Shown here one piece after another: positions 1 through 64,000 of a stretch of DNA of 64,000 nt. A program made the translations under genes and the position numbers. The stretch comes from an uncultured Mesorhizobium sp. (GTDB taxonomy: Bacteria; Pseudomonadota; Alphaproteobacteria; Rhizobiales; Rhizobiaceae), in assembly GCA_964629765.1 (NCBI GenBank), contig CAZVTK010000002.1, positions 32,898 through 96,897 of the forward strand, given 5' to 3'. Positions within the stretch are counted from its first letter, which is position 1, and each line of letters opens with the position of its first letter. A model generated the notes under the pieces. It did no database searches and was not told the DNA's origin. It saw only the letters and a program-made list of their open reading frames with translations.

Positions 1-166
1 CGGCAGATCGTCCCCGGAACCCGTTTCAGCCAAAACTGACGAAGAGTGTTTTTCCATGCTCGCTTATTTCCGATAGGTAACAGTTTGATTCGAAAGGAAT
101 TTTCAAGGTCTATCCTGGCGCGTGCGCCGCCGTGCAGACAGCCGCATGCGATGTCAAAATTTCACA

Positions 167-204
167 TTGACATTCCTTTTTCGAGATAGTTAAGTACTTA
201 ACTA
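167..204 (+). promoter_or_regulatory. Putative sigma70 -35 (TTGACA 167-172) plus perfect 18-bp palindromic operator TAGTTAAGTACTTAACTA (187-204)
   Basis: Read directly. The AT-rich palindrome overlaps the expected -10 region just upstream of the first CDS. Confidence 0.7.
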
Positions 205-212
205 ATGTCGGA

Positions 213-2108
213 ATGCAAGGTTTCAATCATCCCATGACGCAACTGGAGCCGCACCTGAAATCCGTGAGCGATCGCCAGGGAGAGGCGGAGCTGGCGCCAC
301 CCTCCCGCGACGAAGTCGGTGCTTCCCGGCCGTCCCTGAGTTCAACTGAAGTCGCCCTGCTGCACAATCGTTTCGAAGGAATCATCCGAGCGATGATGAA
401 TACGTTACGACGTACGGCCCGCTCGTCAATCCTGAGCACCGCGCGGGATTTTTCCTGCGCCATTCTTACGGCCGACAGCCAGCTTCTTTCGGTGGCCGAA
501 TCGATCCCGATCCACGTCTTTCGCGGCGCCGACCTTCAGGCTGAATCGATGTGCCGGCTGCATCCCGACCTTCGCAAGGGAGATGCCTTCCTTCACAATT
601 CCCCGTACCACGGAAACTCCCATGCGGCCGACTGGTCGATCCTGGTGCCGGTTTTCGACAGCGACGGGGTGCATCGCTTTACGGTGCTCGCGAAGGGGCA
701 TCTCGCCGATGTCGGCAATTCGGTCCCGGCGACCCGGTTCCAGCGCGCGCGGGACGTCTACGAGGAAGGTCCCCTCCTGTTTCCCTGCGTCAAGGTTCAG
801 CAGGACTACCGGCACAATGACGACATCATCCGCATGTGCAAGCTGCGCATCCGGGTGCCGGAACTGTGGTATGGCGACTATCTCGCGATCCTCGGCGCGG
901 CGCGCATCGGCGAGCGCCTGCTGGCCGAGCTCATCGAGGACCGCGGTCCGGCGACGCTGCAATCCTATGTCGAGGAGTGGTTCGACTACAGCGAACGGCG
1001 GATGGTCAACGCGATCGCGAAAATGCCGGCGGGCTCGACCGTCGTCCGGGGCAAGTACGACCCCGTCGCGGGTTTTCCCGACGGCATTCCGCTGAATGTC
1101 GGCGTGAAGGTGGATCCTGCGGCCGGCCGCATCGAGGTCGATCTGCGCGACAACATCGACTGCCAGCCTTTCGGCCTGAACCTGAGCGAGGCGACGGCCG
1201 CGACGGCAGGGCTGATCGGCATCTTCAGCGGCCTTGGCGACGACGTCCCCACCAATGCCGGCAGCTTCCGCCGCGCCGAGGTGAAGCTGCGGGAAAACTG
1301 CATCGTCGGAATTCCGCGCCATCCCACGAGCTGCAACATGGCGACCACCCATATCGCCGAGCGCGTCGCGAAATTCGTGGCGATGGGACTGGCCGAGATC
1401 GCCGACGGCTTCGGCATGGCCGAGGTCGGCTGCACCTTGCCCGCCGCCTGGGCCAAGATCTCGGGCCGCGATCCCCGCCATGGCGACCGTCGCTTCTCGG
1501 ACGGGATCGTGCTGGGCACGACGCACGGCGCGGGCGCGCCGAAGGCCGATGGCTGGCTGACGCTGGCGGGGATCGGCGCCGCCGGCACGATGCTGCGCGA
1601 CAGCATCGAGCTCGACGAGCTGAAATACCCGATCCTCGTCCATCTGGAGCGCCTCATTCCCGACAGCGAAGGCCCCGGGCGCTTTCGCGGGGCGCCGGGG
1701 GTCCATACGGAGTTCGGCCCGGTCGACGGAACCACGATCGAGGTCATCGCGGGCAGCGACGGCACCGTCTTTCCGGCGCGCGGCGTGCGGGGAGGGGGCG
1801 CGGGAGCGGCGGCCCGCCAGTACAAGCGCGACTTGGACGGCGCGCTGTCGGAGGATCTGGGCGGAGAGTTCCGCATAATCGTGAACCCCGGCGAACGGAT
1901 CGTGTCGATGTGCTGCGGCGGCGGCGGGTACGGGCCTCCGTGCGAGCGCGATCAGGATCGCGTGGTGCACGATGTTCGCGAGGGATGGGTCACGCGCGAA
2001 CGCGCCCGCGACGTCTACCGCGTCGCGATCGCCGAGGATGGCGCGCTCGATCCGGTCGGGACGGCGCGCCTGCGTGATGCTGCGCCGGTTCTCGATACGG
2101 CGCCTTGA
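213..2108 (+). CDS. Hydantoinase B/oxoprolinase family protein
   Basis: Motifs RTARSS..ARDFSCAI, NSPYHGNSHAAD, GHLADVG, E-x-x-YP, DSEGPGRFRG, GGGGYGPP. The start could instead be ATG 234. Confidence 0.9.
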   Translation: MQGFNHPMTQLEPHLKSVSDRQGEAELAPPSRDEVGASRPSLSSTEVALLHNRFEGIIRAMMNTLRRTARSSILSTARDFSCAILTADSQLLSVAESIPIHVFRGADLQAESMCRLHPDLRKGDAFLHNSPYHGNSHAADWSILVPVFDSDGVHRFTVLAKGHLADVGNSVPATRFQRARDVYEEGPLLFPCVKVQQDYRHNDDIIRMCKLRIRVPELWYGDYLAILGAARIGERLLAELIEDRGPATLQSYVEEWFDYSERRMVNAIAKMPAGSTVVRGKYDPVAGFPDGIPLNVGVKVDPAAGRIEVDLRDNIDCQPFGLNLSEATAATAGLIGIFSGLGDDVPTNAGSFRRAEVKLRENCIVGIPRHPTSCNMATTHIAERVAKFVAMGLAEIADGFGMAEVGCTLPAAWAKISGRDPRHGDRRFSDGIVLGTTHGAGAPKADGWLTLAGIGAAGTMLRDSIELDELKYPILVHLERLIPDSEGPGRFRGAPGVHTEFGPVDGTTIEVIAGSDGTVFPARGVRGGGAGAAARQYKRDLDGALSEDLGGEFRIIVNPGERIVSMCCGGGGYGPPCERDQDRVVHDVREGWVTRERARDVYRVAIAEDGALDPVGTARLRDAAPVLDTAP

Positions 2109-2202
2109 CGGGGACGGCGGCGCCCGTCGGGCCCGCGTCTTGAAGCCCTGACCGGCAGGACGGCGCGATTCGCCGAAGGCCGGGATTCTATGGAGGACGT
2201 TT

Positions 2203-4293
2203 GTGAGTGCATTGCGGTTGCGCCTCGGCGTGGACATCGGCGGTACGTTCACCGATCTGGTCATCGACGGAATTCCGGGCGAAGGCCTGCGCCTGTTCAA
2301 GAGCTCGACGACGCCGAGCGATCCGGCATTGGGCCTGCTGGCGGTGATCGACGTCGCGGCGCGGCGGCTGGGCTACGAGCGCTCCGAATTCCTGGGCATG
2401 GCCGATCAGTTCGTCCACGGAACGACGCGCGCCACCAACGCCATCGTCACCGGCTCGACGGCCCGGACCGCCTTTCTGTGCACGGAGGGTCATCGCGACA
2501 CGCTCCTGTGGCGCGAAGGCGGCGGCCGGCGCTCGCCGATGGATTATACCCAGCCGTTTCCCGAGCCCTATGTTCCGCGCGCCCTCACCTTCGAGGTTCG
2601 CGAACGCATGGTGTCGGATGGCCGCGTGCTGACGCAACTGGACGAGGAAAAGCTTCGACAAACCCTCGTCGAGATCGGGAAGGCTTCGGTCGAGGCGATT
2701 GCCGTGTGCCTGTTGTGGTCGATCGCCAACCCGGCTCACGAGCTGCGGGTGGGGGAACTGATCAGGGAAATCCTTCCCGGCATTCCCTTCACGCTTTCCC
2801 ACCAGCTCAACCCGACGATCAGAGAGTATCGCCGCGCGTCGTCGACGGCCATCGACGCGTCGCTGAAGCCCCTGATGTCGCACTATTTCTCGCACATCGA
2901 GGCAAGCCTGCGCCGGGAAGGCTTCAAGGGCCGCCTGCTGGTGCTGACCTCCGCCGGCGGCGTCCTCGACGCGACCGACGTGGCCCAGAAGCCCATCCAC
3001 TCGGTGGGCTCCGGGCCGGCCGCGGCGCCGGTGGCGGGGCGTCATTTCGCCGCTCTCGACATGGGGGCCGACACTGCGGTGGTGACCGATGCGGGAGGCA
3101 CGACCTACGATGTCAGCCTCGTCCGTTCCGGCGAGATCCCGTGGACACGCGAGACGATGGTGGGGGATTTCCCCGGCAACATGCTCGGCTTCCCGTCGGT
3201 GGACGTGCGCTCGATCGGCGCGGGAGGCGGCTCGATCGCCTGGGTCGATTCCGGGGGCCTGCTGCGCGTCGGGCCGCAAAGCGCCGGCGCCGACCCGGGA
3301 CCGGCGGCCTATGGCCGCAACGGCGCCCTGCCCACCGTCACCGACGCGGCCGTGGTGCTCGGCTATATCGACCCGGACTATTTCCTCGGCGGCGACATGC
3401 CGCTGCGGGCGGACCTGGCAGCGGCGGCGATCGAGAAGGAGATAGCGGGGCCGCTGGGAATCAGCCTCAACGAGGCGGCGAGCGCGATCTTCGAGCTGGC
3501 CTGCGAACGCATGGTCAGCGCCATCGAGGAGATCACGCTCAACCAGGGCATCGACCCGTGCAGCGCGGCGATGATCGGCGGCGGCGGCGGGGCGGGGCTC
3601 TATTCCGCCTTCATCGCGCGGCGGCTGGGCGTGAGGCAGATCCTGATCCCCGAGACGTCCGCCGCGCTCAGCGCGGCCGGCGCTCTCATCTCCGACCTTC
3701 GCAGCGACGAGGCGTCCTTCCTGGTCACCTCCAGCGCGGATTTCAACTTCGCGGCGGTCAATGCGGTGCTCGAGGATCTGGAGCGTCGCTGCGAAGCGTT
3801 CATCGTCTCGGCCGGCGGGGCACGCGAAGCCGCCTCGATCCGCTTCGTCGTCGAGGCGCGCTATCCGCACCAGAACTGGGAGTTCGAGGTTCCGCTGACG
3901 GTGACGCGCTTCACGAGCGACGAGGACGTCGAAGCGGCCCGGCAGGACTTCCATGCCGTTCACGAGCGGCTGTTCGCGCATCGTGACGAACATTCGCCGG
4001 TCGAATTCGTCACGTGGCGGGCAAGCGTGCGGTGCCTGCTGCCCCATCCGCAGCCCCGGTCCGCGGGTGCCCGGAAGGAAGCGGGCGCAGCCGCCTCGAC
4101 GCGAATGGCCGTGTTCGGAAAGGAACCGATGGCCACCAGCGTATGGCGGCTCGACGACATGCTGCCGGGCCAGTCGCAGCATGGCCCCGCCATCATCGAG
4201 ACTCCGGCGACGACCATCATCGTGCCGCCGGAGGCGGTGGCGGTGCGCCTGAAGTCGGGATCCCTCGCCCTGGATCCCTCGGTTTCAAAGTGA
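2203..4293 (+). CDS. Hydantoinase A/oxoprolinase family protein (ATP-binding subunit)
   Basis: GVDIGGTFTD, HGTTRATNA, SGPAA, DAGGTTYDV, SIGAGGGSIA, GPQSAGADPGP, PTVTDA. Shine-Dalgarno (SD) GGAGG upstream. Confidence 0.93.
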   Translation: MSALRLRLGVDIGGTFTDLVIDGIPGEGLRLFKSSTTPSDPALGLLAVIDVAARRLGYERSEFLGMADQFVHGTTRATNAIVTGSTARTAFLCTEGHRDTLLWREGGGRRSPMDYTQPFPEPYVPRALTFEVRERMVSDGRVLTQLDEEKLRQTLVEIGKASVEAIAVCLLWSIANPAHELRVGELIREILPGIPFTLSHQLNPTIREYRRASSTAIDASLKPLMSHYFSHIEASLRREGFKGRLLVLTSAGGVLDATDVAQKPIHSVGSGPAAAPVAGRHFAALDMGADTAVVTDAGGTTYDVSLVRSGEIPWTRETMVGDFPGNMLGFPSVDVRSIGAGGGSIAWVDSGGLLRVGPQSAGADPGPAAYGRNGALPTVTDAAVVLGYIDPDYFLGGDMPLRADLAAAAIEKEIAGPLGISLNEAASAIFELACERMVSAIEEITLNQGIDPCSAAMIGGGGGAGLYSAFIARRLGVRQILIPETSAALSAAGALISDLRSDEASFLVTSSADFNFAAVNAVLEDLERRCEAFIVSAGGAREAASIRFVVEARYPHQNWEFEVPLTVTRFTSDEDVEAARQDFHAVHERLFAHRDEHSPVEFVTWRASVRCLLPHPQPRSAGARKEAGAAASTRMAVFGKEPMATSVWRLDDMLPGQSQHGPAIIETPATTIIVPPEAVAVRLKSGSLALDPSVSK

Positions 4294-4329
4294 ATCAGCC
4301 AGTAAATCAACCGCATGGGGAGATGCATG

Positions 4330-5871
4330 ATGAGTGATAATGGCAGACGTTCAAATGGGATTACACGGCGTCGGGTACTGCAAGCGGGGGCGGTTGGCCT
4401 GTTGGCGTCAACCGCAATTCGCCCCGTCTGGGCAGCCGGCGAAAGCAAGGAATTGCGGATCGCCTATGGCTCCATAGGCACCGACTGGAATCCGCATAAC
4501 GCGTCGAACACCGATTCCGAGGTGATCAACGCCACATTCTCGCAAAACCTGGTCACCACCAATGACAAGGGCGAGATCATACCCGTCGTCGCGGAGTCGG
4601 TCACGCAGGTTTCAGACACCCAGGTTCACGTCAAGCTGCGTAACGGCGTCACCTTCAGTGACGGAAAGCCCGTTACAGTGGAAGACGTGAAATATACGCT
4701 GGAAGATTATCTGCGGCCGACGGGGATGTTCACCAACCCGGTCTATTTCTGGTTGAAGGACGTCGCCATCGTCGATTCCACCACGGTCGCGGTCAATGCG
4801 AAACTCCCGATCCGGACCGCGATTCCCCTGATGGCGTTCCAGTCCCGCGTCATCCCGAACGGCGCGGAAGGGCCGGCATTCAGCAGCAGCCCCATTGGAA
4901 CCGGGGCCTACGTCTTCGACAGCTATCAGCCGAACGACCGGGTCGTCGTCCGCAGGAACGACAACTACTGGGGAGAGCCGAAGGCGACCTTCGACCAGAT
5001 CACGTTCCGCCAGATTTCCGACCCGTCGACCCGGGTGGCGGCGCTTCTGGCGGGCGAGGTGGATTTCGCCCAGAATATTCCGGTCCACGAGATTTCCCGG
5101 CTTCAGGAGGCCGGATTTACGGTGTCGTCCCGGGCCGGCCGGCGCACCATGCTGCTTTGGACCAACCGCGCCAAGGAAGGCCCCTGGCGCGATCCCAGGG
5201 CGGCGCAGGCCCTGGCCTATTCCATCGACACGACCGCGCTCAACGATGCGCTGTATGCCGGGATGGGATCGCCGAGCAGGGCACCGATAGCGGATTCCGT
5301 TCCCTTTGCCGCAACCGATCTTCCTCAATACCCGCACGACCCGGCCAAGGCGCGGGAACTGCTCGAAGCGGCGGGCGTCGGGTCCGGGAAGGTGAAGCTG
5401 CTGGCGCCGCAGGGCCGGTTCCTCAACGACAAGGCTCTCGCCGAGGCGACTGCGGGCCAGTTGGAAGAAGCGGGCCTGTCCGTCGAGCTTCAGCTCTACG
5501 ACTTCGCAACCTTCCGCAACATCGGCTCGGATCCGTCGAAGCACGACGCCGATCTCATCATGGTCGGCTGGAACGCGTTCTATGCCGACGCCGACGCCGG
5601 CTTGCAGATCTTCCGCCACAAGCATCCGTTCAACTACGGCGGCTACCGGAACGACGAGATCGAGGAGCTGCTCGGCAAAGGCACCCTGCCGGCGTCGACA
5701 AGCGAGACGACGGAACGGTACAAGCGCATTCAGGAACTGCTGTGGACCGAGGATCCGCCCGGCGCCTTCCTGCTTTCGCTTCCCATCGTGCACGCCTTCC
5801 GCAAGGAATTGCAGGGCGTGGAAGTATACCCCGACGAGCGGATCGACTGGACCAAGGTCTCGCTCTCCTAG
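4330..5871 (+). CDS. ABC transporter substrate-binding protein, family 5 (DppA/OppA-like), Tat signal
   Basis: TRRRVL Tat-like signal; LRNGVTFSDGKP..EDVKY and PIGTGAY motifs. Start at 4327 or 4330. Confidence 0.9.
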   Translation: MSDNGRRSNGITRRRVLQAGAVGLLASTAIRPVWAAGESKELRIAYGSIGTDWNPHNASNTDSEVINATFSQNLVTTNDKGEIIPVVAESVTQVSDTQVHVKLRNGVTFSDGKPVTVEDVKYTLEDYLRPTGMFTNPVYFWLKDVAIVDSTTVAVNAKLPIRTAIPLMAFQSRVIPNGAEGPAFSSSPIGTGAYVFDSYQPNDRVVVRRNDNYWGEPKATFDQITFRQISDPSTRVAALLAGEVDFAQNIPVHEISRLQEAGFTVSSRAGRRTMLLWTNRAKEGPWRDPRAAQALAYSIDTTALNDALYAGMGSPSRAPIADSVPFAATDLPQYPHDPAKARELLEAAGVGSGKVKLLAPQGRFLNDKALAEATAGQLEEAGLSVELQLYDFATFRNIGSDPSKHDADLIMVGWNAFYADADAGLQIFRHKHPFNYGGYRNDEIEELLGKGTLPASTSETTERYKRIQELLWTEDPPGAFLLSLPIVHAFRKELQGVEVYPDERIDWTKVSLS

Positions 5872-5909
5872 GGCATTTCCGGCGTCGTAGAAATGCGACG
5901 GGACTGACG

Positions 5910-5945
5910 GCCGGATCGTTTCATCGCGCGATGAAACGATCCGGC
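5910..5945. repeat. Perfect 36-bp palindrome GCCGGATCGTTTCATCGCGCGATGAAACGATCCGGC between SBP and permease genes
   Basis: Self-reverse-complementary over 5910-5945. The position is typical of an mRNA-stabilising hairpin. Confidence 0.85.
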
Positions 5946-5967
5946 TCCGTAACCAAGAATATACGCG

Positions 5968-6900
5968 ATGATCTTGCAGACACTGAAAAGATCGCTCCGC
6001 GCCATCCTGGTGATGCTTGGCGCCTGTCTGCTGGTATTCGTCGTGCTTCGGCTTGCGCCGGGAGATCCGGCGCAAATCCTGCTTGGCGACACCGCCGCCC
6101 CCGAAGCCATCGCCATGCTGCGGGAACAGCTCGGCCTGAACCAGCCGATCTGGGTCCAGGCGATCTATTTCTTCGGCAACCTGTTGCAGGGCGACGCGGG
6201 AGACTCGGTCGTCTACGGCCGGCCGGCCATGCAGCTCGCCCTGGAAGCCTTTCCCGCCACCTTGTTCCTCGTGGTCGCGTCATTCGTGATCGCGACGATC
6301 GTGGCCATTCCCATCGGCACCGCGTCCGCTGTCTGGCGCGGGTCGCTGGTCGACAAGGCGGGGCTCGGCGTCATCCTTCTGTTTCAGTCCCTCCCCGGCT
6401 TCTGGGTCGGGATTCTGCTGATCTTCTTCTTCGCCGTGAACCTTCGCCTCCTGCCGACGTCGGGCGGCGGCAGCATCGCGCATGTGGTGCTGCCGGCGCT
6501 GACGCTCGCGACCGTCCAGATCCCGATGCTCGCCCGCGCCGTCCGGGCGAGCATGCTCGAGGTCTTGGACGAAGACTACATACGGACCGCCCGGGCCAAG
6601 GGCGCCTCCGAATGGCGTGTCGTGATGCTGCACGGTTTCCGCAACGCTCTCATTCCCGTCATCACGCTGATGGCGGTGAATTTCGGGACATTGCTTTCGG
6701 GGACCGTGGTGACCGAGGCGATCTTCGCCTGGCCCGGCATAGGCACGCTGGCGATGACCGGCATCCTTCAGCGGGACTATACGCTCGTTCAGGCGATCGT
6801 GATCTTCTCGGCCGCCATCGTGGCGCTGGCGAATTTCACCGCCGACTCGCTGTACCAGATACTCGACCCGCGGCTGCGCGGGCAGGGAGCCGGCGAATGA
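5968..6900 (+). CDS. ABC transporter permease (DppB-like)
   Basis: LAPGDPA, GLNQP and the EAA loop DYIRTARAKG; hydrophobic. Confidence 0.93.
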   Translation: MILQTLKRSLRAILVMLGACLLVFVVLRLAPGDPAQILLGDTAAPEAIAMLREQLGLNQPIWVQAIYFFGNLLQGDAGDSVVYGRPAMQLALEAFPATLFLVVASFVIATIVAIPIGTASAVWRGSLVDKAGLGVILLFQSLPGFWVGILLIFFFAVNLRLLPTSGGGSIAHVVLPALTLATVQIPMLARAVRASMLEVLDEDYIRTARAKGASEWRVVMLHGFRNALIPVITLMAVNFGTLLSGTVVTEAIFAWPGIGTLAMTGILQRDYTLVQAIVIFSAAIVALANFTADSLYQILDPRLRGQGAGE

Positions 6901-7778
6901 GCGACGCGTCCCCGGCATACGACGCACCCGAGGGCGACGCCTTGCAGCGCCGCCGCTCGATCTTGCGCGTAGTGCTCGATCATCCGGTGGCGCTGTTCGG
7001 CTTCGGCGTCCTTCTGGCGCTCGTCCTGATGGCGATCTTCGCCCCGTACCTGGCGCCGTTCAGCCCGACGCAGCAGAGGCTCACCTCCCGGCTGCTGCCG
7101 CCGCTGTCGGGAAGCCATTGGCTCGGAACCGATCAGTTCGGCCGCGACGTCCTTTCGCGCTGGCTCTACGGCGTGCGCGTTCCGCTGGTGGTGGGCGTGG
7201 TGTCGGCCCTGCTCGGCGGGGTGCTCGGAACGATCGTCGGTCTCACGGCGGGATACTTCCGGGGAAAGATCGACACCGTCATCTCGATCGTCATCGATAT
7301 CCAGCTATCCGTGCCGTTCGTCCTGCTGGCTCTCGCCGTCGTCGCGCTTTTCGGTCCGGGAACGGTAAAGATCATCATCGTCTTCGCGCTCACCAACTGG
7401 GCGATGGTTGCCCGGGTCGCGCGCGCGTCGGCCTTGAAATACCGTCGGGCCCCGTTCGTGGAGGCGGCGATCCTCGCCGGGGCGACGGACCGATGGATCC
7501 TGCTGCGGCACGTTTTCATCAACGCGATACCGCCGGTCATGGTGGTAGTGTCGGTGCTGGCCGCGCAGAACGCCATCTACGAATCGGCCTTCGCATTCTT
7601 CGGCCTCGGCGTGCCCCCTCCCACCCCGAGCTGGGGCAACATGCTGGCGGACGGCAAGGACTACTTCTACAGCGCCTGGTGGCTCGGCCTCTTTCCGGGC
7701 ATCGGCATCCTGCTCGTCGCCGTGGGCATGAACCTGATCGGAGACTTTCTCCGCGACGCGATCGACCCCAGGCTGTGA
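6897..7778 (+). CDS. ABC transporter permease (DppC-like)
   Basis: HWLGTDQFGRDV, FVEAAILAG, PPTPSWGNML. ATGA overlap with the upstream gene; C-terminal part of track ORF 5157..7778. Confidence 0.92.
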   Translation: MSDASPAYDAPEGDALQRRRSILRVVLDHPVALFGFGVLLALVLMAIFAPYLAPFSPTQQRLTSRLLPPLSGSHWLGTDQFGRDVLSRWLYGVRVPLVVGVVSALLGGVLGTIVGLTAGYFRGKIDTVISIVIDIQLSVPFVLLALAVVALFGPGTVKIIIVFALTNWAMVARVARASALKYRRAPFVEAAILAGATDRWILLRHVFINAIPPVMVVVSVLAAQNAIYESAFAFFGLGVPPPTPSWGNMLADGKDYFYSAWWLGLFPGIGILLVAVGMNLIGDFLRDAIDPRL

Positions 7779-7798
7779 GCAGGTTGGAGAAAGCCGCC

Positions 7799-9691
<1,893 letters not shown>

Positions 9692-9739
9692 GAATGGCGT
9701 CCGGTATATCTACAAAACATCAAGGCGGAGAGATTGATC

Positions 9740-10114
9740 ATGTCCGAAAGCAAGAAATCGAAAATCCGTGTTCTTTTTTGTATCGCGGTATCGCAGAATT
9801 TCTTCGATCTCCCCGAATCGGAGATTCCATCCGTATTGAAAGTCTATTCGAAGGTTTTCTCCGATATAGCCAATCTTCCCGGCCTGAGCGTCGTCGGCAC
9901 GTTCGATGACGACAGGGTCATGGTCGGGGCTTCGTCGGGATGGCCCTGGACGTCCTACATCCTGGCCGATGTGGATGCGCTCGATACGGCGATCGCCGCA
10001 TGCAACCTGTTCCGCACCACGCCGGTGGCGGGAGGGAGGATGTGGAAATACGGCCGCATCGAAGCGCGCATCGGCCGCGAGCTCGATCTCGCCGCCGTGT
10101 CGCAGCCGGCATAG
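9740..10114 (+). CDS. iacB: IacB-like protein (homolog of the indole-3-acetate catabolism protein IacB)
   Basis: RVLFC..QNFFD, DDD..MVG....PWTSY.LADV, ACNLFRTTPV and W.Y..IEAR.GREL match IacB sequences as I recall them. SD GGAG. Confidence 0.75.
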   Translation: MSESKKSKIRVLFCIAVSQNFFDLPESEIPSVLKVYSKVFSDIANLPGLSVVGTFDDDRVMVGASSGWPWTSYILADVDALDTAIAACNLFRTTPVAGGRMWKYGRIEARIGRELDLAAVSQPA

Positions 10115-10177
10115 AAACCTCGCGGCGGCCCTGCCCGGAACAATGATCCCTATCCTTTCGAGCAACACGGTCGGCAG

Positions 10178-11368
10178 ATGACCGCTACCGGCTTTCGCGC
10201 TTCGCCCGCGCAGGGCTACGACGATGTCGTGATCGCCGCCCCGTTCACGCTTCCCTATCGGCGTTTCTCGACCCGGGGTGCGCACTGGTTCCTCGGCCGG
10301 GTTCTCCACGGCCTCCTCGAATGCAGCGGCCTTTCCAAGGACCGTATCGACGGCCTGTGCGTTTCGAGCTTCACGCTGGCGCCCGACACGGCGGTCGGCC
10401 TGACCCAGCATCTCGACCTGACGCTGCGCTGGCTCGATCACATCCCGATGGGCGGCGCGAGCGCCATCGTCGCGCTCAGGCGCGCGGCGCGCGCCGTGCA
10501 GTGCGGCGACGCCGCGATCGTCGCCTGCATCGCCGGCGACACCAACCAGGTGGATACCTTCCGCCAGAGCACGGCCCGCTTCAGCCAGTTCGCGCAGGAT
10601 GCCGTATACCCCTATGGCGCCGGCGGCCCGAATGTCAGCTTCGCCTTCCTTACCGCCTATTACATGCGCATCTACGGCGCGCGCCCGGAGGATTTCGGCA
10701 AGCTGTGCGTGGCCCAGCGCAACAATGCGCTGCATTTTCCTTTCGCGCTGTTCAGGAAGCCGCTCACCCTCGACGAGTATCTCGCCTCGCGCATGATCGC
10801 CGACCCGATCCGGCTCTATGACTGCGTGATGCCCTGCGCGGGTGGCGAAGGCTTCCTCGTGATGCGCCGCCAGGAGGCCGAGCGCATGGGGCTGCCCCAT
10901 GCGCATATTCTCGGCACCATCGAGCGGCACAACGCCTTTCCCGAAGACCCGATCCAGTTTCGCGGCGGATGGGCGCTCGACGCCGGAACGCTCTACGAGC
11001 AGGCCGCGATCGGCCCAGAGGATATCGACGTTCTCCAGACCTATGACGACTACCCCGTCGTCACCATGCTGCAATTCGAGGATCTCGGCTTCTGCAGCAA
11101 GGGCGGGGGGCCGGATTTCGTGCGCCGCCATTCCTTCGAGGCGGGAGGCAGCTTTCCGTTCAACACGTCCGGCGGGCAGCTTTCGGTCGGGCAGGCGGGA
11201 GGCGCCGCCGGCTTTCTCGGTCTGGTCGAAGGCTTGCGGCAGGTCACGGGCACCGGGCTCGGCGCGCGCGTCGCCGATGTCCGCCATGCCATGGTGAGCG
11301 GCTTCGGCATGATCAACTACGACCGCGGTTTGTGCAGCGGCGCGGCAATTCTCGGTGCGCAGCGATGA
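10178..11368 (+). CDS. Thiolase-family protein (SCP2/Ltp2-like, no N-terminal acylated Cys)
   Basis: AQRNNA..P.A, TYDDY, EDLGFC, FNTSGGQLS. PMGGASA lies where thiolases have C-x-S. Confidence 0.85.
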   Translation: MTATGFRASPAQGYDDVVIAAPFTLPYRRFSTRGAHWFLGRVLHGLLECSGLSKDRIDGLCVSSFTLAPDTAVGLTQHLDLTLRWLDHIPMGGASAIVALRRAARAVQCGDAAIVACIAGDTNQVDTFRQSTARFSQFAQDAVYPYGAGGPNVSFAFLTAYYMRIYGARPEDFGKLCVAQRNNALHFPFALFRKPLTLDEYLASRMIADPIRLYDCVMPCAGGEGFLVMRRQEAERMGLPHAHILGTIERHNAFPEDPIQFRGGWALDAGTLYEQAAIGPEDIDVLQTYDDYPVVTMLQFEDLGFCSKGGGPDFVRRHSFEAGGSFPFNTSGGQLSVGQAGGAAGFLGLVEGLRQVTGTGLGARVADVRHAMVSGFGMINYDRGLCSGAAILGAQR

Positions 11369-12618
11369 CGAAGCCGAAGATCAGGAACCCCATCCTGCGC
11401 ACGCGGCAGCCTACCTTGCCGCCCGTCACGCGCAGCCGGATCGCCCTCGGCATGACGGCGGGCGCCGCCCTCGGCCGTTTCGAATTGCAGGTCTGCGAAG
11501 CGTGCGGTGCGGTGCAATATCCCGCCCGCGAGGTCTGCCGGCGCTGCCTGTCCGACCAGCTCGTCTGGCGCCCGCAGGACGGCAGGGGCGAACTGATCAG
11601 CGAGACGACGTCCCGCGCCTCGCAGGAGCTTTATTTCCGCGAGCGGCTTCCGTGGCGGCTCGGCATGGTGCGGCTCGCCGCGGGGCCGACCGTGGTGGCG
11701 CATGTCCATGCCGATTGCCCGGCGGCGCCCTGCGCGGTGCGCGTCACGGCCGTGCTCGACAGGGCCGGCCAGGCCACGCTCGTGGCCGTGCCCCCAAAGG
11801 GAAGGCCCGATCTCAACGAGGATCCGCGCCTGAAGGACATGACATGCGACCCGGCGGGCCGGAAGATCCTGGTGACGGACGGCAAGAGCCCGGCGGGCCA
11901 GGCCGTGGTGCGCGCGCTCGCCGCCGCGGGCGCCAGCCTGATCTGGGCCGGCTGCGCGGAACCGTGGAAGCGGCCGCCGGGCTTCGCCGCCCTTTGCGAG
12001 CTGCCGCAGGTGGATATCGTGCCGCTCGACGTGACGGACACCCGCTCCGTCGCCGAGCTCGCGGGCCGCATCGGCGGCAAGGTCGATATCGTCGTCAACA
12101 CCGCCGACCATCACCGCACCTTCGGCATCGGCGCCCGGCAGGGCATCGCGACGGCGCAGGCGGAAATGGAGGTGAACTATTTCGGCATGCTGCGGCTGGC
12201 GCAATCCTTCGGTCCCGCGCTGCGCGCGCGGGCGGCGGACGGCGAGGCCAATGCGGTGGCCTGGGTCAATCTCTTCAGCGTGTTCGCGCTCTCCAATTTT
12301 CCGCCGCACGGCACCTATTCGGCCTCGCAGGCCGCCGCGCTTTCGCTTTCGCAATGCCTGCGCGCGGAGATGCAGCCCGCCGGCATCCGCGTCGTCAACG
12401 TCTTCAGCGGCCCGGTGGACGACGAATGGAACCAGCTCGTGCTGCCGCCCAAGCTCGGGCCGGAGGCGCTGGCCGATGCCGTCGTCTCGGCGCTGAAGGG
12501 CGCGGTGGAGGATGTGTTCCACGGCCCCGTCGCGCAGGACTGGCTGGAGCGGTGGCGCAGCGACCCGAAGACCCTCGAACGCGAGCTGACGGCGGCCGCG
12601 TCGTCGGGCGGCGCCTGA
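11365..12618 (+). CDS. DUF35 Zn-ribbon/OB-fold domain fused to an atypical SDR domain
   Basis: CEAC..CRRC zinc ribbon and OB-fold, followed by a Rossmann fold with TDGKSPAG and YSASQ. ATGA overlap with the thiolase gene. Confidence 0.85.
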   Translation: MTKPKIRNPILRTRQPTLPPVTRSRIALGMTAGAALGRFELQVCEACGAVQYPAREVCRRCLSDQLVWRPQDGRGELISETTSRASQELYFRERLPWRLGMVRLAAGPTVVAHVHADCPAAPCAVRVTAVLDRAGQATLVAVPPKGRPDLNEDPRLKDMTCDPAGRKILVTDGKSPAGQAVVRALAAAGASLIWAGCAEPWKRPPGFAALCELPQVDIVPLDVTDTRSVAELAGRIGGKVDIVVNTADHHRTFGIGARQGIATAQAEMEVNYFGMLRLAQSFGPALRARAADGEANAVAWVNLFSVFALSNFPPHGTYSASQAAALSLSQCLRAEMQPAGIRVVNVFSGPVDDEWNQLVLPPKLGPEALADAVVSALKGAVEDVFHGPVAQDWLERWRSDPKTLERELTAAASSGGA

Positions 12619-12637
12619 ACGAGCAAACGGAGCCATC

Positions 12638-13423
12638 ATGACGGACGCGTTGACCGGTTTCGCCACAGCCCTCGCGACGGGAAAGATCCGCATCGTCGAC
12701 CTGACGCAGACCCTGACGCCCGGCTTTCCCCGGATCACCCTGCCGCCCGAGATGGAGCAGAGCCGCCCGTTCCGCATCGAGGAGATCTCCCGGTACGACG
12801 AGCGCGGCCCCGCTTGGTACTGGAACAATTTCTCCTGCGGCGAGCATACGGGCACGCATTTCGACGCGCCGATCCACTGGATCACCGGCCGCGACCTGCC
12901 GAACAACGCCACCGACACGATCCCGCCCGAGCATTTCATCGCGCCGGCCTGCGTCGTGGATTGCTCCGCCGAGAGCGCCCGCGATCCCGATCATCTCCTG
13001 ACGGCCGACGCCCTGCTGGCCTGGGAGGGCGTGCACGGGCGGATACCGGCGGGAAGCTGGGTGCTGATGCGCACCGACTGGTCGAAGCGCACCGATCCCG
13101 CCGCCTACCAGAACTATGACGAGACGGGTCAGCACACGCCGGGGCCGGATGTCGGCGCGGTGCGCTTTCTGGTCGAAAAGCGCGACGTCCTCGGCTTCGG
13201 CACCGAAACCATCGGCACCGATGCTGGACAGGCCGCGCATTTCCAGCCGCCCTATCCCTGTCACAGCTTCATGCATGGAGCGGGGCGCTACGGCCTGCAA
13301 TGTCTCGCCAATCTCGACAAGCTGCCGCCCACGGGCGCGCTGATCTTCGCGGCGCCTCTGAAGATCCAGCGCGGCAGCGGCAGTCCGCTTCGTGTCCTCG
13401 CAATCCTTTCCGCCGGAGCCTGA
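12638..13423 (+). CDS. Cyclase/kynurenine-formamidase family amidohydrolase, isatin hydrolase-like
   Basis: HTGTHFDAPIHW metal motif; GTDAGQ and APLKI..GSGSP.R closely resemble isatin hydrolases as recalled. Confidence 0.88.
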   Translation: MTDALTGFATALATGKIRIVDLTQTLTPGFPRITLPPEMEQSRPFRIEEISRYDERGPAWYWNNFSCGEHTGTHFDAPIHWITGRDLPNNATDTIPPEHFIAPACVVDCSAESARDPDHLLTADALLAWEGVHGRIPAGSWVLMRTDWSKRTDPAAYQNYDETGQHTPGPDVGAVRFLVEKRDVLGFGTETIGTDAGQAAHFQPPYPCHSFMHGAGRYGLQCLANLDKLPPTGALIFAAPLKIQRGSGSPLRVLAILSAGA

Positions 13424-13425
13424 CC

Positions 13426-15024
13426 ATGTCGCCCGCCGCGCCCTTCGCCCCCGCCGACCGCACCTTGCCGGCCATGCTGGAACGGCAGGCCGCGCGCTAC
13501 GGCGACCGCCGGCTCGTGACGACGGAAGACGGCGCATGGACCTATGCCGAGGCGCGCGAGGCGGCCGCCCGCGCGGCGGCGGCGCTTGCGCAGGCCGGCA
13601 TCGCCAGGGGCGACCGCGTCGCGATCCTGTGCGGCAACCGGCTGGCATTTCTGGAAATCGTGCTCGGCTGCGCCTGGCTGGGCGCCATCCTGGTGCCGAT
13701 CAACACCGCCTCGCAGGGGCCGCAGGTCCAGTACATTCTCGGCAATTGCGGGGCGAAGCTGCTCGCCTGCGAGACGGATCTCGTCTCCGCGCTGGACACG
13801 GCCGATCTTTCCGCGCTGCCGCTGGAAACGATCTGGTCCATCGGCGGGGAGCCGCCGGCAGATGGCGTCCAGGGCCGGCCTTGCCGGGCCTATGCGCCGG
13901 GCGGCGACCGGCTCGCGCCCGCCGCCATCCGGCCCGGCGACACCATGGCCATTCTCTACACCTCCGGCACGACCGGGCCCTCCAAGGGCGTCTGCTGCCC
14001 CCACGCGCAATATTACTGGTGGGGCAGCCTGTCGGCGGCCGCGCTCGGGGTGCGCGAGGGCGACGTGCTCCTGACGACCTTGCCGCTGTTCCACATCAAC
14101 GCGCTCAACACGTTCGCGCAGGCGCTTCTGAACGGCGCGTCCTACGTGCTCGAAAGGCGTTTCTCGGCCTCGGGCTTCTGGCCGGCGCTGGCGAGGCACG
14201 AGGCGACCGTGACCTACCTGCTCGGCGCGATGGTCCCGATCCTGCTCGCGCGGGAGCCCTCGCCCGCCGAACGCGAGCACAAAGTGCGCATCGCGCTCGG
14301 CCCCGGCGTGCCGGGCCATCTGCACGAGGTGTTTCGCGAGCGCACGGGCGTCGCCCTGCTCGAGGCCTATGGCTCCACCGAAACGAATTTCGTCATCGGC
14401 CGGGGGATCGGGGACCAGAAGCCCGACACGATGGGACGCGTGCGCGACGGCTTTTTCGCGCGCGTGGTCGATGCGCAGGACAATCCGGTGCCCGATGGCG
14501 AGCCGGGCGAGCTGGTGCTGCGCGCGGACGAGCCTTTCGCCTTCGCCACCGGCTATTTCGGCATGGACGACAAGACTGTGGAGGCGTGGCGCAATCTCTG
14601 GTTCCACACCGGCGACCGCGTGATCCGCGACGGCGAAGGCTATTTCAGATTCGTCGACCGCCTGAAGGACGCCATCCGGCGGCGCGGCGAGAACATCTCG
14701 TCCTACGAGGTCGAGCAGGTGCTGCTGAGCCATCCGCAGATTGCGGCCGCGGCGGTCTATCCGGTGCGATCGGAGCTCGCCGAGGACGAGGTGATGGCCG
14801 CGATCGTGCGTCGTGCCGACGCGGATTTCGACGAGGTCGCGCTGATGCGGTTCTGCGAGACGCGCATGCCGTATTTCGCGGTGCCGCGCTACGTGACCTT
14901 CGCGTCCGACCTGCCGCGCACCGAGAACGGCAAGGTGCAGAAATACAAGCTGCGCGAAGAGGGCGTGACGGCCGCGACCTGGGACCGCGAAGCGCATGGC
15001 TATCAGATCAGGCGACGCAAATGA
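13426..15024 (+). CDS. ATP-dependent acyl-CoA ligase (CaiC-like)
   Basis: YTSGTTGPSKG, YGSTE, WFHTGD, RRRGENISSYEVE and GKVQK adenylation motifs. Confidence 0.93.
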   Translation: MSPAAPFAPADRTLPAMLERQAARYGDRRLVTTEDGAWTYAEAREAAARAAAALAQAGIARGDRVAILCGNRLAFLEIVLGCAWLGAILVPINTASQGPQVQYILGNCGAKLLACETDLVSALDTADLSALPLETIWSIGGEPPADGVQGRPCRAYAPGGDRLAPAAIRPGDTMAILYTSGTTGPSKGVCCPHAQYYWWGSLSAAALGVREGDVLLTTLPLFHINALNTFAQALLNGASYVLERRFSASGFWPALARHEATVTYLLGAMVPILLAREPSPAEREHKVRIALGPGVPGHLHEVFRERTGVALLEAYGSTETNFVIGRGIGDQKPDTMGRVRDGFFARVVDAQDNPVPDGEPGELVLRADEPFAFATGYFGMDDKTVEAWRNLWFHTGDRVIRDGEGYFRFVDRLKDAIRRRGENISSYEVEQVLLSHPQIAAAAVYPVRSELAEDEVMAAIVRRADADFDEVALMRFCETRMPYFAVPRYVTFASDLPRTENGKVQKYKLREEGVTAATWDREAHGYQIRRRK

Positions 15025-15034
15025 GGAGGCGATC

Positions 15035-15772
15035 ATGACCATGCAGACGGCATTCGTAACCGGCGCGGCGCAGGGGCTGGGCGCGGCGATCGCCAAGGCC
15101 CTCGCCGATTCCGGCCGCAACGTGGTGCTGGCCGACGTCGACGCATCCGTCGCCGAGACCGCCAGGGCCATCGACCCCCACGGCCGGCGCGCCGTCGCGC
15201 AGATGCTCGACGTGCGCGACGAAGAGGCGTTCCAGTCGGCGTTCGACGGCGCGGTGGCGCGCTTCGGCGCCGTCGACATCATGGTCAACAACGCCGCACG
15301 CACGGCGATGCGCCCGGTATGGGACATCACCGCGCCGGAATGGGACGACGTGCTGTCGGTCAATCTGCGCGGCACGTTCTTCGGCTGCCGCATCGCCGGC
15401 CGGCACATGCGCGAGCGCAAGGCCGGGCGCATCATCAACCTTTCCTCGATCGCCGGCCAGTTGGCCAGCCCCGCGACGGGCGTGCACTACGCGGCCTCGA
15501 AGGCGGGCATCCTCATCCTGACGAAGGTGTTCGCGCAGGAGCTCGCTCCCTTCTCCGTGACGGTCAACGCCGTCGCGCCGTCCGCGATTTCGAGCCCGGC
15601 GGTCGAATCCGCGCCGCCCGAGAAGATCGCCGCGGTTCTCGCGACCATCCCCGTGGGCCGTCTCGGGCGGCCGGACGAGCTGAGCTCCGCCGTCCTCTAT
15701 CTCGCGTCCCAGGATAGCGGCTACATCACGGGCGCGACGCTCGACATCAATGGCGGCAGGCTGATGCGCTGA
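15035..15772 (+). CDS. Classical SDR oxidoreductase (FabG-like)
   Basis: TGAAQGLG, NNA, YAASK. SD GAGGAGG. Confidence 0.92.
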   Translation: MTMQTAFVTGAAQGLGAAIAKALADSGRNVVLADVDASVAETARAIDPHGRRAVAQMLDVRDEEAFQSAFDGAVARFGAVDIMVNNAARTAMRPVWDITAPEWDDVLSVNLRGTFFGCRIAGRHMRERKAGRIINLSSIAGQLASPATGVHYAASKAGILILTKVFAQELAPFSVTVNAVAPSAISSPAVESAPPEKIAAVLATIPVGRLGRPDELSSAVLYLASQDSGYITGATLDINGGRLMR

Positions 15773-15795
15773 GCGCGCGGTGCGGGCAGGCGCCG

Positions 15796-16227
15796 TCAAT
15801 CCCGCTCATAGGTGAGCTTCTTGAGCATGCCGATGAATTCGTCGTGCTTCGATCGCGGAAGGGAGCTGAGGAGCTGCGCCTGCACGCGCTGAACGGCGGG
15901 TTCCGCCTGTTCCAGCAGGGCCATCCCTTCGGCCGAAAGCGCGAGGATCTTGATCCGGCGGTCCTCCTCGCTCGGCGTGCGCTGGACGAGCCCCTTCTTC
16001 TCCAGCCGGTAGATGACGTCGCCGATGGTCGAGCGGTCGAACGCGATCAGCTCCGAAAGCCGCGTCGCATCGATGCCGGGGTTGTATCGCAGCGTGCGCA
16101 TCGCAGCATATTGCACGGAGGTCATGTCGAGGGCTCCGCACTCGGCGGCGAAGAGAGCGGAGTGCACCTGCCAGAGCCGACGCACCAGATGCCCGGGCAT
16201 CGAATACAGATCGTCGGACTTACCCAT
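15796..16227 (-). CDS. MarR family transcriptional regulator (PcaV/MobR-like)
   Basis: PGHLVRRL..QY...FDRSTIG..RLEKKGLV.R..DRR winged helix. Start ATG 16227 (GTG 16251 possible). Confidence 0.93.
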   Translation of the reverse strand: MGKSDDLYSMPGHLVRRLWQVHSALFAAECGALDMTSVQYAAMRTLRYNPGIDATRLSELIAFDRSTIGDVIYRLEKKGLVQRTPSEEDRRIKILALSAEGMALLEQAEPAVQRVQAQLLSSLPRSKHDEFIGMLKKLTYERD

Positions 16228-16266
16228 CTGACAGTTCGGCTTTCCCTGCACGACATCGAGCTATCT

Positions 16267-16280
16267 ATCAGCATACGGAA
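16267..16280. promoter_or_regulatory. Putative MarR operator ATCAGCATACGGAA (autoregulatory site)
   Basis: Matches the recurring ATCAGTATACTGAT-like palindrome and lies directly upstream of marR. Confidence 0.65.
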
Positions 16281-16321
16281 TATCGACAAGGCTGCACGGT
16301 AAAAAACGCCGCAGGCAGCGC

Positions 16322-18310
16322 TCACCCCCCGGACGAACCGGCGTCGTCGCGGGCGAGCCGGGCGCCGAGCAAGACGCCTTCCTTCACCGCGAAGGACAGG
16401 CCGCGCGGCGCCAGGCAATCGCCGATCTGGATCGTCGGCAGGCCGGACGGCGGAACGGGTTCGCGCTCCAGCGGTCCGGCCCAGACGAGCCCGTCCGCCG
16501 CGAGCGGGATCGCCCTGCCTTCGCGGAAGCGGCACATGAGAACCCCGTCGGCCGTCTCGACGGCGGCGCGGACATGGATGGCGACGCCGGCCGCGCGCAG
16601 GCGGACGATGACGGCCTCGAAACTCTCCGGCGGAATGCGGCCCGCGACGCGCTCCTGCCGCGTGACCATCGCCACCTCGCAGCCGGCGGCGGCGGCGGCC
16701 TCCGCGGCGCTGACGGCATCCCATCGGCCGGTTTCGTCGACCACGACGACGCGACGCCACCCGGGCCGGCCTGCCGGATCGAGGAACCGCTCGGGGGAGA
16801 CGACCGGCAGGCCCGCGACGGCGCCGACCGCCGTGCGCGCGCCGGTCGCCGCAACGACCAGGCCGACCCCGTCCTCCCGCAGGACCGAGGCGTCCGGCGC
16901 GGCCTCCAGCCTGACGCGTATCCGGCCGCTGCGCGCGATGCGGCCTTCGAGATGGCGCACATAGTCGCGCCACGCCGCGCGGTGCGGCGCCATCCCGGCG
17001 ATGCGGCAGCGTCCGCCCAGCGCCGCCGAGCGCTCGTACAGGACGACATGCGCACCGGCCTTCGCGGCCGACAAAGCGGCCTCGCATCCAGCCGGGCCGC
17101 CGCCGACGACGCCGACGACGCCAGTGATCGGGGCGCGCCCGCTGATGTCCGTCTGCACGGCGGGAAGCGAGAGCGCGCCGGGGTTGACCTTGCAGGTGAC
17201 CCAGTTCTGACCGCGGTAGACGCGGCAATCCTCCATGCAGCGCAGGCAGGGGCGGATGTCGTCCGCCTTGCCGGCGGCCGCCTTGAGCACCCATTCGGGA
17301 TCGGCGAGCAGCGCCCGCCCGAGCCCCACCATGCTGGCGTCGCCGCTGGCAACCATGTCCTCCGCCAGCCCGGGCGTGCCGATGTTCTGGGTCGCCGTCA
17401 CGGGACAGCCGACCACGCGCAGGATGTTGCGGGTCGCCTCGCGGGTCCCGCCGGCCGGAAAGCTCGCGTCCTTCACGTAGCGATGCGGCGCGGAAGCCAC
17501 CGAAACCGTGATGTAGTCGATCAGGCGTTCCTGCCAGAGCGCGCCGCACAGCTCCAGTATCTCGCCCGCCTCCGGGCCTGCCTCGTCGCGGCCGCCCGAC
17601 GGCAGCCGGATGCCGATAAGGCGGCCGGGGTGATCGTCTCGCAGATCGCTCAGGATCTCGCGGTGCAGCCGCGAGCGGTTGCGCAGCGACCCGCCATACC
17701 CGTCGCCCCGGCTGTTGCGCGCGGGAGCCAGGAACTGGTTCAGCAGGTAGCCGTGCGCCGCATGCAGCTCGACGCCGTCGAAGCCGGCACGGATCACGTT
17801 GCGGGCGGAGGCGCGATGGGCATTGCGGAGCTCCGCGATATCGGCGAGGTCGAGCGCCGGGGCGAAGACCCCTTCGCGCCGGGACAACGCCGGCGACGGG
17901 CCGGCGACGGCGGCGTAGGGCGGCGCGAGACCCCATCGCTCCGCGCCGAAATGCAGGAGCTGGGCCACCACCAGCCCGCCATGCCCGTGCACCGCGTCGG
18001 CGACCGGGCCGAGCCGCGCCGCGAAGCCGGGATCGAAGATCGGCAGCAGGCCCCTGTCGTCCCGCCGCGTCGCGTGGAAGGAATGCTCCGCGACGACGGT
18101 GGCGCCGAGCACGATCAGGCCGAGCCCGTTTGCGGCGAGCTCGGCGAAGTTGCGCACGAGCTCGGGAACCGTGAGCGTCGCCTGCCCGTGCGGCAATGCG
18201 ACGGTGCGGTTGCGGGCAACGTGGCCGGCGGCGATCTCCAGCGGCCGGAACAGCGCGGGAAAGCCGCCTGCCTCCGGCTTTGCGGGCGCGGCCGCCGACC
18301 CGGGCGCCAT
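16322..18310 (-). CDS. NADH:flavin oxidoreductase (OYE barrel + 4Fe-4S + FAD domain; FadH/BaiH-like)
   Basis: GFDGVELHAAHGYLLNQF, DGYGGSL.NR, CLRCMEDC..C and GGGPAG motifs. Confidence 0.88.
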   Translation of the reverse strand: MAPGSAAAPAKPEAGGFPALFRPLEIAAGHVARNRTVALPHGQATLTVPELVRNFAELAANGLGLIVLGATVVAEHSFHATRRDDRGLLPIFDPGFAARLGPVADAVHGHGGLVVAQLLHFGAERWGLAPPYAAVAGPSPALSRREGVFAPALDLADIAELRNAHRASARNVIRAGFDGVELHAAHGYLLNQFLAPARNSRGDGYGGSLRNRSRLHREILSDLRDDHPGRLIGIRLPSGGRDEAGPEAGEILELCGALWQERLIDYITVSVASAPHRYVKDASFPAGGTREATRNILRVVGCPVTATQNIGTPGLAEDMVASGDASMVGLGRALLADPEWVLKAAAGKADDIRPCLRCMEDCRVYRGQNWVTCKVNPGALSLPAVQTDISGRAPITGVVGVVGGGPAGCEAALSAAKAGAHVVLYERSAALGGRCRIAGMAPHRAAWRDYVRHLEGRIARSGRIRVRLEAAPDASVLREDGVGLVVAATGARTAVGAVAGLPVVSPERFLDPAGRPGWRRVVVVDETGRWDAVSAAEAAAAAGCEVAMVTRQERVAGRIPPESFEAVIVRLRAAGVAIHVRAAVETADGVLMCRFREGRAIPLAADGLVWAGPLEREPVPPSGLPTIQIGDCLAPRGLSFAVKEGVLLGARLARDDAGSSGG

Positions 18311-18320
18311 CGTCCGGCGC

Positions 18321-18857
18321 CTAGACCGGCCTGGCCGTATAGCGGAAGAAGGTCAGCATCTCGACGCCGCAGAGCTCGCCGTCCGCTTCCTTCGTGTACG
18401 CCGTCTCCACCTTCATGAAGATGCCGTCGCCGATGGCGGTGGACTTGGGGGTGACGTCGCGCAGAACGGAGGTCGAGACGATGCGATCGCCGGGGTGGAC
18501 CGGTGCATGGTAGCGCGTGTCGACTGCCGTCACGACCACCCGGTCGCCCGGCCCCGGCACGACCTCGAAAATGGGCGGGCCGGGGACGAACGGGTCCAGG
18601 CTGAGCTCGCCCTGCGCGGGCCAGTAGGCGCGCGTCGAGAGCGGGCGCAGCATCGAGACGGGCGCGACAACGTCGGGATATCCTTCCCGACGGGCGGCCT
18701 CGGGGTCGAGATGGATCGGGAAGCCGACGCCCTGCACCTCCATCTTGCGGCGGAAGTCGGCCACCGAGGCGGCGTCGGCGCCGACGCGCGGGGGCAAGGG
18801 GCGGCCGATCCAGGCACGGGCATCGTCCACCGTTCCGGGAATGAGGTGCAGCGCCAT
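18321..18857 (-). CDS. MaoC/FAS1-like hot-dog dehydratase subunit (N-terminal type)
   Basis: YHAPVHPGDRI hot-dog signature and PDVVAP. SD GAGGAG. Confidence 0.75.
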   Translation of the reverse strand: MALHLIPGTVDDARAWIGRPLPPRVGADAASVADFRRKMEVQGVGFPIHLDPEAARREGYPDVVAPVSMLRPLSTRAYWPAQGELSLDPFVPGPPIFEVVPGPGDRVVVTAVDTRYHAPVHPGDRIVSTSVLRDVTPKSTAIGDGIFMKVETAYTKEADGELCGVEMLTFFRYTARPV

Positions 18858-18895
18858 GCTCGTCTCCTCGTCGCGCGATGATGTGCGAAGCGCCG

Positions 18896-19840
18896 TCAGC
18901 CGGCCTTTGCCGCCCGGGCCGATGCCGCAGCGGCCTCGGCGTCGATCAGGCCGATGTCCTGGAACGCCGACCGCATAACGTCGATCTCCGACGCGGGGGG
19001 CATGAGATAGGGGCGGCGGACGTCGCCGCCCGGATGGCTGAACACCTTGAGCGCCATCTTCACCCAGCGCGCGCTCGACGGGCTCCAGCGGCCGGACAGC
19101 TTGTAGAGGCGCAGGATGATGCCCATCTTGTGCGCCGCCCCGGCGATGTCGCCCGCCTCCGCGTCGCGGATGACGCCCATCAGCAGGTTAGGGCACACAT
19201 TGCCTTCGGCCGCCTGGCAGCCGTCGAGCCCCATCAATATGTCCTGCAACAGCGTCGCCGTGCCTGTGTAGACGGCCACGTCGTCCGGGATGCCGTCGCG
19301 GATCTGGAGGGCCGTCTCGCTTCCCGCGGCGATCACATGGACCGCGCGCACCTGGCTGAAGCCCTTGACGAGCTGGCTGATCAGCCTGGTCGAGGGCGAC
19401 CACGACGAGGCGACGCGGTGGATCGACAGGGCGATCGGGAAGTCGACGGCGCGCAGCACGTCCTCGTAATAGGCCACCTGCTCGTCGGGGCGCGGCCGCA
19501 TGCCGTGGCCGGCGTCCAGCGCGTACAGCTCGACGCAGTCGACGCCGACGTCGATCGCCATCTTCATCCATTCGATGACCTGCGCGGCCGTGCGCGGCTC
19601 GGGGGGATTGGCGTGCACGGGCACGCGGCCCTTCAGCACCTCCACGCCGATCTCGAACACGCGCCGCCGCTCGTCCTCGCTGAGGGCATAGCCCTCGCCC
19701 GAGCCGGGGCTGCCGAGATACACGCCCACGCCGGCATCGCGCAGGCGTCTCAAATGCGTGCGGAACCCCTCCTCGTCGAGCGATCCGTCCTCCCGGAAGG
19801 GGGTGGTGCTCATGGCGAACACGGTCTTCTTGCGCGACAA
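18896..19840 (-). CDS. Dihydrodipicolinate synthase/N-acetylneuraminate lyase fold protein with a non-canonical active site
   Basis: TTPFREDGSLD, GSGEGYALS..ER. His stands at the Schiff-base Lys position (VRAVHV). TTG start with SD. Confidence 0.82.
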   Translation of the reverse strand: MSRKKTVFAMSTTPFREDGSLDEEGFRTHLRRLRDAGVGVYLGSPGSGEGYALSEDERRRVFEIGVEVLKGRVPVHANPPEPRTAAQVIEWMKMAIDVGVDCVELYALDAGHGMRPRPDEQVAYYEDVLRAVDFPIALSIHRVASSWSPSTRLISQLVKGFSQVRAVHVIAAGSETALQIRDGIPDDVAVYTGTATLLQDILMGLDGCQAAEGNVCPNLLMGVIRDAEAGDIAGAAHKMGIILRLYKLSGRWSPSSARWVKMALKVFSHPGGDVRRPYLMPPASEIDVMRSAFQDIGLIDAEAAAASARAAKAG

Positions 19841-19843
19841 GGG

Positions 19844-20275
19844 CTACTCCTGCTTCGCTGTCGTATCGGTTGGAAATCTGACCTCGCACTCGCCTGTCGA
19901 CGTGACGCGGCCCGCGGCCTCGATGGTGATCGCGATGCGCGCCACCACGCCCCCGGCGTCGCGAACGGCCTCGACGATCGTGCCGGAGCAGGTGAGCGTC
20001 ATGCCCACCGCGTTGAAGCCGCCGAGCTTGAAGGCGATGCGCTCGATCCGCGCGGACGGGCCGGCCCAGGCGCGCAGGGTGAATTCGACGAGGGACTGAA
20101 GAAAGACGAAATTGGTGAACGGCCCCGGCGCTCCCGCCTTTCTCGCTTCGTCCACGTCATGGTGGATGGGCGCGAAATCGCGGTTCACGCCCGCTTCCAT
20201 CACCAGCCGCTGCAAGGAGAGCGGAACCACGCGCGGCGTGATGGCGGCGCCCGCCACGAGCTGCGGCCCGGTCAT
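19844..20275 (-). CDS. MaoC-like dehydratase subunit
   Basis: NRDFAPIHHD..EARKAG hydratase motif (D-x4-H). SD GGAGG. Confidence 0.85.
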   Translation of the reverse strand: MTGPQLVAGAAITPRVVPLSLQRLVMEAGVNRDFAPIHHDVDEARKAGAPGPFTNFVFLQSLVEFTLRAWAGPSARIERIAFKLGGFNAVGMTLTCSGTIVEAVRDAGGVVARIAITIEAAGRVTSTGECEVRFPTDTTAKQE

Positions 20276-20345
20276 CTCGCGGCCTCCGCCGCGCCGATGC
20301 CGGCACAGGGCGCCGGCGTCCCGTCATGTCGCTTTGCGGTCATGG

Positions 20346-20620
20346 CTAGAGCCTGTTATGGACTATGGATGGGGCTGCGCTGCCGCCGATTTTGGCCCGC
20401 CCGGCAGGAGCCGGTCGCAGACCGGTATCGGGAATACCTGCAAGACCGGCGACGAACCGGTGGGCCAAAAGCGGCGCAGCCCGAAGGGTTGAGCGGCGAA
20501 GGCCGCCTGATGCGTCGAAAGGCTTGCCGGTATGCCCGATACCGGCCTGCGCCTTTCTCCTGTCATGCGGTCCTTCGTCGCTCAACGCAGCCTCCATCCA
20601 GGGTCCATAACAGGCTCTAG
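20346..20620. mobile_element. MITE-like non-autonomous element 1 (275 bp including both CTAG)
   Basis: Perfect 18-bp inverted ends CTAGAGCCTGTTATGGAC (20346-20363 / 20603-20620), extending imperfectly to about 35 bp. No credible ORF. The right CTAG coincides with the CoA-transferase stop codon. Confidence 0.82.
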
Positions 20621-21795
20621 CGCGACCGGCCGGCGAGCTTCGCCAGCACTTCCCCGGTGTGCTGGCCCAGCACCGGCGGCGCGGAGAAGGTTTCCGCGCT
20701 GCCGGTCTTGATCGGGTTGCCGACCATCTTCTGCACGGTCCCGTCGGCGTTCTCGACCTCGACGATCATGTTGCGGCGGGCCACCGTGGGGAAGGCGAAC
20801 GCCTCGTCGATGGTCTGGACCAGCGCGACGGGCACGCCCTCCTTCTGGAAGGCGGCGACCCAGTGGGCAGAATCCTTCGCCAGAAAGGCCTCGGCGACCA
20901 CCGCTTCCAGCTCCCTGGCGTGCTTGCGCCGCTCCGGAACGGTCTTGAAGCGGGGATCCTCCGCAAGGTCGGCCCGGCCGATCGCGTTCATGTAGCCGAC
21001 CCACCAGCGCGGCAGCACGCTGGGCGTCGCATAGACGTACCGGCCGTCGGCGCATTCGTAGGCGCGGCTGGGCGGCATGTTGGCGAGCCGCGTGCCGACG
21101 CGCGAATAGACGATGCCGTGGGTGAAATAGTCCTGCGCCTGCCAGATGAGCAGGCTGAGCTGCGCATCGAGGATCGACACCTCGACGAAGCGGCCCTTGC
21201 CGTCGCGCTGGCGTCCCTGAAGGCCGGCGAGGATCGCCACGGCCGCCCACAGGCCGCCGGCGGTATCGCCGATCTGGTAGCCCACGCGGGCAGGGGGGCC
21301 GTCGGGATCGCCGGTGATGCTCATCACGCCGGACACCGCCTGGACCAGCGAGTCCGTGGCCGGGAAGTTGCCGTACTCACCCTCGCTGTCGAAGCCGCAG
21401 ACCGAGCAGACCACCAGCCCGGGGTTCATGGCGTGCAGGGTGGCGAAGTCGAAGCCGAGCCGGTCGACAACGCCCGACTTGAAATTGTGGCAGAAGACGT
21501 CGGCCTCCTTGAGAAGCTGCATCAACGCTTCCTTGCCCGCGTCCTCCTTGAGGTCGAGCACGATGCCTTTCTTGTTGCGGTTCACGCTGTAGTAGAAGGT
21601 GCTGTTGCCCTCCGAGATGAAGGGCGGGATCAGCCGCGTCGGATCGCCCGACGGAGGCTCCACCTTGATCACTTCCGCGCCGAGGTCGCCGAGGATCATC
21701 GTGGCGAACGGGCCGGAGATGAAATGCGATATGTCCACGATCTTCAGTCCGCGCAGCGGCGGCTCGAGCTTTTCACCGGGGAAGGACGTCGTCAT
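20617..21795 (-). CDS. Class III CoA transferase (CaiB/BaiF)
   Basis: GPFATMILGDLGAEVIKVEPP.GD, NRNKK and the catalytic Asp in IGDTAGG. Start at 21795 or 21813. Confidence 0.93.
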   Translation of the reverse strand: MTTSFPGEKLEPPLRGLKIVDISHFISGPFATMILGDLGAEVIKVEPPSGDPTRLIPPFISEGNSTFYYSVNRNKKGIVLDLKEDAGKEALMQLLKEADVFCHNFKSGVVDRLGFDFATLHAMNPGLVVCSVCGFDSEGEYGNFPATDSLVQAVSGVMSITGDPDGPPARVGYQIGDTAGGLWAAVAILAGLQGRQRDGKGRFVEVSILDAQLSLLIWQAQDYFTHGIVYSRVGTRLANMPPSRAYECADGRYVYATPSVLPRWWVGYMNAIGRADLAEDPRFKTVPERRKHARELEAVVAEAFLAKDSAHWVAAFQKEGVPVALVQTIDEAFAFPTVARRNMIVEVENADGTVQKMVGNPIKTGSAETFSAPPVLGQHTGEVLAKLAGRSR

Positions 21796-21809
21796 CGGGT
21801 GTCCACTTC

Positions 21810-22520
21810 TCATTTCTTCTGTCGGGCGTCGGGATCGCCGATGCGGCGGTTGCCCGTGAGCCGATCGGAGGCCCAGCGCACCTGAGCGGCGATCTCGCCG
21901 GGGGCGCGGGGCAAGGTGTCGAGCACGCCCTGCTTGACGAGTTGCAGGCAGGCCGGGTCGTGCCCGGCTATCCGCGCCGCCCAGCCCCGGGCGAACGGCA
22001 GCACCTCGGCCGGGGGCAGCACGCGGTTGAGGAAGCCGGCGCGGTGGAGCTCCGCCGCCGACACCTCGTCGGCGAGCAGCAGGTATTCCATCGCCAGCTT
22101 GTGGGGCACGCGCGCGGCGAGCGCCGAGGCGACGCCTTTCGAGAATCCGATCCTGACCTCCGGATAGCAGAAGCGGGCGTCCTCCGCGGCCACCGCGAGG
22201 TCGACCTGCTGGAGCAGGATCATTCCGCCGGCGACGCACCAGCCTTCGACGGCGGCGATGATGGGCTTGGCGGTGCGCACGCCCAGATTGGGCGCCCAGC
22301 GGGAGCCGCTCTGCGGCGGATCCTTCAGGTCGACGCCGGAGCTGAAATTGCCGCCGGCGCCGCTGAGCACGGCAACGACGTCGTCGCCCTCCTCGAAGCG
22401 CCTCCATGCGGCTTCCAGATCGGCGGCCATCTGCTCGTTGATGGCATTCTTCCTCTCGGGACGGTTGAGCGTGATCGAAGCCACCCCGTCCTTCGAGGCA
22501 TACAGCACGGTGCCGGTCAT
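21810..22520 (-). CDS. Enoyl-CoA hydratase/isomerase family protein
   Basis: LNRPERKNAI, FSSGVDL, KPIIAAVEG and YPE (single catalytic Glu). Confidence 0.9.
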   Translation of the reverse strand: MTGTVLYASKDGVASITLNRPERKNAINEQMAADLEAAWRRFEEGDDVVAVLSGAGGNFSSGVDLKDPPQSGSRWAPNLGVRTAKPIIAAVEGWCVAGGMILLQQVDLAVAAEDARFCYPEVRIGFSKGVASALAARVPHKLAMEYLLLADEVSAAELHRAGFLNRVLPPAEVLPFARGWAARIAGHDPACLQLVKQGVLDTLPRAPGEIAAQVRWASDRLTGNRRIGDPDARQKK

Positions 22521-22621
22521 CTTCCTCCCCTGTCCGAGCCTGCGAAGCATGGACATCCTACACGGCTCCCCGGTCCGTGTCGGACGCCCTCGATTGCCGC
22601 TCGTTGTTGTCTATGCATATG

Positions 22622-22637
22622 TTCCGTATACTGTCAA
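22622..22637 (-). promoter_or_regulatory. Putative MarR operator TTCCGTATACTGTC overlapping a minus-strand TTGACA
   Basis: Palindrome variant. tgtcaa at 22632-22637 reads TTGACA on the minus strand, upstream of the ECH operon. Confidence 0.65.
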
Positions 22638-22673
22638 TCTGGCGCGCGGCCTGCCGGCCCGAACCGCCGCCGG

Positions 22674-23900
22674 CTATGCGGATGCCCTCCTCGGCACCGC
22701 TTCCGCCGCCGGCATCTCGATGCCCGACAGCCCGGAGCCGCCGTAGAGCCAAGCCAGGATATCGTACCATTCGGCGGCGGACTTGGCCTGCATGATCTCG
22801 TTGCGCAGCGCCGCATGCACGCCGGACGGATGGTAGATGTGGTCGCCGATCGCCCTCGACTGGAGCTGGACGCGCGCCGTGCGCAACGTCCTCGCCGTCT
22901 GATAGCGCAGCATCGCGGTTTCGACGTCGTCCGAATGCTGGAGCAGATGCGTCAGCGCGACCGCGTCCTCCATGGCCATGCAGGCGCCCTGCGCGAAATA
23001 CTGCATCATGGGATGGGCCGCGTCCCCCAGCAGCGCCACGCGGCCGTCGACCCATCTGGCGATCGGTTCCCGGTCGCACAGGACCCATTTGCGCCAGTTC
23101 GATCCGTGCTGGATGATCGACCGGGCCGTCGCGCAGGTGTCGCGAAAGCCCTCATGCACCTCGTCGTGATGCACCGGAGCACCGGCCACGGGCTCCGGCG
23201 CGTGGTTATGGTAGGTCACCACCAGATTGAACGAGCTCCAGTCCGACAACGGATAGTGCACGATATGGCATTTGGGGCCGGCCCACAGCGTCGCCGCGTT
23301 CCAGCGCAGATCTTCCGGCATGTCCTCGACGGCGATGACGGAGCGGTAGGTGGTGTGGCCGGAAACCCGCGGCGGCCCGTCTGCGGCGAGCTGGCTCCTG
23401 ACGTTCGACCAGAGGCCGTCGGCGCCGACCAGCGCGCTTCCGCGCAACCGCTCGCCATCGGCCAGGGTCGCCGTCACCGACGCGCCGTCCTGGTCGTAGC
23501 GCGCCACTTCCGCGCTGGTCCGGATATCGACGAGGCTCGATTCGCGGCAGCGGCGCAGCAGGATGGAGTGGAGCTCGCCGCGATGCACGACCGCATAGGG
23601 ATTGCCGAACCGCTGGCGGAACGCATCCTCCAGCGGAATGCGGATGATCTCGTCGCCGCTCAACGCGTCCATCAGGCGCAGGCTGTCGATGAAGATGGCG
23701 TGCCGCTTCGCCTCCTGCGCGATGCCGAGAAAGTCGAAGGAGTGGAATGCGTTAGGGCCGAGCTGGATGCCCGCGCCGATCTCGCCGAGCGTGGGCGCCC
23801 TTTCCAGCACGAGCACGCGCATGCCGCGCTCCGCCAGCCCGAGCGCCAGCGACAGGCCGCCGATTCCGGCTCCGGCGATCAAAATTGGCAAGGACGTCAT
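22674..23900 (-). CDS. 3-hydroxybenzoate 6-monooxygenase-like FAD monooxygenase
   Basis: GAGIGG, EIGAGIQLGPN, GADG, LGDAAHPMMQYFAQGACMAMEDA; adjacent to gentisate genes. Confidence 0.88.
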   Translation of the reverse strand: MTSLPILIAGAGIGGLSLALGLAERGMRVLVLERAPTLGEIGAGIQLGPNAFHSFDFLGIAQEAKRHAIFIDSLRLMDALSGDEIIRIPLEDAFRQRFGNPYAVVHRGELHSILLRRCRESSLVDIRTSAEVARYDQDGASVTATLADGERLRGSALVGADGLWSNVRSQLAADGPPRVSGHTTYRSVIAVEDMPEDLRWNAATLWAGPKCHIVHYPLSDWSSFNLVVTYHNHAPEPVAGAPVHHDEVHEGFRDTCATARSIIQHGSNWRKWVLCDREPIARWVDGRVALLGDAAHPMMQYFAQGACMAMEDAVALTHLLQHSDDVETAMLRYQTARTLRTARVQLQSRAIGDHIYHPSGVHAALRNEIMQAKSAAEWYDILAWLYGGSGLSGIEMPAAEAVPRRASA

Positions 23901-23950
23901 CAGCTTCTCCAATCGCGACGCCCGGCGCCGCAATCCTGCGTATTCATTAA

Positions 23951-23964
23951 ATCAGTATGCTGTG
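23951..23964. promoter_or_regulatory. Putative MarR operator ATCAGTATGCTGTG
   Basis: In an AT-rich intergenic patch upstream of the hydroxylase. Confidence 0.65.
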
Positions 23965-24004
23965 TTGTTGGCATCGATCATGGCGCATCCCTTCAGAACC
24001 GGCC

Positions 24005-25699
24005 TCAATCCCGCCCCGCTGCCGCCGCGTGCATCGCGACCCGGTAAGCGAACACCAATGCCGGCCCGAGCGTCGTGCCCGGCCCCGGATAGGTCCCCTC
24101 CATGACCGAACCCATGTCGTTGCCGCAGGCGTAAAGTCCCCCGAGCGGGCGCCCGCCGCCGTCGAGAACCCTTCCGTCCTCGTCGGTTCTCAGGCCGGCG
24201 CTGACGGCGATATCGGCTGCCCAGAGCGGCATGGCGACGTAGGCCCCGCCCTCGACGGGACCGAGGCAGGGGTTCGGCAGGTGATCCGGATCGCCGTTGA
24301 AGCGGTCGAGCTCGGCTTCTCCGCGGCCGAAGCTTTCGTCCCGGCCCGCTGCGGCGTTCGCGTTGAAGCGCTCCACGGTGGCTCGAAGCACGGCCGGATC
24401 GACGCCGATCTTCCGCGCAAGCTGCGGCAGGTCGGGCGCGGCGAAGACATATCCGCCGCGCTCGAAATCCGCCAGCGAGCGCGTGCCCGGATAGATCGCG
24501 CCGAGTCCGTATTTGCGAACGAACCGCATCGTGGCGACGAGATGCACCGGCCGCGCCGGGTCGTCGGCGTTCGCCCGCAGCATGCCCTCCACGAAGTCGT
24601 GATAAGAGGCGGCCTCGTTGGTGAAGCGGCGCCCGCTGCGGTCGACGGCGATCACCCCCGGCTTGGCGCGGTCGAGATAGAGATGCGGAAAAAGCCCTCT
24701 CCATCCGCGCCGGGCCGGGGTACGGGACACAGGCGTCCACAGGCCCGCGCCGCGGTGGTCGGCGGGATCGAGAACCCCGCCCGCCTCGAGCGCGGCCGCG
24801 ATTCCGTCGCCGGTGTCCGACGGGGCCGCCATCGAAAACGGAGCGACCCGCGGCATCACCTGCCTGCGCAACCCTTCATTGTGCGCCACGCCGCCCGTGG
24901 CCAGCACGACGCCGCGCCGGGCGCGCAGCGTTCGCGTGCCGCCCGGGGTGCGGACGACGGCGCCCGCCACGGCGCCGTTCTCGACCAGCAGCCGCTCCAG
25001 AGGCGTCTCGAAGCGGAAGCCCACGCCGAGCTTGCGGGCGCTGGAGAAGAGCCGCGCCACCAGCGCATTGCCCATCACCAGCCTGGTGCCGCGGCTGAAG
25101 CGCAGGCGGTCGACGAAGAACCGGCCGGCCAGCCGGACGGCATGAAGGAAATCGCCGGGCGACCGGTAGCGGCGCAGCAGGCGGGCTATGTCCACCTTTC
25201 CCACCATCATGCCGCCGAACAGCATGAACTCGCCGATCGGCGGCCGCACGCGCTCGAAGTCGCGGCCCAGTCGCCGGCCGTCGAACGGCGCCGGCGCGAT
25301 GGCGCGGCCGTAGACCGCCGAGCCGGGCATGGTGTTGCGGTAGTCGGGATGTTTGCCGGCCGCGACGAAGCGCAGGTCGGTGTGGGCTTCAAGGTAGTCG
25401 ATGACGCGCGGGCCGTCGTCCAGATAGGCTTTGCGGCGGGCGTCGCCGGAATGGCCGGTCAGCGCGTCGAGATAGGTGGCGGCGGCCTGCGCGCTGTCCT
25501 CGTAGCCTGCGGCCCTGCTCTGGCTGTTGCCGGGTATCCAGAGCGTGCCCGCCGACGTGGACGTCGTGCCGCCCACCTGCGCCGTCTTCTCGCAGACCGC
25601 GACCGACAGGCCGTTCAGGCGCGCGACGATGGCCGCGGTCATTCCGGCCGCTCCCGCCCCGATGACCACCAGATCGACCTCGTCGCGCCGTTCGTCCAT
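24005..25699 (-). CDS. FAD_binding_2 oxidoreductase (3-ketosteroid delta1-dehydrogenase-like)
   Basis: GAGAAG, GGTTSTSAG.LWIP, HPDY, LATGG, GLYACGN, YPGPGTTLGP. Confidence 0.85.
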   Translation of the reverse strand: MDERRDEVDLVVIGAGAAGMTAAIVARLNGLSVAVCEKTAQVGGTTSTSAGTLWIPGNSQSRAAGYEDSAQAAATYLDALTGHSGDARRKAYLDDGPRVIDYLEAHTDLRFVAAGKHPDYRNTMPGSAVYGRAIAPAPFDGRRLGRDFERVRPPIGEFMLFGGMMVGKVDIARLLRRYRSPGDFLHAVRLAGRFFVDRLRFSRGTRLVMGNALVARLFSSARKLGVGFRFETPLERLLVENGAVAGAVVRTPGGTRTLRARRGVVLATGGVAHNEGLRRQVMPRVAPFSMAAPSDTGDGIAAALEAGGVLDPADHRGAGLWTPVSRTPARRGWRGLFPHLYLDRAKPGVIAVDRSGRRFTNEAASYHDFVEGMLRANADDPARPVHLVATMRFVRKYGLGAIYPGTRSLADFERGGYVFAAPDLPQLARKIGVDPAVLRATVERFNANAAAGRDESFGRGEAELDRFNGDPDHLPNPCLGPVEGGAYVAMPLWAADIAVSAGLRTDEDGRVLDGGGRPLGGLYACGNDMGSVMEGTYPGPGTTLGPALVFAYRVAMHAAAAGRD

Positions 25700-25715
25700 G
25701 TCCCGCCTCCGCCGG

Positions 25716-26363
25716 TCATTCCACATCCGGCTGCGCTTCGGGCGCAGCGGACCGGAAGGCTTCCAGTTCGAGGCATCGTGCCTCGATCTCCAGCAGGCGG
25801 GGAAGGGCTTGCAGGTCGCAGCCGAAGCGGCGCGCGCTGTAGAGCTGCGGGATCAGGTATATTTCCGCCATGCCCGGGCGGTCGCCGAAGGCATAGCCCC
25901 CGGCGCGGGGCCCGAGCAGCGCCTCGCAGGCCGCCAGGCCCCGGCCGATCCAGTGCCTCGCCCAGCGGTCGACCGCGGGCTGCTCCTGCGCAAGCTCGGT
26001 GCGCAGATAGGACAGCACGCGCAGGTTGGCGAGCGGATGGATGTCGGCGGCCATGACCTGCGCGAAAGCGCGGCAGCGCGCGCGCTCGAACGGGTCCTGC
26101 GGCAGCAGGCGCGGCTCGGGACGGCTTTCCTCCAGCCACTCGATGATCGCCGAGGACTGCGTGAGCACCGCCCCGCCGACGGCGAGGCTGGGCACCAGCA
26201 TCTGCGGGTTGATCGCGGCGTAGGCGGGTTGCAGATGCTCGCCGCCATTGCGCCGCAGATGGACGTACCGCGTCTGCGGCGCAACGCCCTTCAGGGCGAA
26301 CGCTATGCGGCAGCGATAGGCGGCCGAGCTGCGGAAATAGCCGTAGAAGACCAGCTCATCCAT
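25716..26363 (-). CDS. nagL: Maleylpyruvate/maleylacetoacetate isomerase (GST zeta)
   Basis: YFRSSAAYRCRIA, NPQMLVP, QSSAIIEWL, DIHPLANLRVL. Confidence 0.92.
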   Translation of the reverse strand: MDELVFYGYFRSSAAYRCRIAFALKGVAPQTRYVHLRRNGGEHLQPAYAAINPQMLVPSLAVGGAVLTQSSAIIEWLEESRPEPRLLPQDPFERARCRAFAQVMAADIHPLANLRVLSYLRTELAQEQPAVDRWARHWIGRGLAACEALLGPRAGGYAFGDRPGMAEIYLIPQLYSARRFGCDLQALPRLLEIEARCLELEAFRSAAPEAQPDVE

Positions 26364-27072
26364 GGCCCGCCGTCCCTTCCGGCGCGGCGATGACGAGCTC
26401 GACCGGCGGGCAGCCGTGGATCGAGCCGTCGATCCTGTCGCCGGGCTCGACCGGCCCGACGCCGGCCGGGGTCCCGGTGAAGATCAGGTCGCCGGCCTCC
26501 AGATGGTAGAGCGTGGAAAGATGGGCGATCAGCTCCGGCACGCTCCAGACGAGATCGCTGAGGCGCGCCGACTGCTTCCGCGCGCCGTTGACGCGCAGCG
26601 ATATGGCCTGCCCGCCCACGGCGCCGAACCGCTCGGCAGGCACGATCCCGGCAAGCACCGCCGATTGCTCGAACGCCTTGCCGACGTCCCACGGCCGCTG
26701 CCTGGCGCGGGCTTCGAGCTGCAGGTCGCGCCGGGTCATGTCCAGCCCGCAGGCATAGCCGTAGACGGCGTCCAGCGCCCTGGCCGCCGGCACGCGGAAC
26801 GCCGGCCCGCCGAGCGCCACGACCAGCTCCATCTCGTAGTGATAGTTGGACGTCGCCGGCGGATAGGGAATCGTCGAGCCGGACGGCACGTAGGCCGACG
26901 CCGGCTTGGTGAAGTAGAACGGCGCCTCGCGGTCGACGGCCACGCCCATCTCGGCCGCGTGCTCGGCATAGTTGCGCCCGACGCAGAAGATGCGGCGTAT
27001 TGGATAGCGCACCTGGCTGCCCGCGATGGACGCGAGCACCGGCGGCGGCGGCTCGAACAGACAGGACGACAT
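26356..27072 (-). CDS. nagK: Fumarylpyruvate hydrolase (FAH family)
   Basis: RRIFCVGRNYAEHA.EMG, PFYFTKP, YHYEMELV, DMTRRDLQ, GDLIFTGTPAGVG. Confidence 0.9.
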   Translation of the reverse strand: MSSCLFEPPPPVLASIAGSQVRYPIRRIFCVGRNYAEHAAEMGVAVDREAPFYFTKPASAYVPSGSTIPYPPATSNYHYEMELVVALGGPAFRVPAARALDAVYGYACGLDMTRRDLQLEARARQRPWDVGKAFEQSAVLAGIVPAERFGAVGGQAISLRVNGARKQSARLSDLVWSVPELIAHLSTLYHLEAGDLIFTGTPAGVGPVEPGDRIDGSIHGCPPVELVIAAPEGTAGHG

Positions 27073-27077
27073 GGCGG

Positions 27078-28121
27078 TCAGTCTCTCGCCCGCTCTTCGT
27101 AGAAGCCGAGCTTCTGCTGCAACGGCGTGTCGTGGACGCGGATGAGATGGGCGTCCCCGCCCGTCGCGCGATGGTCGATCCTGGCGAACACCGGCGCGGA
27201 GAAGGTGTCGCCGCGCCGCCATGCGATCTCCGTGCCGTCGACATGGCTCACGCCTTCGCCGTCGACGACATGGAACACGCCGCTGGTCGACTTCAGCGGC
27301 GGTTCGTAGACGTCGCCCGCGCGCAGCAGCATGGCGGTGAAGCCCATCGTCGGAAGGCAGGGCTCGCCCGTCTCCGGGTTGACGTAGTCGAGCTCGATGG
27401 GTTCGTTGGCGTCCGCGAAGGTCTTCAGGCGGGCGAGCGCTGCTGCCGTCTTCTCCCAGGGATAGCGAAGCTGCGGATATTTCGTCCGCAGGGCGCCGGC
27501 GCTGCGCGGCGGCAGCAGCCCCGCCTCGGAAAACTCCAGCATGGACGCATCGGGCCGGTTGCGCGGCGTCTGGAATTCGCCCTCGATGGCATAGGAGCCC
27601 TCGAGGTAGACGAACAGCGGCAGGTCCAGCGCGTCCAGCCAGATGACCGGCTCGCTGCCCTCGTGGCCGTGGTCGTGCCACATGCCGCCCGGCGTGAGCA
27701 CGAGGTCGCCGTGCTTCATGACGCATTTCTCGCCGTCGACGATGGTGAAGGCGCCTTCGCCCTCGACGATGATGCGCGCCGCGCTCGGGGTGTGCTTGTG
27801 AGCGGGGGCCTTCTCGCCGGGCAGCAGAAGTTGCAGGCCGCAATAGATGGCGGAGCTGACCTGCATGGCGCCGGCGCCGCGGCCGGGATCCGAGAGCACC
27901 AGCACGCGGCGCTCGGCCTTTTCGACAGGTGTCAGCTCGCCCGCCTTCAGCAGCAGCGGACGGATGTCCCGGTATCTCCAGATGCCGGGCTTCGTCGCCG
28001 GCGCCGGGCGCCCGTGCGGCAGCACGTTGCGCATCATCGGCCACAGAGGCGCGGTGGACTGCGCGCTCAGCGCCTGCCGGTAGTCCAGCGGGAGATCTTC
28101 CATCGTGCCGAGATTTGCCAT
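27078..28121 (-). CDS. nagI: Gentisate 1,2-dioxygenase (NagI-type bicupin)
   Basis: LLLKAGELTPVEKAERRVLVL, HKHTPSA, TPGGMWHDHGH, WLDALDLP; nagI-K-L gene order. Confidence 0.9.
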   Translation of the reverse strand: MANLGTMEDLPLDYRQALSAQSTAPLWPMMRNVLPHGRPAPATKPGIWRYRDIRPLLLKAGELTPVEKAERRVLVLSDPGRGAGAMQVSSAIYCGLQLLLPGEKAPAHKHTPSAARIIVEGEGAFTIVDGEKCVMKHGDLVLTPGGMWHDHGHEGSEPVIWLDALDLPLFVYLEGSYAIEGEFQTPRNRPDASMLEFSEAGLLPPRSAGALRTKYPQLRYPWEKTAAALARLKTFADANEPIELDYVNPETGEPCLPTMGFTAMLLRAGDVYEPPLKSTSGVFHVVDGEGVSHVDGTEIAWRRGDTFSAPVFARIDHRATGGDAHLIRVHDTPLQQKLGFYEERARD

Positions 28122-28154
28122 GTGATTCTCCGTTCCTCAGTTCGTCCCCGCCCG

Positions 28155-28910
28155 TCAGGGCATGAAGGAGCCGCCGTTCAGGTCGATGATCGCGCCGGTG
28201 ATGAAGCCGGCCTGGTCGGACGCCAGGAAGTCCACCGTCGCGCCGAGCTCCTCGGGCGCGCCGACCCGTCCCAGCGGCGAATAGGACGAGCGCTTGACGA
28301 TGCCGGCCTCGCCCTCGACCGTGCTCATCGGCGACAGGACGGGGCCGGGCGCGATGCAGTTGGCGGTGATGCCGTGTCTGCCCTCCTCGCCGGCCAACTG
28401 GCGGGTGAGGGCGAGCACGCCGGCCTTCGAGCTGACGTAGTGGGCCGCCGCCGTGCCGGTGAAGGTGCGGGCCGAGCGCGACGAGACGTTGATGATCCGC
28501 CCCCACCGGCCCTTGCGCATGAGCGGCAGCGCCGCCTTCGACATGGCGAACACGGCGGTCAGGTTGACCCGGATCACGTCCTCCCACTGGCCGAGGCTGA
28601 TCTCCTCGATCGTGTAGAGCCTGTTTTCGGGATGGCGCGGATTGATGCCCGCATTGTTGACCAGCACGTCGAGCCGGCCGAGCTCGCGCGCGACCCGGTT
28701 CATGAGATCCGCCACGGCGCTTTCGTCGGTGACGTCGACGGACATGCCGACCGCGTCGGCGCCGAGCTCCGCCGCCGTCGCGGCGACCTGCGGGTCGCGG
28801 TCCACGAGGACGCAGCGGAACCTGCGGTGCAGCGATCGCGCGATCGCCAGCCCGAGGCCGCGATTGGCCCCGGTGATCATGGCGACGCGTTCCTTGCCTT
28901 GTTCAGTCAC
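28155..28910 (-). CDS. Classical SDR oxidoreductase
   Basis: TGANRGLG, NNAG, YVSSK. Start GTG 28910 or TTG 28928. Confidence 0.9.
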   Translation of the reverse strand: MTEQGKERVAMITGANRGLGLAIARSLHRRFRCVLVDRDPQVAATAAELGADAVGMSVDVTDESAVADLMNRVARELGRLDVLVNNAGINPRHPENRLYTIEEISLGQWEDVIRVNLTAVFAMSKAALPLMRKGRWGRIINVSSRSARTFTGTAAAHYVSSKAGVLALTRQLAGEEGRHGITANCIAPGPVLSPMSTVEGEAGIVKRSSYSPLGRVGAPEELGATVDFLASDQAGFITGAIIDLNGGSFMP

Positions 28911-28989
28911 GTCGGGTTCCGTTTCCAAGAAGAATACTGATAGTCTCTATACGTTCATATTTCCTGTCGCGCGCCTTCCGGCCGCCGGG

Positions 28990-29823
28990 TCAGCGCGTCT
29001 GCCACGGCAGCAGCCGGGCCTCCAGCTCCTGGATGAGGAAGGTGATGATGACGCCGAGCGCCGAGATGGTGACCAGGGCGACATACATCGTATCGATCGC
29101 GAAGGTCGACCACGCGTTCCACAGCAGGTAGCCGAGCCCGCTGCTGGCGCCGAGCATCTCGGCGACCGCGATGAGCACCAGCGCCATGCCCGCGGCCAGG
29201 CGCACCCCGGCGAAGATGAAGGGGATCGCGCCGGGCAGGGCGATCGTGCGGAAGACCTGGTAGCGGTTGGCGCCGAAATTCTTGCCGACGTCGTAGTAGA
29301 TGCCCGGGATTTGCAGCACGCCGGCGGCGGTGTTGATGAGGATCGGGAAGAACACGCCGACCGCGACCATCGCGTATTTCGACGATTCGCCGAGGCCGAA
29401 CAGGATGAGGAAAAGCGGGAACAGCGCGGTCTTGGGGATGGCGTAGAGCGCGGCGCTGATAGGCTCCACCACCACCCGCACCCAGCGGGACAGTCCCATC
29501 GCTATGCCGAGCGCGATGGCCGGCACCGCCCCGAACAGGAATCCGATGGCGACCCGCTGGAGGCTGACGAGCATATGCACGATGAGCTCGCCCGACTTCA
29601 CCATCGCGAAGAGCCCGCCGAGGATCGTCGAGGGCAGCGGGAAGAAGCGGATGTCTATCAGCGAGAGGCGGCCGAGGATTTCCCACAGGACGAGCAGCAG
29701 CATCGGCGTGACGAATACGAGGATGCGCTCCCGGCGCCGCTGCCGGGCCTTGCGTCCGATCAGCGCCTCGCGGCGCTTCTGCGCCCTCGCGGCTGCGTAG
29801 GAGACGTCGACATCGGTGGTCAT
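28990..29823 (-). CDS. ABC transporter permease (NitT/TauT/SsuC family)
   Basis: FFPLPS.I, YAIPKTALFP, GVFFPILINT, IALPGAIP.IF.G.R. Confidence 0.92.
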   Translation of the reverse strand: MTTDVDVSYAAARAQKRREALIGRKARQRRRERILVFVTPMLLLVLWEILGRLSLIDIRFFPLPSTILGGLFAMVKSGELIVHMLVSLQRVAIGFLFGAVPAIALGIAMGLSRWVRVVVEPISAALYAIPKTALFPLFLILFGLGESSKYAMVAVGVFFPILINTAAGVLQIPGIYYDVGKNFGANRYQVFRTIALPGAIPFIFAGVRLAAGMALVLIAVAEMLGASSGLGYLLWNAWSTFAIDTMYVALVTISALGVIITFLIQELEARLLPWQTR

Positions 29824-29847
29824 GCCTGCAATTCCCCGTTCGGATGC

Positions 29848-30606
29848 CTATTCGATGCCGGTGACTTCGCTGCGCAGAGATTCCCAGATCTGGTAGACGA
29901 CGCGCCCGTATTCGGGGTCCTTGCGCAGCTCCAGCACGTCGCGCGGCCGGGCGAACGGCACCTCGATGACAGACTTGATGCGGGCGGGCCGCGCCGTCAT
30001 CACGATCACCGTGTCGCTGAGCGTCACCGCCTCGTCGACGCTGTGGGTGACGAAGACGACCGTCTTGCGGGACTCGTCCCACACCTTCAGCAGCTCGTGC
30101 TGGAGAATGGTGCGGTTCTGCTCGTCGAGGGCCGAGAACGGCTCGTCCATGAGGAAGACGTCGGGGTCGTTGGCGAAGGCGCGGGCGATCGACACGCGCT
30201 GCTTCATCCCGCCCGACAGCTCGTGCGGGTACGCCTTGGCGAACTTCGACAGGCCCGTCTTCTCCAGATAGCGGCCGACGCGCTCGGTGAGCACCCCGTC
30301 GGGCACGCCGCGGATCTTCAGGCCGTAGGCCGCATTGTCCCACACCGTCATCCAGGGGAAGACGGAATCGCCCTGGAACACCATGGAGTTGGAATAGGGC
30401 GTTGCGGGCGTGCCCATACGCACCTCGCCCTCCGACGCGTCCTCCAGCCCGGCGAGGATGCGCAGGAAGGTGGTCTTGCCGCACCCGCTTGGGCCGACGA
30501 TGGACACGAACTTGCCCTCGGGCACGTCGAGCGAGACGTTGTCCACCGCACTGATCAGCCCGGTGTTGCCGGCGAATTCCTTCGTGAGGCCGCTTACCTT
30601 GATCAC
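29848..30606 (-). CDS. ABC transporter ATP-binding protein (TauB/SsuB family)
   Basis: GPSGCGKTT, LSGGMKQR, LMDEPFSALD. GTG start with SD GGAGG. Confidence 0.93.
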   Translation of the reverse strand: MIKVSGLTKEFAGNTGLISAVDNVSLDVPEGKFVSIVGPSGCGKTTFLRILAGLEDASEGEVRMGTPATPYSNSMVFQGDSVFPWMTVWDNAAYGLKIRGVPDGVLTERVGRYLEKTGLSKFAKAYPHELSGGMKQRVSIARAFANDPDVFLMDEPFSALDEQNRTILQHELLKVWDESRKTVVFVTHSVDEAVTLSDTVIVMTARPARIKSVIEVPFARPRDVLELRKDPEYGRVVYQIWESLRSEVTGIE

Positions 30607-31883
30607 TGCATCCTCCCCGCGGCCTCGTCCGCGCCGCCGGCCTGCCCGATCAAGCTTTTCAGATCGACGTCCGTCGCCGCAAGCAGCCCGGCCGGCACGC
30701 TCGACCGCTGGCCGAGCATGCGCCGGCCCAGCATGTAGGTGCGCGGGTCGTTCACCGATTCCACGGCGGTCACCCGGTCGCCGCGCGTGCGGAACACGGA
30801 GAAGCTGCCGCCGGCGGCGTCGCCGCGCACGACGATGCCGTCGTCCCCGCCCGGCACGCCGGCGATCTGGAGCCTCAGTCCGAGTTGCTCGCTCCAGAAC
30901 AGCGGCACCTGCTCGTAACTGCCGCCGCTCCCCATGATCCGGTCGGCGACGTAGCGGCCCTGGTCGACGGCGTTCTGGACGGACTCGATCCGCCACCGCG
31001 CGCCGCCGCCGTCCGGAAAGCTGGCGCAGTCGCCGATCGCCCAGATCGCAGGGTCCGGCGTCCGCAGGCGCTCGTCGACGAGGATGCCGTTCGCCACGGG
31101 CAATCCGGCCTCGGCCGCCAGCTCGACATTGGGCAGGACGCCGACGGCGACGACCACGGCGTCGGCATCCAGCCTGAGCCCGGCGCGCGTCAGCACGCCG
31201 CCGACGGCGCCCGATCCCAGGAAAGCACGCACCTGATCGTTGAACAGGAAGGACACGCCCTCGGTCGCGTGGCGCCGCTCGAAGGCGGCCGAAACCGGGC
31301 CGGTCACGGCTCTCGCCATCGACCGCGACGCCGCTTCGACGACCGTCACCCGCTTGCCCTGCGCCGCGAAGCAGGAGGCGACCTCCATGCCCAGGAAGCC
31401 GGCGCCGACGACGATGATCGCTCGCGCGCCGGCAAGGGCGCCGCGCATGGCGAGGGCCTCCTCCATCGTGCGCAGGTGGTAGATGCCCGGCAGCTCGCAA
31501 CCCTCGCAGGCCAGCGTGCGATTGCGCGCGCCGGTGGCGAGGACGAGGTCGTCGTAACGCAGGCCGGCTCCGTTCGACAGCCGCACGTTCCGCGCCCGGC
31601 GGTCGATGGCGAGGACCGCAGTGCCGTCGATCAGCTCGATGCCGCCGGCGGCGAAGTCGTCGCCGTCATGCGTCGCCAGCGCGTCGGCGCCGACCGTTCC
31701 GGCGAGCAGCGCCTTCGACAGGGGCGGGCGCTGATAGGGACGGCCGCGCTCCGCCGCCACCACCGCGACTGCGCCCCCGAAGCCGAGCTCGCGCAGCCGG
31801 AAGGCCACGGCGAGGCCGGCCTGGCCGCCTCCGGCGATGACGACCCGCCGGGGCGCTTCGCTGCTGGAACGAGCGGTCACCAT
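30603..31883 (-). CDS. Ferredoxin reductase (putidaredoxin reductase-like)
   Basis: GGGQAG, YQRPPLSK, LATGAR, VGAGFLG.E, AIGDC, VPLFWSEQ. Confidence 0.92.
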   Translation of the reverse strand: MVTARSSSEAPRRVVIAGGGQAGLAVAFRLRELGFGGAVAVVAAERGRPYQRPPLSKALLAGTVGADALATHDGDDFAAGGIELIDGTAVLAIDRRARNVRLSNGAGLRYDDLVLATGARNRTLACEGCELPGIYHLRTMEEALAMRGALAGARAIIVVGAGFLGMEVASCFAAQGKRVTVVEAASRSMARAVTGPVSAAFERRHATEGVSFLFNDQVRAFLGSGAVGGVLTRAGLRLDADAVVVAVGVLPNVELAAEAGLPVANGILVDERLRTPDPAIWAIGDCASFPDGGGARWRIESVQNAVDQGRYVADRIMGSGGSYEQVPLFWSEQLGLRLQIAGVPGGDDGIVVRGDAAGGSFSVFRTRGDRVTAVESVNDPRTYMLGRRMLGQRSSVPAGLLAATDVDLKSLIGQAGGADEAAGRMQ

Positions 31884-33070
31884 TGCACCGGCAGTCGCCT
31901 GATGTGGAAGACCACGGTGGAATCGTCGAATTCGAGCTCCTGCATCGGCACTGCAAGGCGCAGCCCCGGCAGGCGCCGGATCAGCGTCTCGAACGCGATC
32001 TCCATCTCGATGCGGGCGAGCGGCTGGCCGAGGCACTGGTGCACGCCGTAGGAAAAGGCCAGATGCCGGTTCTCCGGGCGGAAGATGTCGAACACGTCAG
32101 GATCGGCGAACTGGGCCGGATCGCGGTTCGCCGCCGAGATGAGCGCGAAGATGCCTTCGCCCGCGCGGATCGTCTTGCCGCCCACCTCGATGTCGGCGGT
32201 CGCCACGCGCGCGGAGTTGAGATGCACGATGGTGTTGAAGCGCAGCATCTCCTCGATGGCGGGCCTGAGCAGCGCCGGGTCCGCCTTGATCGCCTCGAAC
32301 TGGGCCGGATGCTCCAGCAGGCTGAGCGCGCCGAGCGCGATCTGGTTCGCCGAGGTGTCGTGTCCGGCCGCGTAGAGCAGCGACGCCATCTGGACGGCAT
32401 CGTCATGGGACAGCGTGCCGGGCACGATATAGTCGGCCGCCAGCCGCGACAGCATGTCGTCGCCGGGGTTCCTCGTCTTCTCGCGGATGATGTCGCCGAG
32501 CAGCACAAGCATGTTCGCCGCCGCTTGCCTGACCACGGAAGGATCGTTCGCCAGCACGTTGCGGGCTTCGGTCCATTCGCGCAGCCTGTCGTAATGTTCG
32601 TATGGCACGCCGAGCATGGTCGAGATGATCGTCGCCGGCAGCGGCATGGCGTAGCCTTCGCGCAGGTCGGCCGGCGAGCCGCCGGCGATCATCGCGTCGA
32701 GCAGCCTGTCGGCTACCGCCTGTATGGCCGGCCGCAATTGCTCCAGCCGCTTGACCGTGAACTCGCGCGTCAGCATGCGCCGGAAGAAGGTGTGGTCCGG
32801 CGGATCCATGGTGATGAAGGCACGCCGGGCGCCGGCGCGCGCGGCATGGCCGGCCGAAAAGGTCGGATAGCCCTCGCGGGTCGGCATCGCGCTCACATGC
32901 GGGCTCGAAAGCACCGTTCTGACGTCCTCCCAGCGCGTGATCATCCACGCCTGCCGGCCGTTCCAGAGGCGCACCCTGGCGACCGGGTCCCGCTCCCTGA
33001 AGAAAGAGTAGAACCCCGGCGGATTGAGCGGGTCGTCCCCGCGCGGCTGGGGAAAGTTGGCAGAGTGCAT
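31877..33070 (-). CDS. Cytochrome P450 (CYP105-like)
   Basis: FITMDPPDH..RR, AGHDTS I-helix, EEMLR (ExxR) and heme motif FSYGVHQCLG. Confidence 0.95.
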   Translation of the reverse strand: MHSANFPQPRGDDPLNPPGFYSFFRERDPVARVRLWNGRQAWMITRWEDVRTVLSSPHVSAMPTREGYPTFSAGHAARAGARRAFITMDPPDHTFFRRMLTREFTVKRLEQLRPAIQAVADRLLDAMIAGGSPADLREGYAMPLPATIISTMLGVPYEHYDRLREWTEARNVLANDPSVVRQAAANMLVLLGDIIREKTRNPGDDMLSRLAADYIVPGTLSHDDAVQMASLLYAAGHDTSANQIALGALSLLEHPAQFEAIKADPALLRPAIEEMLRFNTIVHLNSARVATADIEVGGKTIRAGEGIFALISAANRDPAQFADPDVFDIFRPENRHLAFSYGVHQCLGQPLARIEMEIAFETLIRRLPGLRLAVPMQELEFDDSTVVFHIRRLPVQW

Positions 33071-33095
33071 CCGTCGTTTTCCTGTTGGCGCGCCG

Positions 33096-33296
33096 TCACT
33101 CGTCCTCGACGATCTCGATCGCCAGGACCGGGCAGGCGCGCGCCGCCGACCGCGCTGCGGCGTGCCGCGCGGCGGCGGGCTGGTCATCGAGGAGGACGAC
33201 GATCCCGTCGTCCTCGTTCTGGTCGAACACGTCGGGGGCGGCCAGAACGCAATGGCCCGCACCGATGCATTTGTCCTGGTGGATCCTGATCTTCAT
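33096..33296 (-). CDS. 3Fe-4S ferredoxin (P450 partner)
   Basis: CIGAGHC...APDVF...CP motif; immediately upstream of the P450. Confidence 0.92.
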   Translation of the reverse strand: MKIRIHQDKCIGAGHCVLAAPDVFDQNEDDGIVVLLDDQPAAARHAAARSAARACPVLAIEIVEDE

Positions 33297-33384
33297 GCCT
33301 TGATCGCGCGTCGGGGGAGCCGGGTTGTCCGCTGCCGGTGCAGCGGGGCGGCCGGGCACCGTCGCGGGCCCGGCCGGATGGGCC

Positions 33385-34446
33385 TCAGTTGGACAGTTCC
33401 TTCACGAAGCTCTCGTCGACCACGTCCTCGGCGGTGATCGTGTCGCTCGTGATGAACCCGCGCTTGCGATAGTAGTCCAGGTCGTTGCGCATGGACTCCA
33501 TGTTGATGAAGCCATCCTCCCGGATCGAGGGGTTGTTGATGGACTGCACCAGCTCCTTGTCGACCTTGATGTACTTCAGGAGGATGTCGATGATCCCGTC
33601 GGCGCCTTCGCCGGTGAGCTTGGCATTCACCAGCGCGCGGTTGTACTCGGCGACGGCTCCCTTCCATGCCCGCATGAAGGCGAGGCCGCCCGGGCGATTC
33701 TCCTCGATGAAGCGGCCGCTGTAGTACACGCCGGAAACCTGCTGGTCCGCATAGACGACGTCGGCGCCGGCAAAGACCTTCGCCGCGCCCGACCTGACGG
33801 CGATCGTCGACTGCGGCTCCGCGGTGACGGAAGCGTCGACCGCGCCGTTGGTCAGCGCCACGATGTGCTCGGGGGCGGGGAGGAAGGCGCGGGTCACGTC
33901 GTCCTCGGAGACGCCCCCCTGCTCCAGCATGCGGGAGAACCAGACTTCCGTGCTGCTGTCCTTGGCATAGCCGGCGATCTTGCGGCCCTTCAGGTCGGCG
34001 AAGCTCTTGAACTCGCCGGAATCGAGCAGCGCCGTGCGCACCAGCAGGTTGGCGTAGGAATAGCCCGGAAGCGGCCGGCCGCGGTCGGCCACCATCTTGA
34101 TCGGCAGCCCGCGCGAGACGGCATTGTAGAGGCTGGCGGAGGGGCCGCCCGACCCGACGTCGAGCTGGCCCGACGCGAGCGCGGCGACCATGTCGGCGCC
34201 GCTCTTGAACGGCACGAGCTCCACGTCGAGGCCTTCCTTCGAGAAGTAGCCTTTCTCCGCGGCGATGTAGAACACGATGTCGGTCATGGTGTGCTGGTGC
34301 CCCACCGTGACCTTCTGTCCGCCCTGCGCGAGCGCGCCGGCGGCCGGAAGCGCGGTCAGCGCCGCGGCGGCCAGGGACAGTTTCAGGACACTGCGTCGCG
34401 ACCCGCGTCCAGACATGACACGGTCATTGTTCGGTCTATGCATCAC
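33385..34446 (-). CDS. ABC transporter substrate-binding protein (NitT/TauT family), Tat-like signal
   Basis: SRRSVLK signal, YIAAEKGYF..EGLDVE, DLKGRKIA. SD GGAGG. Confidence 0.9.
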   Translation of the reverse strand: MMHRPNNDRVMSGRGSRRSVLKLSLAAAALTALPAAGALAQGGQKVTVGHQHTMTDIVFYIAAEKGYFSKEGLDVELVPFKSGADMVAALASGQLDVGSGGPSASLYNAVSRGLPIKMVADRGRPLPGYSYANLLVRTALLDSGEFKSFADLKGRKIAGYAKDSSTEVWFSRMLEQGGVSEDDVTRAFLPAPEHIVALTNGAVDASVTAEPQSTIAVRSGAAKVFAGADVVYADQQVSGVYYSGRFIEENRPGGLAFMRAWKGAVAEYNRALVNAKLTGEGADGIIDILLKYIKVDKELVQSINNPSIREDGFINMESMRNDLDYYRKRGFITSDTITAEDVVDESFVKELSN

Positions 34447-34493
34447 ACTCCTCCCGAATGCAGGCTCGTATCGATGTCGAGCTATTTGATGCT

Positions 34494-34518
34494 ATTCTGA
34501 TAATCAGCATACTGTCAA
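34494..34518 (-). promoter_or_regulatory. Promoter/operator ATTCTGATAATCAGCATACTGTCAA (MarR site 34503-34516; minus-strand TTGACA..TAGCAT)
   Basis: Read directly; near-identical in layout to 38508-38532. Confidence 0.7.
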
Positions 34519-34567
34519 GTTTGCATCGAGCCTTCGCGGCCTTGCCCGGCCGGCCGGGCAACGCCGC

Positions 34568-36721
34568 TCAGGCCCGGGCGATCGCCACGGGCACGTTGGT
34601 CATGCGGGGCTGGCCGGTGAACGGGTCGAAGACCTCATCGACCGGGATCAGCCGGTTCGGGCTCGAACCGACCGCGGCCGGGTCGGCATCCGGGTCCTGC
34701 GCCCTGCCGTGGCCGAAGGCGATCGAGACGGTCCCGCGCCGCAGGTGAGCGTCGGCCTGCGCGATGGCGCGGATGGAGCCGAGCGGCGAGGAGATCGCGA
34801 CCTCGTCGCCGTCCGCCACGCCGAGCTCGTGCATGTCGTCGGGATGGAGGTAGGCCGGGTTGTAGGCAGGCCCCTTGTTGGTCGCGGCCTTCCTCGTCGT
34901 GTTGTTGACGTGGTTGGCGCGGCGGCAGAGCATGCGGTAGCCGTAGCGGCCGTCCTCCGGCTCCCGCGGCCGTGCGAGATGTTCGCCGAGGCGGCGCATC
35001 ATCTCCGCGCTGCCGACGTCCAGCCGCGCCGTATTGGCCGGATCGCCGGGCTCGACGACGATCAGGTCCTCGTCGAAGACGTGGCCGCCGGGATAGCGCC
35101 TGACGGTGTCGAGCGGAATGCGGCTGCCCTCGGTGAAGCGCTCCAGCAGCGCCTCCGTGGTCGGCCTCTCGTCGAAGCGGATCTTCGGTGCGGTGGGGCG
35201 TCCGAACGGGCGCGCCTCGGGGGGATAGCCCATGCGCACCAGCAGCTCGTAGAAGATCTGCCAGTCCTCCAGCAGGTCCGAGCCGGCCGGCCGCCCGACG
35301 ATGGCGTCCGTGTACTGGGCATGCGCCATGGCCTGCCCGTAGCCGGTGGCGCGACCGGAAAGATAGTCGGTGCAGACCGTCGCCGAGGCGACTTCGAGCG
35401 GCATCGCGGTCGGCAGGACGTAGTGCGCCATGCCGGCCGATTCCGACATCCAAGGGTCGATCTGGACGAACAGCTCGAGCGCCCTCAGCGCCTCCACGAC
35501 GCGCCGCTGATCGGGAAATGCCAGCGCCGGATTGCCGCCCCAGCTTATGAACGCCCGCACCTGCCCGTCGCCGGGCGTGAGTATCTCCTCGGCCAGCGCC
35601 GCCACGGGCATGCCGGCGCGCGACTGCTTCAGCCCGCGCACCCGCATCCGCCCGCCCTGCGCCCAGTCCCTGTCGGGTGCGCGGGCCTGGGCCCGGGCCC
35701 GGAACGGCGGCAGCAACGACGGCGACGGCTTGATGCGCTCGCCGGCGCGCAGCCAGCGTCCGCACAGGGTTTCGAGCACCTGCACGAGATATTCGGCGAG
35801 CGTGCCCTGTCCGGTCATGTGCAGGCCGGTGCCGGCCATCGCATAGCCGCGGCGCGCCCGCGCGTAGCACCGCGCGGCCTCCGCGAGAGCGGTCGCCTGG
35901 ACGCCGGCAGCCCGGGCCACCGCGTCCACGTCGACCGGCTCCAGCGCCCGCGACAGCGCGTCGAGCCCGGCGACGTGGTCCGCCACGAACGGGCGGTCGA
36001 ACAGCCGCTCGCCGACGATCACCTTGATCATGGCCGCCAGGACGCTCACATCGTGGCCGGGGGCGATTTGCAGGAAATGCGTGGCGCGCTGCGCCACCTG
36101 TGTCTCGCGCGGATCGATGACGATCAGCTTGCAGCCGCGCGCCAGCGTCTCGATCAGCCAGCGCCGCGGGGAGCCGGCGGGAAAGCCCGTATAGGTGTTC
36201 CACGGATTGATGCCGATCAGCAGGATCGCTTCCGGCTCGTCGAAGCCCTGCGAGGGTGCCTCCCAATAGCCGAGGAACGACTGCGCGGCCAGCTTGCCGC
36301 CCTTGTCGATCGTGTTGGGATCGAAACGCATGTTCGTGCCGATCGCGTCGAGCAGCGCGTCGTAGAAGGGCATGGCCGCGGCGCGATTGCCGACCGAGGC
36401 CTGCGTGCCCCAGTAAGCGGCGACGGATCGCGGCCCGTGGCGCGCCACGATCCCGCTCAGCTTGCGCGCGATCTCGTCGAGAGCCTCGCTGCTGGACAAA
36501 GGCTCGTGGCTTCCGTCGGCGCGCCTGCGCAGCGGCCGCAGCAGCCGCGCCTCGTCGGTGAGGTAGGAGCCCTGGGAGCGGCCCTTGACGCAGGTGTAGC
36601 CCCGGTATTGCGGATTGTCGGGATTTCCTTCCACCGCAAGGACCTTGCCGTCCTCCAGCACCACGTTGATCGAGCACTGGTTGATGCAGACGCGGCAGAA
36701 GGACTGCTTGACCTCGATCAT
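34568..36721 (-). CDS. Molybdopterin-dependent oxidoreductase catalytic subunit (DMSO reductase family, cytoplasmic)
   Basis: N-terminal CRVCINQC..C 4Fe-4S motif, CVKG, RLLRPL, VIDPR, GGNP and a C-terminal molydop-binding domain. No Tat signal. Confidence 0.9.
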   Translation of the reverse strand: MIEVKQSFCRVCINQCSINVVLEDGKVLAVEGNPDNPQYRGYTCVKGRSQGSYLTDEARLLRPLRRRADGSHEPLSSSEALDEIARKLSGIVARHGPRSVAAYWGTQASVGNRAAAMPFYDALLDAIGTNMRFDPNTIDKGGKLAAQSFLGYWEAPSQGFDEPEAILLIGINPWNTYTGFPAGSPRRWLIETLARGCKLIVIDPRETQVAQRATHFLQIAPGHDVSVLAAMIKVIVGERLFDRPFVADHVAGLDALSRALEPVDVDAVARAAGVQATALAEAARCYARARRGYAMAGTGLHMTGQGTLAEYLVQVLETLCGRWLRAGERIKPSPSLLPPFRARAQARAPDRDWAQGGRMRVRGLKQSRAGMPVAALAEEILTPGDGQVRAFISWGGNPALAFPDQRRVVEALRALELFVQIDPWMSESAGMAHYVLPTAMPLEVASATVCTDYLSGRATGYGQAMAHAQYTDAIVGRPAGSDLLEDWQIFYELLVRMGYPPEARPFGRPTAPKIRFDERPTTEALLERFTEGSRIPLDTVRRYPGGHVFDEDLIVVEPGDPANTARLDVGSAEMMRRLGEHLARPREPEDGRYGYRMLCRRANHVNNTTRKAATNKGPAYNPAYLHPDDMHELGVADGDEVAISSPLGSIRAIAQADAHLRRGTVSIAFGHGRAQDPDADPAAVGSSPNRLIPVDEVFDPFTGQPRMTNVPVAIARA

Positions 36722-38385
36722 CCCGCCTTGCCTTCCCTAGCCACTTTCGCGATTTCGGCGCGATCCACGAGCTTGACGCGCGGACGGCGGGACGATCTGC
36801 CTCCGGCGCGCTCGTGCCGGTCGATCGCACGCCATTCCCCGATGCCGCCGCTGCGCGCGATCGCCGACGCGAGCCTGTCCGGGATGCCGGCGGGAGCGGG
36901 CAGCCGGCCGCTCCGCATGTCGGCAAGGAGCGCGGCAACCGCCTCCTGCGCGCATGTCCTGTTGCTCCCCATCGAGCCGCTCGGCCCCCGCCTTATCCAT
37001 CCCGTCACATAGGTGCCCGCGGCCGGCTCTCCGCCTGCGGAATCGGCGACCCGCCCGTCCGTATTCGGGACCGTGCCGCGGCGCGGATCGAAGGGAAGCC
37101 CGGCGATGGGCGTCCCCCTATTGCCGACCGAGCGCAGGACCATCCCGGCATCCAGCACGTCTTCCTCGTCCGTTGCCGTCGCAAGGATCTCTCCGTCGGC
37201 GGCGTGGTCGAGACGGTTCCTGACGAAGCGGACGCCGGTCACGCTGCCCTCTCCCAGGATCTCGACGGGAGAGCGCTGGAAAAGCAGTTTCAGGACACGT
37301 CCGCCCGCCGGATGCCGGCTCGCCAGCCGGCCCAGCGCCTCCAGCCTGCGCGCGCCCGCCCAGTGCTCCGCGAACCCGTCCAAACCCGCCGCCTCCGGCA
37401 TCTCCACCTGAACCGCGAAACCGCGCGATTTGGCGAGGCCGAGCAGCTCCGGCAGGGTGAAGGCCGCCTGCGCCGGGCCGCGCCGGCCGACCACCGACAC
37501 TTCCCTGATGCGGCTTTCGGCGAGCGCCGCGAGCGCGTGGTCGGCGATGTCCGTGCGCCTGAGCGCGTCGATGTCCGAGAGAAGGATTCGCGCCACGTCG
37601 AGGGCCACGTTGCCGTTGCCGAGGACGACGGCGCGTTCCGTATCGAGATCGAAGCGACGATCCGCGAAGTCGGGATGGCCGTTGTACCAGGCGGCGAACT
37701 CGGCCGCCGACCAGCTTCCGCGCAGATCCTCGCCCGGAATGCCGAGCCGCCTGTCGCCCGCGGCCCCGGTGGCATAGATCACCGCATGATAGGCCCGGCG
37801 CAGGTCGAGATGGCCGATGTCGCGGCCGACCTCGACGCCCAGCACCAGCCTGAAACGCGGATCGTCGGCGGTGCGCTCGAATATTGCGGTGATTCCCCTG
37901 GTCCCGGCGTGGTCCGGCGCCACGCCGAAGCGCGCCAGCCCCCACGGAACCGGCAGGCGCTCGAACATGTCGACCGCGACGTCGAGGCCCGGCGTGCCCA
38001 AAAGCGCCTCGGCGGCATAGGCGCCGGCGGGACCCGACCCGACGATCGCGACACGCAAGGCGCCGTCGCGCGCCATCCGGCGGTCGTCGAGCCGCCGCGG
38101 CGCGCGGCGAGGCACGTATCGCGGCGCCGCGCCGTCGCGGAAGAAGCTGGCATTCAAATCGATGAACGCGCGGTCGGCGCCCATCAGGTCATAGTCCGGC
38201 AGGATCGCCCCGACGGGGCAGACATCCGCGCAGGCCCCGCAGTCTATGCAGACATCCGGGTCGATGTAGAGCATGTCCGCACCCATGTAGCCGGCGTCCG
38301 ACGGGGTGGGATGGATGCAGTTGACCGGGCAGACCGGCACGCAGGATGCGTCGTTGCAGCAGGGCTGTGTGACGACGTGGGGCAT
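36718..38385 (-). CDS. fprB: Ferredoxin-fused ferredoxin-NADP reductase (FprB-like)
   Basis: PHVVTQPCCNDASC..CPVNCIHP..CIDCGAC..CP, then GSGPAG, GL.RFGVAPDH, GNGNVALDVAR and GWIRRGP.G. Confidence 0.85.
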   Translation of the reverse strand: MPHVVTQPCCNDASCVPVCPVNCIHPTPSDAGYMGADMLYIDPDVCIDCGACADVCPVGAILPDYDLMGADRAFIDLNASFFRDGAAPRYVPRRAPRRLDDRRMARDGALRVAIVGSGPAGAYAAEALLGTPGLDVAVDMFERLPVPWGLARFGVAPDHAGTRGITAIFERTADDPRFRLVLGVEVGRDIGHLDLRRAYHAVIYATGAAGDRRLGIPGEDLRGSWSAAEFAAWYNGHPDFADRRFDLDTERAVVLGNGNVALDVARILLSDIDALRRTDIADHALAALAESRIREVSVVGRRGPAQAAFTLPELLGLAKSRGFAVQVEMPEAAGLDGFAEHWAGARRLEALGRLASRHPAGGRVLKLLFQRSPVEILGEGSVTGVRFVRNRLDHAADGEILATATDEEDVLDAGMVLRSVGNRGTPIAGLPFDPRRGTVPNTDGRVADSAGGEPAAGTYVTGWIRRGPSGSMGSNRTCAQEAVAALLADMRSGRLPAPAGIPDRLASAIARSGGIGEWRAIDRHERAGGRSSRRPRVKLVDRAEIAKVAREGKAG

Positions 38386-38507
38386 GCACACCTCATCCAG
38401 CGCGATCGCGGTACGGCGTCGTTCGAGGCAGACTGCGGCGCCCGCGCATGCCGGCCGTTCCCGACGAAAGGCGCTCGTCCAGCCGCTCCTCGCAGAAGTC
38501 CAACATT

Positions 38508-38587
38508 ATTCTGATTATCAGTATGCGGTCAATATGATCCGCCGCCTGCCGGCAGTTTGACAGCATGCACTTTATCAGTATACGGAG
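38508..38587. promoter_or_regulatory. Divergent promoter region with MarR-type sites ATCAGTATGCGGTC (38517-38530) and ATCAGTATACGGAG (38574-38587)
   Basis: Minus-strand TTGACC at 38527-38532 and plus-strand TTGACA at 38557-38562; AT-rich. Confidence 0.7.
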
Positions 38588-38634
38588 TAAAGACTGCCTA
38601 GGCCGCCGCGGCCGCGCAGCGGGGGAGGGACGTC

Positions 38635-40071
38635 TTGCCGACCGGGGAGCTCGACGCGCACATCATCGTCGTCGGCGGCGGGCTCGCCGGACTGACGAGC
38701 GCCGTCGCCGCGAGCGAGCGGGGCGCGCGCGTGATCGTCCTCGAACAGGGCGTGGGCGAGCGCTACCCGTGCAATTCCCGCTACGCGCTCGGCTGGCTGC
38801 ACCTCAACTATCACGATGTCGGCATGCAACCCGACGCGCTGGCCGAATCGCTGCTGCGCGGCGTGCCGGACGACCGCGACCGGGCCCTGATCGAAGTCAT
38901 CGCATACAATACGGGCAGGGCCGTCAGGTGGCTGAAGCGCGCAGGCGAGGCGCGTTTCATCCGCATCGGCCCGGCGCCCTACGAGAAGTGGGTCATGGCG
39001 CCGCCGCGGCCGCCGCGGCCCGGGCTGGTCTGGCCGGGAAGCGGGCCGGACAGGGTGCTGCGCCGTCTGGCGCGCCGCATGGCCGAGTTCGGGTCGCCCG
39101 TCCGCTCCGGGCACCGTGTCAGCGACATCCGCGCCGAGGGCGGCGGCTTCGTGGTGGAGGTCGAGCGCGAAGGCCGCGCGGAACGGCTGCGGGCGTCGGC
39201 GGTGGTGCTTGCGGACGGCGGCTTTCAGGCGGACAGGGCCGCGCTTGCCAGGCACGTCACCTCCACGCCGGAACGCGTGCTCCAACGCAATGCCGGCACG
39301 GGCGTCGGACTGTCGCTCGGGCTTGCCGCGTCGCTCGGCGCGGCGGTGTCCGAGCTCGGCAACTTCTATGGCCACCTGGTGTCGCGGGACGCGCTGGAGC
39401 GAGCCGACCTGTGGCCCTATCCGATGATCGACGGCCTCGCGAATGCCGGCATCGTCGTCGGTCCCGACGGCCGCCGCTTCGTCGATGAAGGGCAGACCGG
39501 CGTCTACATAGCCAACCGGATCGCCCGGCGGCCTGATCCTCTCGACGCCACGGTGGTGGTGGACGACGCGACCTGGCGCAGCGTGGGCCGCGCCCACAAG
39601 ATCCCGCCCAACCCGCTGCTGCGCACGCATGGCGGCACCATCCACACGGTGGGCTCGCTCGCCGAAGGCGCGAAGCTGGCGGGGATCGACGCGGATGCGC
39701 TTGCCGGGACCGTGGCGGCGTTCAACGGCGCGCTGGCGGCCGACGGGCTCGGCGCCCTCGACCCCGTGCGCAGCGTGAAGCGCGGCCCGCCGCGGGAGAT
39801 CGCCGCCGCGCCCTTCCATTTCATCCCCGTATGCGCCGGCGTCACCTATACGATGGGCGGCGTGCGGATCGACGGCAACGCCCGGGTCGTATCGGAGAGC
39901 GGAGCGCCGATCCCCGGCCTGTTCGCCGCGGGAGCGGCAGTCGGCGGGATCGAGGGCGGCGAGTGGAGCTTCTACATGGGGGGCCTGTGCCGCGCGCTCG
40001 TTCTGGGCCTGATCTCGGGCGAGAGCGCGGTGGCGGCGACCCACGGCGCCGCACTGGCCGTCGAGGCATAG
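38635..40071 (+). CDS. FAD_binding_2 flavoprotein (TcuA/fumarate reductase flavoprotein-like)
   Basis: GGGLAG, LADGGF, FYGH, GVTYTMGGVRID, GLFAAG..GG. TTG start with SD GGAGG. Confidence 0.87.
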   Translation: MPTGELDAHIIVVGGGLAGLTSAVAASERGARVIVLEQGVGERYPCNSRYALGWLHLNYHDVGMQPDALAESLLRGVPDDRDRALIEVIAYNTGRAVRWLKRAGEARFIRIGPAPYEKWVMAPPRPPRPGLVWPGSGPDRVLRRLARRMAEFGSPVRSGHRVSDIRAEGGGFVVEVEREGRAERLRASAVVLADGGFQADRAALARHVTSTPERVLQRNAGTGVGLSLGLAASLGAAVSELGNFYGHLVSRDALERADLWPYPMIDGLANAGIVVGPDGRRFVDEGQTGVYIANRIARRPDPLDATVVVDDATWRSVGRAHKIPPNPLLRTHGGTIHTVGSLAEGAKLAGIDADALAGTVAAFNGALAADGLGALDPVRSVKRGPPREIAAAPFHFIPVCAGVTYTMGGVRIDGNARVVSESGAPIPGLFAAGAAVGGIEGGEWSFYMGGLCRALVLGLISGESAVAATHGAALAVEA

Positions 40072-40131
40072 ATCGAGGGAACAACCGGGCGGCACGGGCG
40101 ACATCGCCGCGCAGCCGCATGTGAGGGAACC

Positions 40132-40377
40132 ATGGCGATCGACGACCACAATCCGGCCGGAGCATATCCGACCCTGATGTTCCTGCTGCGCTTCCGCGCC
40201 GCGGTTCTCCTCGTGGCGACGCTGCTTCCCGTAGCAGCCGGCGCGGCGCTCTACGCTTCCGGCGCGGGCGTCGGCTGGGCGCCGGGCGGGCTGCTGTGCG
40301 CCGCCCTCGTCCATCTCGTCGCGCGTGCCGGGCTCGAGGTCCTGGCGCTGATCACGGATCTGCTGATACCACGCTAG
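40132..40377 (+). CDS. Small hypothetical membrane protein (81 aa)
   Basis: Hydrophobic segments, SD GAGGGA, in-operon spacing. Confidence 0.65.
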   Translation: MAIDDHNPAGAYPTLMFLLRFRAAVLLVATLLPVAAGAALYASGAGVGWAPGGLLCAALVHLVARAGLEVLALITDLLIPR

Positions 40378-40392
40378 ACCGGTCGGCAGGGC

Positions 40393-41472
40393 ATGAAGCA
40401 GGTTGCGGCATCGGGCGCAGACGGTTCTCGCGGACGCGGCGGGCCGGCGGCCCTGACTTTTCCATTTCCCCAACCGCCCGGGCCGGGGGAGGTGCGCGAG
40501 GTTGCCAAGGGACTTCTGTGGGCGCGGATTCCGCTGCCGTTCCGCCTCGACCACGTCAACGTCTATCTCGTCGCCGACGACGGCGGCTGGACCATCGTCG
40601 ACACCGGCGTTTCCCACGATCTGGCGCGCGCCGCCTGGCTGGCGCTGCTGGAAGGCCCGCTGCGCGGCGAGCGCTTCACCAGGCTGATCGCCACGCATGC
40701 CCACCCCGACCACATCGGCCTTGCCGGATGGCTGTGCGAACGCCTGCGCGTGCCGCTGCTCGCAAGCCGGACCTGCTATCTCGACGCCACGCGCATGGCG
40801 CTGAACCCCGCGCTGTACGAGTCGCAGTCCCACCGCGACTTCTACAGGCGGCACGGGATGGGACCGGAAGGGGTGGCGCACGTCGCCCGGCGCGGCTACG
40901 CCTATGTGAAGCTGGTGACGCCGCTGCCGACCACCTACGACCGGCTGGCCGCGAGAGACGTGCTGACGATCGGCGATCGCCGTTTCGAGGTGCTTTCGGG
41001 CGACGGCCATGCCGCCGAGCAGATCATGCTCCATTCATCGACGGAGCGCATCCTGCTCGCCGCCGACCAGGTGCTGGCGCGGATCTCGCCCAATATCGGC
41101 GTCTGGGCCACCGAGCCCCAAGGCGATCCGCTCGGCCTCTATTTGCGCTCGCTCACCGCACTGGAACGCGACCTGCCGCCGGACACGCTCGTGCTCGCGG
41201 GGCACCAGCTCCCCTTCATCGGCCTGCACCGGCGATGCCGCGAGCTCGCCGACGCGCACGAAGCGCGCTGCCGCCTCATCGTGGAGAGCTGCCAGGGCGC
41301 GCCGCGAACGGTCGCCGAGCTGGTGCCGATCCTGTTCGGAGACGGCCTCGACATCCAGCAGCAGGGCTTTGCCTTCAGCGAGACGCTGGCTCACGCCAAC
41401 AGGCTGATCCGCCGCGGCGACGCGGCATGGCTGCCGCAGGACGGGCTGAGCCGGCTCGCCGCCAAGGCGTAG
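40393..41472 (+). CDS. MBL-fold metallo-hydrolase
   Basis: LDHVNVYL, VDTG, THAHPDHIG, GH, D.VL...SPN, LAGH. Confidence 0.9.
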   Translation: MKQVAASGADGSRGRGGPAALTFPFPQPPGPGEVREVAKGLLWARIPLPFRLDHVNVYLVADDGGWTIVDTGVSHDLARAAWLALLEGPLRGERFTRLIATHAHPDHIGLAGWLCERLRVPLLASRTCYLDATRMALNPALYESQSHRDFYRRHGMGPEGVAHVARRGYAYVKLVTPLPTTYDRLAARDVLTIGDRRFEVLSGDGHAAEQIMLHSSTERILLAADQVLARISPNIGVWATEPQGDPLGLYLRSLTALERDLPPDTLVLAGHQLPFIGLHRRCRELADAHEARCRLIVESCQGAPRTVAELVPILFGDGLDIQQQGFAFSETLAHANRLIRRGDAAWLPQDGLSRLAAKA

Positions 41473-41524
41473 GGACGGACGACGCAGGCTCTGTCGGGGC
41501 CAGCGCCGTCCGCCGGCGCATCGG

Positions 41525-42613
41525 TCAGCCCGCCGCGAACGCCTTGATCCAGGGCTCGAAGTCCTTGTCGTAGGAGTTCTCCCACCGATTGAAATCGACG
41601 TCGTAGACCTCGGCGATCGGCCGGAACCACGGCTCCCTGGTGAAGGACCGCTGGTCGGGAACGCCGTCTACCATCGTGGCCGAGCCGAGCGATTGCTGAA
41701 GCGCGGGCGCTGCTTCCTTGCTGGTCAGCCAGTTCAGGAACAGCCGCGCCGCGTTGCCGTGCGGCGCGTAGGCGGAAACCGCAAAGAACTGGTTCGGGTA
41801 GGACGGCGTCGGCCTAGGGTAGAGGAACCGGACCGGAGCGCCGGTTTCAAGCAGCGAGCTGGCGCGGCCATCCCAGCTCCAGAAGGTGAAATCGTGCTCG
41901 CCGGCCACCACGCGGTCGATCGGCACGAGCAGGTCGTTGTACACCGCCGGCTGCTGCGCGGCGACCTTCTGGAAGAAGTCCGGCGGGAACGCGCCGGAAC
42001 TGCTCATGAGCTGCACGCCGGCATAGATCGCCCCGCTCTTCTGTGTCGTGACGGCGAAACGGCCCTTGAAGCGCGGGTCGATGACATTCTGCCAGCCGGC
42101 CTCGAGCAGGCGCACCTCTTCCTCGCTCAGCCTCGCCTGATTGTAGATCAGGCACAGCGTCAGCCGGAACGGCGAGTAGGCGTGGCTGCCCAGCCGCGCG
42201 TCGGCCGGAAGCTGGTCGTAGGTGGGGATCCGCCACTCCGCCAGGTGCCCGTCGGCGATCAGCGACGTCACCATCGGCCTGTCCGAGATGTTGACGATGT
42301 CGGCGGCGTGCTGGCCGGCGGCGACCTCTTCCATGAACCGCTGGTACTGCTGCGGCCCGACGAAGCGCGCGATCTCGACGGAGATGCCGGGATAGGCGCG
42401 CTCGAAGTCGCGCGCGGCCGCCTGCGAGACGTCCAGCGCGTTCGTCGTGTACCAGAGGAACTTGCCTTCGGCGCGCGCGGCCTTTTCCAGCTCGGCCGCG
42501 TCCGGGGGACTGGCCGCCGACTGCGCGAGGGACGCGCCGGTCCCGCCGCCGAACAAAGCCAGTGCCGATGCCGTCTTCATGAAGGAGCGGCGATTGGTGA
42601 CGTATTTATCCAT
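41525..42613 (-). CDS. ABC transporter substrate-binding protein (FbpA/PotD-like), Tat signal
   Basis: NRRSFMK signal, AEGKFLWYT, DPRFKGR. Paralog of 48989..50068. Confidence 0.88.
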   Translation of the reverse strand: MDKYVTNRRSFMKTASALALFGGGTGASLAQSAASPPDAAELEKAARAEGKFLWYTTNALDVSQAAARDFERAYPGISVEIARFVGPQQYQRFMEEVAAGQHAADIVNISDRPMVTSLIADGHLAEWRIPTYDQLPADARLGSHAYSPFRLTLCLIYNQARLSEEEVRLLEAGWQNVIDPRFKGRFAVTTQKSGAIYAGVQLMSSSGAFPPDFFQKVAAQQPAVYNDLLVPIDRVVAGEHDFTFWSWDGRASSLLETGAPVRFLYPRPTPSYPNQFFAVSAYAPHGNAARLFLNWLTSKEAAPALQQSLGSATMVDGVPDQRSFTREPWFRPIAEVYDVDFNRWENSYDKDFEPWIKAFAAG

Positions 42614-42689
42614 GTCTTCCTCCCAGATAGCGGCCGCGGATTTTTCCGGGGCCCGGCCGGCGGCCCCGCAGCACTGTCGCGACCGGTCG

Positions 42690-44366
42690 CTACAGATATT
42701 CGCTCAGGAACGACGCCATGACCGAAGCATTGATCTTGCAGTCGATCAGGATCTGCGCACCCGCCGGGTTGCCGAGCACCGGGGCGAGGGCGTGCAGGTC
42801 GGCTATCGTGCGCACGGTGGCGACGTGGAAGCCGAACGCCTCGGCGACGCTCGCGAAGTCCACGTCGGGGAACAGCGCCTTGGCCACCGGCAGGTTGCGC
42901 GCCTTGAGCAGGTGGAGCTCCGCGCCATAGGCGCAGTCGTTCATCACCACGATCGTCAGGGGGATGTTCTCGCGCGCGGCCGTCTCCAGCTCCCCGAGGG
43001 TCATGAGGAAGGAGCCGTCGCCGAGGAACAGGGCCGTCGGCCGTTGCGGGCGCGCCAGCGCGTGGCCGAGCGCCACGCCGAAGCCCATCCCGATCGAGGC
43101 GAAGTCGCTGGTGATCTTGAAGGCGTCGGGACCGGGAACGTCGACATAGGCCAGCGCGGCGAAGAAGTTGCCCGTGTCGGTGACGACGTTGCGGTCCTGC
43201 GGGAAGATGCGGTCGAACTCCACTGCCAGGCTTCGCGGGTCGAGCGTGCGCTCCGTGTTGGCCGGAACGAATTCGGTCGATCTGTCGAAGGTGGCCAGCA
43301 ACTGCCGGTTCCCGTCGCTCCTGAACGGTTTCTCGTCGTCGCCGCGTGCCGGCAGCAGCTCGACCAGCCGGTCGCTCACCGTCACGGCGTCACCGGCGAT
43401 CGCGACGTCGGCCGAGGACCAGCGATTGACGTGGGTCCTGTCGATGTCGACATGGATGATCGGGGCGCCGGCGGGCAGCGCCGCGCCGAAGCTCATCGTG
43501 AACCTGTTCATGCTGGCGCCGAAGATCACCACGCAGTCCGCCTGATCGATGAGCCGCCGGCCCGCGGCGTGGGAGAACGATCCGACGATGCCGGCATCGA
43601 ACGGGTTGCCGCGAAAGAAGCCCCGCGCCCGCAGCGTGGTGGCGACCACGGCGCCGACATGTTCGGCGAGCCGGTCGAGCGACGCGCGCGCGCCGGCGCG
43701 ATGGGCGCCGAGGCCGGCCAGGATCAGCGGCCTGCGGCTGCGCGCCAGCAGCGAGGCCGCCGTCTCGAGAGCGGCCGGGCGCGGCTGCGCGCGAGGTGGC
43801 TGCGCCTGGGCGCGCGGCCGCTGTTCGATGGGCAGCGCACCCTGCTGCTGGACATCCACGGGGAGCAGCAGCGCAGCGGCATGACCGCGCTCGGCATGGG
43901 CGAGCGCGTCCAGCAGCGTGCCCACCGCCGTCTCGGCGCTGGCCGCCGTGAACGGCCGCAGCCCCGCGCCCGCGAGCACGGCCGTCGCGTCGAACGCCTT
44001 GTTGTCGGGACCGAGCCCCCTGTTGAGGATGCCGGCCGGCGGCGCCTCGCCGTAGATGACCAGCACCTTCGAGCCCGTGCGGCTGGCATAGGCGGCGCCA
44101 TGAAGCGCATTCGCCGCCGCCGGACCGCGTCCCACGATGGCGATCGCCACCTTTCCCGAAGCCGACGCATAGCCTTCGGCCATGGCGATGGCGGTGCTCT
44201 CATGCCGGGCCGCGCAGAAGCGAACGCCGATCGCGTCCAGCGTCGCGACCAGCGCGGCCGTGTCGTCGCTCATCAGCCCGAAGACGACGTCGATGCCCTC
44301 GCGCCTGATCTGCTCGGCGAGGAGCTGGTAGACCGGGACCGTCGCGCTCCCCAAACCATCCGCCAC
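42690..44366 (-). CDS. Thiamine pyrophosphate-binding protein (acetolactate synthase/decarboxylase-like)
   Basis: RHE catalytic Glu and GDGSF..VMND TPP motif. GTG start after SD GGGAGG. Confidence 0.9.
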   Translation of the reverse strand: MADGLGSATVPVYQLLAEQIRREGIDVVFGLMSDDTAALVATLDAIGVRFCAARHESTAIAMAEGYASASGKVAIAIVGRGPAAANALHGAAYASRTGSKVLVIYGEAPPAGILNRGLGPDNKAFDATAVLAGAGLRPFTAASAETAVGTLLDALAHAERGHAAALLLPVDVQQQGALPIEQRPRAQAQPPRAQPRPAALETAASLLARSRRPLILAGLGAHRAGARASLDRLAEHVGAVVATTLRARGFFRGNPFDAGIVGSFSHAAGRRLIDQADCVVIFGASMNRFTMSFGAALPAGAPIIHVDIDRTHVNRWSSADVAIAGDAVTVSDRLVELLPARGDDEKPFRSDGNRQLLATFDRSTEFVPANTERTLDPRSLAVEFDRIFPQDRNVVTDTGNFFAALAYVDVPGPDAFKITSDFASIGMGFGVALGHALARPQRPTALFLGDGSFLMTLGELETAARENIPLTIVVMNDCAYGAELHLLKARNLPVAKALFPDVDFASVAEAFGFHVATVRTIADLHALAPVLGNPAGAQILIDCKINASVMASFLSEYL

Positions 44367-44399
44367 GGCAATCCCTCCCATCAAGACAGAATGCATATA

Positions 44400-44413
44400 T
44401 TCCGTATACGTTA
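44400..44413. promoter_or_regulatory. Putative MarR operator variant TTCCGTATACGTTA
   Basis: Shares TGCATAT..TTCCGTATAC with the 22.6-kb site; upstream of the TPP gene. Confidence 0.5.
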
Positions 44414-44500
44414 TTTCGTCGCGACACGAACCCTTCGTGGGGACGCATCGTCAGGAATTGCGAGCGCCGGCGCGGGGTGTTCCTCGGCGCCACCGACGAT

Positions 44501-44515
44501 AATGGATGAACCATT
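44501..44515. promoter_or_regulatory. Putative FadR/GntR-type operator AATGGATGAACCATT
   Basis: Recurring palindrome; a minus-strand TTGAC lies about 12 bp away. Confidence 0.65.
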
Positions 44516-44619
44516 TATATTGCGAAGTCAACGTTGCGGCCGCCCGGCATGCACCCGCACCGCCGCCTCGGGCCGGGCGGGCAAGCGGCCGCCGGGGACG
44601 CGGGCGGACCGCGGCTCGC

Positions 44620-45798
44620 TCACCGCGCGGCCGTCCCGGCGGGCTCGCGGTCGAGCGCGATGCCGAATTCGGCCAACACCTCGCCGGTGTGCTCGCCCAG
44701 CACGGGCGGCCGCCCGATCTTGCGCAGCGGGGTCTCCGACAGGCGCAGCGGGTTGGCCACCAGCTTGAACTTGCCGGCGCGCGGGTGGTCGAGCTCGACC
44801 ACGAGGTCGCGCTGGATACGCGGGTCGCTGAACACCTCGTCGAAGGTGCAGACGGGCGCGAACATGGCCCCGGCGTCGAGCAGCGCCTTGTTCCAGTAGG
44901 CGAGGTCCTTCCGGGCGAACGCCTTCGCCAGGCCCTCGTCGACGATGGCGCGATGGGCAAGGCGCCCCTCCTTCGTCGCCAGCCTCTCGTCGGCCAGAAG
45001 CTCGTCGGCGCCCAGCGTCCCGGCGAGTACGCGCCAGAACTTGTCCGTGTGCGCGATCACCATGATGTGCCGCGCGTCGGCGGTCTCGTAGGTGTTGTAG
45101 GGCACGATCTGCCAGTGGGCGTTGCCCAGCCGGCCGGGCGTCTCGCCGGTGGTGAAATAGTAGGAATCGCGCGGGATCATGCTGTAGATCGTGGCGTCGA
45201 TCATCGACAGGTCGACGCGCTGCCCCTTGCCCGTCTTGTCGCGCGCCCGCAACGCCGCCATCACGCCCAGCGTGGACAGGAGCGGCGTGATGAGGTCCGC
45301 ATAGGGCATGCCGGTCTTCAGCGGGCCCGTCTTGTCGTCGCCGGTGAGCTGCATCAGGCCGGAGAGCGCCTGGATCACCGGGTCCATGCCCGGCCGGCTG
45401 GCGTTCTCACCCTCCTGGCCGAAGGCGGTGGTCTGGCAATAGATCAGGCCCGGATTCTCGGCGCTCAGGATCTCGTAGGTGATGCCCAGCTTCTCGGCGA
45501 TGCCGGGGCGGAAATTGACCGCCACGATGTCGACGTGCCGGGCGAGCTCGCGCGCCACGCGCTGGCCGTCGGCCGTCGTCAGGTCGAGCACGATGGAGCG
45601 CTTGTTGCGGTTCATCGTCAGGAAGTAGGCGGCGTCGTCGCCGATGAAGGTCTCGCCGGTCTTGCGGAAGGTGTCGCCCTGCGGCGGCTCGACCTTGATC
45701 ACGTCGGCGCCGAAATCCGCCAACAGCATCGTGCCCATCGGGCCGTTCATCATCTGGGTGAAGTCGAGCACCCGAATACCGTCCAGCGCACCGGCCAT
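44620..45798 (-). CDS. Class III CoA transferase (CaiB/BaiF)
   Basis: LDGIRVLDF, GP..MLLADFGADVIKVEPP.GD, NRNKRS and catalytic Asp in YADLITP. Confidence 0.93.
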   Translation of the reverse strand: MAGALDGIRVLDFTQMMNGPMGTMLLADFGADVIKVEPPQGDTFRKTGETFIGDDAAYFLTMNRNKRSIVLDLTTADGQRVARELARHVDIVAVNFRPGIAEKLGITYEILSAENPGLIYCQTTAFGQEGENASRPGMDPVIQALSGLMQLTGDDKTGPLKTGMPYADLITPLLSTLGVMAALRARDKTGKGQRVDLSMIDATIYSMIPRDSYYFTTGETPGRLGNAHWQIVPYNTYETADARHIMVIAHTDKFWRVLAGTLGADELLADERLATKEGRLAHRAIVDEGLAKAFARKDLAYWNKALLDAGAMFAPVCTFDEVFSDPRIQRDLVVELDHPRAGKFKLVANPLRLSETPLRKIGRPPVLGEHTGEVLAEFGIALDREPAGTAAR

Positions 45799-45840
45799 GG
45801 CCGTCTCCATATTCTAGCGGGCCCAACGATCGATTGGATC

Positions 45841-45855
45841 ATTGGATCAACCTTT
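45841..45855. promoter_or_regulatory. Putative FadR/GntR-type operator ATTGGATCAACCTTT
   Basis: Variant of the motif upstream of the CoA transferase; minus-strand TTGACA at 45883-45888. Confidence 0.6.
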
Positions 45856-45923
45856 GATTCTTATTCAGAAGGCCGGGATTCCTGTCAAGCGGCAAGACCC
45901 CGCCGTCCCCTCATGCCGTCCCC

Positions 45924-47570
<1,647 letters not shown>

Positions 47571-47588
47571 TCCCTCAAGTCTCTCGAT

Positions 47589-47662
47589 GCGGTTGCTCGC
47601 AAATGCCGGGCCTGCGGCCCGGCGGGCGGTTGTTCGCGAATGCCGGGCCTGCGGCCCGGCGG
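47589..47662. repeat. Two tandem 37-bp REP-like units, each containing the hairpin GCCGGGCC-TGC-GGCCCGGC
   Basis: Units 47589-47625 and 47626-47662 differ at 2 positions; intergenic. Confidence 0.85.
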
Positions 47663-47672
47663 AAAGTGCCGC

Positions 47673-48716
47673 TCAGGCGTCCTGCTCGCGGTAGAAGCCG
47701 AGCTTTTCCAGGGCCGGGATGTCGTTGACCTGGAAGAGGATCGCCTCCTTGCCGGTATCGTTCAGGTGTTCGTGCGCGGCCCAGGGCGGCAGCGCGAGGA
47801 AGTCGCCCTTGGCCCAGTCGAAGCGCTGCCCGTCGATGATCGTCGCGCCGCTGCCGTCGACCACGTAGTAGACGGCGCTGCCGGTGTGGCGGTGCGCCTT
47901 GGTGTGCACGCCGGGGCGCAGCATCTGCAACCGCGTGCCGATGGTCGGCAGCGCGGGCTCGCCGGTGAGCGGATTCTGGTATTCGAGGATGACGTCGTCA
48001 TAGGGGTCGGGCGCGAGGCCGGCGGCGAGCCGCAGCGCCTGCTCCGCGCGCGCCCATGTGTAGGCCAGCAGCGGGCTGGACTTCTTCGGCGCCGGTTTCT
48101 TCAGCGGCCGCATGATGCCGCTGCCGAACTCGCGGTACGAGCGGTCGGGGATGGGGTCCACCGTCTGACGGGCCTGGTCGAAATCCTCGAAGAAGGTGGC
48201 GTGCATGGAGCGCACCAGCGAGATGTCGAGCACGTCGATCCAGATCATCGGGCCCGTGCCCCGGTGCTCGTGGTCGTGCCAGGCGCCGCTCGGCGTCAGC
48301 ACGAGGTCGCCCTTGTTGACGAGGTACTGCTCGCCGTCGACGATCGTGTCGGCACCCTCGCCTTCCATGATGAAGCGCAGCGCGGAGGCCATGTGCCTGT
48401 GCGCCGTGGCGATCTCGCCGGGCAGGATGTACTGGATCGAGAGCCAGAAGGTCGGCGTCGTGCCGTAGGGCAGGCCGGGATTGGTGAGCCGCAGGGTCCG
48501 GCGCTGGCCGCCGGCCTCCAGCTTCAGCTTGGCGCCGATCTTGTCGAGCAGCATGGAAATGTCGGCCGCTTTCCACAGCACCGGCTTCATCGGCGAGGAG
48601 GGCGTCCTGGAAAAAAGCGGGCCGTCGGTCGGCTGCGCCACCCTGGTGTTGTAGCGCTCCAGCGTGTCAATCAATGCGGCGCGCTCGCTGGCGTCGCTCA
48701 TCTCAACCTTGGCCAT
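47673..48716 (-). CDS. Second gentisate 1,2-dioxygenase-family bicupin (substrate unknown)
   Basis: RRTLRLTNPG, AHRH.ASALRF, TPSGAWHDH, HRHTGSAVY. SD GAGGAGG. Confidence 0.88.
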   Translation of the reverse strand: MAKVEMSDASERAALIDTLERYNTRVAQPTDGPLFSRTPSSPMKPVLWKAADISMLLDKIGAKLKLEAGGQRRTLRLTNPGLPYGTTPTFWLSIQYILPGEIATAHRHMASALRFIMEGEGADTIVDGEQYLVNKGDLVLTPSGAWHDHEHRGTGPMIWIDVLDISLVRSMHATFFEDFDQARQTVDPIPDRSYREFGSGIMRPLKKPAPKKSSPLLAYTWARAEQALRLAAGLAPDPYDDVILEYQNPLTGEPALPTIGTRLQMLRPGVHTKAHRHTGSAVYYVVDGSGATIIDGQRFDWAKGDFLALPPWAAHEHLNDTGKEAILFQVNDIPALEKLGFYREQDA

Positions 48717-48815
48717 CCGTGCCTCCTCGCAACCTCTCCGCCTCGAAACGCGACGCATCCGGCAAGGCATGCGCGATCGAGGCCGGGCGACCATGCGCCC
48801 GTCCAATCTTTGTGT

Positions 48816-48960
48816 CAATGGATGAACCATTGTATTTGGCGCGATGTCTGAAATGCCGCATGCCGGATCGAATCGCTGCGGGGGAACCCGGTCGCTCAAG
48901 CTGCGCAGATGGTGGTCATCTTGACCACCACCTCCAATTTTCATATGGTTCAACCATTGA
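48816..48960. promoter_or_regulatory. Divergent promoter with FadR-type sites CAATGGATGAACCATTG (48816-48832) and ATGGTTCAACCATTGA (48945-48960), plus inverted repeat GGTGGTCA-tct-TGACCACC (48911-48929)
   Basis: Read directly; each site overlaps a TTGACA hexamer. Confidence 0.7.
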
Positions 48961-48988
48961 CACTCATGGAAATGGCTGGGAGGAAAAC

Positions 48989-50068
48989 ATGCTGAAACGT
49001 CTCGGCGCGCTGTGCGCCACCGCCTTCATGGCGGCCACCATCGCCGCCGGCCCCGCCGCGGCACAGGACATGCCGGCGCCCGGCGACGAAGCCGCCCTCT
49101 ACGAGCGCGCCAAGGCCGAGGGTTCGCTGGTCTGGTATACCGGCGGCGCGCTCGACACCTCGCAGGCCATCGCGGCCTCCTTCGAGAAGGCCTATCCGGG
49201 CGTCAAGGTCGAGGTCCTGCGCCTTGCCGGCGCCGCGCAGTACCAGCGCTTCATGGAAGAGACCGGTGCCGGCCAGAACATCGCCGACATCCTGTGGATC
49301 GGCGACTACCCGTCCATGCAGGCCCTGGTCGCGGACGAGCTCGTCGCCGAGTGGCGCATCCCGACCGCGGACCGCTTCGACGAGCGCTACCGCATGGGCG
49401 GCCGCGCCTACGCGTTCAACCGCGTCGACTCGGTCATCGTCTACAATGACAGGCTGGTGAGCGAGGAAGAGGCGCGCCTGCTCGAGGCGGACTGGCGCAA
49501 CATTCTCGATCCGCGCTTCAAGGGCCGCTTCGCCACCACCACCGCCAAATGCGGCGCCTGCTACGTGGCGATCAACCTGTTCACCGACCCGGCCCTGTCC
49601 TCCGTCTATCCCGAGGACTTCCTTGAAAAGGTCGGCGCGCAGGGACCGGCGGTCTACAACGACTTCATCGCCATGGTGGACCGCATCGTCGCCGGCGAGA
49701 ACGACTTCGCCTACTGGAGCTTCGAGTCCATCGCGGCCACCAAGCGCGCCCAGGGCGCGCCGGTGAAGTGGGTCTACCCGAAGCCGACGCCGTCCTTCCC
49801 GAGCACCTGGATGGCCGTCTCCGGCAAGGCGCCGCATCCCGCCGCCGCGCGCCTGTTCATCAACTGGGTGGGCAGCGAGGCCGGCGCCAGGTCGATCATG
49901 CTCGACTATTTCGGCACGCCGACCATGAGCGGCATCGCCGACGAGCGCGCCTTCGCTTCCGAGGACTGGTATCGCGGCCCGGCAGAGCTCTACAACGTCG
50001 ACTTCAACCGCTGGATCGAGCGCTACGACGCCGACATGGCGCGCTGGATCGCCGCGATCAGCCGTTAG
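48989..50068 (+). CDS. ABC transporter substrate-binding protein (FbpA/PotD-like), Sec signal
   Basis: MLKRLG..AAA signal, AEGSLVWYT, DPRFKGRFA. SD GGGAGG. Confidence 0.88.
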   Translation: MLKRLGALCATAFMAATIAAGPAAAQDMPAPGDEAALYERAKAEGSLVWYTGGALDTSQAIAASFEKAYPGVKVEVLRLAGAAQYQRFMEETGAGQNIADILWIGDYPSMQALVADELVAEWRIPTADRFDERYRMGGRAYAFNRVDSVIVYNDRLVSEEEARLLEADWRNILDPRFKGRFATTTAKCGACYVAINLFTDPALSSVYPEDFLEKVGAQGPAVYNDFIAMVDRIVAGENDFAYWSFESIAATKRAQGAPVKWVYPKPTPSFPSTWMAVSGKAPHPAAARLFINWVGSEAGARSIMLDYFGTPTMSGIADERAFASEDWYRGPAELYNVDFNRWIERYDADMARWIAAISR

Positions 50069-50093
50069 CGGCCGTGGTTTCTTCCGCAAGCTG

Positions 50094-50130
50094 GACGCCG
50101 GCCGGCCGATCCGCCGGCCGGCGTCGTTTC
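50094..50130 (+). terminator. 13-bp GC stem-loop (GACGCCGGCCGGC/GCCGGCCGGCGTC) after the SBP gene; weak terminator or stabiliser
   Basis: Perfect stem, 6-nt loop, short T tail. Confidence 0.5.
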
Positions 50131-50177
50131 CTGCCTTTGCCCGGCGCGCAATGCAGCAAGCCGGCGGCGGATCGACC

Positions 50178-51392
50178 ATGATGCCGGACATCCGCATCGG
50201 CGACGAGGAGCGCTCCCGCAGGAGGATGCGCGTGCTCGCCGATATCCACAACCTGAACGACATGCGAGAAGCCGCCCGCCGGCGGTTGCCGAAGGGAATC
50301 TTCGAGTTCATCGACCGAGGCGCCGAGGACGAGATTGCGATCTCGAACAACCGGCGCGCCATCGACGACCTGAAATTCTCTCCGAAAGTGCCGCGCGACG
50401 TGTCGGGACGCACTGCCGATACGGTTCTGTTCGGGAAGCGCCACGGCATGCCGGCCGCGATCGCGCCGACCGGCGCTGCCGGGCTGGTGCGCTACCAGGG
50501 CGAGTTGGAGCTGGCCCGCGCCGCCGCACAGGCGAACATACCCTTCACGCTTGCGACCCGTTCGACGATATCACTGGAGGAGGTCGCCGCCCGCGCAGGC
50601 GGCACGCTGTGGTTCCAGCTCTATGTATGGGCTGACAGGAGCCTGTCCCACGGCATTGTGGAGCGGGCGGCGAAGGCCGGATACGAGGCGCTGGTCGTCA
50701 CCGTCGACACGCCTGCGCCGCCCAACCGCGAATACAACCACCGCAACGGCTTTTCCCTTCCGTTCGTGCCTTCCGGCCGCGCGGTACTCGACATGGCACG
50801 CCATCCGAAATGGCTTTTCGGCGTGATGGGAAGATATCTCCTGACCACCGGCATGCCCCGCTACGAAAACCAGCCCGGCGAGCACAACCAGAAGATGACG
50901 CGCGGCGCCGAGACGCTGGCGTCGCGCATCAGCGATTCCGTCACCTGGGAGGATATCGCGACGTTGCGCCGGCTCTGGCCGCGCACGCTCATCCTCAAGG
51001 GCATCCTGCGTGCGGACGATGCGAGGAAGGCGGTGGAACACGGCGTCGACGGAGTCGTGGTGTCCAACCATGGAGGCCGCTGCCTGGATGCCGCCGTCGC
51101 ACCCCTCGATGCATTGCCGGGCATCGCCGACGCCGTCGCCGGACGGGCAACCATCCTGGTCGACGGCGGCTTTCGCCGCGGCAGCGACATAGCGAAGGCG
51201 ATATGCCTGGGCGCATCTGCCGTGCTGCTGGGCCGGACGACGCTGTTCGGCACGGCCGTGGCGGGCGAAAAGGGGGCACACCACGCGCTGGCGATCCTGC
51301 GACGCGAGCTTCTGACGGTGATGGCGATGACAGGCGCTTCGGCGCTGTCCGACCTTGAGCCCGATCTCCTGGTCGGCGGAAGCAGGACATGA
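50178..51392 (+). CDS. FMN-dependent alpha-hydroxy acid dehydrogenase (lactate/mandelate/glycolate oxidase family)
   Basis: F.FIDRGAEDE, WFQLY, TVD, NRE, LKGI, SNHGGR, DGGFRRGSDIAKA. Start uncertain. Confidence 0.92.
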   Translation: MMPDIRIGDEERSRRRMRVLADIHNLNDMREAARRRLPKGIFEFIDRGAEDEIAISNNRRAIDDLKFSPKVPRDVSGRTADTVLFGKRHGMPAAIAPTGAAGLVRYQGELELARAAAQANIPFTLATRSTISLEEVAARAGGTLWFQLYVWADRSLSHGIVERAAKAGYEALVVTVDTPAPPNREYNHRNGFSLPFVPSGRAVLDMARHPKWLFGVMGRYLLTTGMPRYENQPGEHNQKMTRGAETLASRISDSVTWEDIATLRRLWPRTLILKGILRADDARKAVEHGVDGVVVSNHGGRCLDAAVAPLDALPGIADAVAGRATILVDGGFRRGSDIAKAICLGASAVLLGRTTLFGTAVAGEKGAHHALAILRRELLTVMAMTGASALSDLEPDLLVGGSRT

Positions 51393-51506
51393 AGGCTGGA
51401 CCTGAAGGGCGCGAGCGCCGTCTCCCGATATTTGTTCCCTCGCCGCTTCGAAACAGGAGCGACGCCGGGAATGCGTCGATCCCTAACGGCAGGAGCCGAA
51501 GACATC

Positions 51507-51935
51507 GTGACGCTTGACTGGACGACGGCGCGGGCCGTCATCGAAACCTACCTGCATGGCGTCGACGCCAAAGACGAGGCCGAGCTGCTCGGCGTGTTCG
51601 CCGAGGACGCCGAGGCGCTCTACCATCGCGGCTCGGCCGACGAGCGCCGCACGCTGGGCCGCGACGGGATCGTCGGCGAGATCGTGCGCAGCATCGCGCG
51701 CTTCACCGCATCGAACCACAGCATCTCCAATTTCACCGTGAAGCTCAACGGCGACGCCGCGCGCACGGACACTTTCGCCATCGCCAACGTCGTCTTCGGC
51801 ACGCGCATGCTGGTGCGCGGGCTGCGCTATCAGGACCTGATCGTGCGCACGCCCGCCGGGCCGGTCATCCGCGAGCGCGTCCACACGCCGCTCTGGCAGA
51901 CCGAGCTGGCCACCGTGCCGCCGAAGATGGGCTGA
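51507..51935 (+). CDS. NTF2/SnoaL-like domain protein
   Basis: Y.HGVDAKD..L.VFAEDA, SNH.ISN, GLRYQD. GTG start after AGGAG. Confidence 0.8.
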   Translation: MTLDWTTARAVIETYLHGVDAKDEAELLGVFAEDAEALYHRGSADERRTLGRDGIVGEIVRSIARFTASNHSISNFTVKLNGDAARTDTFAIANVVFGTRMLVRGLRYQDLIVRTPAGPVIRERVHTPLWQTELATVPPKMG

Positions 51936-51958
51936 GCCTCGCGGGCGGCGCCGGCGTT

Positions 51959-53077
51959 TCAGGCGTCGCGCTGCGCCTGCGCCGCGAAGGCGTAGGCGGC
52001 TTCGATGATCTCCAGATGGCGCACCCCCGCCTCGATGTCGATCTCGCCCGACCGTCCGGCGTCGAGCGCGTCGAGGAACGCCGATATGTCGGCATCCGGC
52101 GATTCCCGCTCCAGCGGCACCGGCGCGTTGCCGCGCGGCGGGATCGCGGCGATGGTGGAGGCCCACATCGACATCGGGTCGTGCTCGTATCCGGCCGGAT
52201 GCGCGAACGGCACCGTCGGCGCGTGCACCACGAGCCGGTCGCGCAGCGGCCCGAAGCGCGCCACGCCGCCGCTGCCGTGCAGCGTCACGCCCATGAAGCC
52301 GCGCCAGGGGTGCCGGTCCCAGCCGATGCGGCCGGCATTCATCGTGGCGATCACGCCGCCCTCGAATTCCACCACGAGCGCGCCGAAATCCTCCGCGTTC
52401 TGGTCGAGATGCTCGCGGAAGAAATGGTTGCCCGTGAATGCCGCCACCGAGCGCACGGGCCGGCCGACCAGCCAGCAGGCAAGCGAGACGGGATAGTAGC
52501 CCATGTCGAACAGCTCGCGCTTGGCCGATTCGGCGGGAAAGCGCGGCAGCGCCGTCACCTCCCTGCGGATGCCGGACGGCAGCTCCGCCGGCATGCCCTT
52601 GGACACCAGCATCTCGCCATGCAGGGCGAGCAGCGTGCCCAGCCGGCCGGACTCCAGCGCCCGCCTGGCCTCGCGCGCCCACGGCGTGGTCGCATGGCTG
52701 AGGATCTGCGTTTGCACGCCGCCGGCGCGCACCGCGGCGGCGATGCGCCGGGCGTCGGCGGCGGAAGCGGCCGCCGGCTTGTCGAGATAGAGATGCAGGC
52801 CGCGCCCCGCGCAGCGGGCGGCGACCTCGCCGCGGTCTTCCATCGGCACGCACACGCAGGCGATGTCGGCTCCCCGGTCGAGGGCCGCGTCGAGCGTGAG
52901 GAAATCGATGCCGAGCCGGGCCGCCATAGCGGCGCCGGCCGCCCGCCGCGGCTCCGGTATGCCGGGAAGGTCGGCCAGCGCCACGACCTCGCAGCGCGGC
53001 TCCGCCATGAAATGCGGCGCGTAGTGCTCCTGGTGCGTGCGGTCCCCGCCGGCGAGCAGTACCCGGTAGCGCGCCAT
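51959..53077 (-). CDS. Gfo/Idh/MocA family oxidoreductase
   Basis: HLYLDKPAA, ELFDMGYYP, AEDFGA..F.GG.IAT. Confidence 0.85.
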   Translation of the reverse strand: MARYRVLLAGGDRTHQEHYAPHFMAEPRCEVVALADLPGIPEPRRAAGAAMAARLGIDFLTLDAALDRGADIACVCVPMEDRGEVAARCAGRGLHLYLDKPAAASAADARRIAAAVRAGGVQTQILSHATTPWAREARRALESGRLGTLLALHGEMLVSKGMPAELPSGIRREVTALPRFPAESAKRELFDMGYYPVSLACWLVGRPVRSVAAFTGNHFFREHLDQNAEDFGALVVEFEGGVIATMNAGRIGWDRHPWRGFMGVTLHGSGGVARFGPLRDRLVVHAPTVPFAHPAGYEHDPMSMWASTIAAIPPRGNAPVPLERESPDADISAFLDALDAGRSGEIDIEAGVRHLEIIEAAYAFAAQAQRDA

Positions 53078-53079
53078 GG

Positions 53080-53454
53080 TCAGGGCTCGTGCCGCCAGGT
53101 CAGCGATCCGCCGCTGCCGAGCACGAGCAGGTCGCAGCGGCTTTCCGGCGCGACGACCACCGACAGCAGGGCGATCTGCCCGCCGGACCAGAGCGCGAGC
53201 ACGGCGGCGGCGGATGCTCCGCCCACCGGGTGCAGGCTCCTGCGCTCGCCGCCGAAGCACCGGCCGATCGCAGCCAGCGCGCCGTCGCGCGCGGCGGCCG
53301 CGCCCGCCTCCGACGTCACCGCGAGCAGCAGCCGGGCGGAGCGCGGCGTGCCGATGCGCCCGCCGGCAACGGCCCGGTCGACGGCGTCCCAGAGCCTGGC
53401 AAGCAGGGCCGGCAGCTCGAGGGTCGGGTCGGGGGTCGGGTCGGGCGCGCCCAT
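53080..53454 (-). CDS. Hypothetical protein (124 aa)
   Basis: Fills the gap between the permease and the Gfo/Idh/MocA gene with 2-7 bp spacing; no recognised domain. Confidence 0.5.
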   Translation of the reverse strand: MGAPDPTPDPTLELPALLARLWDAVDRAVAGGRIGTPRSARLLLAVTSEAGAAAARDGALAAIGRCFGGERRSLHPVGGASAAAVLALWSGGQIALLSVVVAPESRCDLLVLGSGGSLTWRHEP

Positions 53455-53461
53455 GGCCGCC

Positions 53462-55240
53462 CTATTTCGACGCCGCGACGGCTTCGAGCCGCACCTTGAA
53501 CAGCGCCCGTGTCACCAGCACCAGGCCGATCATCATCGCCGTCTGCACGACGCCGACCGCCGAGGCGAACTGGTACTCGCCGCCGTCCATGTAGTGCCAG
53601 GTCAGCACCGAGAGCGTCAGGCTCTTCTGGCTGTAGAGCAGCGCGGAGGCGGACAGCTCCTTGATCGACTGCAACATGACGAAGAACAGCAGCGCGATCA
53701 GCGTCGGCTGGACCAGCGGCATGACGATGGCGCGGATCGCCCTCAGCCGCGAGGCCCCGGACATGCGCGCGCTCTGCTCCAGCTCGGGATGGACCTGCAT
53801 GATCGCCGATCGGCTGACGAGGATGCCGTAGGGCAGCGACTTGGCGACCATCGCCAGGAGCAGGATCCAGATCGTGCCGTAGAGCGGCGTGCGCAGATAG
53901 AGCCACAGCAGGCCGATGCCGTAGACGAGGCCCGGCACCGCCACCGGCAGCACGCCGAGCATGGCGACCGTCTTCGAGAAGAAGGTCGGCTGGCGCACCT
54001 CGAGGAAGCTGATCAGGAAGCCGAACACCACGCAGGCGGCGCCGGTCAGTATCGCGGCCAGCGCGGTGTTCCACAAGGCGGTCCGCGTGTCGGGCAGGTT
54101 GAGGATCTTGTCGTAGTGGACGAGCGTGAGGATGTCCCACGAGATCGTCGTCGACGAGTACTTCATGAACGACGACAGGATGATCGAGCCGAGCGGCAGG
54201 ATGTCGGCCGCGAGCACGTAGACCGTGATCACCGCCAGCGCCGGCCATTTGAGCGCGCCCAGCGGCAGCGGCTTGCCCTTGAACCCCTTGCCGGCCATCG
54301 TCACGTAGCGCTCGCTGCGCCTGGTGATGACGCGCTGGATCAGCATGCCGGCGATGGCGATCCACAGGATCATGGTGCCCGCGGCGGCCGCGTGGGCACG
54401 GTGCACCGGGAACTGGGTCGAGTCCTTGTAGATCTGCCAGGGCAGCGTGGTGAAGCCGGCATTGGCGCCGATGATGCCGGGTATGGTGTAGACCTCGGCG
54501 GCGAGGATGAAGACCAGCAGGCCGGCCGAGAAGATCGACGGCATGGCCATCGGCACGGTGATGAGGCTCAGCGTCTTCAGCGGGCCGGCGCCGGACATGC
54601 GGGACGCCTCCTCCAGCGAGGAATCCATGGTCCGCATCGAGCCGACCGTGAACAGGTAGACGAACGGGCAGAAGAACAGGAACATCACCCACACGACGCC
54701 GCCGAAGCTCCAGATGTTGAAGAGAGGCGACGCGTCGATGCCGAACAGGCTCCAGAACTGCATCCAGGCGATGTTGATCAGCCCCGTCTTCTCCGAGCCC
54801 AGCGCGATCCACGCGATGAGGCCGGTGAAGGGCGACACGAACATCGGCATGATGATCAGCAGCTCGATCAGGCCTTTGTTCTTCATGTCGGTGCGTGCCA
54901 TGATCAGCGCCATGACGACGCCGAAGACCAGCGACAGCGCGGTGACGAGCGCCGAAAGCAGCAGGGCGTTCATCAGATAGCCCAGATATTGCGCCGTCCC
55001 GTACACGTTGATCACGGCTTCGAGGCTGCGCACCGCGCTGAGGCCGACACGCGTCTCCTTGTAGAAGGACGCGTCCACGGCCAGCACCAGCGGGACGATG
55101 GAAACCAGGATGACCGCGGCGGCGATCGCCAGCCACAGCAGGTTTTCCGGCGTCAGGTAGGTCCTGAAGATGTCGGTCCGGCGCGGCGCGATCACGGTGC
55201 CGGCAGTGCGGGGCATCGTATTGACGGACTGCATGGCCAT
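53462..55240 (-). CDS. ABC transporter permease with two TM domains (FbpB-like)
   Basis: Two EAA loops (SLEEASRMSGA, ELEQSARMSGA). ATG 55240 after SD GGGAG. Confidence 0.92.
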   Translation of the reverse strand: MAMQSVNTMPRTAGTVIAPRRTDIFRTYLTPENLLWLAIAAAVILVSIVPLVLAVDASFYKETRVGLSAVRSLEAVINVYGTAQYLGYLMNALLLSALVTALSLVFGVVMALIMARTDMKNKGLIELLIIMPMFVSPFTGLIAWIALGSEKTGLINIAWMQFWSLFGIDASPLFNIWSFGGVVWVMFLFFCPFVYLFTVGSMRTMDSSLEEASRMSGAGPLKTLSLITVPMAMPSIFSAGLLVFILAAEVYTIPGIIGANAGFTTLPWQIYKDSTQFPVHRAHAAAAGTMILWIAIAGMLIQRVITRRSERYVTMAGKGFKGKPLPLGALKWPALAVITVYVLAADILPLGSIILSSFMKYSSTTISWDILTLVHYDKILNLPDTRTALWNTALAAILTGAACVVFGFLISFLEVRQPTFFSKTVAMLGVLPVAVPGLVYGIGLLWLYLRTPLYGTIWILLLAMVAKSLPYGILVSRSAIMQVHPELEQSARMSGASRLRAIRAIVMPLVQPTLIALLFFVMLQSIKELSASALLYSQKSLTLSVLTWHYMDGGEYQFASAVGVVQTAMMIGLVLVTRALFKVRLEAVAASK

Positions 55241-55263
55241 CGATGGTCTCCCTTGCCTGTGGG

Positions 55264-55536
55264 CTAGGTCGTGTACTGATAATGGGTTTGGCCGCGGCGC
55301 GAGCCGGATTTGGGCCCTGAGCAGGCGAAAAGACCGCCGTGGTGTCGACCACCACAAGGGCTTTTCAACGAACTCAGGCCGCAAATCCGCCGCGCCCCGA
55401 AGGGGTATGGCCAAAATCGGTGATTTCGTCGTCGCGGACCCTCGACGGGGAACCACCCCGCCTTCGGCTCCGCTCCTCGAACTGACCGATTTTGACCCAT
55501 ACCGCGGCTCGAACCCATTATCAGTACACGACCTAG
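55264..55536. mobile_element. MITE-like non-autonomous element 2 (273 bp including both CTAG)
   Basis: Perfect 25-bp inverted ends CTAGGTCGTGTACTGATAATGGGTT (55264-55288 / 55512-55536); lies between the ABC ATPase and permease genes. Confidence 0.85.
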
Positions 55537-55562
55537 GCCCACGCTGTCGGATATCGCCAAGG

Positions 55563-56657
55563 TCAGGCCGCCTTCGCGACGTCTGCGGCACCCACCGGGT
55601 AGAGGAGGACGTTGGAAGGGTCGATCCGCACCCACAGCCGCTGCTCCGGCTTCCACAGGGCCGGCGGGCTGAGCTGCCCGCGCAACTGGTGATCGCCGAT
55701 ACGCAGGTAGATGTCGCCGATGTTGCCGAGGAAGTAGGTCGCCTCGGCCTTGCCCTGGAACACGTTGACGCCCTCGATCGCCGAGGCGGAGATTTCCAGC
55801 ATTTCCGGCCGCACGACCACCTCGACCGCCGATCCGGCGGGCAGCGGGCTCTGGCCGCACAGAAGCTCCGTTCCGTCGGAGAGCCGCACGCGGCTCCGCG
55901 CGCCGCTTTCCACGAGCCGTCCGGCGAGGATGTTGGCGAGCCCGATGAACTCCGCGCCGAAGCGCGTGGCGGGCCGGTAGTAGATGTCGGTGGGCGAGCC
56001 GATCTGGTCGATGCGCCCCTCGTTCATCAGCACGATGCGGTCGGCGACGACCATCGCCTCCTGCTGATCGTGGGTGACGTAGATCGAGGTGATGCCGAGG
56101 CCTTGCAGGAGCTGGCGCAGCTCGAAGCGCATGCGCTCGCGCAGCTTGGCATCGAGGTTGCTCAGCGGCTCGTCGAAGAGCAGCACGCGCGGCTCCAGCA
56201 CGATGGCGCGGGCGAGGGCGACGCGCTGCTGCTGGCCGCCCGAGAGCTGGCTGGCGCCGCGGCCGGCAAAGGCCTCCAGGCCGACGCGCCGCAATGCGGC
56301 GGCCACCTTCCGGTCGATCTCGGCGCGCGGCTCCTTCTTGATCTTCAGGCCGAACGCGACGTTCTCGGCGACGGTCATGTGCGGCCAGATCGCATAGGAC
56401 TGGAACACCATGCCGATCTCGCGCTTTTCCGGCGGCACGGCGAAGGAAGGGGACGAGACCACGCGGTCGCCGATGACGATCTCGCCGGCGCTGACGTCCT
56501 CCAGCCCGGCGATGCAGCGCAGCGTCGTCGTCTTGCCGCAGCCGCTCGGACCGAGCAGCACGATGAACTCGCCCTCGCCGATCTCCAGGTCGATCGTCCT
56601 CACCGCGAGGAAATCGCCGTAGCTCTTTTCAATGCCACGAATGCTGACGCTGGACAT
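55563..56657 (-). CDS. ABC transporter ATP-binding protein (PotA/FbpC family)
   Basis: GPSGCGKTT, LSGGQQQRVALAR, DEPLSNLD, TOBE-like tail. Confidence 0.95.
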   Translation of the reverse strand: MSSVSIRGIEKSYGDFLAVRTIDLEIGEGEFIVLLGPSGCGKTTTLRCIAGLEDVSAGEIVIGDRVVSSPSFAVPPEKREIGMVFQSYAIWPHMTVAENVAFGLKIKKEPRAEIDRKVAAALRRVGLEAFAGRGASQLSGGQQQRVALARAIVLEPRVLLFDEPLSNLDAKLRERMRFELRQLLQGLGITSIYVTHDQQEAMVVADRIVLMNEGRIDQIGSPTDIYYRPATRFGAEFIGLANILAGRLVESGARSRVRLSDGTELLCGQSPLPAGSAVEVVVRPEMLEISASAIEGVNVFQGKAEATYFLGNIGDIYLRIGDHQLRGQLSPPALWKPEQRLWVRIDPSNVLLYPVGAADVAKAA

Positions 56658-56726
56658 GAAACCTCCCTTCGCCCGGCGGGATCGCGCTCAGGCCGGCGAC
56701 CCCAAAACAGGATTTTTCGTCAATCG

Positions 56727-56745
56727 TCAATGGTTGAACCTTTGA
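56727..56745. promoter_or_regulatory. Putative FadR/GntR-type operator TCAATGGTTGAACCTTTGA
   Basis: Near-perfect palindrome upstream of the ABC operon. Confidence 0.7.
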
Positions 56746-56776
56746 CTTTTTATCAACTCCCTGTCGGCCTTGCAGT

Positions 56777-57691
56777 TCACTCCGCGGCGGCCGACGGGAG
56801 CACCGTCGCGACGATCGAGGCGTCGAGCGCCTCGAACTCGTGATAGCCGATCATGTCGTATAGCTCGGCGCGCGTCTGCATCGCGTCGAGCATGTCCCTG
56901 GTCGCGCCGGTCCGGGCGATGGTCGCGTAGAGCGTCTCCTGCGCCTTGGCGGCGACGCGCAGCGAACTCACCGGCCAGATCACCATGCGGTAGCCCATGG
57001 CCTCGAATTCCTGCGCGGTGAAGAACGGCGTCCTGCCGAACTCCGTCATGTTGGCCAGCAGCGGCGCATCGACGCGGGAGGCGAACTCCTCGAACATGGC
57101 GCGCGTGGTCAGCGCTTCCGGGAAGATCGCGTCGGCGCCGGCATCGAGATATTGCCGGGCGCGCGCCACCGCGCCGTCGATGCCCTCGCTCGCCGCGGCA
57201 TCGGTGCGGGCGATGATGCAGATGTGCCTGCGCGCTCTTGCCGCGGCATTGATCTTGGCGGCCATGTCGCCGGGCGAGGCGAGCTTCTTGTCGTTCAGGT
57301 GCCCGCATTTCTTGGGCAGGAGCTGGTCCTCGATGTGCACCGCCCCGGCGCCGGCCTCCTCGAAGGCGCGCACCATGTGCATCACGTTCAGCGCCTCGCC
57401 ATAGCCGGTATCGCCGTCGACCAGCAGCGGCAGCCCGGTCGCGCGCGCGATCTGGCGCACGAAGAAGCAGACGTCCTCGACGCTGATCACGCCCAGGTCG
57501 GGCAGGCCCATCGAGGCGCTCATGGCGCCGCCCGACAGGTACAGCGCCTCGAAGCCGGCGCGCTGCGCCTGCAATGCCGCCAGGCCGTTATGCGCTCCCG
57601 GCATGCGCAGGATGCCGCCGCGCTCGACGAGCTTGCGGAACCGCACGCCGGCGGGCTCGGCCGGCAGATCCCCGGCGATCAGGTAAGTCAT
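56777..57691 (-). CDS. prpB: 2-methylisocitrate lyase (ICL/PEP mutase family)
   Basis: GLPDLG, VDGDTGYG, HIEDQ..PKKCGH, ARTDA, DAIFPEAL, LANMTEFG.TP. Confidence 0.9.
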   Translation of the reverse strand: MTYLIAGDLPAEPAGVRFRKLVERGGILRMPGAHNGLAALQAQRAGFEALYLSGGAMSASMGLPDLGVISVEDVCFFVRQIARATGLPLLVDGDTGYGEALNVMHMVRAFEEAGAGAVHIEDQLLPKKCGHLNDKKLASPGDMAAKINAAARARRHICIIARTDAAASEGIDGAVARARQYLDAGADAIFPEALTTRAMFEEFASRVDAPLLANMTEFGRTPFFTAQEFEAMGYRMVIWPVSSLRVAAKAQETLYATIARTGATRDMLDAMQTRAELYDMIGYHEFEALDASIVATVLPSAAAE

Positions 57692-57735
57692 GAGGTTCCT
57701 TTCACCTTCCCGCGTCTCGCCCGAGCACCGACGCC

Positions 57736-57779
57736 TTTACATCACGATCCGGCGCAACTATCAATGGTTCATCCAATGA
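57736..57779 (+). promoter_or_regulatory. Promoter TTTACA-N17-TATCAA overlapped by FadR-type site TCAATGGTTCATCCAATGA (57761-57779)
   Basis: Read directly; divergent prpB / CoA-transferase junction. Confidence 0.7.
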
Positions 57780-57798
57780 TCCACTAGAGAGACCGACG

Positions 57799-58938
57799 AT
57801 GACGGGCACACCCGCACCCAAGGCCAGGCGACCGCTGGACGGCGTCGTGGTCATCGAAACCGCCAGCTTCCTCACCGGCCCCTTCGCCGGGATGATGCTG
57901 TCGGACCTCGGCGCGGACGTGATCAAGGTCGAGCCGCCGGCGGGCGACGGCTTCCGCCGCTTCGGCCACAACCGCGACGGCTTCGGCGCGTCGTGGACCA
58001 ACTCCAACCGGGGCAAGCGCAGCGTCGTCATCGACCTCAAGACTCCCGAGGGTCTGGCGCGGCTCAAACGGCTCCTGCGCAGCGCCGACGTGCTGATCGA
58101 GAACTGGCGCCCGCGCGTCTCCGAATCGCTCGGCCTCGGGCGCGAGACCGTCGAGGCCCTGAACCCGCGCCTGATACGCCTGTCGATCACCGGTTTCGGC
58201 GACACCGGCAAGCTCGCCAATGCGCCGGCCTTCGATTCGCTGATCCAGGGTCGCACGGGCATCGTCGCCTCGGAAGCGCGCAACGGCGCGCCTGCGGTAA
58301 CGCCGTTCAACATGGTCGACAAGGTCACCGGCGCATTCGGGGCGCAGGCCGTTCTCGCCGCGCTGTTCGAGCGCGAGCGTACCGGAAAGGGCGCCAGCAT
58401 CCAGATGCCGATGCTCGACGTCATGGGCTACTTCAACTTCCCGGACATGTTCCAGCATCGCACCTTCGAGAACGACGACAGCGACTGGAAGCCGCCGGCG
58501 TCGCAGGTGCTCGCCACCAGCGACGGCTTCGTCGTGATCTCGCCGGCGAACGGGCAGCAGATGTCGAAGACGCTGAACGCCATCGAGCGGCCCGAATGGA
58601 AAGAGGAATTCAAGCGCATGTCCGACCCCGTGCGCATGGCGGAGGAGTTCTTCCGCCGGGTCGGCGAGGTGGTGAAGGCGCGCGACACGCGCCATTGGCT
58701 CAAGGTATTCGCCGAGCAGGACGTGCCCGCCGCGCCCGTCTTCAGCCTCGACGACTTCCTGAACGACGAGCAGGTGGCCAACAACCGCATCTACAACTTC
58801 GTCGACTCGCATGTCGGCCCGCTGCGCACGGCGCGCTATCCGGCCACCTTCGACGGGCGGATGATGACCGCCCAAGCCGGGCCGCCGAAGGTCGGCGAGC
58901 ACGACGCGGACATTGGCGGCGCGGGAGAGGCGGCATGA
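57799..58938 (+). CDS. Class III CoA transferase (CaiB/BaiF)
   Basis: GPFAGMMLSDLGADVIKVEPP.GD, NRGKRS and Asp in MVDKVTG. Confidence 0.92.
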   Translation: MTGTPAPKARRPLDGVVVIETASFLTGPFAGMMLSDLGADVIKVEPPAGDGFRRFGHNRDGFGASWTNSNRGKRSVVIDLKTPEGLARLKRLLRSADVLIENWRPRVSESLGLGRETVEALNPRLIRLSITGFGDTGKLANAPAFDSLIQGRTGIVASEARNGAPAVTPFNMVDKVTGAFGAQAVLAALFERERTGKGASIQMPMLDVMGYFNFPDMFQHRTFENDDSDWKPPASQVLATSDGFVVISPANGQQMSKTLNAIERPEWKEEFKRMSDPVRMAEEFFRRVGEVVKARDTRHWLKVFAEQDVPAAPVFSLDDFLNDEQVANNRIYNFVDSHVGPLRTARYPATFDGRMMTAQAGPPKVGEHDADIGGAGEAA

Positions 58939-59816
58939 AGATCGCGAGTTTCGACGGCCGCCGCATCGGCATCATCGACGGCGACGAGATCGTGGACGTG
59001 ACCGGGCTGAGCGGCATGGCGGCCGACGTCTGGCCGCCGGTGGGCATGGTCGCCTTCCTGGCGAAGTTCGTCGCCGACCGCGGCGCGGTGGAGGCGGCGA
59101 TGCGCAGCGGTCCGCGCCGGCCGCTCCCGGCGGTGCGGCTCGAGGCGCCGATCGCCTGGCCCAACAAGGTCATCGCCTACCCCGCCAACTACCATGCGCA
59201 CATAGAGGAGCAGAAGAAGTCGGCCGTGGGTCTGATTTCCACCTTCAAGGCGGACGGCCAGGGCTTCTTCCTCAAGGCGAACTCCAGCATCAGCGGGCCG
59301 AACGACCCGATCGTGCTGCCGGCCGTGGCCAATCGCGAGATCCATCACGAATGCGAGCTCGCCATCGTCATCGGCAAGGGCGGGCGGCAGATCCCGCGCG
59401 CCGCCGCCATGGACCACGTGCTCGGCTATTCCTGTCTGCTCGACATGGTCATCCGCGGCAAGGAGGAGCGCGTCATGCGCAAGTCCTACGACAGCTTCTG
59501 CCCGATGGGCCCCTATATCGTGACCGCCGACGAGATCGCCGACCCGGCGGCGATCGAGCTCGAACTGCGCGTCAACGGGTCGGTCAGGCAGAGCGCGGTG
59601 ACGCGCGACCTGATCGTCGACATCCCCCACATGATCGAAATGGCCTCCGCCGTGATGACGCTCCATCCGGGCGACATCATCGCCAGCGGCACGCCGCAGG
59701 GCGTCGGCCCGGTCGCCGGCGGCGACGTGGTCGAGATCGCGATCGAAGGGGTCGGCGCGATGAAGCTCGACGTCGTCCAGGGTGCCGGCGGCAACCATCC
59801 CGTCTGGGACAAATAG
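58935..59816 (+). CDS. Fumarylacetoacetate hydrolase family protein
   Basis: NY..H..E, FLKANSSI.GP, HHECEL, RKSYDSFCPMGP, PGDII.SGTP.GVG. ATGA overlap. Confidence 0.92.
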   Translation: MKIASFDGRRIGIIDGDEIVDVTGLSGMAADVWPPVGMVAFLAKFVADRGAVEAAMRSGPRRPLPAVRLEAPIAWPNKVIAYPANYHAHIEEQKKSAVGLISTFKADGQGFFLKANSSISGPNDPIVLPAVANREIHHECELAIVIGKGGRQIPRAAAMDHVLGYSCLLDMVIRGKEERVMRKSYDSFCPMGPYIVTADEIADPAAIELELRVNGSVRQSAVTRDLIVDIPHMIEMASAVMTLHPGDIIASGTPQGVGPVAGGDVVEIAIEGVGAMKLDVVQGAGGNHPVWDK

Positions 59817-59837
59817 TCCGCTCGGCGCCGGCCGTGT

Positions 59838-61058
59838 TCAGTCCCGTCCCGGGGCACCCTTGCGGCGTCCCAGCCCCGGCAGCCAGAAGCCGAGCAGGGC
59901 GACGCCGTTGGCCGCCACGAGCACGATGCTCATCGCCGTGGCCAGGTCGGCCGGAATGGCGCCGACCGCCGCGATGATCCCCGCCCCGGCGGCCATCTGG
60001 AGACAGCCGTAGAGGCCGGACGCCGCGCCGATCGCTTCGGGATCGACGTTGATCGCCTCGGTCATGGCGAAGGCGCTGCACAGCCCGATGGCGAAGGTGA
60101 GCACGAGGATCGGCGCGAACAGGCGCCACAGCGTCAGCGCGTCCGCGACCACGAACAGCAGGACAGCGAGGCTGGAAGCCAGCAGCAGGACGCTCGCGAC
60201 CCGCGTGACGACCGTCGGCCGGACCTTGCCGGCCATGCGGCTGGCGAACAGGCTGCCGACCGTCAGCGCGCTGACGACGCCCAGGAACGCATAGCCGGTC
60301 TGCTGGAGCGACAGGCCGAAATCGTGCTGCATGATGAAGGGGCCGGCGCCGACGAAGGCGTAGAAGCTCGTCGTCGCGAATGCGCCGCTGACGCAGTAGC
60401 GCAGGAAGGCCGGGTTGCGCATGAGCTGCATGTACCGGCGCGCATAGTCCGAAGCGCCGCCGTTGCCGTCGCGGGCGAACGTTTCCGGCAAGGTCAGCAC
60501 CGTCACCAGCAGCAGCAGGGCGTTGACCGCAGCCAGCGTGACGAAAATCCAGCGCCAGCCCAGGCTGTCGGTGATCAGCGCGCCCAGCATCGGCGCCAGC
60601 CCCGGGCCGATGCTCACCGACGCCCCGAGGATGGCGAGCCGCGACGTCGCCCGCTCCGGCCCGGCGGCGTCGCGGGTGATGGCGCGGCCCAGCACGAGGC
60701 CCGAGCAGCCGCCCACCGCCTGGACCACCCGCGCGACGAGCAACAGCTCCAGGCTCTGCGCCGCCGCTATCACGATGCTCGCCACGACGTAGAGCAGCAG
60801 TCCGACGATCAGCACCGGCCGCCGGCCGAAGCGGTCGGACAGCATGCCGATCACGAGCTGGCCGATCGACAGCCCGATCAGATAGGCGGTGACGGAGAGC
60901 TGGATCGCCGCCGCCGAGACGCCGAGATCGCGCGCCGCGTCCGGCAGCGCCGGCACGAAGATGTGGACCGGGACCGTTCCCGACAGGGCGAGCCACACGA
61001 CGTAGGCGAGCGCCGGTTTCCGCGAGAACCGCGCCGGCGGCGCTTTCAGTATTTCCAT
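59838..61058 (-). CDS. Bcr/CflA family MFS efflux transporter
   Basis: FVPALPDAARDL, GMLSDRFGRRPVL, 12-TM pattern. Confidence 0.9.
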   Translation of the reverse strand: MEILKAPPARFSRKPALAYVVWLALSGTVPVHIFVPALPDAARDLGVSAAAIQLSVTAYLIGLSIGQLVIGMLSDRFGRRPVLIVGLLLYVVASIVIAAAQSLELLLVARVVQAVGGCSGLVLGRAITRDAAGPERATSRLAILGASVSIGPGLAPMLGALITDSLGWRWIFVTLAAVNALLLLVTVLTLPETFARDGNGGASDYARRYMQLMRNPAFLRYCVSGAFATTSFYAFVGAGPFIMQHDFGLSLQQTGYAFLGVVSALTVGSLFASRMAGKVRPTVVTRVASVLLLASSLAVLLFVVADALTLWRLFAPILVLTFAIGLCSAFAMTEAINVDPEAIGAASGLYGCLQMAAGAGIIAAVGAIPADLATAMSIVLVAANGVALLGFWLPGLGRRKGAPGRD

Positions 61059-61150
61059 TCGACTCTCTGCCCTGCTGCCGGGCTTTCTGTGCGCAGCCGA
61101 TCCGGCTGGCAAGCGGCAATCGCACGCCTTGACACCCTCCTTAATTTGGA

Positions 61151-61168
61151 TCAAAGGTTCATCCATTG
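61151..61168. promoter_or_regulatory. Putative FadR/GntR-type operator TCAAAGGTTCATCCATTG
   Basis: In the divergent MFS/ECH intergenic region; TTGACA at 61129-61134. Confidence 0.68.
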
Positions 61169-61185
61169 GCAATGGAGGAATTGCG

Positions 61186-62064
61186 GTGTCGGACGATTTG
61201 CGCAACCGGGTTGTCTATGAGGCACGCGACGGCCGGGCCTACATCACCCTCAACCGGCCGGAGAAGCGCAACGCGGTCACCTACGAGATGTTCGACCGCT
61301 TCATGGAGCATGTCCGTACCGCCGAGGAGGACGACGACGTGCGGGTCATCGTCATCCGCGGCGAGGGGCAGGATTTCTGCACCGGCCACGATCTGGCGCA
61401 GGTCGGCTCCGAATACGGCTTCTCGGCCGACAAGGATTCCCGCCGCCCGAGCCAGCGCCGCCGGCTGCACTTCGACAAGCGCCATGTCGAGCAGTTCCGC
61501 GAGCTGTTCTATTGCGTGAAGCCGACGCTCACCCTCGTGCAGGGCAACTGCGTCGGCGCCGGCACCTACATCGTCGAAGCCTCGGATCTCGCCATCGCCG
61601 CCACCACCGCCCGCATCGGCCACCCCGAGCAGAAGATGATGCTGGCCGGCGCCGCCTACATGACGACCTACAACATCCTCGCCATGGGGCCGAAGAAGGC
61701 GCGCGAGATGCTGCTGCTGGGCACTGCCATCAGCGGCGAGGAGGCGGTCGCGCAGGGCCTCGTCAACAGGGCGGTGCCGCCGGAGGAACTCGCCGCCGCC
61801 GGCGAGGAATGGGCCGAGCGCATCGTGCGCCTGCCGCGCGACGCGATCGCCATCGGCAAGGCCGCGACACATATGGCGATGGATTCGCTCGGCATGACCT
61901 CGCAGTTCATCTACGGCTACGTCAGCCATGTGGTCGGCACCAACATCCGCTACGAGCCGGACGAGCAGAACTTCATGAAGCTTCGCCGCGACAAGGGCGT
62001 CACCGGCGCCTCCAGGGAGCGCGAGGGCCGTTTTGACGCAGCGGGCGGCAAGGCGGCGGAATAG
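61186..62064 (+). CDS. Enoyl-CoA hydratase/isomerase family protein
   Basis: LNRPEKRNA, FCTGHDL, KPT...QG.CVGAG, HPE. GTG start after GGAGG. Confidence 0.9.
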   Translation: MSDDLRNRVVYEARDGRAYITLNRPEKRNAVTYEMFDRFMEHVRTAEEDDDVRVIVIRGEGQDFCTGHDLAQVGSEYGFSADKDSRRPSQRRRLHFDKRHVEQFRELFYCVKPTLTLVQGNCVGAGTYIVEASDLAIAATTARIGHPEQKMMLAGAAYMTTYNILAMGPKKAREMLLLGTAISGEEAVAQGLVNRAVPPEELAAAGEEWAERIVRLPRDAIAIGKAATHMAMDSLGMTSQFIYGYVSHVVGTNIRYEPDEQNFMKLRRDKGVTGASREREGRFDAAGGKAAE

Positions 62065-62076
62065 GTCCGCCTCTCC

Positions 62077-62108
62077 GCGAATCCCCGACTGGGCGAATCC
62101 CCGACTGG
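62077..62108. repeat. Perfect 16-bp tandem duplication GCGAATCCCCGACTGG x2
   Basis: Copies at 62077-62092 and 62093-62108; intergenic. Confidence 0.85.
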
Positions 62109-62116
62109 ACATTCCC

Positions 62117-62911
62117 ATGCGCACTGATCTCACCGGCCGCAGCGCGGTCGTCCTCGGCGGCACCAAGGGCATCGGCCGCGCCGCTGTCGCCGCGCTTGCC
62201 CGTTGCGGGTCGAGCGTCGTCATCCAGGGCCGCGACGCGCCGGCCGCGTATGCCCTCATCAAGGAGCTGAAGGACTATCCCGGCATGCGCCTCTTCGTCG
62301 AAAGCGACCTCTCCACCTATGAGGGCATCGACGAGGCCGTCCGGGTCGCCAAGGAATCCTTCGAGAAGGTGGACGTCGTCGTGGCGAGCGGCGGGCCGCG
62401 CGAGCCGCGCCCCAAGCTCTTCGTCGACACCAGCCCGCAGGAAGGCATCGCCACCATCGAGAGCCGGCTGATGCCGCGCCTCAATGCGCTGCATGCCGCG
62501 ACGAAATACATGCGTGACCAGGGCTACGGGAAGATCATCCTGATCACCACCGACGCCGCCCGCATCCCCACGCCGGCCGAGTCGATGATCGGCGCCGCCG
62601 GCGCCGTCGTCATGTCGCTGACGCGCTCGCTCGCTGCCGAGCTCGCCGACCTCGGCATCCGGGTCAACGCCGTCGCCACGACGCTGACGACCGGCACGCC
62701 CGGCCATGACCGCTTCCTCGAGGCCGAGGCCAGGGGCAGCAGCGAGGTCATCGTGCGCGCCTTCAGGAAGGTCGCCGAGCGGGTCAAGTTCCGCGTCAAC
62801 GCGGCCGAGGATCTGGCCGAGTACATCCTCTTCCTCGCCAGCCCCGAGTCCGACCAGATCTCCGGCTCGACGCTCAGCATCAATGGCGGACTGTCGTTTC
62901 CGAGCTACTGA
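62117..62911 (+). CDS. Atypical SDR lacking the YxxxK motif
   Basis: GGTKGIG Rossmann motif and GIRVNAV; ESMIGAAG stands at the YxxxK position. Confidence 0.85.
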   Translation: MRTDLTGRSAVVLGGTKGIGRAAVAALARCGSSVVIQGRDAPAAYALIKELKDYPGMRLFVESDLSTYEGIDEAVRVAKESFEKVDVVVASGGPREPRPKLFVDTSPQEGIATIESRLMPRLNALHAATKYMRDQGYGKIILITTDAARIPTPAESMIGAAGAVVMSLTRSLAAELADLGIRVNAVATTLTTGTPGHDRFLEAEARGSSEVIVRAFRKVAERVKFRVNAAEDLAEYILFLASPESDQISGSTLSINGGLSFPSY

Positions 62912-62925
62912 CAGGGAACAATGCC

Positions 62926-64000
62926 ATGCGCTTCACCGAGGAACATGTCGCCTTCCGCGACTCCGTGCGCCGCATGGTCGAGCAGCATCTGGCGCCGATC
63001 GTGCCCGACCTCGAGGCGACCGACCGCTTTCCCTCCGAGTTGGTGCCGGTGTTCGGCGACATGGGCCTGCTGCAGCTCTGGCTGCCGGAGGAATATGGCG
63101 GGCCGGGCGGCAACCTGACGCTGGTCTGCATCGCCAAGGAGGAGATCGCCAAGGTCTCGCTCGCCGCCTCCACGCTCTGCGCCAACAACTCGATCTCCTT
63201 CATCCTGCCGATCCTCAATCACGGCACGGAAGAGCAGAAGCGCCGCTACCTGCCGCTGGCCGCCGGAGGCCGGCTGATCTCGGCGATCGCCATCACCGAG
63301 CCGCAGACCGGTTCCGACGTGTCGTCGCTGCGTACCCGCGCCGTCCGCGACGGCGACCACTGGGTCATCAACGGCCAGAAGAGCTGGATCACCTGGGGCG
63401 GCGATGCCCACTACGTCATGCTCTTCGCCCGCACCTCCGACGCGCCGGGCTCGCGCGGCATCAGCGCCTTCATCGTCGACACGAAGACTCCCGGTTTCCG
63501 CATCGGCCGCAAGGAGCCGAAGATGGGCCGGCACGGCTCGCCCAGCCACGAGCTGTTCTTCGAGGACATGCGGGTGCCGGCCGACTGCCTGCTCGGCGAG
63601 GAAGGAACCGGCTTCCTCGCCTGCATGAAGACGCTCGACCTGAACCGCCCGACCATCGCGGCGGGTTCGCTCGGCCTCGCCCAAGGCGCGCTCGACGCCG
63701 CGGTGGCCTACAGCAAGGTGCGCACCCAGTTCGGCAAGCCGATCTCGCAGTTCCAGGGCATCCAGTTCAAGCTGGCCGACATGGCGATCAAGGTCGAGGT
63801 CGCCCGCAACATGCTCTACAACTGCGCCGAGGAGATCGATTCCGGCGACCATTCGCGGCTCAACCTCTTGTCGTCGATCACCAAGTGCTTCGTCACCGAC
63901 GCGGCCATGGAGGTCACGGTCGACGCGGTTCAGGTTCTCGGCGCCTATGGCTATTCGACCGAGTTTCCGGTCGAGCGCATGATGCGCGACGCCAAGGTGA
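62926..64000 (+). CDS. Acyl-CoA dehydrogenase (partial; runs off the window end, absent from the ORF track)
   Basis: Hand translation from ATG 62926: MRFTEEH.., PEEYGGPG, AITEPQTGSD, NGQKSWIT, RTQFGKPI, QFKLADMA, GAYGY..ERMMRDAK. Confidence 0.93.
   Translation, partial: MRFTEEHVAFRDSVRRMVEQHLAPIVPDLEATDRFPSELVPVFGDMGLLQLWLPEEYGGPGGNLTLVCIAKEEIAKVSLAASTLCANNSISFILPILNHGTEEQKRRYLPLAAGGRLISAIAITEPQTGSDVSSLRTRAVRDGDHWVINGQKSWITWGGDAHYVMLFARTSDAPGSRGISAFIVDTKTPGFRIGRKEPKMGRHGSPSHELFFEDMRVPADCLLGEEGTGFLACMKTLDLNRPTIAAGSLGLAQGALDAAVAYSKVRTQFGKPISQFQGIQFKLADMAIKVEVARNMLYNCAEEIDSGDHSRLNLLSSITKCFVTDAAMEVTVDAVQVLGAYGYSTEFPVERMMRDAKV

Follow-up and report, generated by a model that had tools for sequence, protein, structure and literature searches.

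The closest described counterparts of the elements reported here are MITEs mobilised by insertion sequences (ISs) of the IS427 group, such as the IS1248 and ISPpa2-type elements of Alphaproteobacteria. ISs of this group measure 832-865 bp, have 2-bp direct repeats and carry two frameshifted ORFs (PMC3281130). Within the window, the whole 64,000-nucleotide stretch of DNA that was analysed, lie two elements, E1 (20346-20620) and E2 (55264-55536; both coordinates re-read in the window sequence), which resemble such MITEs in belonging to a multi-copy alphaproteobacterial family, in their 2-bp TA duplication and in termini of 18-25 bp that are identical or near-identical to IS ends. Unlike those MITEs, the E1/E2 family has one conserved scaffold that bears many terminus classes: those beginning GGACCAATCGACA, GGCCGTGTGGAC and GRGCCTGT each occur on both E1-type and E2-type scaffolds. 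Beyond ~25 nt the interior is unlike that of the partner ISs, so the elements are not simple deletion derivatives. We consider it very probable that E1 and E2 are two diverged ~267-bp members of one non-autonomous MITE superfamily with IS427-type termini, which would move in trans.

Other small repeats share some of these traits. Correia elements (CREE/NEMIS) of Neisseria are likewise small, TA-duplicating inverted-repeat elements, numerous close to genes, and a further likeness is their co-transcription, with a long terminal hairpin in the RNA. However, they belong to another lineage, measure 100-155 bp, form a single hairpin and have no known partner transposase, whereas the E1/E2 family is 267 bp long, its fold is a four-way junction whose arms covary, and an IS family is identified for its termini. 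ERIC/IRU, RUP, BOX and REP/REPIN repeats are also intergenic, structured, multi-copy and often transcribed in operons, but REPINs are moved by RAYTs (IS200/IS605-like) and are without such terminal repeats and target duplication, and ERIC, RUP and BOX differ in size, host and fold; no ERIC, RUP, BOX or REP/REPIN repeat matched E1 or E2. The RIME1/RIME2 and Sm-repeats of rhizobia are likewise intergenic mosaic palindromic repeats of Hyphomicrobiales. RIMEs are ~100 nt long with two palindromes, and BLAST against 72,556 plasmids, Sinorhizobium megaplasmids included, gave no RIME-type match for E1 or E2. Stowaway/Tc1-mariner- and IS630-type MITEs share TA duplication, terminal inverted repeats and mobilisation in trans, as presumed for E1 and E2, but the termini of the E1/E2 family match IS5-family and not IS630/mariner elements. 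Rfam gave no family above threshold for E1 or E2, and nothing matched in Rfam or the searchable literature; this is apparently an undescribed, large family of tiny non-coding alphaproteobacterial transposons.

The original prediction bounded both elements by CTAG, and CTAG does stand at every border, but the real border is the duplicated TA and CTAG is only the favoured target. E1 proper runs from G20349 to C20617, between a left TA in a CTAG target (20347-20348) and a right TA (20618-20619) that with C20617 reads TAG on the minus strand; E2 proper runs from G55267 to C55533, between TA duplications at 55265-55266 and 55534-55535. Inverted-repeat searches, together with a shuffle test, place the terminal inverted repeats at 20349-20372 and 20594-20617 in E1 and at 55267-55288 and 55512-55533 in E2, with complementarity of 93% over 28 nt and 96% over 28 nt, respectively. 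Two terminus matches were found per element where shuffles predict none. The outer left repeat of E1 is IS427-like, its CTAGAGCCTGTTATGGACTA matching an IS of Hymenobacter canadensis, and that of E2 resembles Tepidamorphus copies beginning GGTCGTGGTGAGG. E1/E2-type elements have no coding capacity. The elements had been described as having the same fold and unrelated ends: the fold is indeed shared, but the ends are divergent members of one IS427-like continuum, TA-G(G/A)(G/A/T)(C/T)C. An HMM of E1-type copies from which E1 was left out matches E2 at 55381-55535 (E = 2.7e-10), and the two are remotely homologous, not unrelated. The observation as a whole stands in part, with corrections to the borders, the ends and one loop of E2.

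Looking for ISs with matching ends, we found the outer 18-25 nt, E1's own end included, at the ends of ~855-bp IS5-family ISs of IS427 type, which encode a DUF4096 + DDE_Tnp_1 transposase, duplicate TA and agree with the characters of the IS427 group. The IS of Acetobacter pomorum pSH1 begins TA-GGGCCAATCGACATTCAGG, spans 856 bp to its second TA and has orfA and orfB, with DUF4096 and DDE_Tnp_1, in a frameshift layout. An IS on a Neorhizobium galegae plasmid has the end GGACCTATCGACATTCAGG and a transposase with the N-terminus MAARRYELSD, and the same genus also holds GGACCAATCGACATTCAGG MITEs. An IS5-family IS on a Hymenobacter canadensis plasmid, TA-GAGCCTGTTATGGACTA...TA with the same two domains, is identical to the E1 end at 20 of 20 positions. 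These end-matching ISs all come from other strains or taxa; the plasmid collection yielded no partner IS for the terminus of E2 or for most other terminus classes, and searches of the window, the surroundings of the copies and ~1 Mb of fetched loci revealed no IS427-type transposase. The suggestion of a structured MITE superfamily moved by an unlinked transposase is supported by the IS-type termini, the multiple copies, the conserved fold and the lack of an adjoining transposase, from which we infer movement in trans.

The family is multi-copy, dispersed and TA-duplicating, as anticipated, with more than 100 related copies recovered from Hyphomicrobiales, Glycocaulis and soil metagenomes. A genome scan gave 88 loci, mainly in Hyphomicrobiales and Glycocaulis (at least 16 in Roseibium marinum), and a metagenome scan by the left-arm motif gave 63 loci of the same architecture. 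Exact TA...TA borders delimit 52 copies of 269-273 bp, with ~267 bp between the TA duplications; TA stands at both ends of E1, E2 and 50 listed family copies. Identity between copies is 0.946-0.978 within a genome versus 0.67-0.78 between genomes. The E1 type is ~10-30x over-represented in the source metagenome: in run X1, depth is 120-457 inside E1 versus 13-15 in its flanks, and many distinct flanks begin exactly at 20346 and 20620, while depth at the ends of E2 is ~45-50 versus 14. No polymorphic empty allele of E1 or E2 was seen in the metagenome contigs; an element-free homologous operon occurs at the soxB-soxD junction of R. johnstonii, another genus.

E1 and E2 share a four-way junction composed of a terminal stem, a left arm, a CCC-NNN-GGG midpoint mini-hairpin and a right arm. 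Minimum free energies are -189.2 kcal/mol for E1 and -165.9 kcal/mol for E2 (z-scores -14.7 and -13.4); none of 200 shuffles reaches such stability. The E1 left arm (20373-20479; single-sequence fold and family consensus) has a base helix pairing 20372-83 with 20471-82, an internal loop CAGGAG / GACGAAC and an apical hairpin GGTAT-CGGGA-ATACC (20424-20438). Its right arm (20489-20593; inverted repeats, fold and the E1-type set) has a base helix pairing 20488-502 with 20572-86, the motifs GCGTCG and CTCCTG and an apical hairpin GCCGGTAT-GCCCG-ATACCGGC (20526-20546); a sequence check places GGTAT-GCCCG-ATACC at 20529-20543. Inverted repeats, fold and consensus define both arms of E2. The left (55289-55394) pairs 55290-99 with 55388-97 at its base and has an internal loop CAGGCG / AACGAAC and an apical hairpin GTGGTG-TCGAC-CACCAC (55339-55355); the right (55406-55511) pairs 55409-28 with 55478-97 and contains the motifs CGTCGTCG and GCTCCT and an apical hairpin GGGG-AACCA-CCCC (55447-55459; minimum free energy and family consensus). 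The predicted midpoint hairpin, CCCGAAGGG, lies at 20480-20488 and 55396-55404, at the midpoints of the elements, as CCC-GAA-GGG in E1 (sequence and fold) and within CCCC-GAA-GGGG at 55395-55405 in E2 (sequence, fold and consensus). The GATTTTGG/GGCCAAAA blocks reported from both elements are present in each, where they make up the opposite strands of the helices at the arm bases.

Across the family, arms and mini-hairpin show strong compensatory variation. The arms are ~90 nt each, and their stems change by compensating substitutions: in an arms-only alignment 45 of 58 pairs are compensatory, 94.9% of cells are paired, and the covariation score is 0.438 versus 0.167 in shuffles (0 of 500 reach it), a control that overstates significance because the aligned copies are kin. 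Sliding the pairing partners leaves an arms-only score of at most 0.119. The consensus fold has double changes in 67 of 85 pairs, and the mini-hairpin helix (142-145 with 149-152) shows UA<->CG and CG<->UA changes. In alignment A2 the search pattern itself accounts in part for the conserved centre, whose independent support comes only from the E1-type set and four BLAST hits. The mini-hairpin is kept in 40 E1-type copies whose retrieval did not rely on the centre, with its stem fixed and its triloop free. The unpaired motifs CAGGAG, GACG, CGTCG and CTCCTG are fixed in the family. Each strand of the element folds as well as the other, and the four-way fold beats every single long hairpin by 20-26 kcal/mol; the family has no conserved single long hairpin and no conserved arm-to-arm pairing (alifold -40.8 vs -101.7). 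Of the statement that structure is conserved while sequence diverges, the first half holds, through compensatory changes, but the divergence was overstated, E1 and E2 being homologous.

We propose that the genome encodes, at some other locus, an IS427-type DDE transposase that would bind both termini and move the element in trans. Copies would be transcribed within operon mRNAs in either orientation, where a compact self-contained fold may keep the insertion harmless; because the ends pair with each other, the element would not pair with flanking mRNA. Our preferred reading, to which we give roughly an even chance, is that this transcription within operons is what places the fold under selection. 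More tentatively, the fold or its symmetric motifs may aid assembly of transposase or host factors on such short DNA. Some of the covariation may have a mutational origin, as template-switch correction in quasi-palindromes pairs changes without structural selection.

Taken further, such correction during replication could by itself have kept the arms hairpin-like, the fold being a functionless legacy of an ancestral palindrome composed of two IS-end copies in opposite orientation. The element does resemble its reverse complement (E = 7e-13 for the match of the E1-type HMM to the E1 minus strand), with a 73-nt repeat at 73% complementarity between the E1 arms; G.U mismatches are as frequent as A.C mismatches (71 vs 63, at pairs common to both strands), the centre triloop switches between GAA and TTC among subfamilies, and AGGAG lies ~62 nt from the end, close to the position of the Shine-Dalgarno sequence of the transposase gene in the partner IS, and could be a relic. 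Yet left-right symmetry has decayed while within-arm pairing stays at 90-99% across bacterial orders, conservation is higher in unpaired motifs than in stems, as expected of a structure under constraint, and correction alone would not hold a three-hairpin topology at just 44-70% identity between copies. We regard a functionless fold as unlikely.

Copies are intergenic, often inside operons and in both orientations relative to genes, and favour convergent or co-directional gene ends over divergent promoters. E2 is flanked by two minus-strand genes, one for an ABC ATPase (55563-56657) and one for an ABC permease (53462-55240). One whole copy lies within 700-790-nt transcripts in metatranscriptome contigs, in which DNA carry-over is possible. 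Such locations and transcripts, with the stable fold and conserved unpaired motifs, would also suit REP/BIME- or RIME-like repeats that the host has domesticated to stabilise mRNA or bind proteins and that have lost their mobility. This we find very hard to credit: near-identical copies occupy many unrelated sites of single genomes, TA duplications are intact and IS-type termini perfect, copy sets differ among related genera, and the Sinorhizobium megaplasmids, in which RIMEs are abundant, gave no match.

The original prediction also offered a structured ncRNA, or part of one, whose apical loops kiss as a loop-loop pseudoknot; its MITE superfamily is retained, but the ncRNA is largely refuted for the family and highly improbable. 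The fold is very stable, and the E1 loops CGGGA and GCCCG are complementary as claimed, because the right arm approximates the reverse complement of the left; likewise, in many E1-type copies the left loop is rich in G and its counterpart on the right is rich in C (CGGGGA/TCCCCG, CGGGCA/TGCCCG). Only E1-type subfamilies, whose arms remain near mirror images, show such complementarity often. Both E2 loops were said to be TCGAC, which does occur at 55345-55349 and 55442-55446, but the second lies in a stem flank, the right apex being AACCA. Only 3 of 68 E2-type copies have apical complementarity of at least 4 nt (65 have at most 3 nt), L001, the nearest relative of E1, retains 2 nt (CGGGA vs GCCAG), and the abundant Roseibium family has CCGCC vs AACA. 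Loop complementarity in E1 is a remnant of mirror (dyad) symmetry, not a functional kissing interaction. Further against an ncRNA, both orientations are inserted, the strands fold alike, and TA duplications with IS-type termini show mobile DNA; promoter- or terminator-like signals are not conserved, E1 having none and E2 one weak match of each kind, neither shared with E1-type copies.

IS630 elements duplicate TA within CTAG, as the E1/E2 family does. MITEs of IS630/Tc1-mariner type are nonetheless a most doubtful explanation, since all end-matching ISs encode an IS5-family transposase, no IS630-type end matched, and their ~855-bp length, their TA duplication and, in the Acetobacter IS, the orfA/orfB frameshift layout are IS427-group traits (PMC3281130).

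The insertion target is YTAR, mostly CTAG, with CTA or TTA on the left flank and TAG (43 copies) or TAA (13 copies) on the right. The element begins with G after TA, so that a TAA or TAG stop codon whose TA serves as target is rebuilt as TAG at each of the two borders. Some 60% of copies adjoin the stop codon of a gene, and the right border TAG of E1 is that of a CoA-transferase III gene (20617-22407, minus strand).

Reading both stretches directly bore out the coordinates and motifs that the original prediction had assigned to the two elements. E1 spans 20346-20620 and E2 spans 55264-55536, each with CTAG at both ends; the midpoint CCCGAAGGG lies at 20480-20488 in E1 and at 55396-55404 in E2, and the 28-nt terminal inverted repeats show 93% complementarity in E1 and 96% in E2. 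These termini are found in the window solely at the element ends, and a profile search of the 64 kb with nhmmer returned E1 and E2 and no third copy. The elements are 267-269 bp in size, within the range of MITEs, which are non-coding and shorter than about 600 bp. Because the apical loops vary by 1-2 nt in length among copies, no copy keeps a conserved reading frame, and we rejected a conserved ORF, or a Shine-Dalgarno sequence with a start codon, within the element, as the loop indels disrupt every frame. Long mechanical ORFs do pass through E1 (18878-20620, plus strand) and E2 (53462-55591, minus strand); in this high-GC DNA, ORFs that cross the elements could mislead gene callers into extending genes over them.

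Related copies are numerous and dispersed. BLAST against plasmids found an E1-like copy of 79.5% identity in a plasmid of Terrirubrum (listed as Terrarubrum flagellatum), and E2-like copies in Terrirubrum, Rhizobium sp. SSA_523 and Roseibium aggregatum. A degenerate pattern built on the shared centre retrieved 88 genomic loci, nearly all from Hyphomicrobiales (Roseibium, Stappia, Brucella/Ochrobactrum, Neorhizobium, Rhizobium, Mesorhizobium, Borborobacter, Tianweitania and others) and Glycocaulis. The most loci per genome, at least 16, occur in Roseibium marinum, where the 13 that were aligned have a mean identity of 97.8%. A second pattern, made of E1 left-arm motifs only and so independent of centre and termini, yielded 63 soil-metagenome loci; a first metagenome pattern, taken from the inner terminus of E1, had no matches. 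Copies measure 269-273 bp with the TA at each side counted in, and every full copy carries terminal inverted repeats. TA stands on both sides of E1, E2 and the 50 copies listed, with C/T-TA at the left and TA-G/A at the right, giving a YTAR target. Mean identity is 94.6-97.8% within a genome and 67-78% between the families of different genera, and E1 and E2 share 44%. Two overlong copies, at loci L017 (340 bp) and L056 (296 bp), have intact termini and must therefore carry internal insertions.

We conclude that E1 and E2 are real, cleanly delimited copies of a widespread MITE superfamily, with TA duplicated in CTAG-like targets. The MITE reading of the original prediction stands: terminal repeats, TA duplication, dispersed similar copies and IS-type termini were all found, and the searches of genomes, plasmids and metagenomes show the elements to be multi-copy. 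Two odd, hairpin-rich intergenic segments thus become a defined repeat family, which should aid annotation of alphaproteobacterial genomes and metagenome assemblies, since contigs break at these elements.

The source metagenome carries further copies. In one metagenome run, X1, read depth is 120-457 in E1 versus 13-15 in its flanks, and many different sequences meet E1 exactly at 20346 and 20620. Depth at the E2 ends, about 45-50 versus 14, suggests a few copies of its type. The terminal ~50 nt of E1 (20346-20410 and 20552-20620) reach depths of 457 and 268 in X1, 2-4 times the interior value of about 120, and one X1 contig departs from E1 at 20384. The ends of E1 are therefore shared by other elements of the community, possibly an autonomous IS among them. 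A solo truncated left end of about 40 nt, of the GGGTCAAAACTCAATCAGG subfamily, sits between two sugar-nucleotide genes on pHM1 of Rhizobium sp. SSA_523 (locus L160, 1801-1840).

E1 directly follows a minus-strand CoA-transferase family III gene, whose TAG stop is made of the flanking TA and the last base of E1. E2 occupies the gap in a minus-strand operon between the genes for an ABC-transporter ATPase and a permease. Within the ATPase gene, depth in a second run, X2, jumps from 10 to 68 over 37 nt (55821-55857) that have loose ends at either side; this spike probably marks a conserved ABC motif common to many contigs. In the first set of copies, roughly 41 of 68 adjoin the stop codon of one or both neighbouring genes, TA and the first G of the element forming TAG. 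Both E1 and the Terrirubrum copy between soxB and soxD abut a stop codon in this way, and the empty site of the latter, as reconstructed, is a TAATG stop-start overlap. The original prediction had called for empty sites; the homologous soxB-soxD junction of Rhizobium lacks the element and has no 270-bp spacer, and the source metagenomes yielded no empty allele. With both copy sets combined, 33 copies lie between convergent gene ends, 11 between divergent gene starts, and 36 ('--') and 17 ('++') between co-directional genes. As these copies do not count as independent, the excess of '--' over '++' is no more than suggestive; it would predict better tolerance of one orientation.

We then compared the element ends with those of known transposons. 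In their outer part the MITE termini equal those of small insertion sequences of the IS5 family. GGGCCAATCGACATTCAGG forms the ends of an 856-bp, TA-flanked IS on Acetobacter pomorum pSH1 that encodes orfA (DUF4096) and orfB (DDE_Tnp_1), and the same terminus class begins IS copies or remnants on plasmids of Sinorhizobium, Rhizobium and Neorhizobium; MITEs with GGACCAATCGACATTCAGG occur in these same groups. The first 20 nt of E1, CTAGAGCCTGTTATGGACTA, are identical to the end of a TA-flanked IS of ~852 bp in Hymenobacter canadensis, whose single 268-aa ORF contains DUF4096 and DDE_Tnp_1. The IS427 group of the IS5 family comprises elements of 800-1000 bp with 2-bp direct repeats, whose DDE transposase is in many cases encoded by two frameshifted ORFs (PMC3281130, Table 2); the partner ISs share its size and 2-bp duplication, and the Acetobacter IS its two-ORF layout. 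Past about 25 nt, MITE and IS sequences are unrelated. Transposases with matching ends thus exist, and partner IS termini were found for two MITE terminus classes, that of E1 included; the class of E2 and four more have none in plasmids. The suggestion that an unlinked transposase moves the elements fits in so far as tblastn with two IS427-type transposases found none in the window or beside copies and matching ISs are known, but for E2 the plasmids offered no such partner.

REPs and REPINs are short palindromes moved by a RAYT, without terminal repeats or target duplication, and the IS-type terminal repeats and TA duplication seen here argue against membership. An IS630-type MITE, the first guess from the TA/CTAG ends, was rejected because it is IS5/IS427-type ISs that have the matching termini; as to IS630/Tc1-mariner termini, the annotated terminus matches are all to the IS5 family. 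On a plasmid of Rhizobium sp. N731 (locus L162, 1201-1240 and downstream), an IS427-type terminus adjoins an ORF resembling an IS630-family transposase, so that the two IS types are nested or adjacent there.

Terminus classes cross the two scaffold types, E1-type and E2-type. Those beginning GGACCAATCGACA, GGCCGTGTGGAC and G(A/G)GCCTGT are all present on either kind of interior. One terminus class can be found on more than one scaffold, and one scaffold with more than one kind of terminus. E1 and E2 themselves are remotely homologous rather than convergent structures, because a metagenomic HMM of the E1 type, built with E1 left out, matches the centre, right arm and right end of E2 (E = 2.7e-10). 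The superfamily is apparently undescribed as far as Rfam 15 and the literature go, and may be catalogued elsewhere. Rfam gave no match in the window at the gathering threshold; at E values up to 10, all hits fell far below the family cut-off, the best (45 bits against a cut-off of 268) being to generic plant miRNA-precursor hairpins. Keyword and terminus-sequence searches across 8.3 million papers and preprints found no description.

Folded as single strands, E1 and E2 take up one common form, with a left arm, a very small hairpin at the centre and a right arm set on a long terminal stem. Fold energies of -189.2 kcal/mol for E1 and -165.9 kcal/mol for E2 lie 14.7 and 13.4 SD below those of dinucleotide shuffles. 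The consensus structure of 68 aligned copies is a four-way junction in which, at 67 of 85 pairs, both partners have changed with pairing kept. As a terminal stem is a feature of any inverted-repeat transposon, a second covariation test omitted it and took the arms and mini-hairpin only. Here 94.9% of cells are paired and 45/58 pairs show compensatory changes; the covariation score is 0.438, against 0.167 for shuffles (0 of 500 reach the observed value) and at most 0.119 when partners are slid. Conservation of structure under sequence divergence, as originally proposed, is supported. All 40 E1-type copies collected by a search blind to the mini-hairpin contain it, with a fixed CCC/GGG stem and a free triloop (GAA, GCA, GGA, TTC, TTT, AAC, GCG and others). 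Among E1-type loci compared with E1 (L109, L112, L121, L124 and L158), some subfamilies have GAA as the triloop and others the complementary TTC, which looks as though the palindrome tip had inverted. Unpaired motifs are conserved as well, CAGGAG and GACG(A/C) in the left arm and their mirror images CGTCG and CTCCTG in the right. A pairing between the internal-loop motifs CAGGAG and CTCCTG was rejected, since copies with CAGGCG (E2 and others) retain CTCCT in the opposite arm with no compensating change.

A single long hairpin, or arm-to-arm pairing, was likewise rejected as the conserved structure: the four-way fold is better than the best single hairpin by a mean of 20-26 kcal/mol, and no left-arm to right-arm pairing is conserved. 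The two strands fold equally well (alifold energy -101.66 on each). An apparent bias of G.U over A.C pairs, 264:70, which might have told the strand of the fold, became a balanced 71:63 once only pairs predicted on both strands were counted, so that neither strand is singled out by the data.

The original prediction also offered, as an alternative, an ncRNA with kissing loops. The apical loops of E1, CGGGA and GCCCG, are indeed complementary, and E1-type subfamilies commonly pair a G-rich left loop with a C-rich right one (for example, CGGGGA/TCCCCG). The right-arm apex of E2 is AACCA, not the TCGAC that had been claimed; complementarity of at least 4 nt occurs in 3/68 E2-type copies (mean 1.93 versus 1.58 permuted), and the closest relative of E1, locus L001, lacks it. 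We therefore reject a loop-loop pseudoknot for the family, loop complementarity not being conserved across it. In E1-type copies the apices of the two arms are nearly reverse complements of each other, so their loop complementarity is a residue of the element's dyad symmetry; this symmetry shows too in the match of the E1 family profile to the reverse strand of E1.

For the upkeep of the fold, the null hypothesis is pure mutational maintenance of a quasi-palindrome. We favour a role in which the fold would give tolerance within transcripts, because this fits either orientation, and rank second a role in which it may act in transposition. A more specific reading, which we put forward tentatively and consider doubtful, is that selection acts on the ~220-bp scaffold as a structure-dependent 'chassis', which would have been re-equipped time and again with the termini of whatever IS427-type transposase was available, and that the four-way junction and fixed unpaired motifs (CAGGAG, GACG, CGTCG, CTCCTG) would be functional. 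At the DNA level, a cruciform or ssDNA in the transposition complex could juxtapose the two ends or bind a host factor; at the RNA level, the chassis could be a module of the operon mRNA that acts at stop codons on processing, stability or translational coupling. If so, a MITE lineage would have been kept by selection on nucleic-acid structure across several alphaproteobacterial orders, and, if termini are truly swapped, a non-autonomous element could outlast any one transposase lineage. The family offers an unusually clean case for why some bacterial MITEs keep an elaborate fold: its covarying stems across orders, fixed unpaired motifs, identified partner IS family and insertion at a stop codon that the element regenerates together make the question testable by standard genetic methods in hosts that can be cultured, among them Roseibium marinum, Neorhizobium lilium and Rhizobium alvei.

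The organism of the window is present in DNA metagenome runs only. In seawater metatranscriptome contigs, a Roseibium-type copy, 93% identical, lies inside transcripts of 700-790 nt, consistent with read-through within operons; DNA carry-over is possible. An A-tract and a T-tract flank the left-arm apex in E2-type and not in E1-type copies, and in E2 itself (55337-55357, minus strand) the apex together with the TCTTTTC after it scores weakly, on the strand that is transcribed, as an intrinsic-terminator-like site.

Follow-up and report, generated by a model that had tools for sequence, protein, structure and literature searches.

Closest Described Systems

Architectural precedent for a molybdoenzyme of the MopB (DMSO reductase) superfamily that is linked to a nicotinamide cofactor is provided by the NAD(P)H-linked assimilatory nitrate reductases and the NAD-dependent formate dehydrogenases (FDHs). 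An initial annotation of the locus described here stated that DMSO-reductase-family enzymes normally use dedicated Fe-S subunits, which overlooks both groups. In the B. subtilis NasB+NasC and Klebsiella NasC+NasA systems, a cytoplasmic MopB protein with an N-terminal FS0 cluster, with neither Tat signal nor membrane anchor, works with a separate NAD(P)H flavoprotein. We analyzed a gene pair of the same plan in a 64,000-nucleotide stretch of DNA from an uncultured Mesorhizobium sp. (the window). In the Nas enzymes the Mo ligand is Cys and the flavoprotein is of the NirB type, whereas the window pair combines an Asp at the ligand position with an FprA-type reductase fused to a 7Fe ferredoxin, and its genomic context is catabolic rather than one of nitrogen assimilation.

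Among individual MopB enzymes, FdhF and other FDH alpha subunits, including that of NAD-dependent FdsABG, are nearest, both in sequence profile (E 2.7e-58) and in fold (TM about 0.75). FdhF and the window enzyme have size, FS0 and a conserved Lys in common, but their identity is only ~20%. Asp also occupies the corresponding ligand column in NarG, ethylbenzene dehydrogenase and PcrA; however, these type II enzymes are much more distant (PcrA E 3.6e-25 and EbdA 3.3e-13, versus 1e-58 for FDH), are larger, have a His/Cys-type FS0, and depend on a four-cluster beta subunit plus a NarJ-type chaperone or on Tat export, none of which accompanies the window enzyme. Acetylene hydratase (2e7z) is, like the window protein, a cytoplasmic MopB enzyme of ~720 aa with FS0 and without a beta subunit (E 6e-54, TM 0.76), but it uses a Cys141 ligand and a catalytic Asp13, works without net redox and lacks a partner reductase. 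4-Hydroxybenzoyl-CoA reductase and the gut catechol dehydroxylases perform Mo-dependent reductive C-O cleavage on aromatic (CoA-ester) substrates with low-potential Fe-S donors. They offer a functional analogy only, and one that fits the genomic surroundings seen here, with their CoA-transferase/ligase genes and aromatic-type regulators. The former belongs to the xanthine oxidase family, and the latter are Tat-exported and membrane-associated, with kinship evident only at the level of the MopB superfamily.

On the reductase side, M. tuberculosis FprA (1lqt) has the GRRGP motif in common with the window protein, and the N-terminal "CCNDASC...CP" 7Fe ferredoxin fusion of the latter corresponds to the architecture of FprB (Rv0886). 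In contrast to these mycobacterial proteins, the window copy is joined to a MopB gene and occurs in a lineage otherwise devoid of FprB. A linkage of FprB to a molybdoenzyme was not found in the searchable literature.

Architecture of the Gene Pair

The FprB-like gene (36718..38385, minus strand) encodes 555 aa from the ATG at 38385, which is also where the database copy of the protein (P0122) begins; an in-frame GTG lies at 38391. It is followed by the gene of a 717-aa cytoplasmic Mo/W-bisPGD-type MopB enzyme of an uncharacterised Asp-type clade (34568..36721, minus strand). As annotated initially, the two genes overlap in an ATGA stop/start (36718..36721, minus strand), the first ending in AAG GCG GGA TGA and the second beginning with ATG ATC GAG, an arrangement indicative of translational coupling. 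A Pfam scan assigned a ferredoxin domain and Pyr_redox_2 to the FprB-like protein, and Molybdop_Fe4S4, Molybdopterin and Molydop_binding to the Mo protein. Among the confident open reading frames between 21.8 and 55.6 kb, hence within ~13 kb of the pair, the same scan found no MopB beta Fe-S subunit, no NrfD/DmsC-type anchor and no TorD/NarJ-type chaperone; a few stretches in this region, such as 26363-27078, match no Pfam family. A Tat signal is absent from the MopB protein, in which the FS0 motif begins at residue 9 and whose open frame reaches only 5 codons further upstream. The initial observation that the enzyme has none of these four accessories was thereby confirmed.

Active Site and Family of the MopB Enzyme

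All three Pfam domains of the Mo protein scored above their cut-offs (PF00384, 84 bits; PF01568, 58 bits; PF04879, 48 bits), and its AF2 model (pLDDT 91) shows the full four-domain MopB fold, with Foldseek matches to FDH, acetylene hydratase, Psr and Nap at E 1e-41. The host genome has nine PF00384 (MopB-domain) matches. The FS0 [4Fe-4S] motif consists of C9, C12, C16 and C44 (36590..36697, minus strand), spaced C9-x2-C12-x3-C16...C44, and is followed by Lys46 (36584-36586). No Cys other than these four ligands is invariant in the family; Lys46 and the motifs for PGD binding (NP, DPR and GNP) do not vary either. Together with the nine MopB-domain matches and a MoeA gene beside the related pair in L158, these motifs indirectly suggest a redox-competent protein that binds Mo or W and two PGD cofactors.

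The loop at the Mo-ligand position reads PNTIDKGG (P135-G142; 36296..36319, minus strand) and lacks Cys. Its Asp139 (codon 36305-36307) falls in the alignment column of FdhH Sec140, FdnG Sec196, Cys179 of the NapA precursor, NarG Asp223, acetylene hydratase Cys141 and the Sec of F420-dependent FDH. All 25 sequences of one family set retain it, as do 97 of 98 in another, where only the outgroup deviates. The earlier proposal of a Cys-free loop with Asp as probable ligand thus held up in alignments to five solved or well-studied enzymes and across 97 of the 98 family members, and Asp139 is probably the protein ligand of Mo in this enzyme, as judged from sequence.

Assignment to a described enzyme type failed in each case. 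The model for metal-dependent FDH (TIGR01591) gave 187 bits against a cut-off of 666, and the protein has Asp139-Lys140 at the Sec/Cys and His places and Pro/Ser where R333 of FdhH lies. Assimilatory and periplasmic nitrate reductases (NasA/NasC/NarB/NapA) were rejected on scores (NasC, 144 versus 1100 bits; NapA, 69 versus 904) and on the Asp opposite NapA Cys179. The Asp-ligand trait of type II enzymes (NarG/EbdA/PcrA) is present as read from the alignment column alone, but the type II model TIGR03479 gave 99 bits against 985, a rough tree places the clade with FdhF/NapA, and neither a four-cluster beta subunit nor a NarJ/TorD-type chaperone gene lies within ~13 kb. For acetylene hydratase, Cys141 is replaced by Asp, and C12-I13-N14 stands in place of Asp13 beside the second FS0 Cys.

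The clade to which the enzyme belongs comprises more than 2000 database proteins from Actinomycetota, Pseudomonadota, Chloroflexota and others, and a rough tree makes it sister to FdhF/FdnG/YdeP/NapA, away from NarG. Its members lie mostly in CoA-ester and aromatic catabolic clusters, many of them in catabolic islands and on sphingomonad plasmids, and usually without FprB. No redox partner is conserved across the wider family, whose genes occur among those of enoyl-CoA hydratases and CoA-transferases. Because an adjacent FprB is absent at 72 of 79 genome loci, and because neither FprB nor FprA was seen in some host genomes (G044, G050), the family as a whole is not obligately FprB-dependent.

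The FprB-like Reductase

The FprB-like protein carries an N-terminal ferredoxin domain (38137..38385, minus strand) and an FprA-like FAD/NADPH domain (36742..38052, minus strand). Residues 114-550 match M. tuberculosis FprA (1lqt) at E 4.6e-104, and the motifs GSGPAG, GNGNVALDVAR and GRRGP are present; together with the N-terminal ferredoxin, these features place the protein, by sequence, among the FprB-type fusions of the FprA/adrenodoxin reductase family. The VGRRGP motif (Arg codons 37480-37485) is common to FprA, the alignment reading vvgrrgpaqaaft versus IVGRRGPLQAAFT, and is presumably, as in FprA, where the NADPH 2'-phosphate binds. The segment from residue 5 to 85 matches 7Fe ferredoxins (1bc6, 1h98, 2v2k and Azotobacter FdI; E 1e-17 to 1e-13). 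The first Cys motif is CC-x4-C-x3-CP (38329-38361) rather than CxxCxxCxxxCP, and the second is C-x2-C-x2-C-x3-CP (38218-38250). Since the first motif and the matches both point to the 7Fe type, the clusters expected are [3Fe-4S] and [4Fe-4S], and the original description of a 2x[4Fe-4S] FAD protein has to be corrected. The AF2 model of this protein is poor in the ferredoxin domain (pLDDT <50) and is uninformative for docking.

Conservation and Transfer of the Pair

The conserved pair recurs, mostly with overlapping stop and start, at no fewer than six other loci in three bacterial classes. Its carriers include Sphingomonas (L001/L080), Ottowia (L002), Paracoccus lichenicola (L146), a Burkholderiaceae MAG (L147) and contigs L124 and L158, the last with a MoeA gene 3' of the pair. 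The overlap is 4 nt in L080, L147 and L158 and 11 nt in L146. In Rhodococcus (L003, L082) the order is reversed, the Mo gene preceding an FprB gene from a different FprB clade (SH-aLRT 98), and the deep-branching Asp-type member L177 is preceded by separate 7Fe ferredoxin and FprA genes. The doubt whether the pairing is conserved, raised at the outset, can therefore be set aside. The Mo and FprB trees have the same branching order among the proteobacterial copies, so the two genes moved together, as a unit. Rhodococcus and L177 recruited their reductases independently.

FprB is single-copy in this genome and was found in none of 40 relatives, so the FprB-Mo module was acquired. Only one other full-length FprB fusion was found in ~800 genomes (phylum and class samples), and Sphingomonas and Ottowia have the Mo-linked FprB copy only. 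L146 and L147 are bare two-gene modules with only regulator or mobile-element genes nearby. Orthologous pairs adjoin CoA-transferases, an acyl-CoA dehydrogenase, regulators (XylR, IclR, PaaX and MarR) and varied carboxylate-type transporters; the transporter adjoining the window pair is of the NitT/TauT family.

Transcription Units and the Neighboring P450

The sequence suggests that the FprB-Mo pair is a separate transcription unit, preceded by a promoter/operator of its own and followed by a hairpin. A putative palindromic operator, ATTCTGATTATCAGTAT (38508..38524), overlaps a TTGACC -35 box upstream of FprB, and a GC-rich inverted repeat of 25+25 nt (34527..34576, minus strand), terminator-like with no obvious T run, spans the Mo stop codon. 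A second operator copy, ATTCTGATAATCAGCAT (34494..34510), lies beside TTGACA, upstream of an SBP-Fdx-P450-FdR-ABC operon. The pair and the P450 operon would thus have a putative operator in common, and FprB might therefore supply further acceptors as well. The pair had been assigned to a MarR regulon; the only MarR gene (15796-16251) is 18 kb away with no operator copy near it, which lends that assignment no support.

It had also been considered that FprB might serve only the P450. The window holds a separate, complete class I P450 system (30603..33359, minus strand), composed of a 3Fe-type ferredoxin (33096-33359), the P450 (31877 to about 33085) and a putidaredoxin-reductase-like FdR with Reductase_C (30603 to about 31860), all on the minus strand. 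The Sphingomonas P450 likewise has its own Fdx and FdR. A P450 is absent from 8-10 kb on each side of the Ottowia, Paracoccus, Burkholderiaceae MAG and Rhodococcus pairs, and from 9 kb downstream of the L158 pair. With five loci lacking a P450 in the flank, and the window P450 supplied by its own chain, the pair is independent of the P450.

Proposed Electron Transfer and Alternative Readings

On balance, we favor the reading that the overlapping genes specify a cytoplasmic molybdoenzyme of two proteins with a dedicated NADPH-to-Mo chain. NADPH would reduce the FAD of the FprA-type domain, and the electrons would move on to the 7Fe ferredoxin domain, which is N-terminal, is tethered through an Arg-rich linker and would take them up on its [3Fe-4S]/[4Fe-4S] clusters. 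The ferredoxin domain may dock on the MopB subunit and deliver electrons to the FS0 [4Fe-4S] cluster, from which they would travel via Lys46 to a Mo-bisPGD center with Asp139 as the protein ligand. The substrate would be an aromatic or alicyclic carboxylate, or its CoA thioester, which would be dehydroxylated or lose an oxygen atom. The reductive direction is likely, on grounds of genomic context and thermodynamics: an FprA/7Fe chain is of low potential, and hence, NADPH is the better match as electron donor than NADP+ would be as electron acceptor in most C-H hydroxylations.

The chain could also run backward, from FS0 through 7Fe and FAD to NADP+, in a water-dependent hydroxylase or dehydrogenase that oxidizes a low-potential substrate, either an activated C-H or a group resembling formate, formyl or aldehyde. 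We regard this as rather unlikely, although the nearest folds and sequences are FDHs that reduce NAD(P)+ via diaphorase modules, the rough tree puts the clade beside FdhF/FdnG/NapA, and alpha-hydroxy-acid (FMN_dh) and TPP enzymes are encoded in the catabolic surroundings. The protein lacks the catalytic residues of FDH, with Asp for Sec/Cys, Lys or Gln for His141 and, in the FdhH alignment alone, no Arg at the Arg333 place; the TPP enzyme of the window is not Oxc/HACL-like, and the potential of most C-H hydroxylations is too high for electrons to pass to a 7Fe ferredoxin or NADP+. Slightly further down in our estimation is the absence of any specific partnership, with FprB serving P450s and further Fe-S enzymes of the island as a general NADPH-ferredoxin reductase, and any ferredoxin able to feed the Mo enzyme. 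Such a role would suit locus L148, where FprB lies beside SnoaL-P450-Fdx without a Mo enzyme or FdR, as well as the common operator and the lack of an adjacent FprB in most family members, but it is at odds with the bare modules L146 and L147, the congruent trees, the independent recruitment of reductases in Rhodococcus and L177, and the Fdx and FdR that the window P450 already has.

An enzyme without net redox activity, such as a hydratase or isomerase acting on an unsaturated acid or CoA ester, with FprB needed only for reductive activation of the metal and FS0, appears improbable. Acetylene hydratase, which retains FS0 without net redox, ranks with the best matches in sequence and fold, and the wider family, found among enoyl-CoA hydratases and CoA-transferases, lacks a conserved redox partner; however, the pair of Cys141 ligand and Asp13 is missing, and a dedicated, co-transferred and coupled reductase would exceed the needs of an occasional activator. 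We give very little credence to an NADPH-dependent cytoplasmic oxyanion reductase of the nitrate, chlorate or selenate type with Asp-ligated Mo as in NarG. The alignment of Asp139 with NarG Asp222/223, the NasBC/NasCA-like two-subunit NAD(P)H-linked plan and the NitT/TauT transporter would agree with it, but no nitrite reductase or nitrate-assimilation genes lie nearby, the Nas, Nap and Nar models score far under their cut-offs, and the orthologous pairs sit amid CoA-transferases, an acyl-CoA dehydrogenase, aromatic-type regulators and carboxylate-type transporters.

Significance

As a bolder and doubtful extension of the NADPH-to-Mo reading, the Asp-type MopB clade with its FprA/7Fe-ferredoxin reductases might be an unrecognised class of soluble, NADPH-driven molybdoenzymes of aerobes, which would act on acyl-CoA esters, aromatic or alicyclic, by reductive C-O cleavage (dehydroxylation) or a comparable removal of oxygen. 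To our knowledge, such chemistry has until now been described only in anaerobes and for other Mo families. For this MopB clade of more than 2000 members, no named or characterised member was found. Since the FprB linkage points to an electron donor, reconstitution of the enzyme with NADPH alone and substrate screening become feasible. An invariant Asp at the metal-ligand position of an FDH/Nap-like scaffold would add to the ligands known in this branch and is probably a sign of new chemistry; if true, it would be the first Asp-ligated Mo center outside the NarG-type (type II) branch. The pair is also an example of transfer in which a catabolic Mo enzyme brings its own actinobacterial-type reductase into proteobacteria that lack one.

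Organization of the FprB and Mo Enzyme Genes

The FprB-like fusion P0002, in a window with about 69% G+C, is encoded on the minus strand at 36718-38391 when read from a GTG, the ATG at 38385 being the start used by its database copy P0122. Its gene overlaps as ATGA with that of the Mo enzyme P0001 (34568-36721, minus strand), a protein of 717 aa with three MopB Pfam domains. Residues 5-85 of P0002 are matched by 7Fe ferredoxins and residues 114-550 by Mycobacterium tuberculosis FprA (1lqt; E 4.6e-104), with the GSGPAG, GNGNVALDVAR, and GRRGP motifs all intact. Because the first Cys motif reads CC-x4-C-x3-CP, [3Fe-4S] and [4Fe-4S] clusters are expected, and the two [4Fe-4S] clusters claimed in the initial annotation were corrected to the 7Fe type. 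The AF2 model of FprB has low confidence in its ferredoxin domain and in the linker, and is uninformative on docking.

The motif for the N-terminal [4Fe-4S] cluster FS0 (C9, C12, C16, and C44) stands right at the start of P0001, with just five further codons open upstream, so that a Tat signal is impossible. Neither a MopB beta subunit nor a membrane anchor nor a TorD/NarJ chaperone came up in Pfam scans of the confident ORFs between 21.8 and 55.6 kb. The ORF reading and these scans thus confirmed the earlier observation of an ATGA-overlapping pair lacking all four features.

We found metal ligands known from experiment opposite D139 of P0001 in three kinds of alignment. In phmmer and profile alignments, these are FdhH Sec140, the F420-FDH Sec, and acetylene hydratase Cys141; in a MAFFT L-INS-i alignment with Escherichia coli references, the column of D139 holds FdhF U140, FdnG U196, NapA C179, and NarG D223. 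This residue is kept in 25/25 and 97/98 family sequences, including deep paralogues, within the motif T-I-D-[QK]-[PG]-x-K. The FS0 ligands are the only invariant cysteines of the Asp family, in which Lys46 and the PGD-binding motifs NP, DPR, and GNP are also invariant. FdhH differs in that the family has Lys or Gln where it has His141, and its Arg333 has no Arg opposite in the alignment with P0001. The earlier proposal of Asp as the probable ligand in the PNTIDKGG loop agrees with both the alignment column and the conservation; from the alignment, we infer that Asp139 is the probable Mo ligand of P0001. The AF2 model of P0001 (pLDDT 91.2, pTM 0.92) most closely resembles the folds of FoDH1, FdhH, acetylene hydratase, PsrA, and Nap, with TM of about 0.75 and about 20% identity. 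Assignment as FDH, Nas/Nap, PhsA, DmsA, or another equivalog was rejected, every NCBIfam score being far under cut-off.

Conservation of the FprB-Mo Pair

FprB stands next to the Mo gene only within the window's own MopB subclade. The pair recurs in Sphingomonas and Ottowia (Mo enzyme 73% identical to that of the window in each), a Burkholderiaceae MAG (75%), a metagenome contig (L124; 73%, partial), Paracoccus lichenicola (68%), and a further contig (L158; about 62%) in which MoeA follows the pair. The stop/start overlap is kept, with 4 nt in Sphingomonas, the Burkholderiaceae MAG, and L158, and 11 nt in Paracoccus. Trees of the Mo gene and of FprB branch alike, as (Paracoccus,(window,(Sphingomonas,(Burkholderiaceae,Ottowia)))), which indicates that both genes moved together. 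In Rhodococcus (L003 and L082), the gene order of the pair is reversed and FprB sits in another actinobacterial FprB clade (SH-aLRT 98), suggesting that it was recruited independently. FprB is lacking in the sister actinobacterial branch (Nocardioides L004/L159, L005, L012), in which genes for two CoA-transferases overlap with that of the Mo enzyme. The neighborhood check thus lends good comparative support to the pairing of FprB with the Mo enzyme.

FprB is single-copy in the window's 5.3-Mb genome, occurs in none of 40 genomes from its genus, family, and order, and is foreign to the window's lineage; the sole copies in Sphingomonas and Ottowia are the Mo-linked ones. In a phylum sample, 7Fe-Fdx and FprA, fused or adjacent, were found in only 4/401 genomes, including the window's own. 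In one (G224), the order is TetR-Fdx-FprA-MopB-MopB, the MopBs branching deep within the Asp clade of the window enzyme; in another (G098), it is MopB-Fdx-FprA-MoaA with a MopB of a different family; and in the third (G321), a same-strand MopB lies 7.5 kb downstream. No MopB was seen within 1.5 kb of FprA-only genes. A class sample of 401 genomes yielded one further readable case of adjacent 7Fe-Fdx and FprA (G508), with a weak MopB-like match (22.5 bits) 3.6 kb off, and one on a 2.3-kb contig (G792) too short for judging its surroundings. An Fdx-FprA/MopB association outside Actinomycetota looks recurrent, in small numbers.

At the G224 locus (C1:1208000-1227000, within which 7798-14705), 7Fe-Fdx and FprA are separate genes, and the tandem paralogues of 706 and 707 aa share about 26% identity with the window enzyme, also with Asp at the ligand position (SSQDMTN). 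At the G098 locus (C1:3716000-3734000, within which 4197-10278), a divergent AraC is followed by MopB (725 aa), 7Fe-Fdx, FprA, and MoaA; this MopB, a second kind of cytoplasmic MopB beside Fdx/FprA, groups with one on contig C73 of the window genome.

Relation to the P450 System and Regulation

In the window, a P450 (31877 to about 33085) comes after a single-cluster ferredoxin (33096-33359) and before a putidaredoxin-reductase-type FdR (30603 to about 31860). This complete class I system, with a 3Fe-type ferredoxin, interrupts a NitT/TauT-type ABC importer (28990-34446), with the binding protein on one side and the ATPase/permease on the other. FprBs do serve P450s elsewhere, as suggested by a locus where another FprB adjoins SnoaL-P450-Fdx with no FdR (L148). 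For the window, such a role was rejected, since the P450 there comes with an Fdx and FdR of its own and the pair exists elsewhere with no P450 in the flanks read. The Sphingomonas locus carries the same Fdx-P450-FdR trio; a P450 is absent in the 8-10 kb read either side of the pair in Ottowia, Paracoccus, the Burkholderiaceae MAG, and Rhodococcus, and in the 9 kb read downstream in L158. Resolvase and MazE genes border the Paracoccus pair, and a divergent IclR regulator alone accompanies that of the Burkholderiaceae MAG. The initial annotation had named a non-conserved pair with FprB serving only the P450 as what would overturn it; the pair recurs, also without a P450 in the flanks read.

A 17-bp palindromic operator (ATTCTGATWATCAGNAT, 38508-38524) overlaps the -35 box upstream of FprB. 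A second copy (34494-34510) overlaps the -35 box of the SBP-Fdx-P450 promoter, upstream of the importer binding-protein gene, and a third, weak and degenerate copy (28934-28950) lies upstream of SDR-cupin genes; no such sites are expected by chance. A GC-rich inverted repeat of 25+25 nt (34527-34576) spans the Mo stop codon. With its own operator/promoter and this repeat, FprB-Mo is therefore a separate unit, co-regulated with the importer/P450 operon. The operator was not found at the Sphingomonas locus or any other orthologous locus and is unique to the window genome; regulators at orthologous loci are MarR, XylR, IclR, or PaaX. The claimed MarR regulon was not borne out: the only MarR gene of the window (15796-16251) is 18 kb away with no operator site near it, and MarR was rejected as the regulator on this ground and on the operator's absence from all other loci.

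The MopB Family and Its Usual Context

The Asp family formed a 100%-supported clade, sister to FdhF/FdnG/YdeP/NapA and set apart from DmsA/BisC and from NarG, in a rough MopB-wide tree whose references were seven E. coli MopBs only and in which own_L149 is a long-branch artefact. Over 2000 proteins in the database belong to the family, which was found at 581 or more genome loci. Its members have generic names only, including those on sphingomonad catabolic plasmids, where the search gave distant members only. No conserved redox partner of the Mo gene was seen across 79 genome loci; recurrent neighbors were SDRs (39), acyl-CoA synthetases (23), and family III CoA-transferases (12), together with thiolase-like and luciferase-like proteins and epoxide hydrolases. 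In the literature searched, no paper dealt with this clade or with any FprB-molybdoenzyme link.

A metagenome scan with a single protein gave mostly members of a clade that shares about 36% identity with the window Mo enzyme, and L124 as the one new close pair. Synteny in this clade (L089-L141; e.g., L102, 1-12771) is tightly conserved: KstD/FAD_binding_2-like, SDR, ADH, Mo enzyme, ADH, ThuA-like, SnoaL/LEH-like, P450, and acyl-CoA dehydrogenase. Its association of Mo enzyme, FAD_binding_2, and P450 recurs in the window. The window genome (G000) also contains a second Asp-clade MopB, 37% identical (C1:27529-29652), an unrelated cytoplasmic MopB of 720 aa (C73:13703-15127), and an FdnG-type formate dehydrogenase with selenocysteine encoded by an in-frame TGA (C78:10586-12151).

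Pathway Context and Likely Chemistry

The window and Sphingomonas islands are alike in gene content (FMN_dh, TPP enzyme, Fdx-P450-FdR, ECH, CoA-transferase III, DHDPS-like, FAS1_DH, and MarR) and probably represent one transferable pathway. Window 15796-22556 and Sphingomonas L080 17783-22148 have in common a block of ECH, CoA-transferase, a small unknown, DHDPS-like, FAS1_DH-like, and MarR genes. Other genes of the window code for a 3-hydroxybenzoate 6-monooxygenase that scores above cut-off (22674-23933; 556 bits vs. 459) and for two divergent gentisate/5-aminosalicylate-dioxygenase-like cupins (27078-28121 and 47673-48953), from which the island is predicted to feed a gentisate-type ring-cleavage route. 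The Ottowia locus carries CoA-transferase, acyl-CoA dehydrogenase, TctC, and XylR, and the Rhodococcus locus PaaX, CoA ligases, SDRs, and two HGD-D subunits with an activator. On the Rhodococcus opacus plasmid CP137575.1 (L082, 6616-13848), the two HGD-D subunits (2-hydroxyacyl-CoA dehydratase/benzoyl-CoA reductase-like) and a BcrAD/BadFG activator lie directly upstream of the Mo gene in this aerobic actinomycete, with PaaX regulators near and a second HGD-D set 7 kb away; FprB is split there into two ORFs by a frameshift or sequencing error.

The likeliest substrate would be a carboxylate, aromatic or alicyclic, or the corresponding CoA ester. A formyl-CoA/oxalyl-CoA scheme, in which the TPP enzyme and family III CoA-transferase feed an FDH-like enzyme, was rejected, as the TPP enzyme is unlike Oxc or HACL. 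Since the FprA/7Fe chain is of low potential, we favor by reasoning the NADPH-to-Mo direction, in which electrons from NADPH would reach Mo for reductive oxygen-atom removal or dehydroxylation; alternatively, the chain may run in the oxidative direction, or the enzyme may be a hydratase needing reductive activation or an oxyanion reductase. The earlier interpretation is supported in part: the pairing stands, and the cluster type and the MarR link have been corrected. The predicted FprB-Mo pair falls within a kind already known, the NAD(P)H-linked cytoplasmic MopB enzymes.

Follow-up and report, generated by a model that had tools for sequence, protein, structure and literature searches.

The right part of the window, as we call the whole stretch of 64,000 nucleotides analysed here, carries a palindrome repeated at one promoter region after another, and raises the question of which protein reads these repeats and which genes it governs. 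We consider it probable, at about 0.85, that the palindromes are the operators of an autoregulated FadR-subfamily (FCD) GntR repressor with at least 10 operators controlling some 13 transcription units.

Searching with AATGGWTGAACCWTT and allowing up to two mismatches returned exactly seven matches in the window (44501, 45841, 48817, 48944, 56729, 57763 and 61153), with 0.03 expected by chance from shuffles, none of which reached the 11 strand-matches found. All seven palindromes listed in an earlier note on this DNA thus exist, although five of its positions (48816, 48945, 56727, 57761 and 61151) were each 1–2 nt off, and the palindrome extends further than described there. The full operator motif is the 23-bp palindrome TGTCAATGGTTsAACCATTGACA, with a half-site reading t-(g/a)-T-C-A-A-T-G-G-(T/A)-T followed by C or G at the centre. 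The GG is kept in 19 of 20 half-sites and the centre-adjacent T in all 20, while the T of the 'TGGT' core occurs in 13 and is replaced by A in the other seven. With a symmetrised 23-bp position weight matrix the seven window sites scored 30.8–35.7 bits, and no other site in the window and its 5.9-kb continuation scored between 12 and 27 bits; a permissive threshold, too, uncovered no site left of 44.5 kb, in line with the earlier claim. The seven sites all fall in non-coding DNA, which makes up 6.9% of the window (chance about 7e-9); of the intergenic gaps, 6 of the 12 beyond 41.5 kb contain sites and 0 of the 19 before it (Fisher p = 0.0013).

The window itself lacks a cognate regulator, as had been noted before: tblastn with the regulator described below gave no match in it, and a Pfam scan of its ORFs detected no GntR gene, the sole regulator found being a MarR gene at 15796–16260, 28 kb from the sites and with no site near it. 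The prediction that a GntR gene would lie beyond 64 kb was borne out by inspection of the flanking contigs. At window-equivalent positions 65274–66017, beginning about 1.27 kb past the right end of the window, lies a gene for a 247-aa protein with GntR and FCD domains. It was read from near-identical metagenome contigs and not from the window itself: two contigs, L001 and L002, are 100% identical to window positions 60798–64000 (3.2 kb), match each other over 7.2 kb and past the shared 3.2 kb give the gene order ECH-SDR-ACAD-PrpF-GntR, the regulator coding region being 4477–5220 on L001. The exact regulator protein is also encoded on an NCBI contig, and PrpF differs by one residue between the metagenome contigs and the NCBI genome.

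The GntR domain (PF00392, residues 22–79) scored 72.2 bits against a cut-off of 27 and the FCD domain (PF07729, residues 113–230) 60.1 bits against 24.3; the Pfam matches listed at E <= 0.001 were GntR, FCD, HTH_41 and Rrf2 only, with no FadR_C among them. Assignment to one of the named orthologous groups PdhR, LldR, NanR, UxuR, ExuR and GlcC was rejected, the NCBIfam scores being far below cut-offs of 260–442: the best match was NanR with 100 bits (cut-off 260), followed by PdhR with 81.3 (330), UxuR with 76 and LldR with 73.6 (311). The DNA-binding domain, nearly invariant across orthologues, is close to that of PdhR and aligns closely with those of PdhR and NanR. The published operator consensus of the FadR subfamily, an A/T-rich palindrome in which 3 nt separate the TKGT and ACMA boxes (TKGT-N3-ACMA; PMC4494728), is matched by TGGT-TsA-ACCA, in agreement with the subfamily type first proposed for the core; in 7 of 20 half-sites here the 'GT' of the consensus reads GA.

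Motif, regulator and enzyme genes are linked across genera. Orthologues of the regulator with 38–76% identity occur in Paracoccus sp. MKU1, five Caballeronia genomes, Paraburkholderia sp. PREW-6R, a Sphingomonas MAG and other Burkholderiales, where they adjoin ECH-SDR-ACAD(-PrpF), monooxygenase-bicupin and CoAT2-FAH genes. Of 24 windows of 400 bp upstream of the regulator genes, 14 contain a site scoring 17 bits or more, compared with 2% of 1015 background windows; for orthologues at least 52% identical the count is 8 of 9. No site was found upstream of the Sphingomonas regulator gene (58% identity), which appears to be co-transcribed with the preceding genes. The Paraburkholderia locus holds 8 sites in 32.7 kb, before MFS, porin, CoAT2-FAH, the ECH operon and the regulator, and in Caballeronia and Paraburkholderia a single operon unites the gentisate-type genes with those for ECH-SDR-ACAD and ETF. 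Kept beside the regulator elsewhere are ECH-SDR-ACAD-PrpF, monooxygenase-bicupin, CoA-transferase-FAH, PrpB, MFS and SBP-ABC genes; the ThDP enzyme, CoAT1, FMN dehydrogenase, SnoaL and GFO genes were not seen in the orthologues' neighbourhoods.

The predicted regulon (Table 1) would begin at 41.5 kb of the window and reach window-equivalent 69.8 kb or beyond, and so exceeds the interval first described. The gene families named in the earlier note (monooxygenase, cupin, CoA transferases, ABC, prpB, FAH, MFS and ECH-SDR-ACAD) were correct. Its claim of one pathway under one GntR regulator is supported as far as one predicted regulon goes; a single pathway is conjectural, because several of the genes have no conserved place beside the regulator in other genomes. 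Transport is represented by two solute-binding proteins, an ABC importer and an MFS transporter. The enzymes comprise two family III CoA-transferases, a beta-oxidation-like ECH-SDR-ACAD trio, a RebC-like monooxygenase, a gentisate-type bicupin, an FAH hydrolase, PrpB, a PrpF-like isomerase and accessory oxidoreductases. PrpB is the only one above an NCBIfam equivalog cut-off. The top matches of CoAT1, succinate-glutarate and succinyl-CoA:mesaconate transferases, were both below cut-offs. For the bicupin, family-level membership is clear (nearest structure 3bu7, E = 2e-71), with 260.5 bits against gentisate 1,2-dioxygenase TIGR02272 (below its cut-off of 442.1) and a slightly higher 274.9 bits against 5-aminosalicylate dioxygenase (cut-off 650). 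The PrpF-like protein scored 254.8 bits with PrpF (cut-off 440.55) and 307 with 4-oxalomesaconate tautomerase (cut-off 440). The 28 kb covered yielded no PrpC, PrpD or AcnD gene, and the regulon no GST-type isomerase, the GST gene at 25716–26483 lying outside it. SBP1, downstream of the ThDP-enzyme gene, probably belongs to the same operon, and the true start of the ABC permease is the ATG at 55240, not 55591.

Table 1. Genes, repeats and predicted operators of the locus (window positions; distances from operator to start codon; operator scores in bits)
Feature	Position	Strand	Remarks
SBP1, periplasmic solute-binding protein (SBP_bac_8)	41525..42613	-	paralogue of SBP2
Thiamine-diphosphate (ThDP) enzyme, 568 aa	42690..44396	-	all NCBIfam matches far below cut-offs
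Predicted operator O1 CGATAATGGATGAACCATTTATA	44497..44519		112 bp 5' of ThDP-enzyme gene; 32.0
Family III CoA-transferase 1 (CoAT1)	44620..45810	-
Predicted operator O2 GATCATTGGATCAACCTTTGATT	45837..45859		38 bp 5' of CoAT1; 31.8
FAD aromatic-ring monooxygenase (FAD_binding_3 + Rng_hyd_C)	45924..47570	-	closest solved structure RebC
Tandem 37-nt hairpin repeat	47589..47662
Bicupin dioxygenase, gentisate / 5-aminosalicylate 1,2-dioxygenase family	47673..48716	-
Predicted operator O3 TGTCAATGGATGAACCATTGTAT	48813..48835		108 bp 5' of bicupin-monooxygenase operon; 33.9
Predicted operator O4 TTCATATGGTTCAACCATTGACA	48940..48962		38 bp 5' of SBP2; 30.8
SBP2, periplasmic solute-binding protein	48989..50068	+	signal-peptide-like N-terminus
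FMN-dependent alpha-hydroxy-acid dehydrogenase/oxidase	50151..51392	+	LldD-like, below cut-off
SnoaL-like protein	51432..51935	+
GFO/IDH/MocA-family oxidoreductase	51959..53260	-	last gene of ABC operon; start codon uncertain
Fused two-domain ABC permease (PhnU2/PotBC-like)	53462..55240	-
TIR-bounded hairpin element, 280 nt	55261..55539
ABC transporter ATPase with TOBE domain	55563..56657	-
Predicted operator O5 CGTCAATGGTTGAACCTTTGACT	56725..56747		79 bp 5' of ABC ATPase-permease-GFO operon; 33.7
PrpB, methylisocitrate lyase	56777..57691	-	passes TIGR02317, 428.9 vs cut-off 354.4 bits
Predicted operator O6 TATCAATGGTTCATCCAATGATC	57759..57781		divergent region, 79 bp to prpB and 29 bp to CoAT2; 35.7
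Family III CoA-transferase 2 (CoAT2)	57799..58938	+	adjoins FAH in other genomes too
Fumarylacetoacetate-hydrolase-family protein (FAH)	58935..59816	+	matches no equivalog
MFS transporter, 406 aa	59838..61058	-	frame corrected; start as on contig L001
Predicted operator O7 GATCAAAGGTTCATCCATTGGCA	61149..61171		divergent region, 102 bp to MFS and 26 bp to ECH; 31.1
Enoyl-CoA hydratase/isomerase-family protein (ECH)	61186..62064	+	heads ECH-SDR-ACAD-PrpF operon
Short-chain dehydrogenase/reductase (SDR)	62117..62911	+
Acyl-CoA dehydrogenase (ACAD)	62926..64000	+	truncated at window end; full-length on L001 (380 aa)
PrpF-like isomerase, GntR/FCD regulator, FAD_binding_2 protein	beyond window		in this order after ACAD, the last two each preceded by an operator listed below
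Predicted operator	beyond window		56 bp 5' of GntR/FCD regulator gene; 27.6
Predicted operator	beyond window		38 bp 5' of gene after regulator; 36.2
Predicted operator	beyond window		next divergent region after that gene; 36.7

The placement of the operators points to repression. Their centres lie no more than 56 bp from the start codon in 8 of 13 cases, and several are found 20–40 bp downstream of a TTGACA-like hexamer; O2 immediately follows a promoter-like TTGACA-17-AATAAG pair and O4 shares bases with the −10 hexamer of a promoter-like TTGACC-17-TATGGT pair. Matches to the sigma-70 consensus were no commoner in our scan than in shuffles, and no RNA-seq run was found to carry this sequence. 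We infer that a dimer of the regulator binds each 23-bp palindrome, with half-site TCAATGGWT and one central base. Covering the core promoter of each operon or the DNA immediately 3' of it, the bound protein would block transcription. Since the regulator gene has an operator of its own, and a weaker one, autoregulation is also expected. A substrate or intermediate of the pathway, most likely a carboxylate accommodated in the FCD domain, might then free the protein from DNA and so turn on all the units together.

The same GntR/FCD protein could instead be chiefly an activator, or have a dual role. Members of the FadR subfamily, E. coli FadR for example, both activate and repress, and operator centres 100–125 bp from the start, as for the ThDP enzyme (112), the bicupin (108), MFS (102) and thiolase (123) genes, could place the protein upstream of the promoter. 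FCD regulators of catabolic operons, however, usually work by repression released by a substrate (PMC4494728), and most sites here, 26–56 bp from the start or directly downstream of or across −35/−10-like hexamers, have the geometry of steric repression, so that a mainly activating or a dual role seems unlikely to us.

Whether the palindromes might be bound by another protein altogether, either the MarR-type regulator or a global factor, the GntR neighbour being coincidental, can be judged from their distribution. The MarR gene is the only regulator gene inside the window, but it stands far from the sites and the left 44 kb around it is devoid of them, whereas the motif tracks the GntR orthologues in Alpha- and Betaproteobacteria, including directly 5' of their genes. 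Its architecture is that of the FadR subfamily, and to our knowledge the palindrome matches neither CRP/FNR-type nor LacI-type boxes, nor the typical box of MarR proteins, which leaves another binder very improbable. Scarcely credible, too, is a dispersed REP- or MITE-like element devoid of regulatory role, even though the locus does contain the hairpin element at 55261–55539 and the tandem repeat at 47589–47662. The copies have only about 23 bp in common, with unrelated flanks; each lies 26–123 bp 5' of a start codon, never between convergent genes; and motif and position are kept in distant genera, in which neutral sequence would have diverged.

Repression by the GntR/FCD protein would make this a textbook FadR-subfamily system, with a regulator and a pathway that are uncharacterised. 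With E. coli PdhR, LldR, UxuR-ExuR and GlcC it shares the GntR winged helix and the all-helical FCD domain, the A/T-rich TKGT/ACMA palindrome with boxes 3 nt apart, and a gene that adjoins the regulated catabolic genes and has a site 5' of itself. The half-site differs, being TCAATGGWT here in place of AATTGGT, and for a local regulator the regulon is unusually large, with about 13 units within 28 kb served by at least 10 operators. E. coli FadR belongs to the same subfamily, binds a TGGT-N3-ACCA-type operator and likewise controls CoA-dependent beta-oxidation genes; however, the likeness is limited to the N-terminal domain, and because the C-terminal domain here is FCD (PF07729), with no FadR_C match, acyl-CoA sensing cannot be assumed.

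VanR and Atu1419 of Agrobacterium fabrum (PMC7797058) are comparable GntR/FCD repressors of clusters for CoA-dependent shortening of aromatic-acid side chains, Atu1419 being reported as a tetramer with its own operator; compared with those systems, the regulon described here has in addition a branch for gentisate-type ring cleavage and PrpB/PrpF. Gentisate clusters (hydroxylase, gentisate 1,2-dioxygenase, maleylpyruvate isomerase and FAH hydrolase) resemble it in the FAD monooxygenase beside the bicupin and in the FAH-family hydrolase. They differ in that the hydroxylase here is RebC-like and not a classical 3-hydroxybenzoate 6-hydroxylase, the bicupin falls under the gentisate dioxygenase equivalog cut-off and a glutathione-type isomerase is absent from the regulon.

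Much more tentatively, the regulon could represent an undescribed hybrid catabolic route that Alpha- and Betaproteobacteria conserve on chromids and megaplasmids. A family III CoA-transferase would activate an alicyclic or aryl-aliphatic carboxylate, which ACAD, ECH and SDR, aided by FAD_binding_2 desaturases, would then convert to a hydroxybenzoyl-type intermediate. The RebC-like flavoprotein might hydroxylate this intermediate and the gentisate-type dioxygenase open its ring, while PrpF-like and PrpB-like enzymes would remove a substituted maleate or aconitate-type fragment, the whole route being turned on by a new FCD sensor of a pathway intermediate.

An off-window regulator was here correctly predicted from sequence alone, and motif and regulator together mark out some 25 co-regulated genes with sharper limits than annotation can give. 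Paracoccus, Caballeronia, Paraburkholderia and further bacteria of soil and rhizosphere share the regulator, the motif and the core enzyme genes, and the regulon therefore gives an entry point to the substrate and effector of a catabolic pathway still to be characterised.

Scanning of the 64-kb window with the query AATGGWTGAACCWTT, allowing up to two mismatches, returned exactly seven matches, where shuffles predicted 0.03. Alignment of these sites, O1–O7, extended the motif to a 23-bp palindrome with the consensus TGTCAATGGTTsAACCATTGACA. Among 20 half-sites compared, 19 carry GG and all 20 a T adjacent to the centre, the final position of the 'TGGT' core being T in 13 and A in 7. With a symmetrised PWM the seven sites scored 31–36 bits and the rest of the window never exceeded 12 bits, so that the lack of sites left of 44.5 kb, already described in an earlier note on this DNA, is not a threshold effect. 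That note had the number of sites right, with five of its coordinates 1–2 nt off. All seven fall in non-coding DNA, which makes up 6.9% of the window; to the right of 41.5 kb a site occurs in 6 of 12 intergenic gaps, versus none of 19 to the left. The assignment to the FadR-subfamily type also held, as the 23-bp palindrome fits the subfamily consensus, which is A/T-rich and palindromic with TKGT and ACMA boxes spaced by 3 nt, known for PdhR, LldR, GlcC, ExuR and FadR (PMC4494728). Additional boxes have been described for GntR sites (PMC4494728); half-site-like extra boxes (CAATGGA; GATTGGATC) lie ~10 nt from the O7 and O2 core palindromes, and flanking boxes of this kind are present at just 2–3 of the 10 predicted operators.

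The expectation that the window holds no cognate regulator, and that a GntR gene would probably lie beyond 64 kb, was borne out. A tblastn search with the regulator protein found no paralogue in the window, and Pfam searches with ORFs from the leftmost 40 kb recovered a MarR gene as the one transcription factor. Exact-protein look-up of the short-chain dehydrogenase (SDR) gene led to two Logan metagenome contigs that match window positions 60798–64000 at 100% and each other over 7.2 kb. Both contigs run on through the acyl-CoA dehydrogenase (ACAD) gene and a PrpF-like gene to a gene 1.27 kb beyond the window end, whose 247-aa product has a GntR domain (72 bits) and an FCD domain (60 bits). An NCBI contig of 144,609 bp encodes exactly this regulator, and the window-encoded CoA-transferase 2 likewise lies on a 144,609-bp contig; it is therefore almost certain that the regulator gene is present on the source contig. 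The NCBI and Logan forms of PrpF are one residue apart, and the metagenome strain is thus nearly, but not fully, identical. The continuation, read up to window-equivalent 69.86 kb (the same numbering prolonged), contains three further predicted operators: one 56 bp upstream of the regulator gene (27.6 bits, one arm degenerate), one 38 bp upstream of the next gene, encoding a FAD_binding_2 protein (36.2 bits, perfect core), and one between a divergent SDR and a thiolase-like gene (36.7 bits). The predicted regulon therefore comprises at least 10 putative operators and ~13 transcription units, and extends off the available sequence.

Features of the window, its continuation and two related loci (window numbering unless stated; operator positions are those of the query match)
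Feature	Position	Strand	Predicted operator
SBP1 + ThDP enzyme	from 41.5 kb rightwards, first; SBP1 41525-42613	minus	O1, 44501, upstream
Family III CoA-transferase 1	next after ThDP enzyme		O2, 45841
Bicupin dioxygenase + FAD monooxygenase	next after CoA-transferase 1		O3, 48817
SBP2 + FMN-dependent hydroxy-acid dehydrogenase + SnoaL	next after bicupin/monooxygenase; SBP2 48989-50068		O4, 48944
ABC ATPase + fused permease + GFO oxidoreductase	ATPase stop 55563; permease start 55240	minus	O5, 56729
PrpB, divergent from CoA-transferase 2 + FAH			O6, 57763, between
MFS transporter, divergent from ECH + SDR + ACAD	MFS 59838-61058		O7, 61153, between
GntR/FCD regulator gene	65274-66017 (window-equivalent)
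Half-site-like extra boxes	61170-61176; 45830-45838
Hairpin element	55261-55539
Tandem 37-nt repeat	47589-47662
MarR gene	15796-16260	minus
MarR-associated catabolic cluster	10-34 kb
Second gentisate-dioxygenase-like cupin	27078-28121	minus
GST-N-domain protein	25716-26483	minus
Hydantoinase/oxoprolinase B and A, peptide-type ABC system	171-4293
Molybdopterin oxidoreductase, Fe-S/FAD protein, FAD_binding_2 protein	34568-40071
Paralogous regulator copies, L010	10001-10696; 17831-18520 (own contig)
Paralogous regulator copies, L012	6520-7239; 10311-10991 (own contig)

Genes were called by third-position G+C (window G+C, 68.5%) and checked against Pfam and NCBIfam. The centre of each window operator lies 26–112 bp from the start codon it faces. 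PrpB was the sole enzyme above an NCBIfam equivalog cut-off (methylisocitrate lyase, 428.9 versus 354.4 bits); no other regulon enzyme reached a curated NCBIfam cut-off, and specific substrates are thus not assigned. The bicupin belongs to the gentisate/5-aminosalicylate 1,2-dioxygenase family with a score below the cut-off, and RebC is nearest to the monooxygenase among solved structures. The two solute-binding proteins SBP1 and SBP2 are paralogues (about 45% amino acid identity) whose genes share 72–76% nucleotide identity over stretches of 118–127 nt in inverted orientation; the regulon contains a single permease/ATPase set.

In its predicted mode of action the system is an ordinary GntR repressor system of the FadR subfamily. 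The winged helix of the regulator gives close alignments with the PdhR and NanR ones. Its C-terminal domain is FCD instead of the FadR_C of FadR, which would make a small carboxylate a more likely effector than an acyl-CoA. The protein scored far below the cut-offs of all named NCBIfam groups and hence is not an orthologue of any of them. Among predicted operator centres, 8/13 lie within 56 bp of a start codon and six have a TTGAC/TTGAT hexamer 20–40 bp upstream of them; at O4 the operator and the −10 of a TTGACC-17-TATGGT pair overlap, and at other sites TTGACA can be read within the operator arm itself. The promoter and terminator scan was uninformative overall (2 promoter-like matches versus 1.4 expected), and the match overlapping O4 is taken as a hint only. 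The operator positions favour repression, in which the regulator bound at its predicted operators would switch off the downstream units. The sequence occurs in four metagenome DNA runs and in no RNA run.

Comparison with other genomes extends the picture. A search of GTDB representative genomes yielded 411 relatives of the regulator, of which 80 were kept; among these the closest were Paracoccus sp. MKU1 (76%), five Caballeronia genomes (64–66%), a Sphingomonas MAG (58%) and several Burkholderiales, and a Paraburkholderia megaplasmid, compared from its sequence since the record lacks annotation, encodes a 66% orthologue. The DNA-binding domain is nearly invariant among the orthologues. Orthologues of the ECH-SDR-ACAD(-PrpF) genes (enoyl-CoA hydratase, SDR and ACAD), 72–90% identical, adjoin the regulator in the relatives' loci, together with varying combinations of monooxygenase-bicupin, CoA-transferase 2-FAH, PrpB, MFS and SBP-ABC genes; in Caballeronia and Paraburkholderia, ECH, SDR, ACAD, ETF subunits, bicupin and monooxygenase are joined in a single operon that diverges from the regulator gene. 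The ThDP enzyme, CoA-transferase 1, FMN dehydrogenase, SnoaL and GFO genes are placed in the regulon by operator position only, and were not conserved near the regulator orthologues in the other genomes compared.

The window-derived PWM detected five sites in the Paracoccus MKU1 locus and eight in 32.7 kb of the Paraburkholderia locus, and in relatives the sites occupy equivalent places, upstream of the regulator, the ECH operon, CoA-transferase 2-FAH, transporters and a porin. A site of at least 17 bits is found in 14 of 24 regulator-upstream 400-bp windows versus 2% of 1015 background windows, and in 8 of the 9 orthologues at least 52% identical, the exception being the Sphingomonas MAG, in which the genes upstream of the regulator appear to be transcribed together with it. 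A scan for the exact motif in metagenome contigs lends the regulon weak support: 100 of its 120 matches lie in DNA of less than 50% G+C and resemble chance occurrences of a 17-mer rich in A/T, and of ~13 at about 60% G+C or more only three adjoin regulon orthologues (L118, L124, L131). Megablast against PLSDB plasmids found no close relative of the 44–64 kb region (best match, 18% coverage at 77% identity). Two Burkholderiales MAG loci, L010 and L012, each carry two paralogous regulator copies within 10 kb, 44–48% identical to the query and adjoining CoA-transferase, ECH and ACAD genes, which suggests that the regulon has been duplicated and sub-functionalised in some lineages.

Several other elements were observed in the window. 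Between ABC ATPase and permease, in their minus-strand operon, lies a ~280-nt element, present once in the window, with 28-bp terminal inverted repeats (96% complementary). The element folds into a single long hairpin (−192 kcal/mol, z = −13.6) and resembles a MITE-type insertion; it inflates the apparent permease ORF by 117 codons. The 102-bp gap from FAD monooxygenase start to bicupin stop holds a 37-nt unit duplicated in tandem (95% identical), each unit with a GC-rich hairpin (GCCGGGCCTGCGGCCCGGC); the repeat is either REP-like or acts within the operon as an attenuator or terminator. The MarR gene, the sole transcription factor found inside the window, is surrounded by a separate catabolic cluster, presumably the 'first regulon' of the earlier note, with thiolase-like and DUF35/ChsH2-like genes, AMP-ligase, cyclase, SDRs, Old-Yellow-Enzyme-type reductase, CoA-transferase III, ECH, FAD monooxygenase, FAD_binding_2 and P450 with ferredoxin reductase; no GntR motif was found in it. 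A second gentisate-dioxygenase-like cupin lies outside the GntR regulon, so that two separate, differently controlled ring-cleavage enzymes of gentisate type are encoded in the window; a GST-N-domain protein, possibly of maleylpyruvate-isomerase type, is likewise outside. The hydantoinase/oxoprolinase subunits, which adjoin a peptide-type ABC system, and the molybdopterin oxidoreductase group are unrelated to the regulon.

Taken together, one regulon is well supported, while a single pathway is put forward as a hypothesis. The conserved core has four parts, namely uptake systems, a CoA-transferase, the ACAD/ECH/SDR trio with ETF, and a flavin hydroxylase with gentisate-type dioxygenase and FAH. 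This gene content points to the breakdown of a carboxylic acid of aromatic, aryl-aliphatic or alicyclic type, which would be handled in part as CoA thioester, with gentisate-type ring cleavage to follow. From the presence of PrpB and the PrpF-like protein, a substituted maleate, aconitate or methylisocitrate-type fragment may be processed further, and the Paracoccus locus, with its DcaP-type porin, gives a hint of a dicarboxylate. Literature searches found no characterised orthologue and no paper describing the regulator or pathway. What distinguishes the system is the many predicted operators within a single 28-kb cluster, its conservation in Alphaproteobacteria as well as Betaproteobacteria, and the set of uncharacterised enzymes that the regulon delimits.
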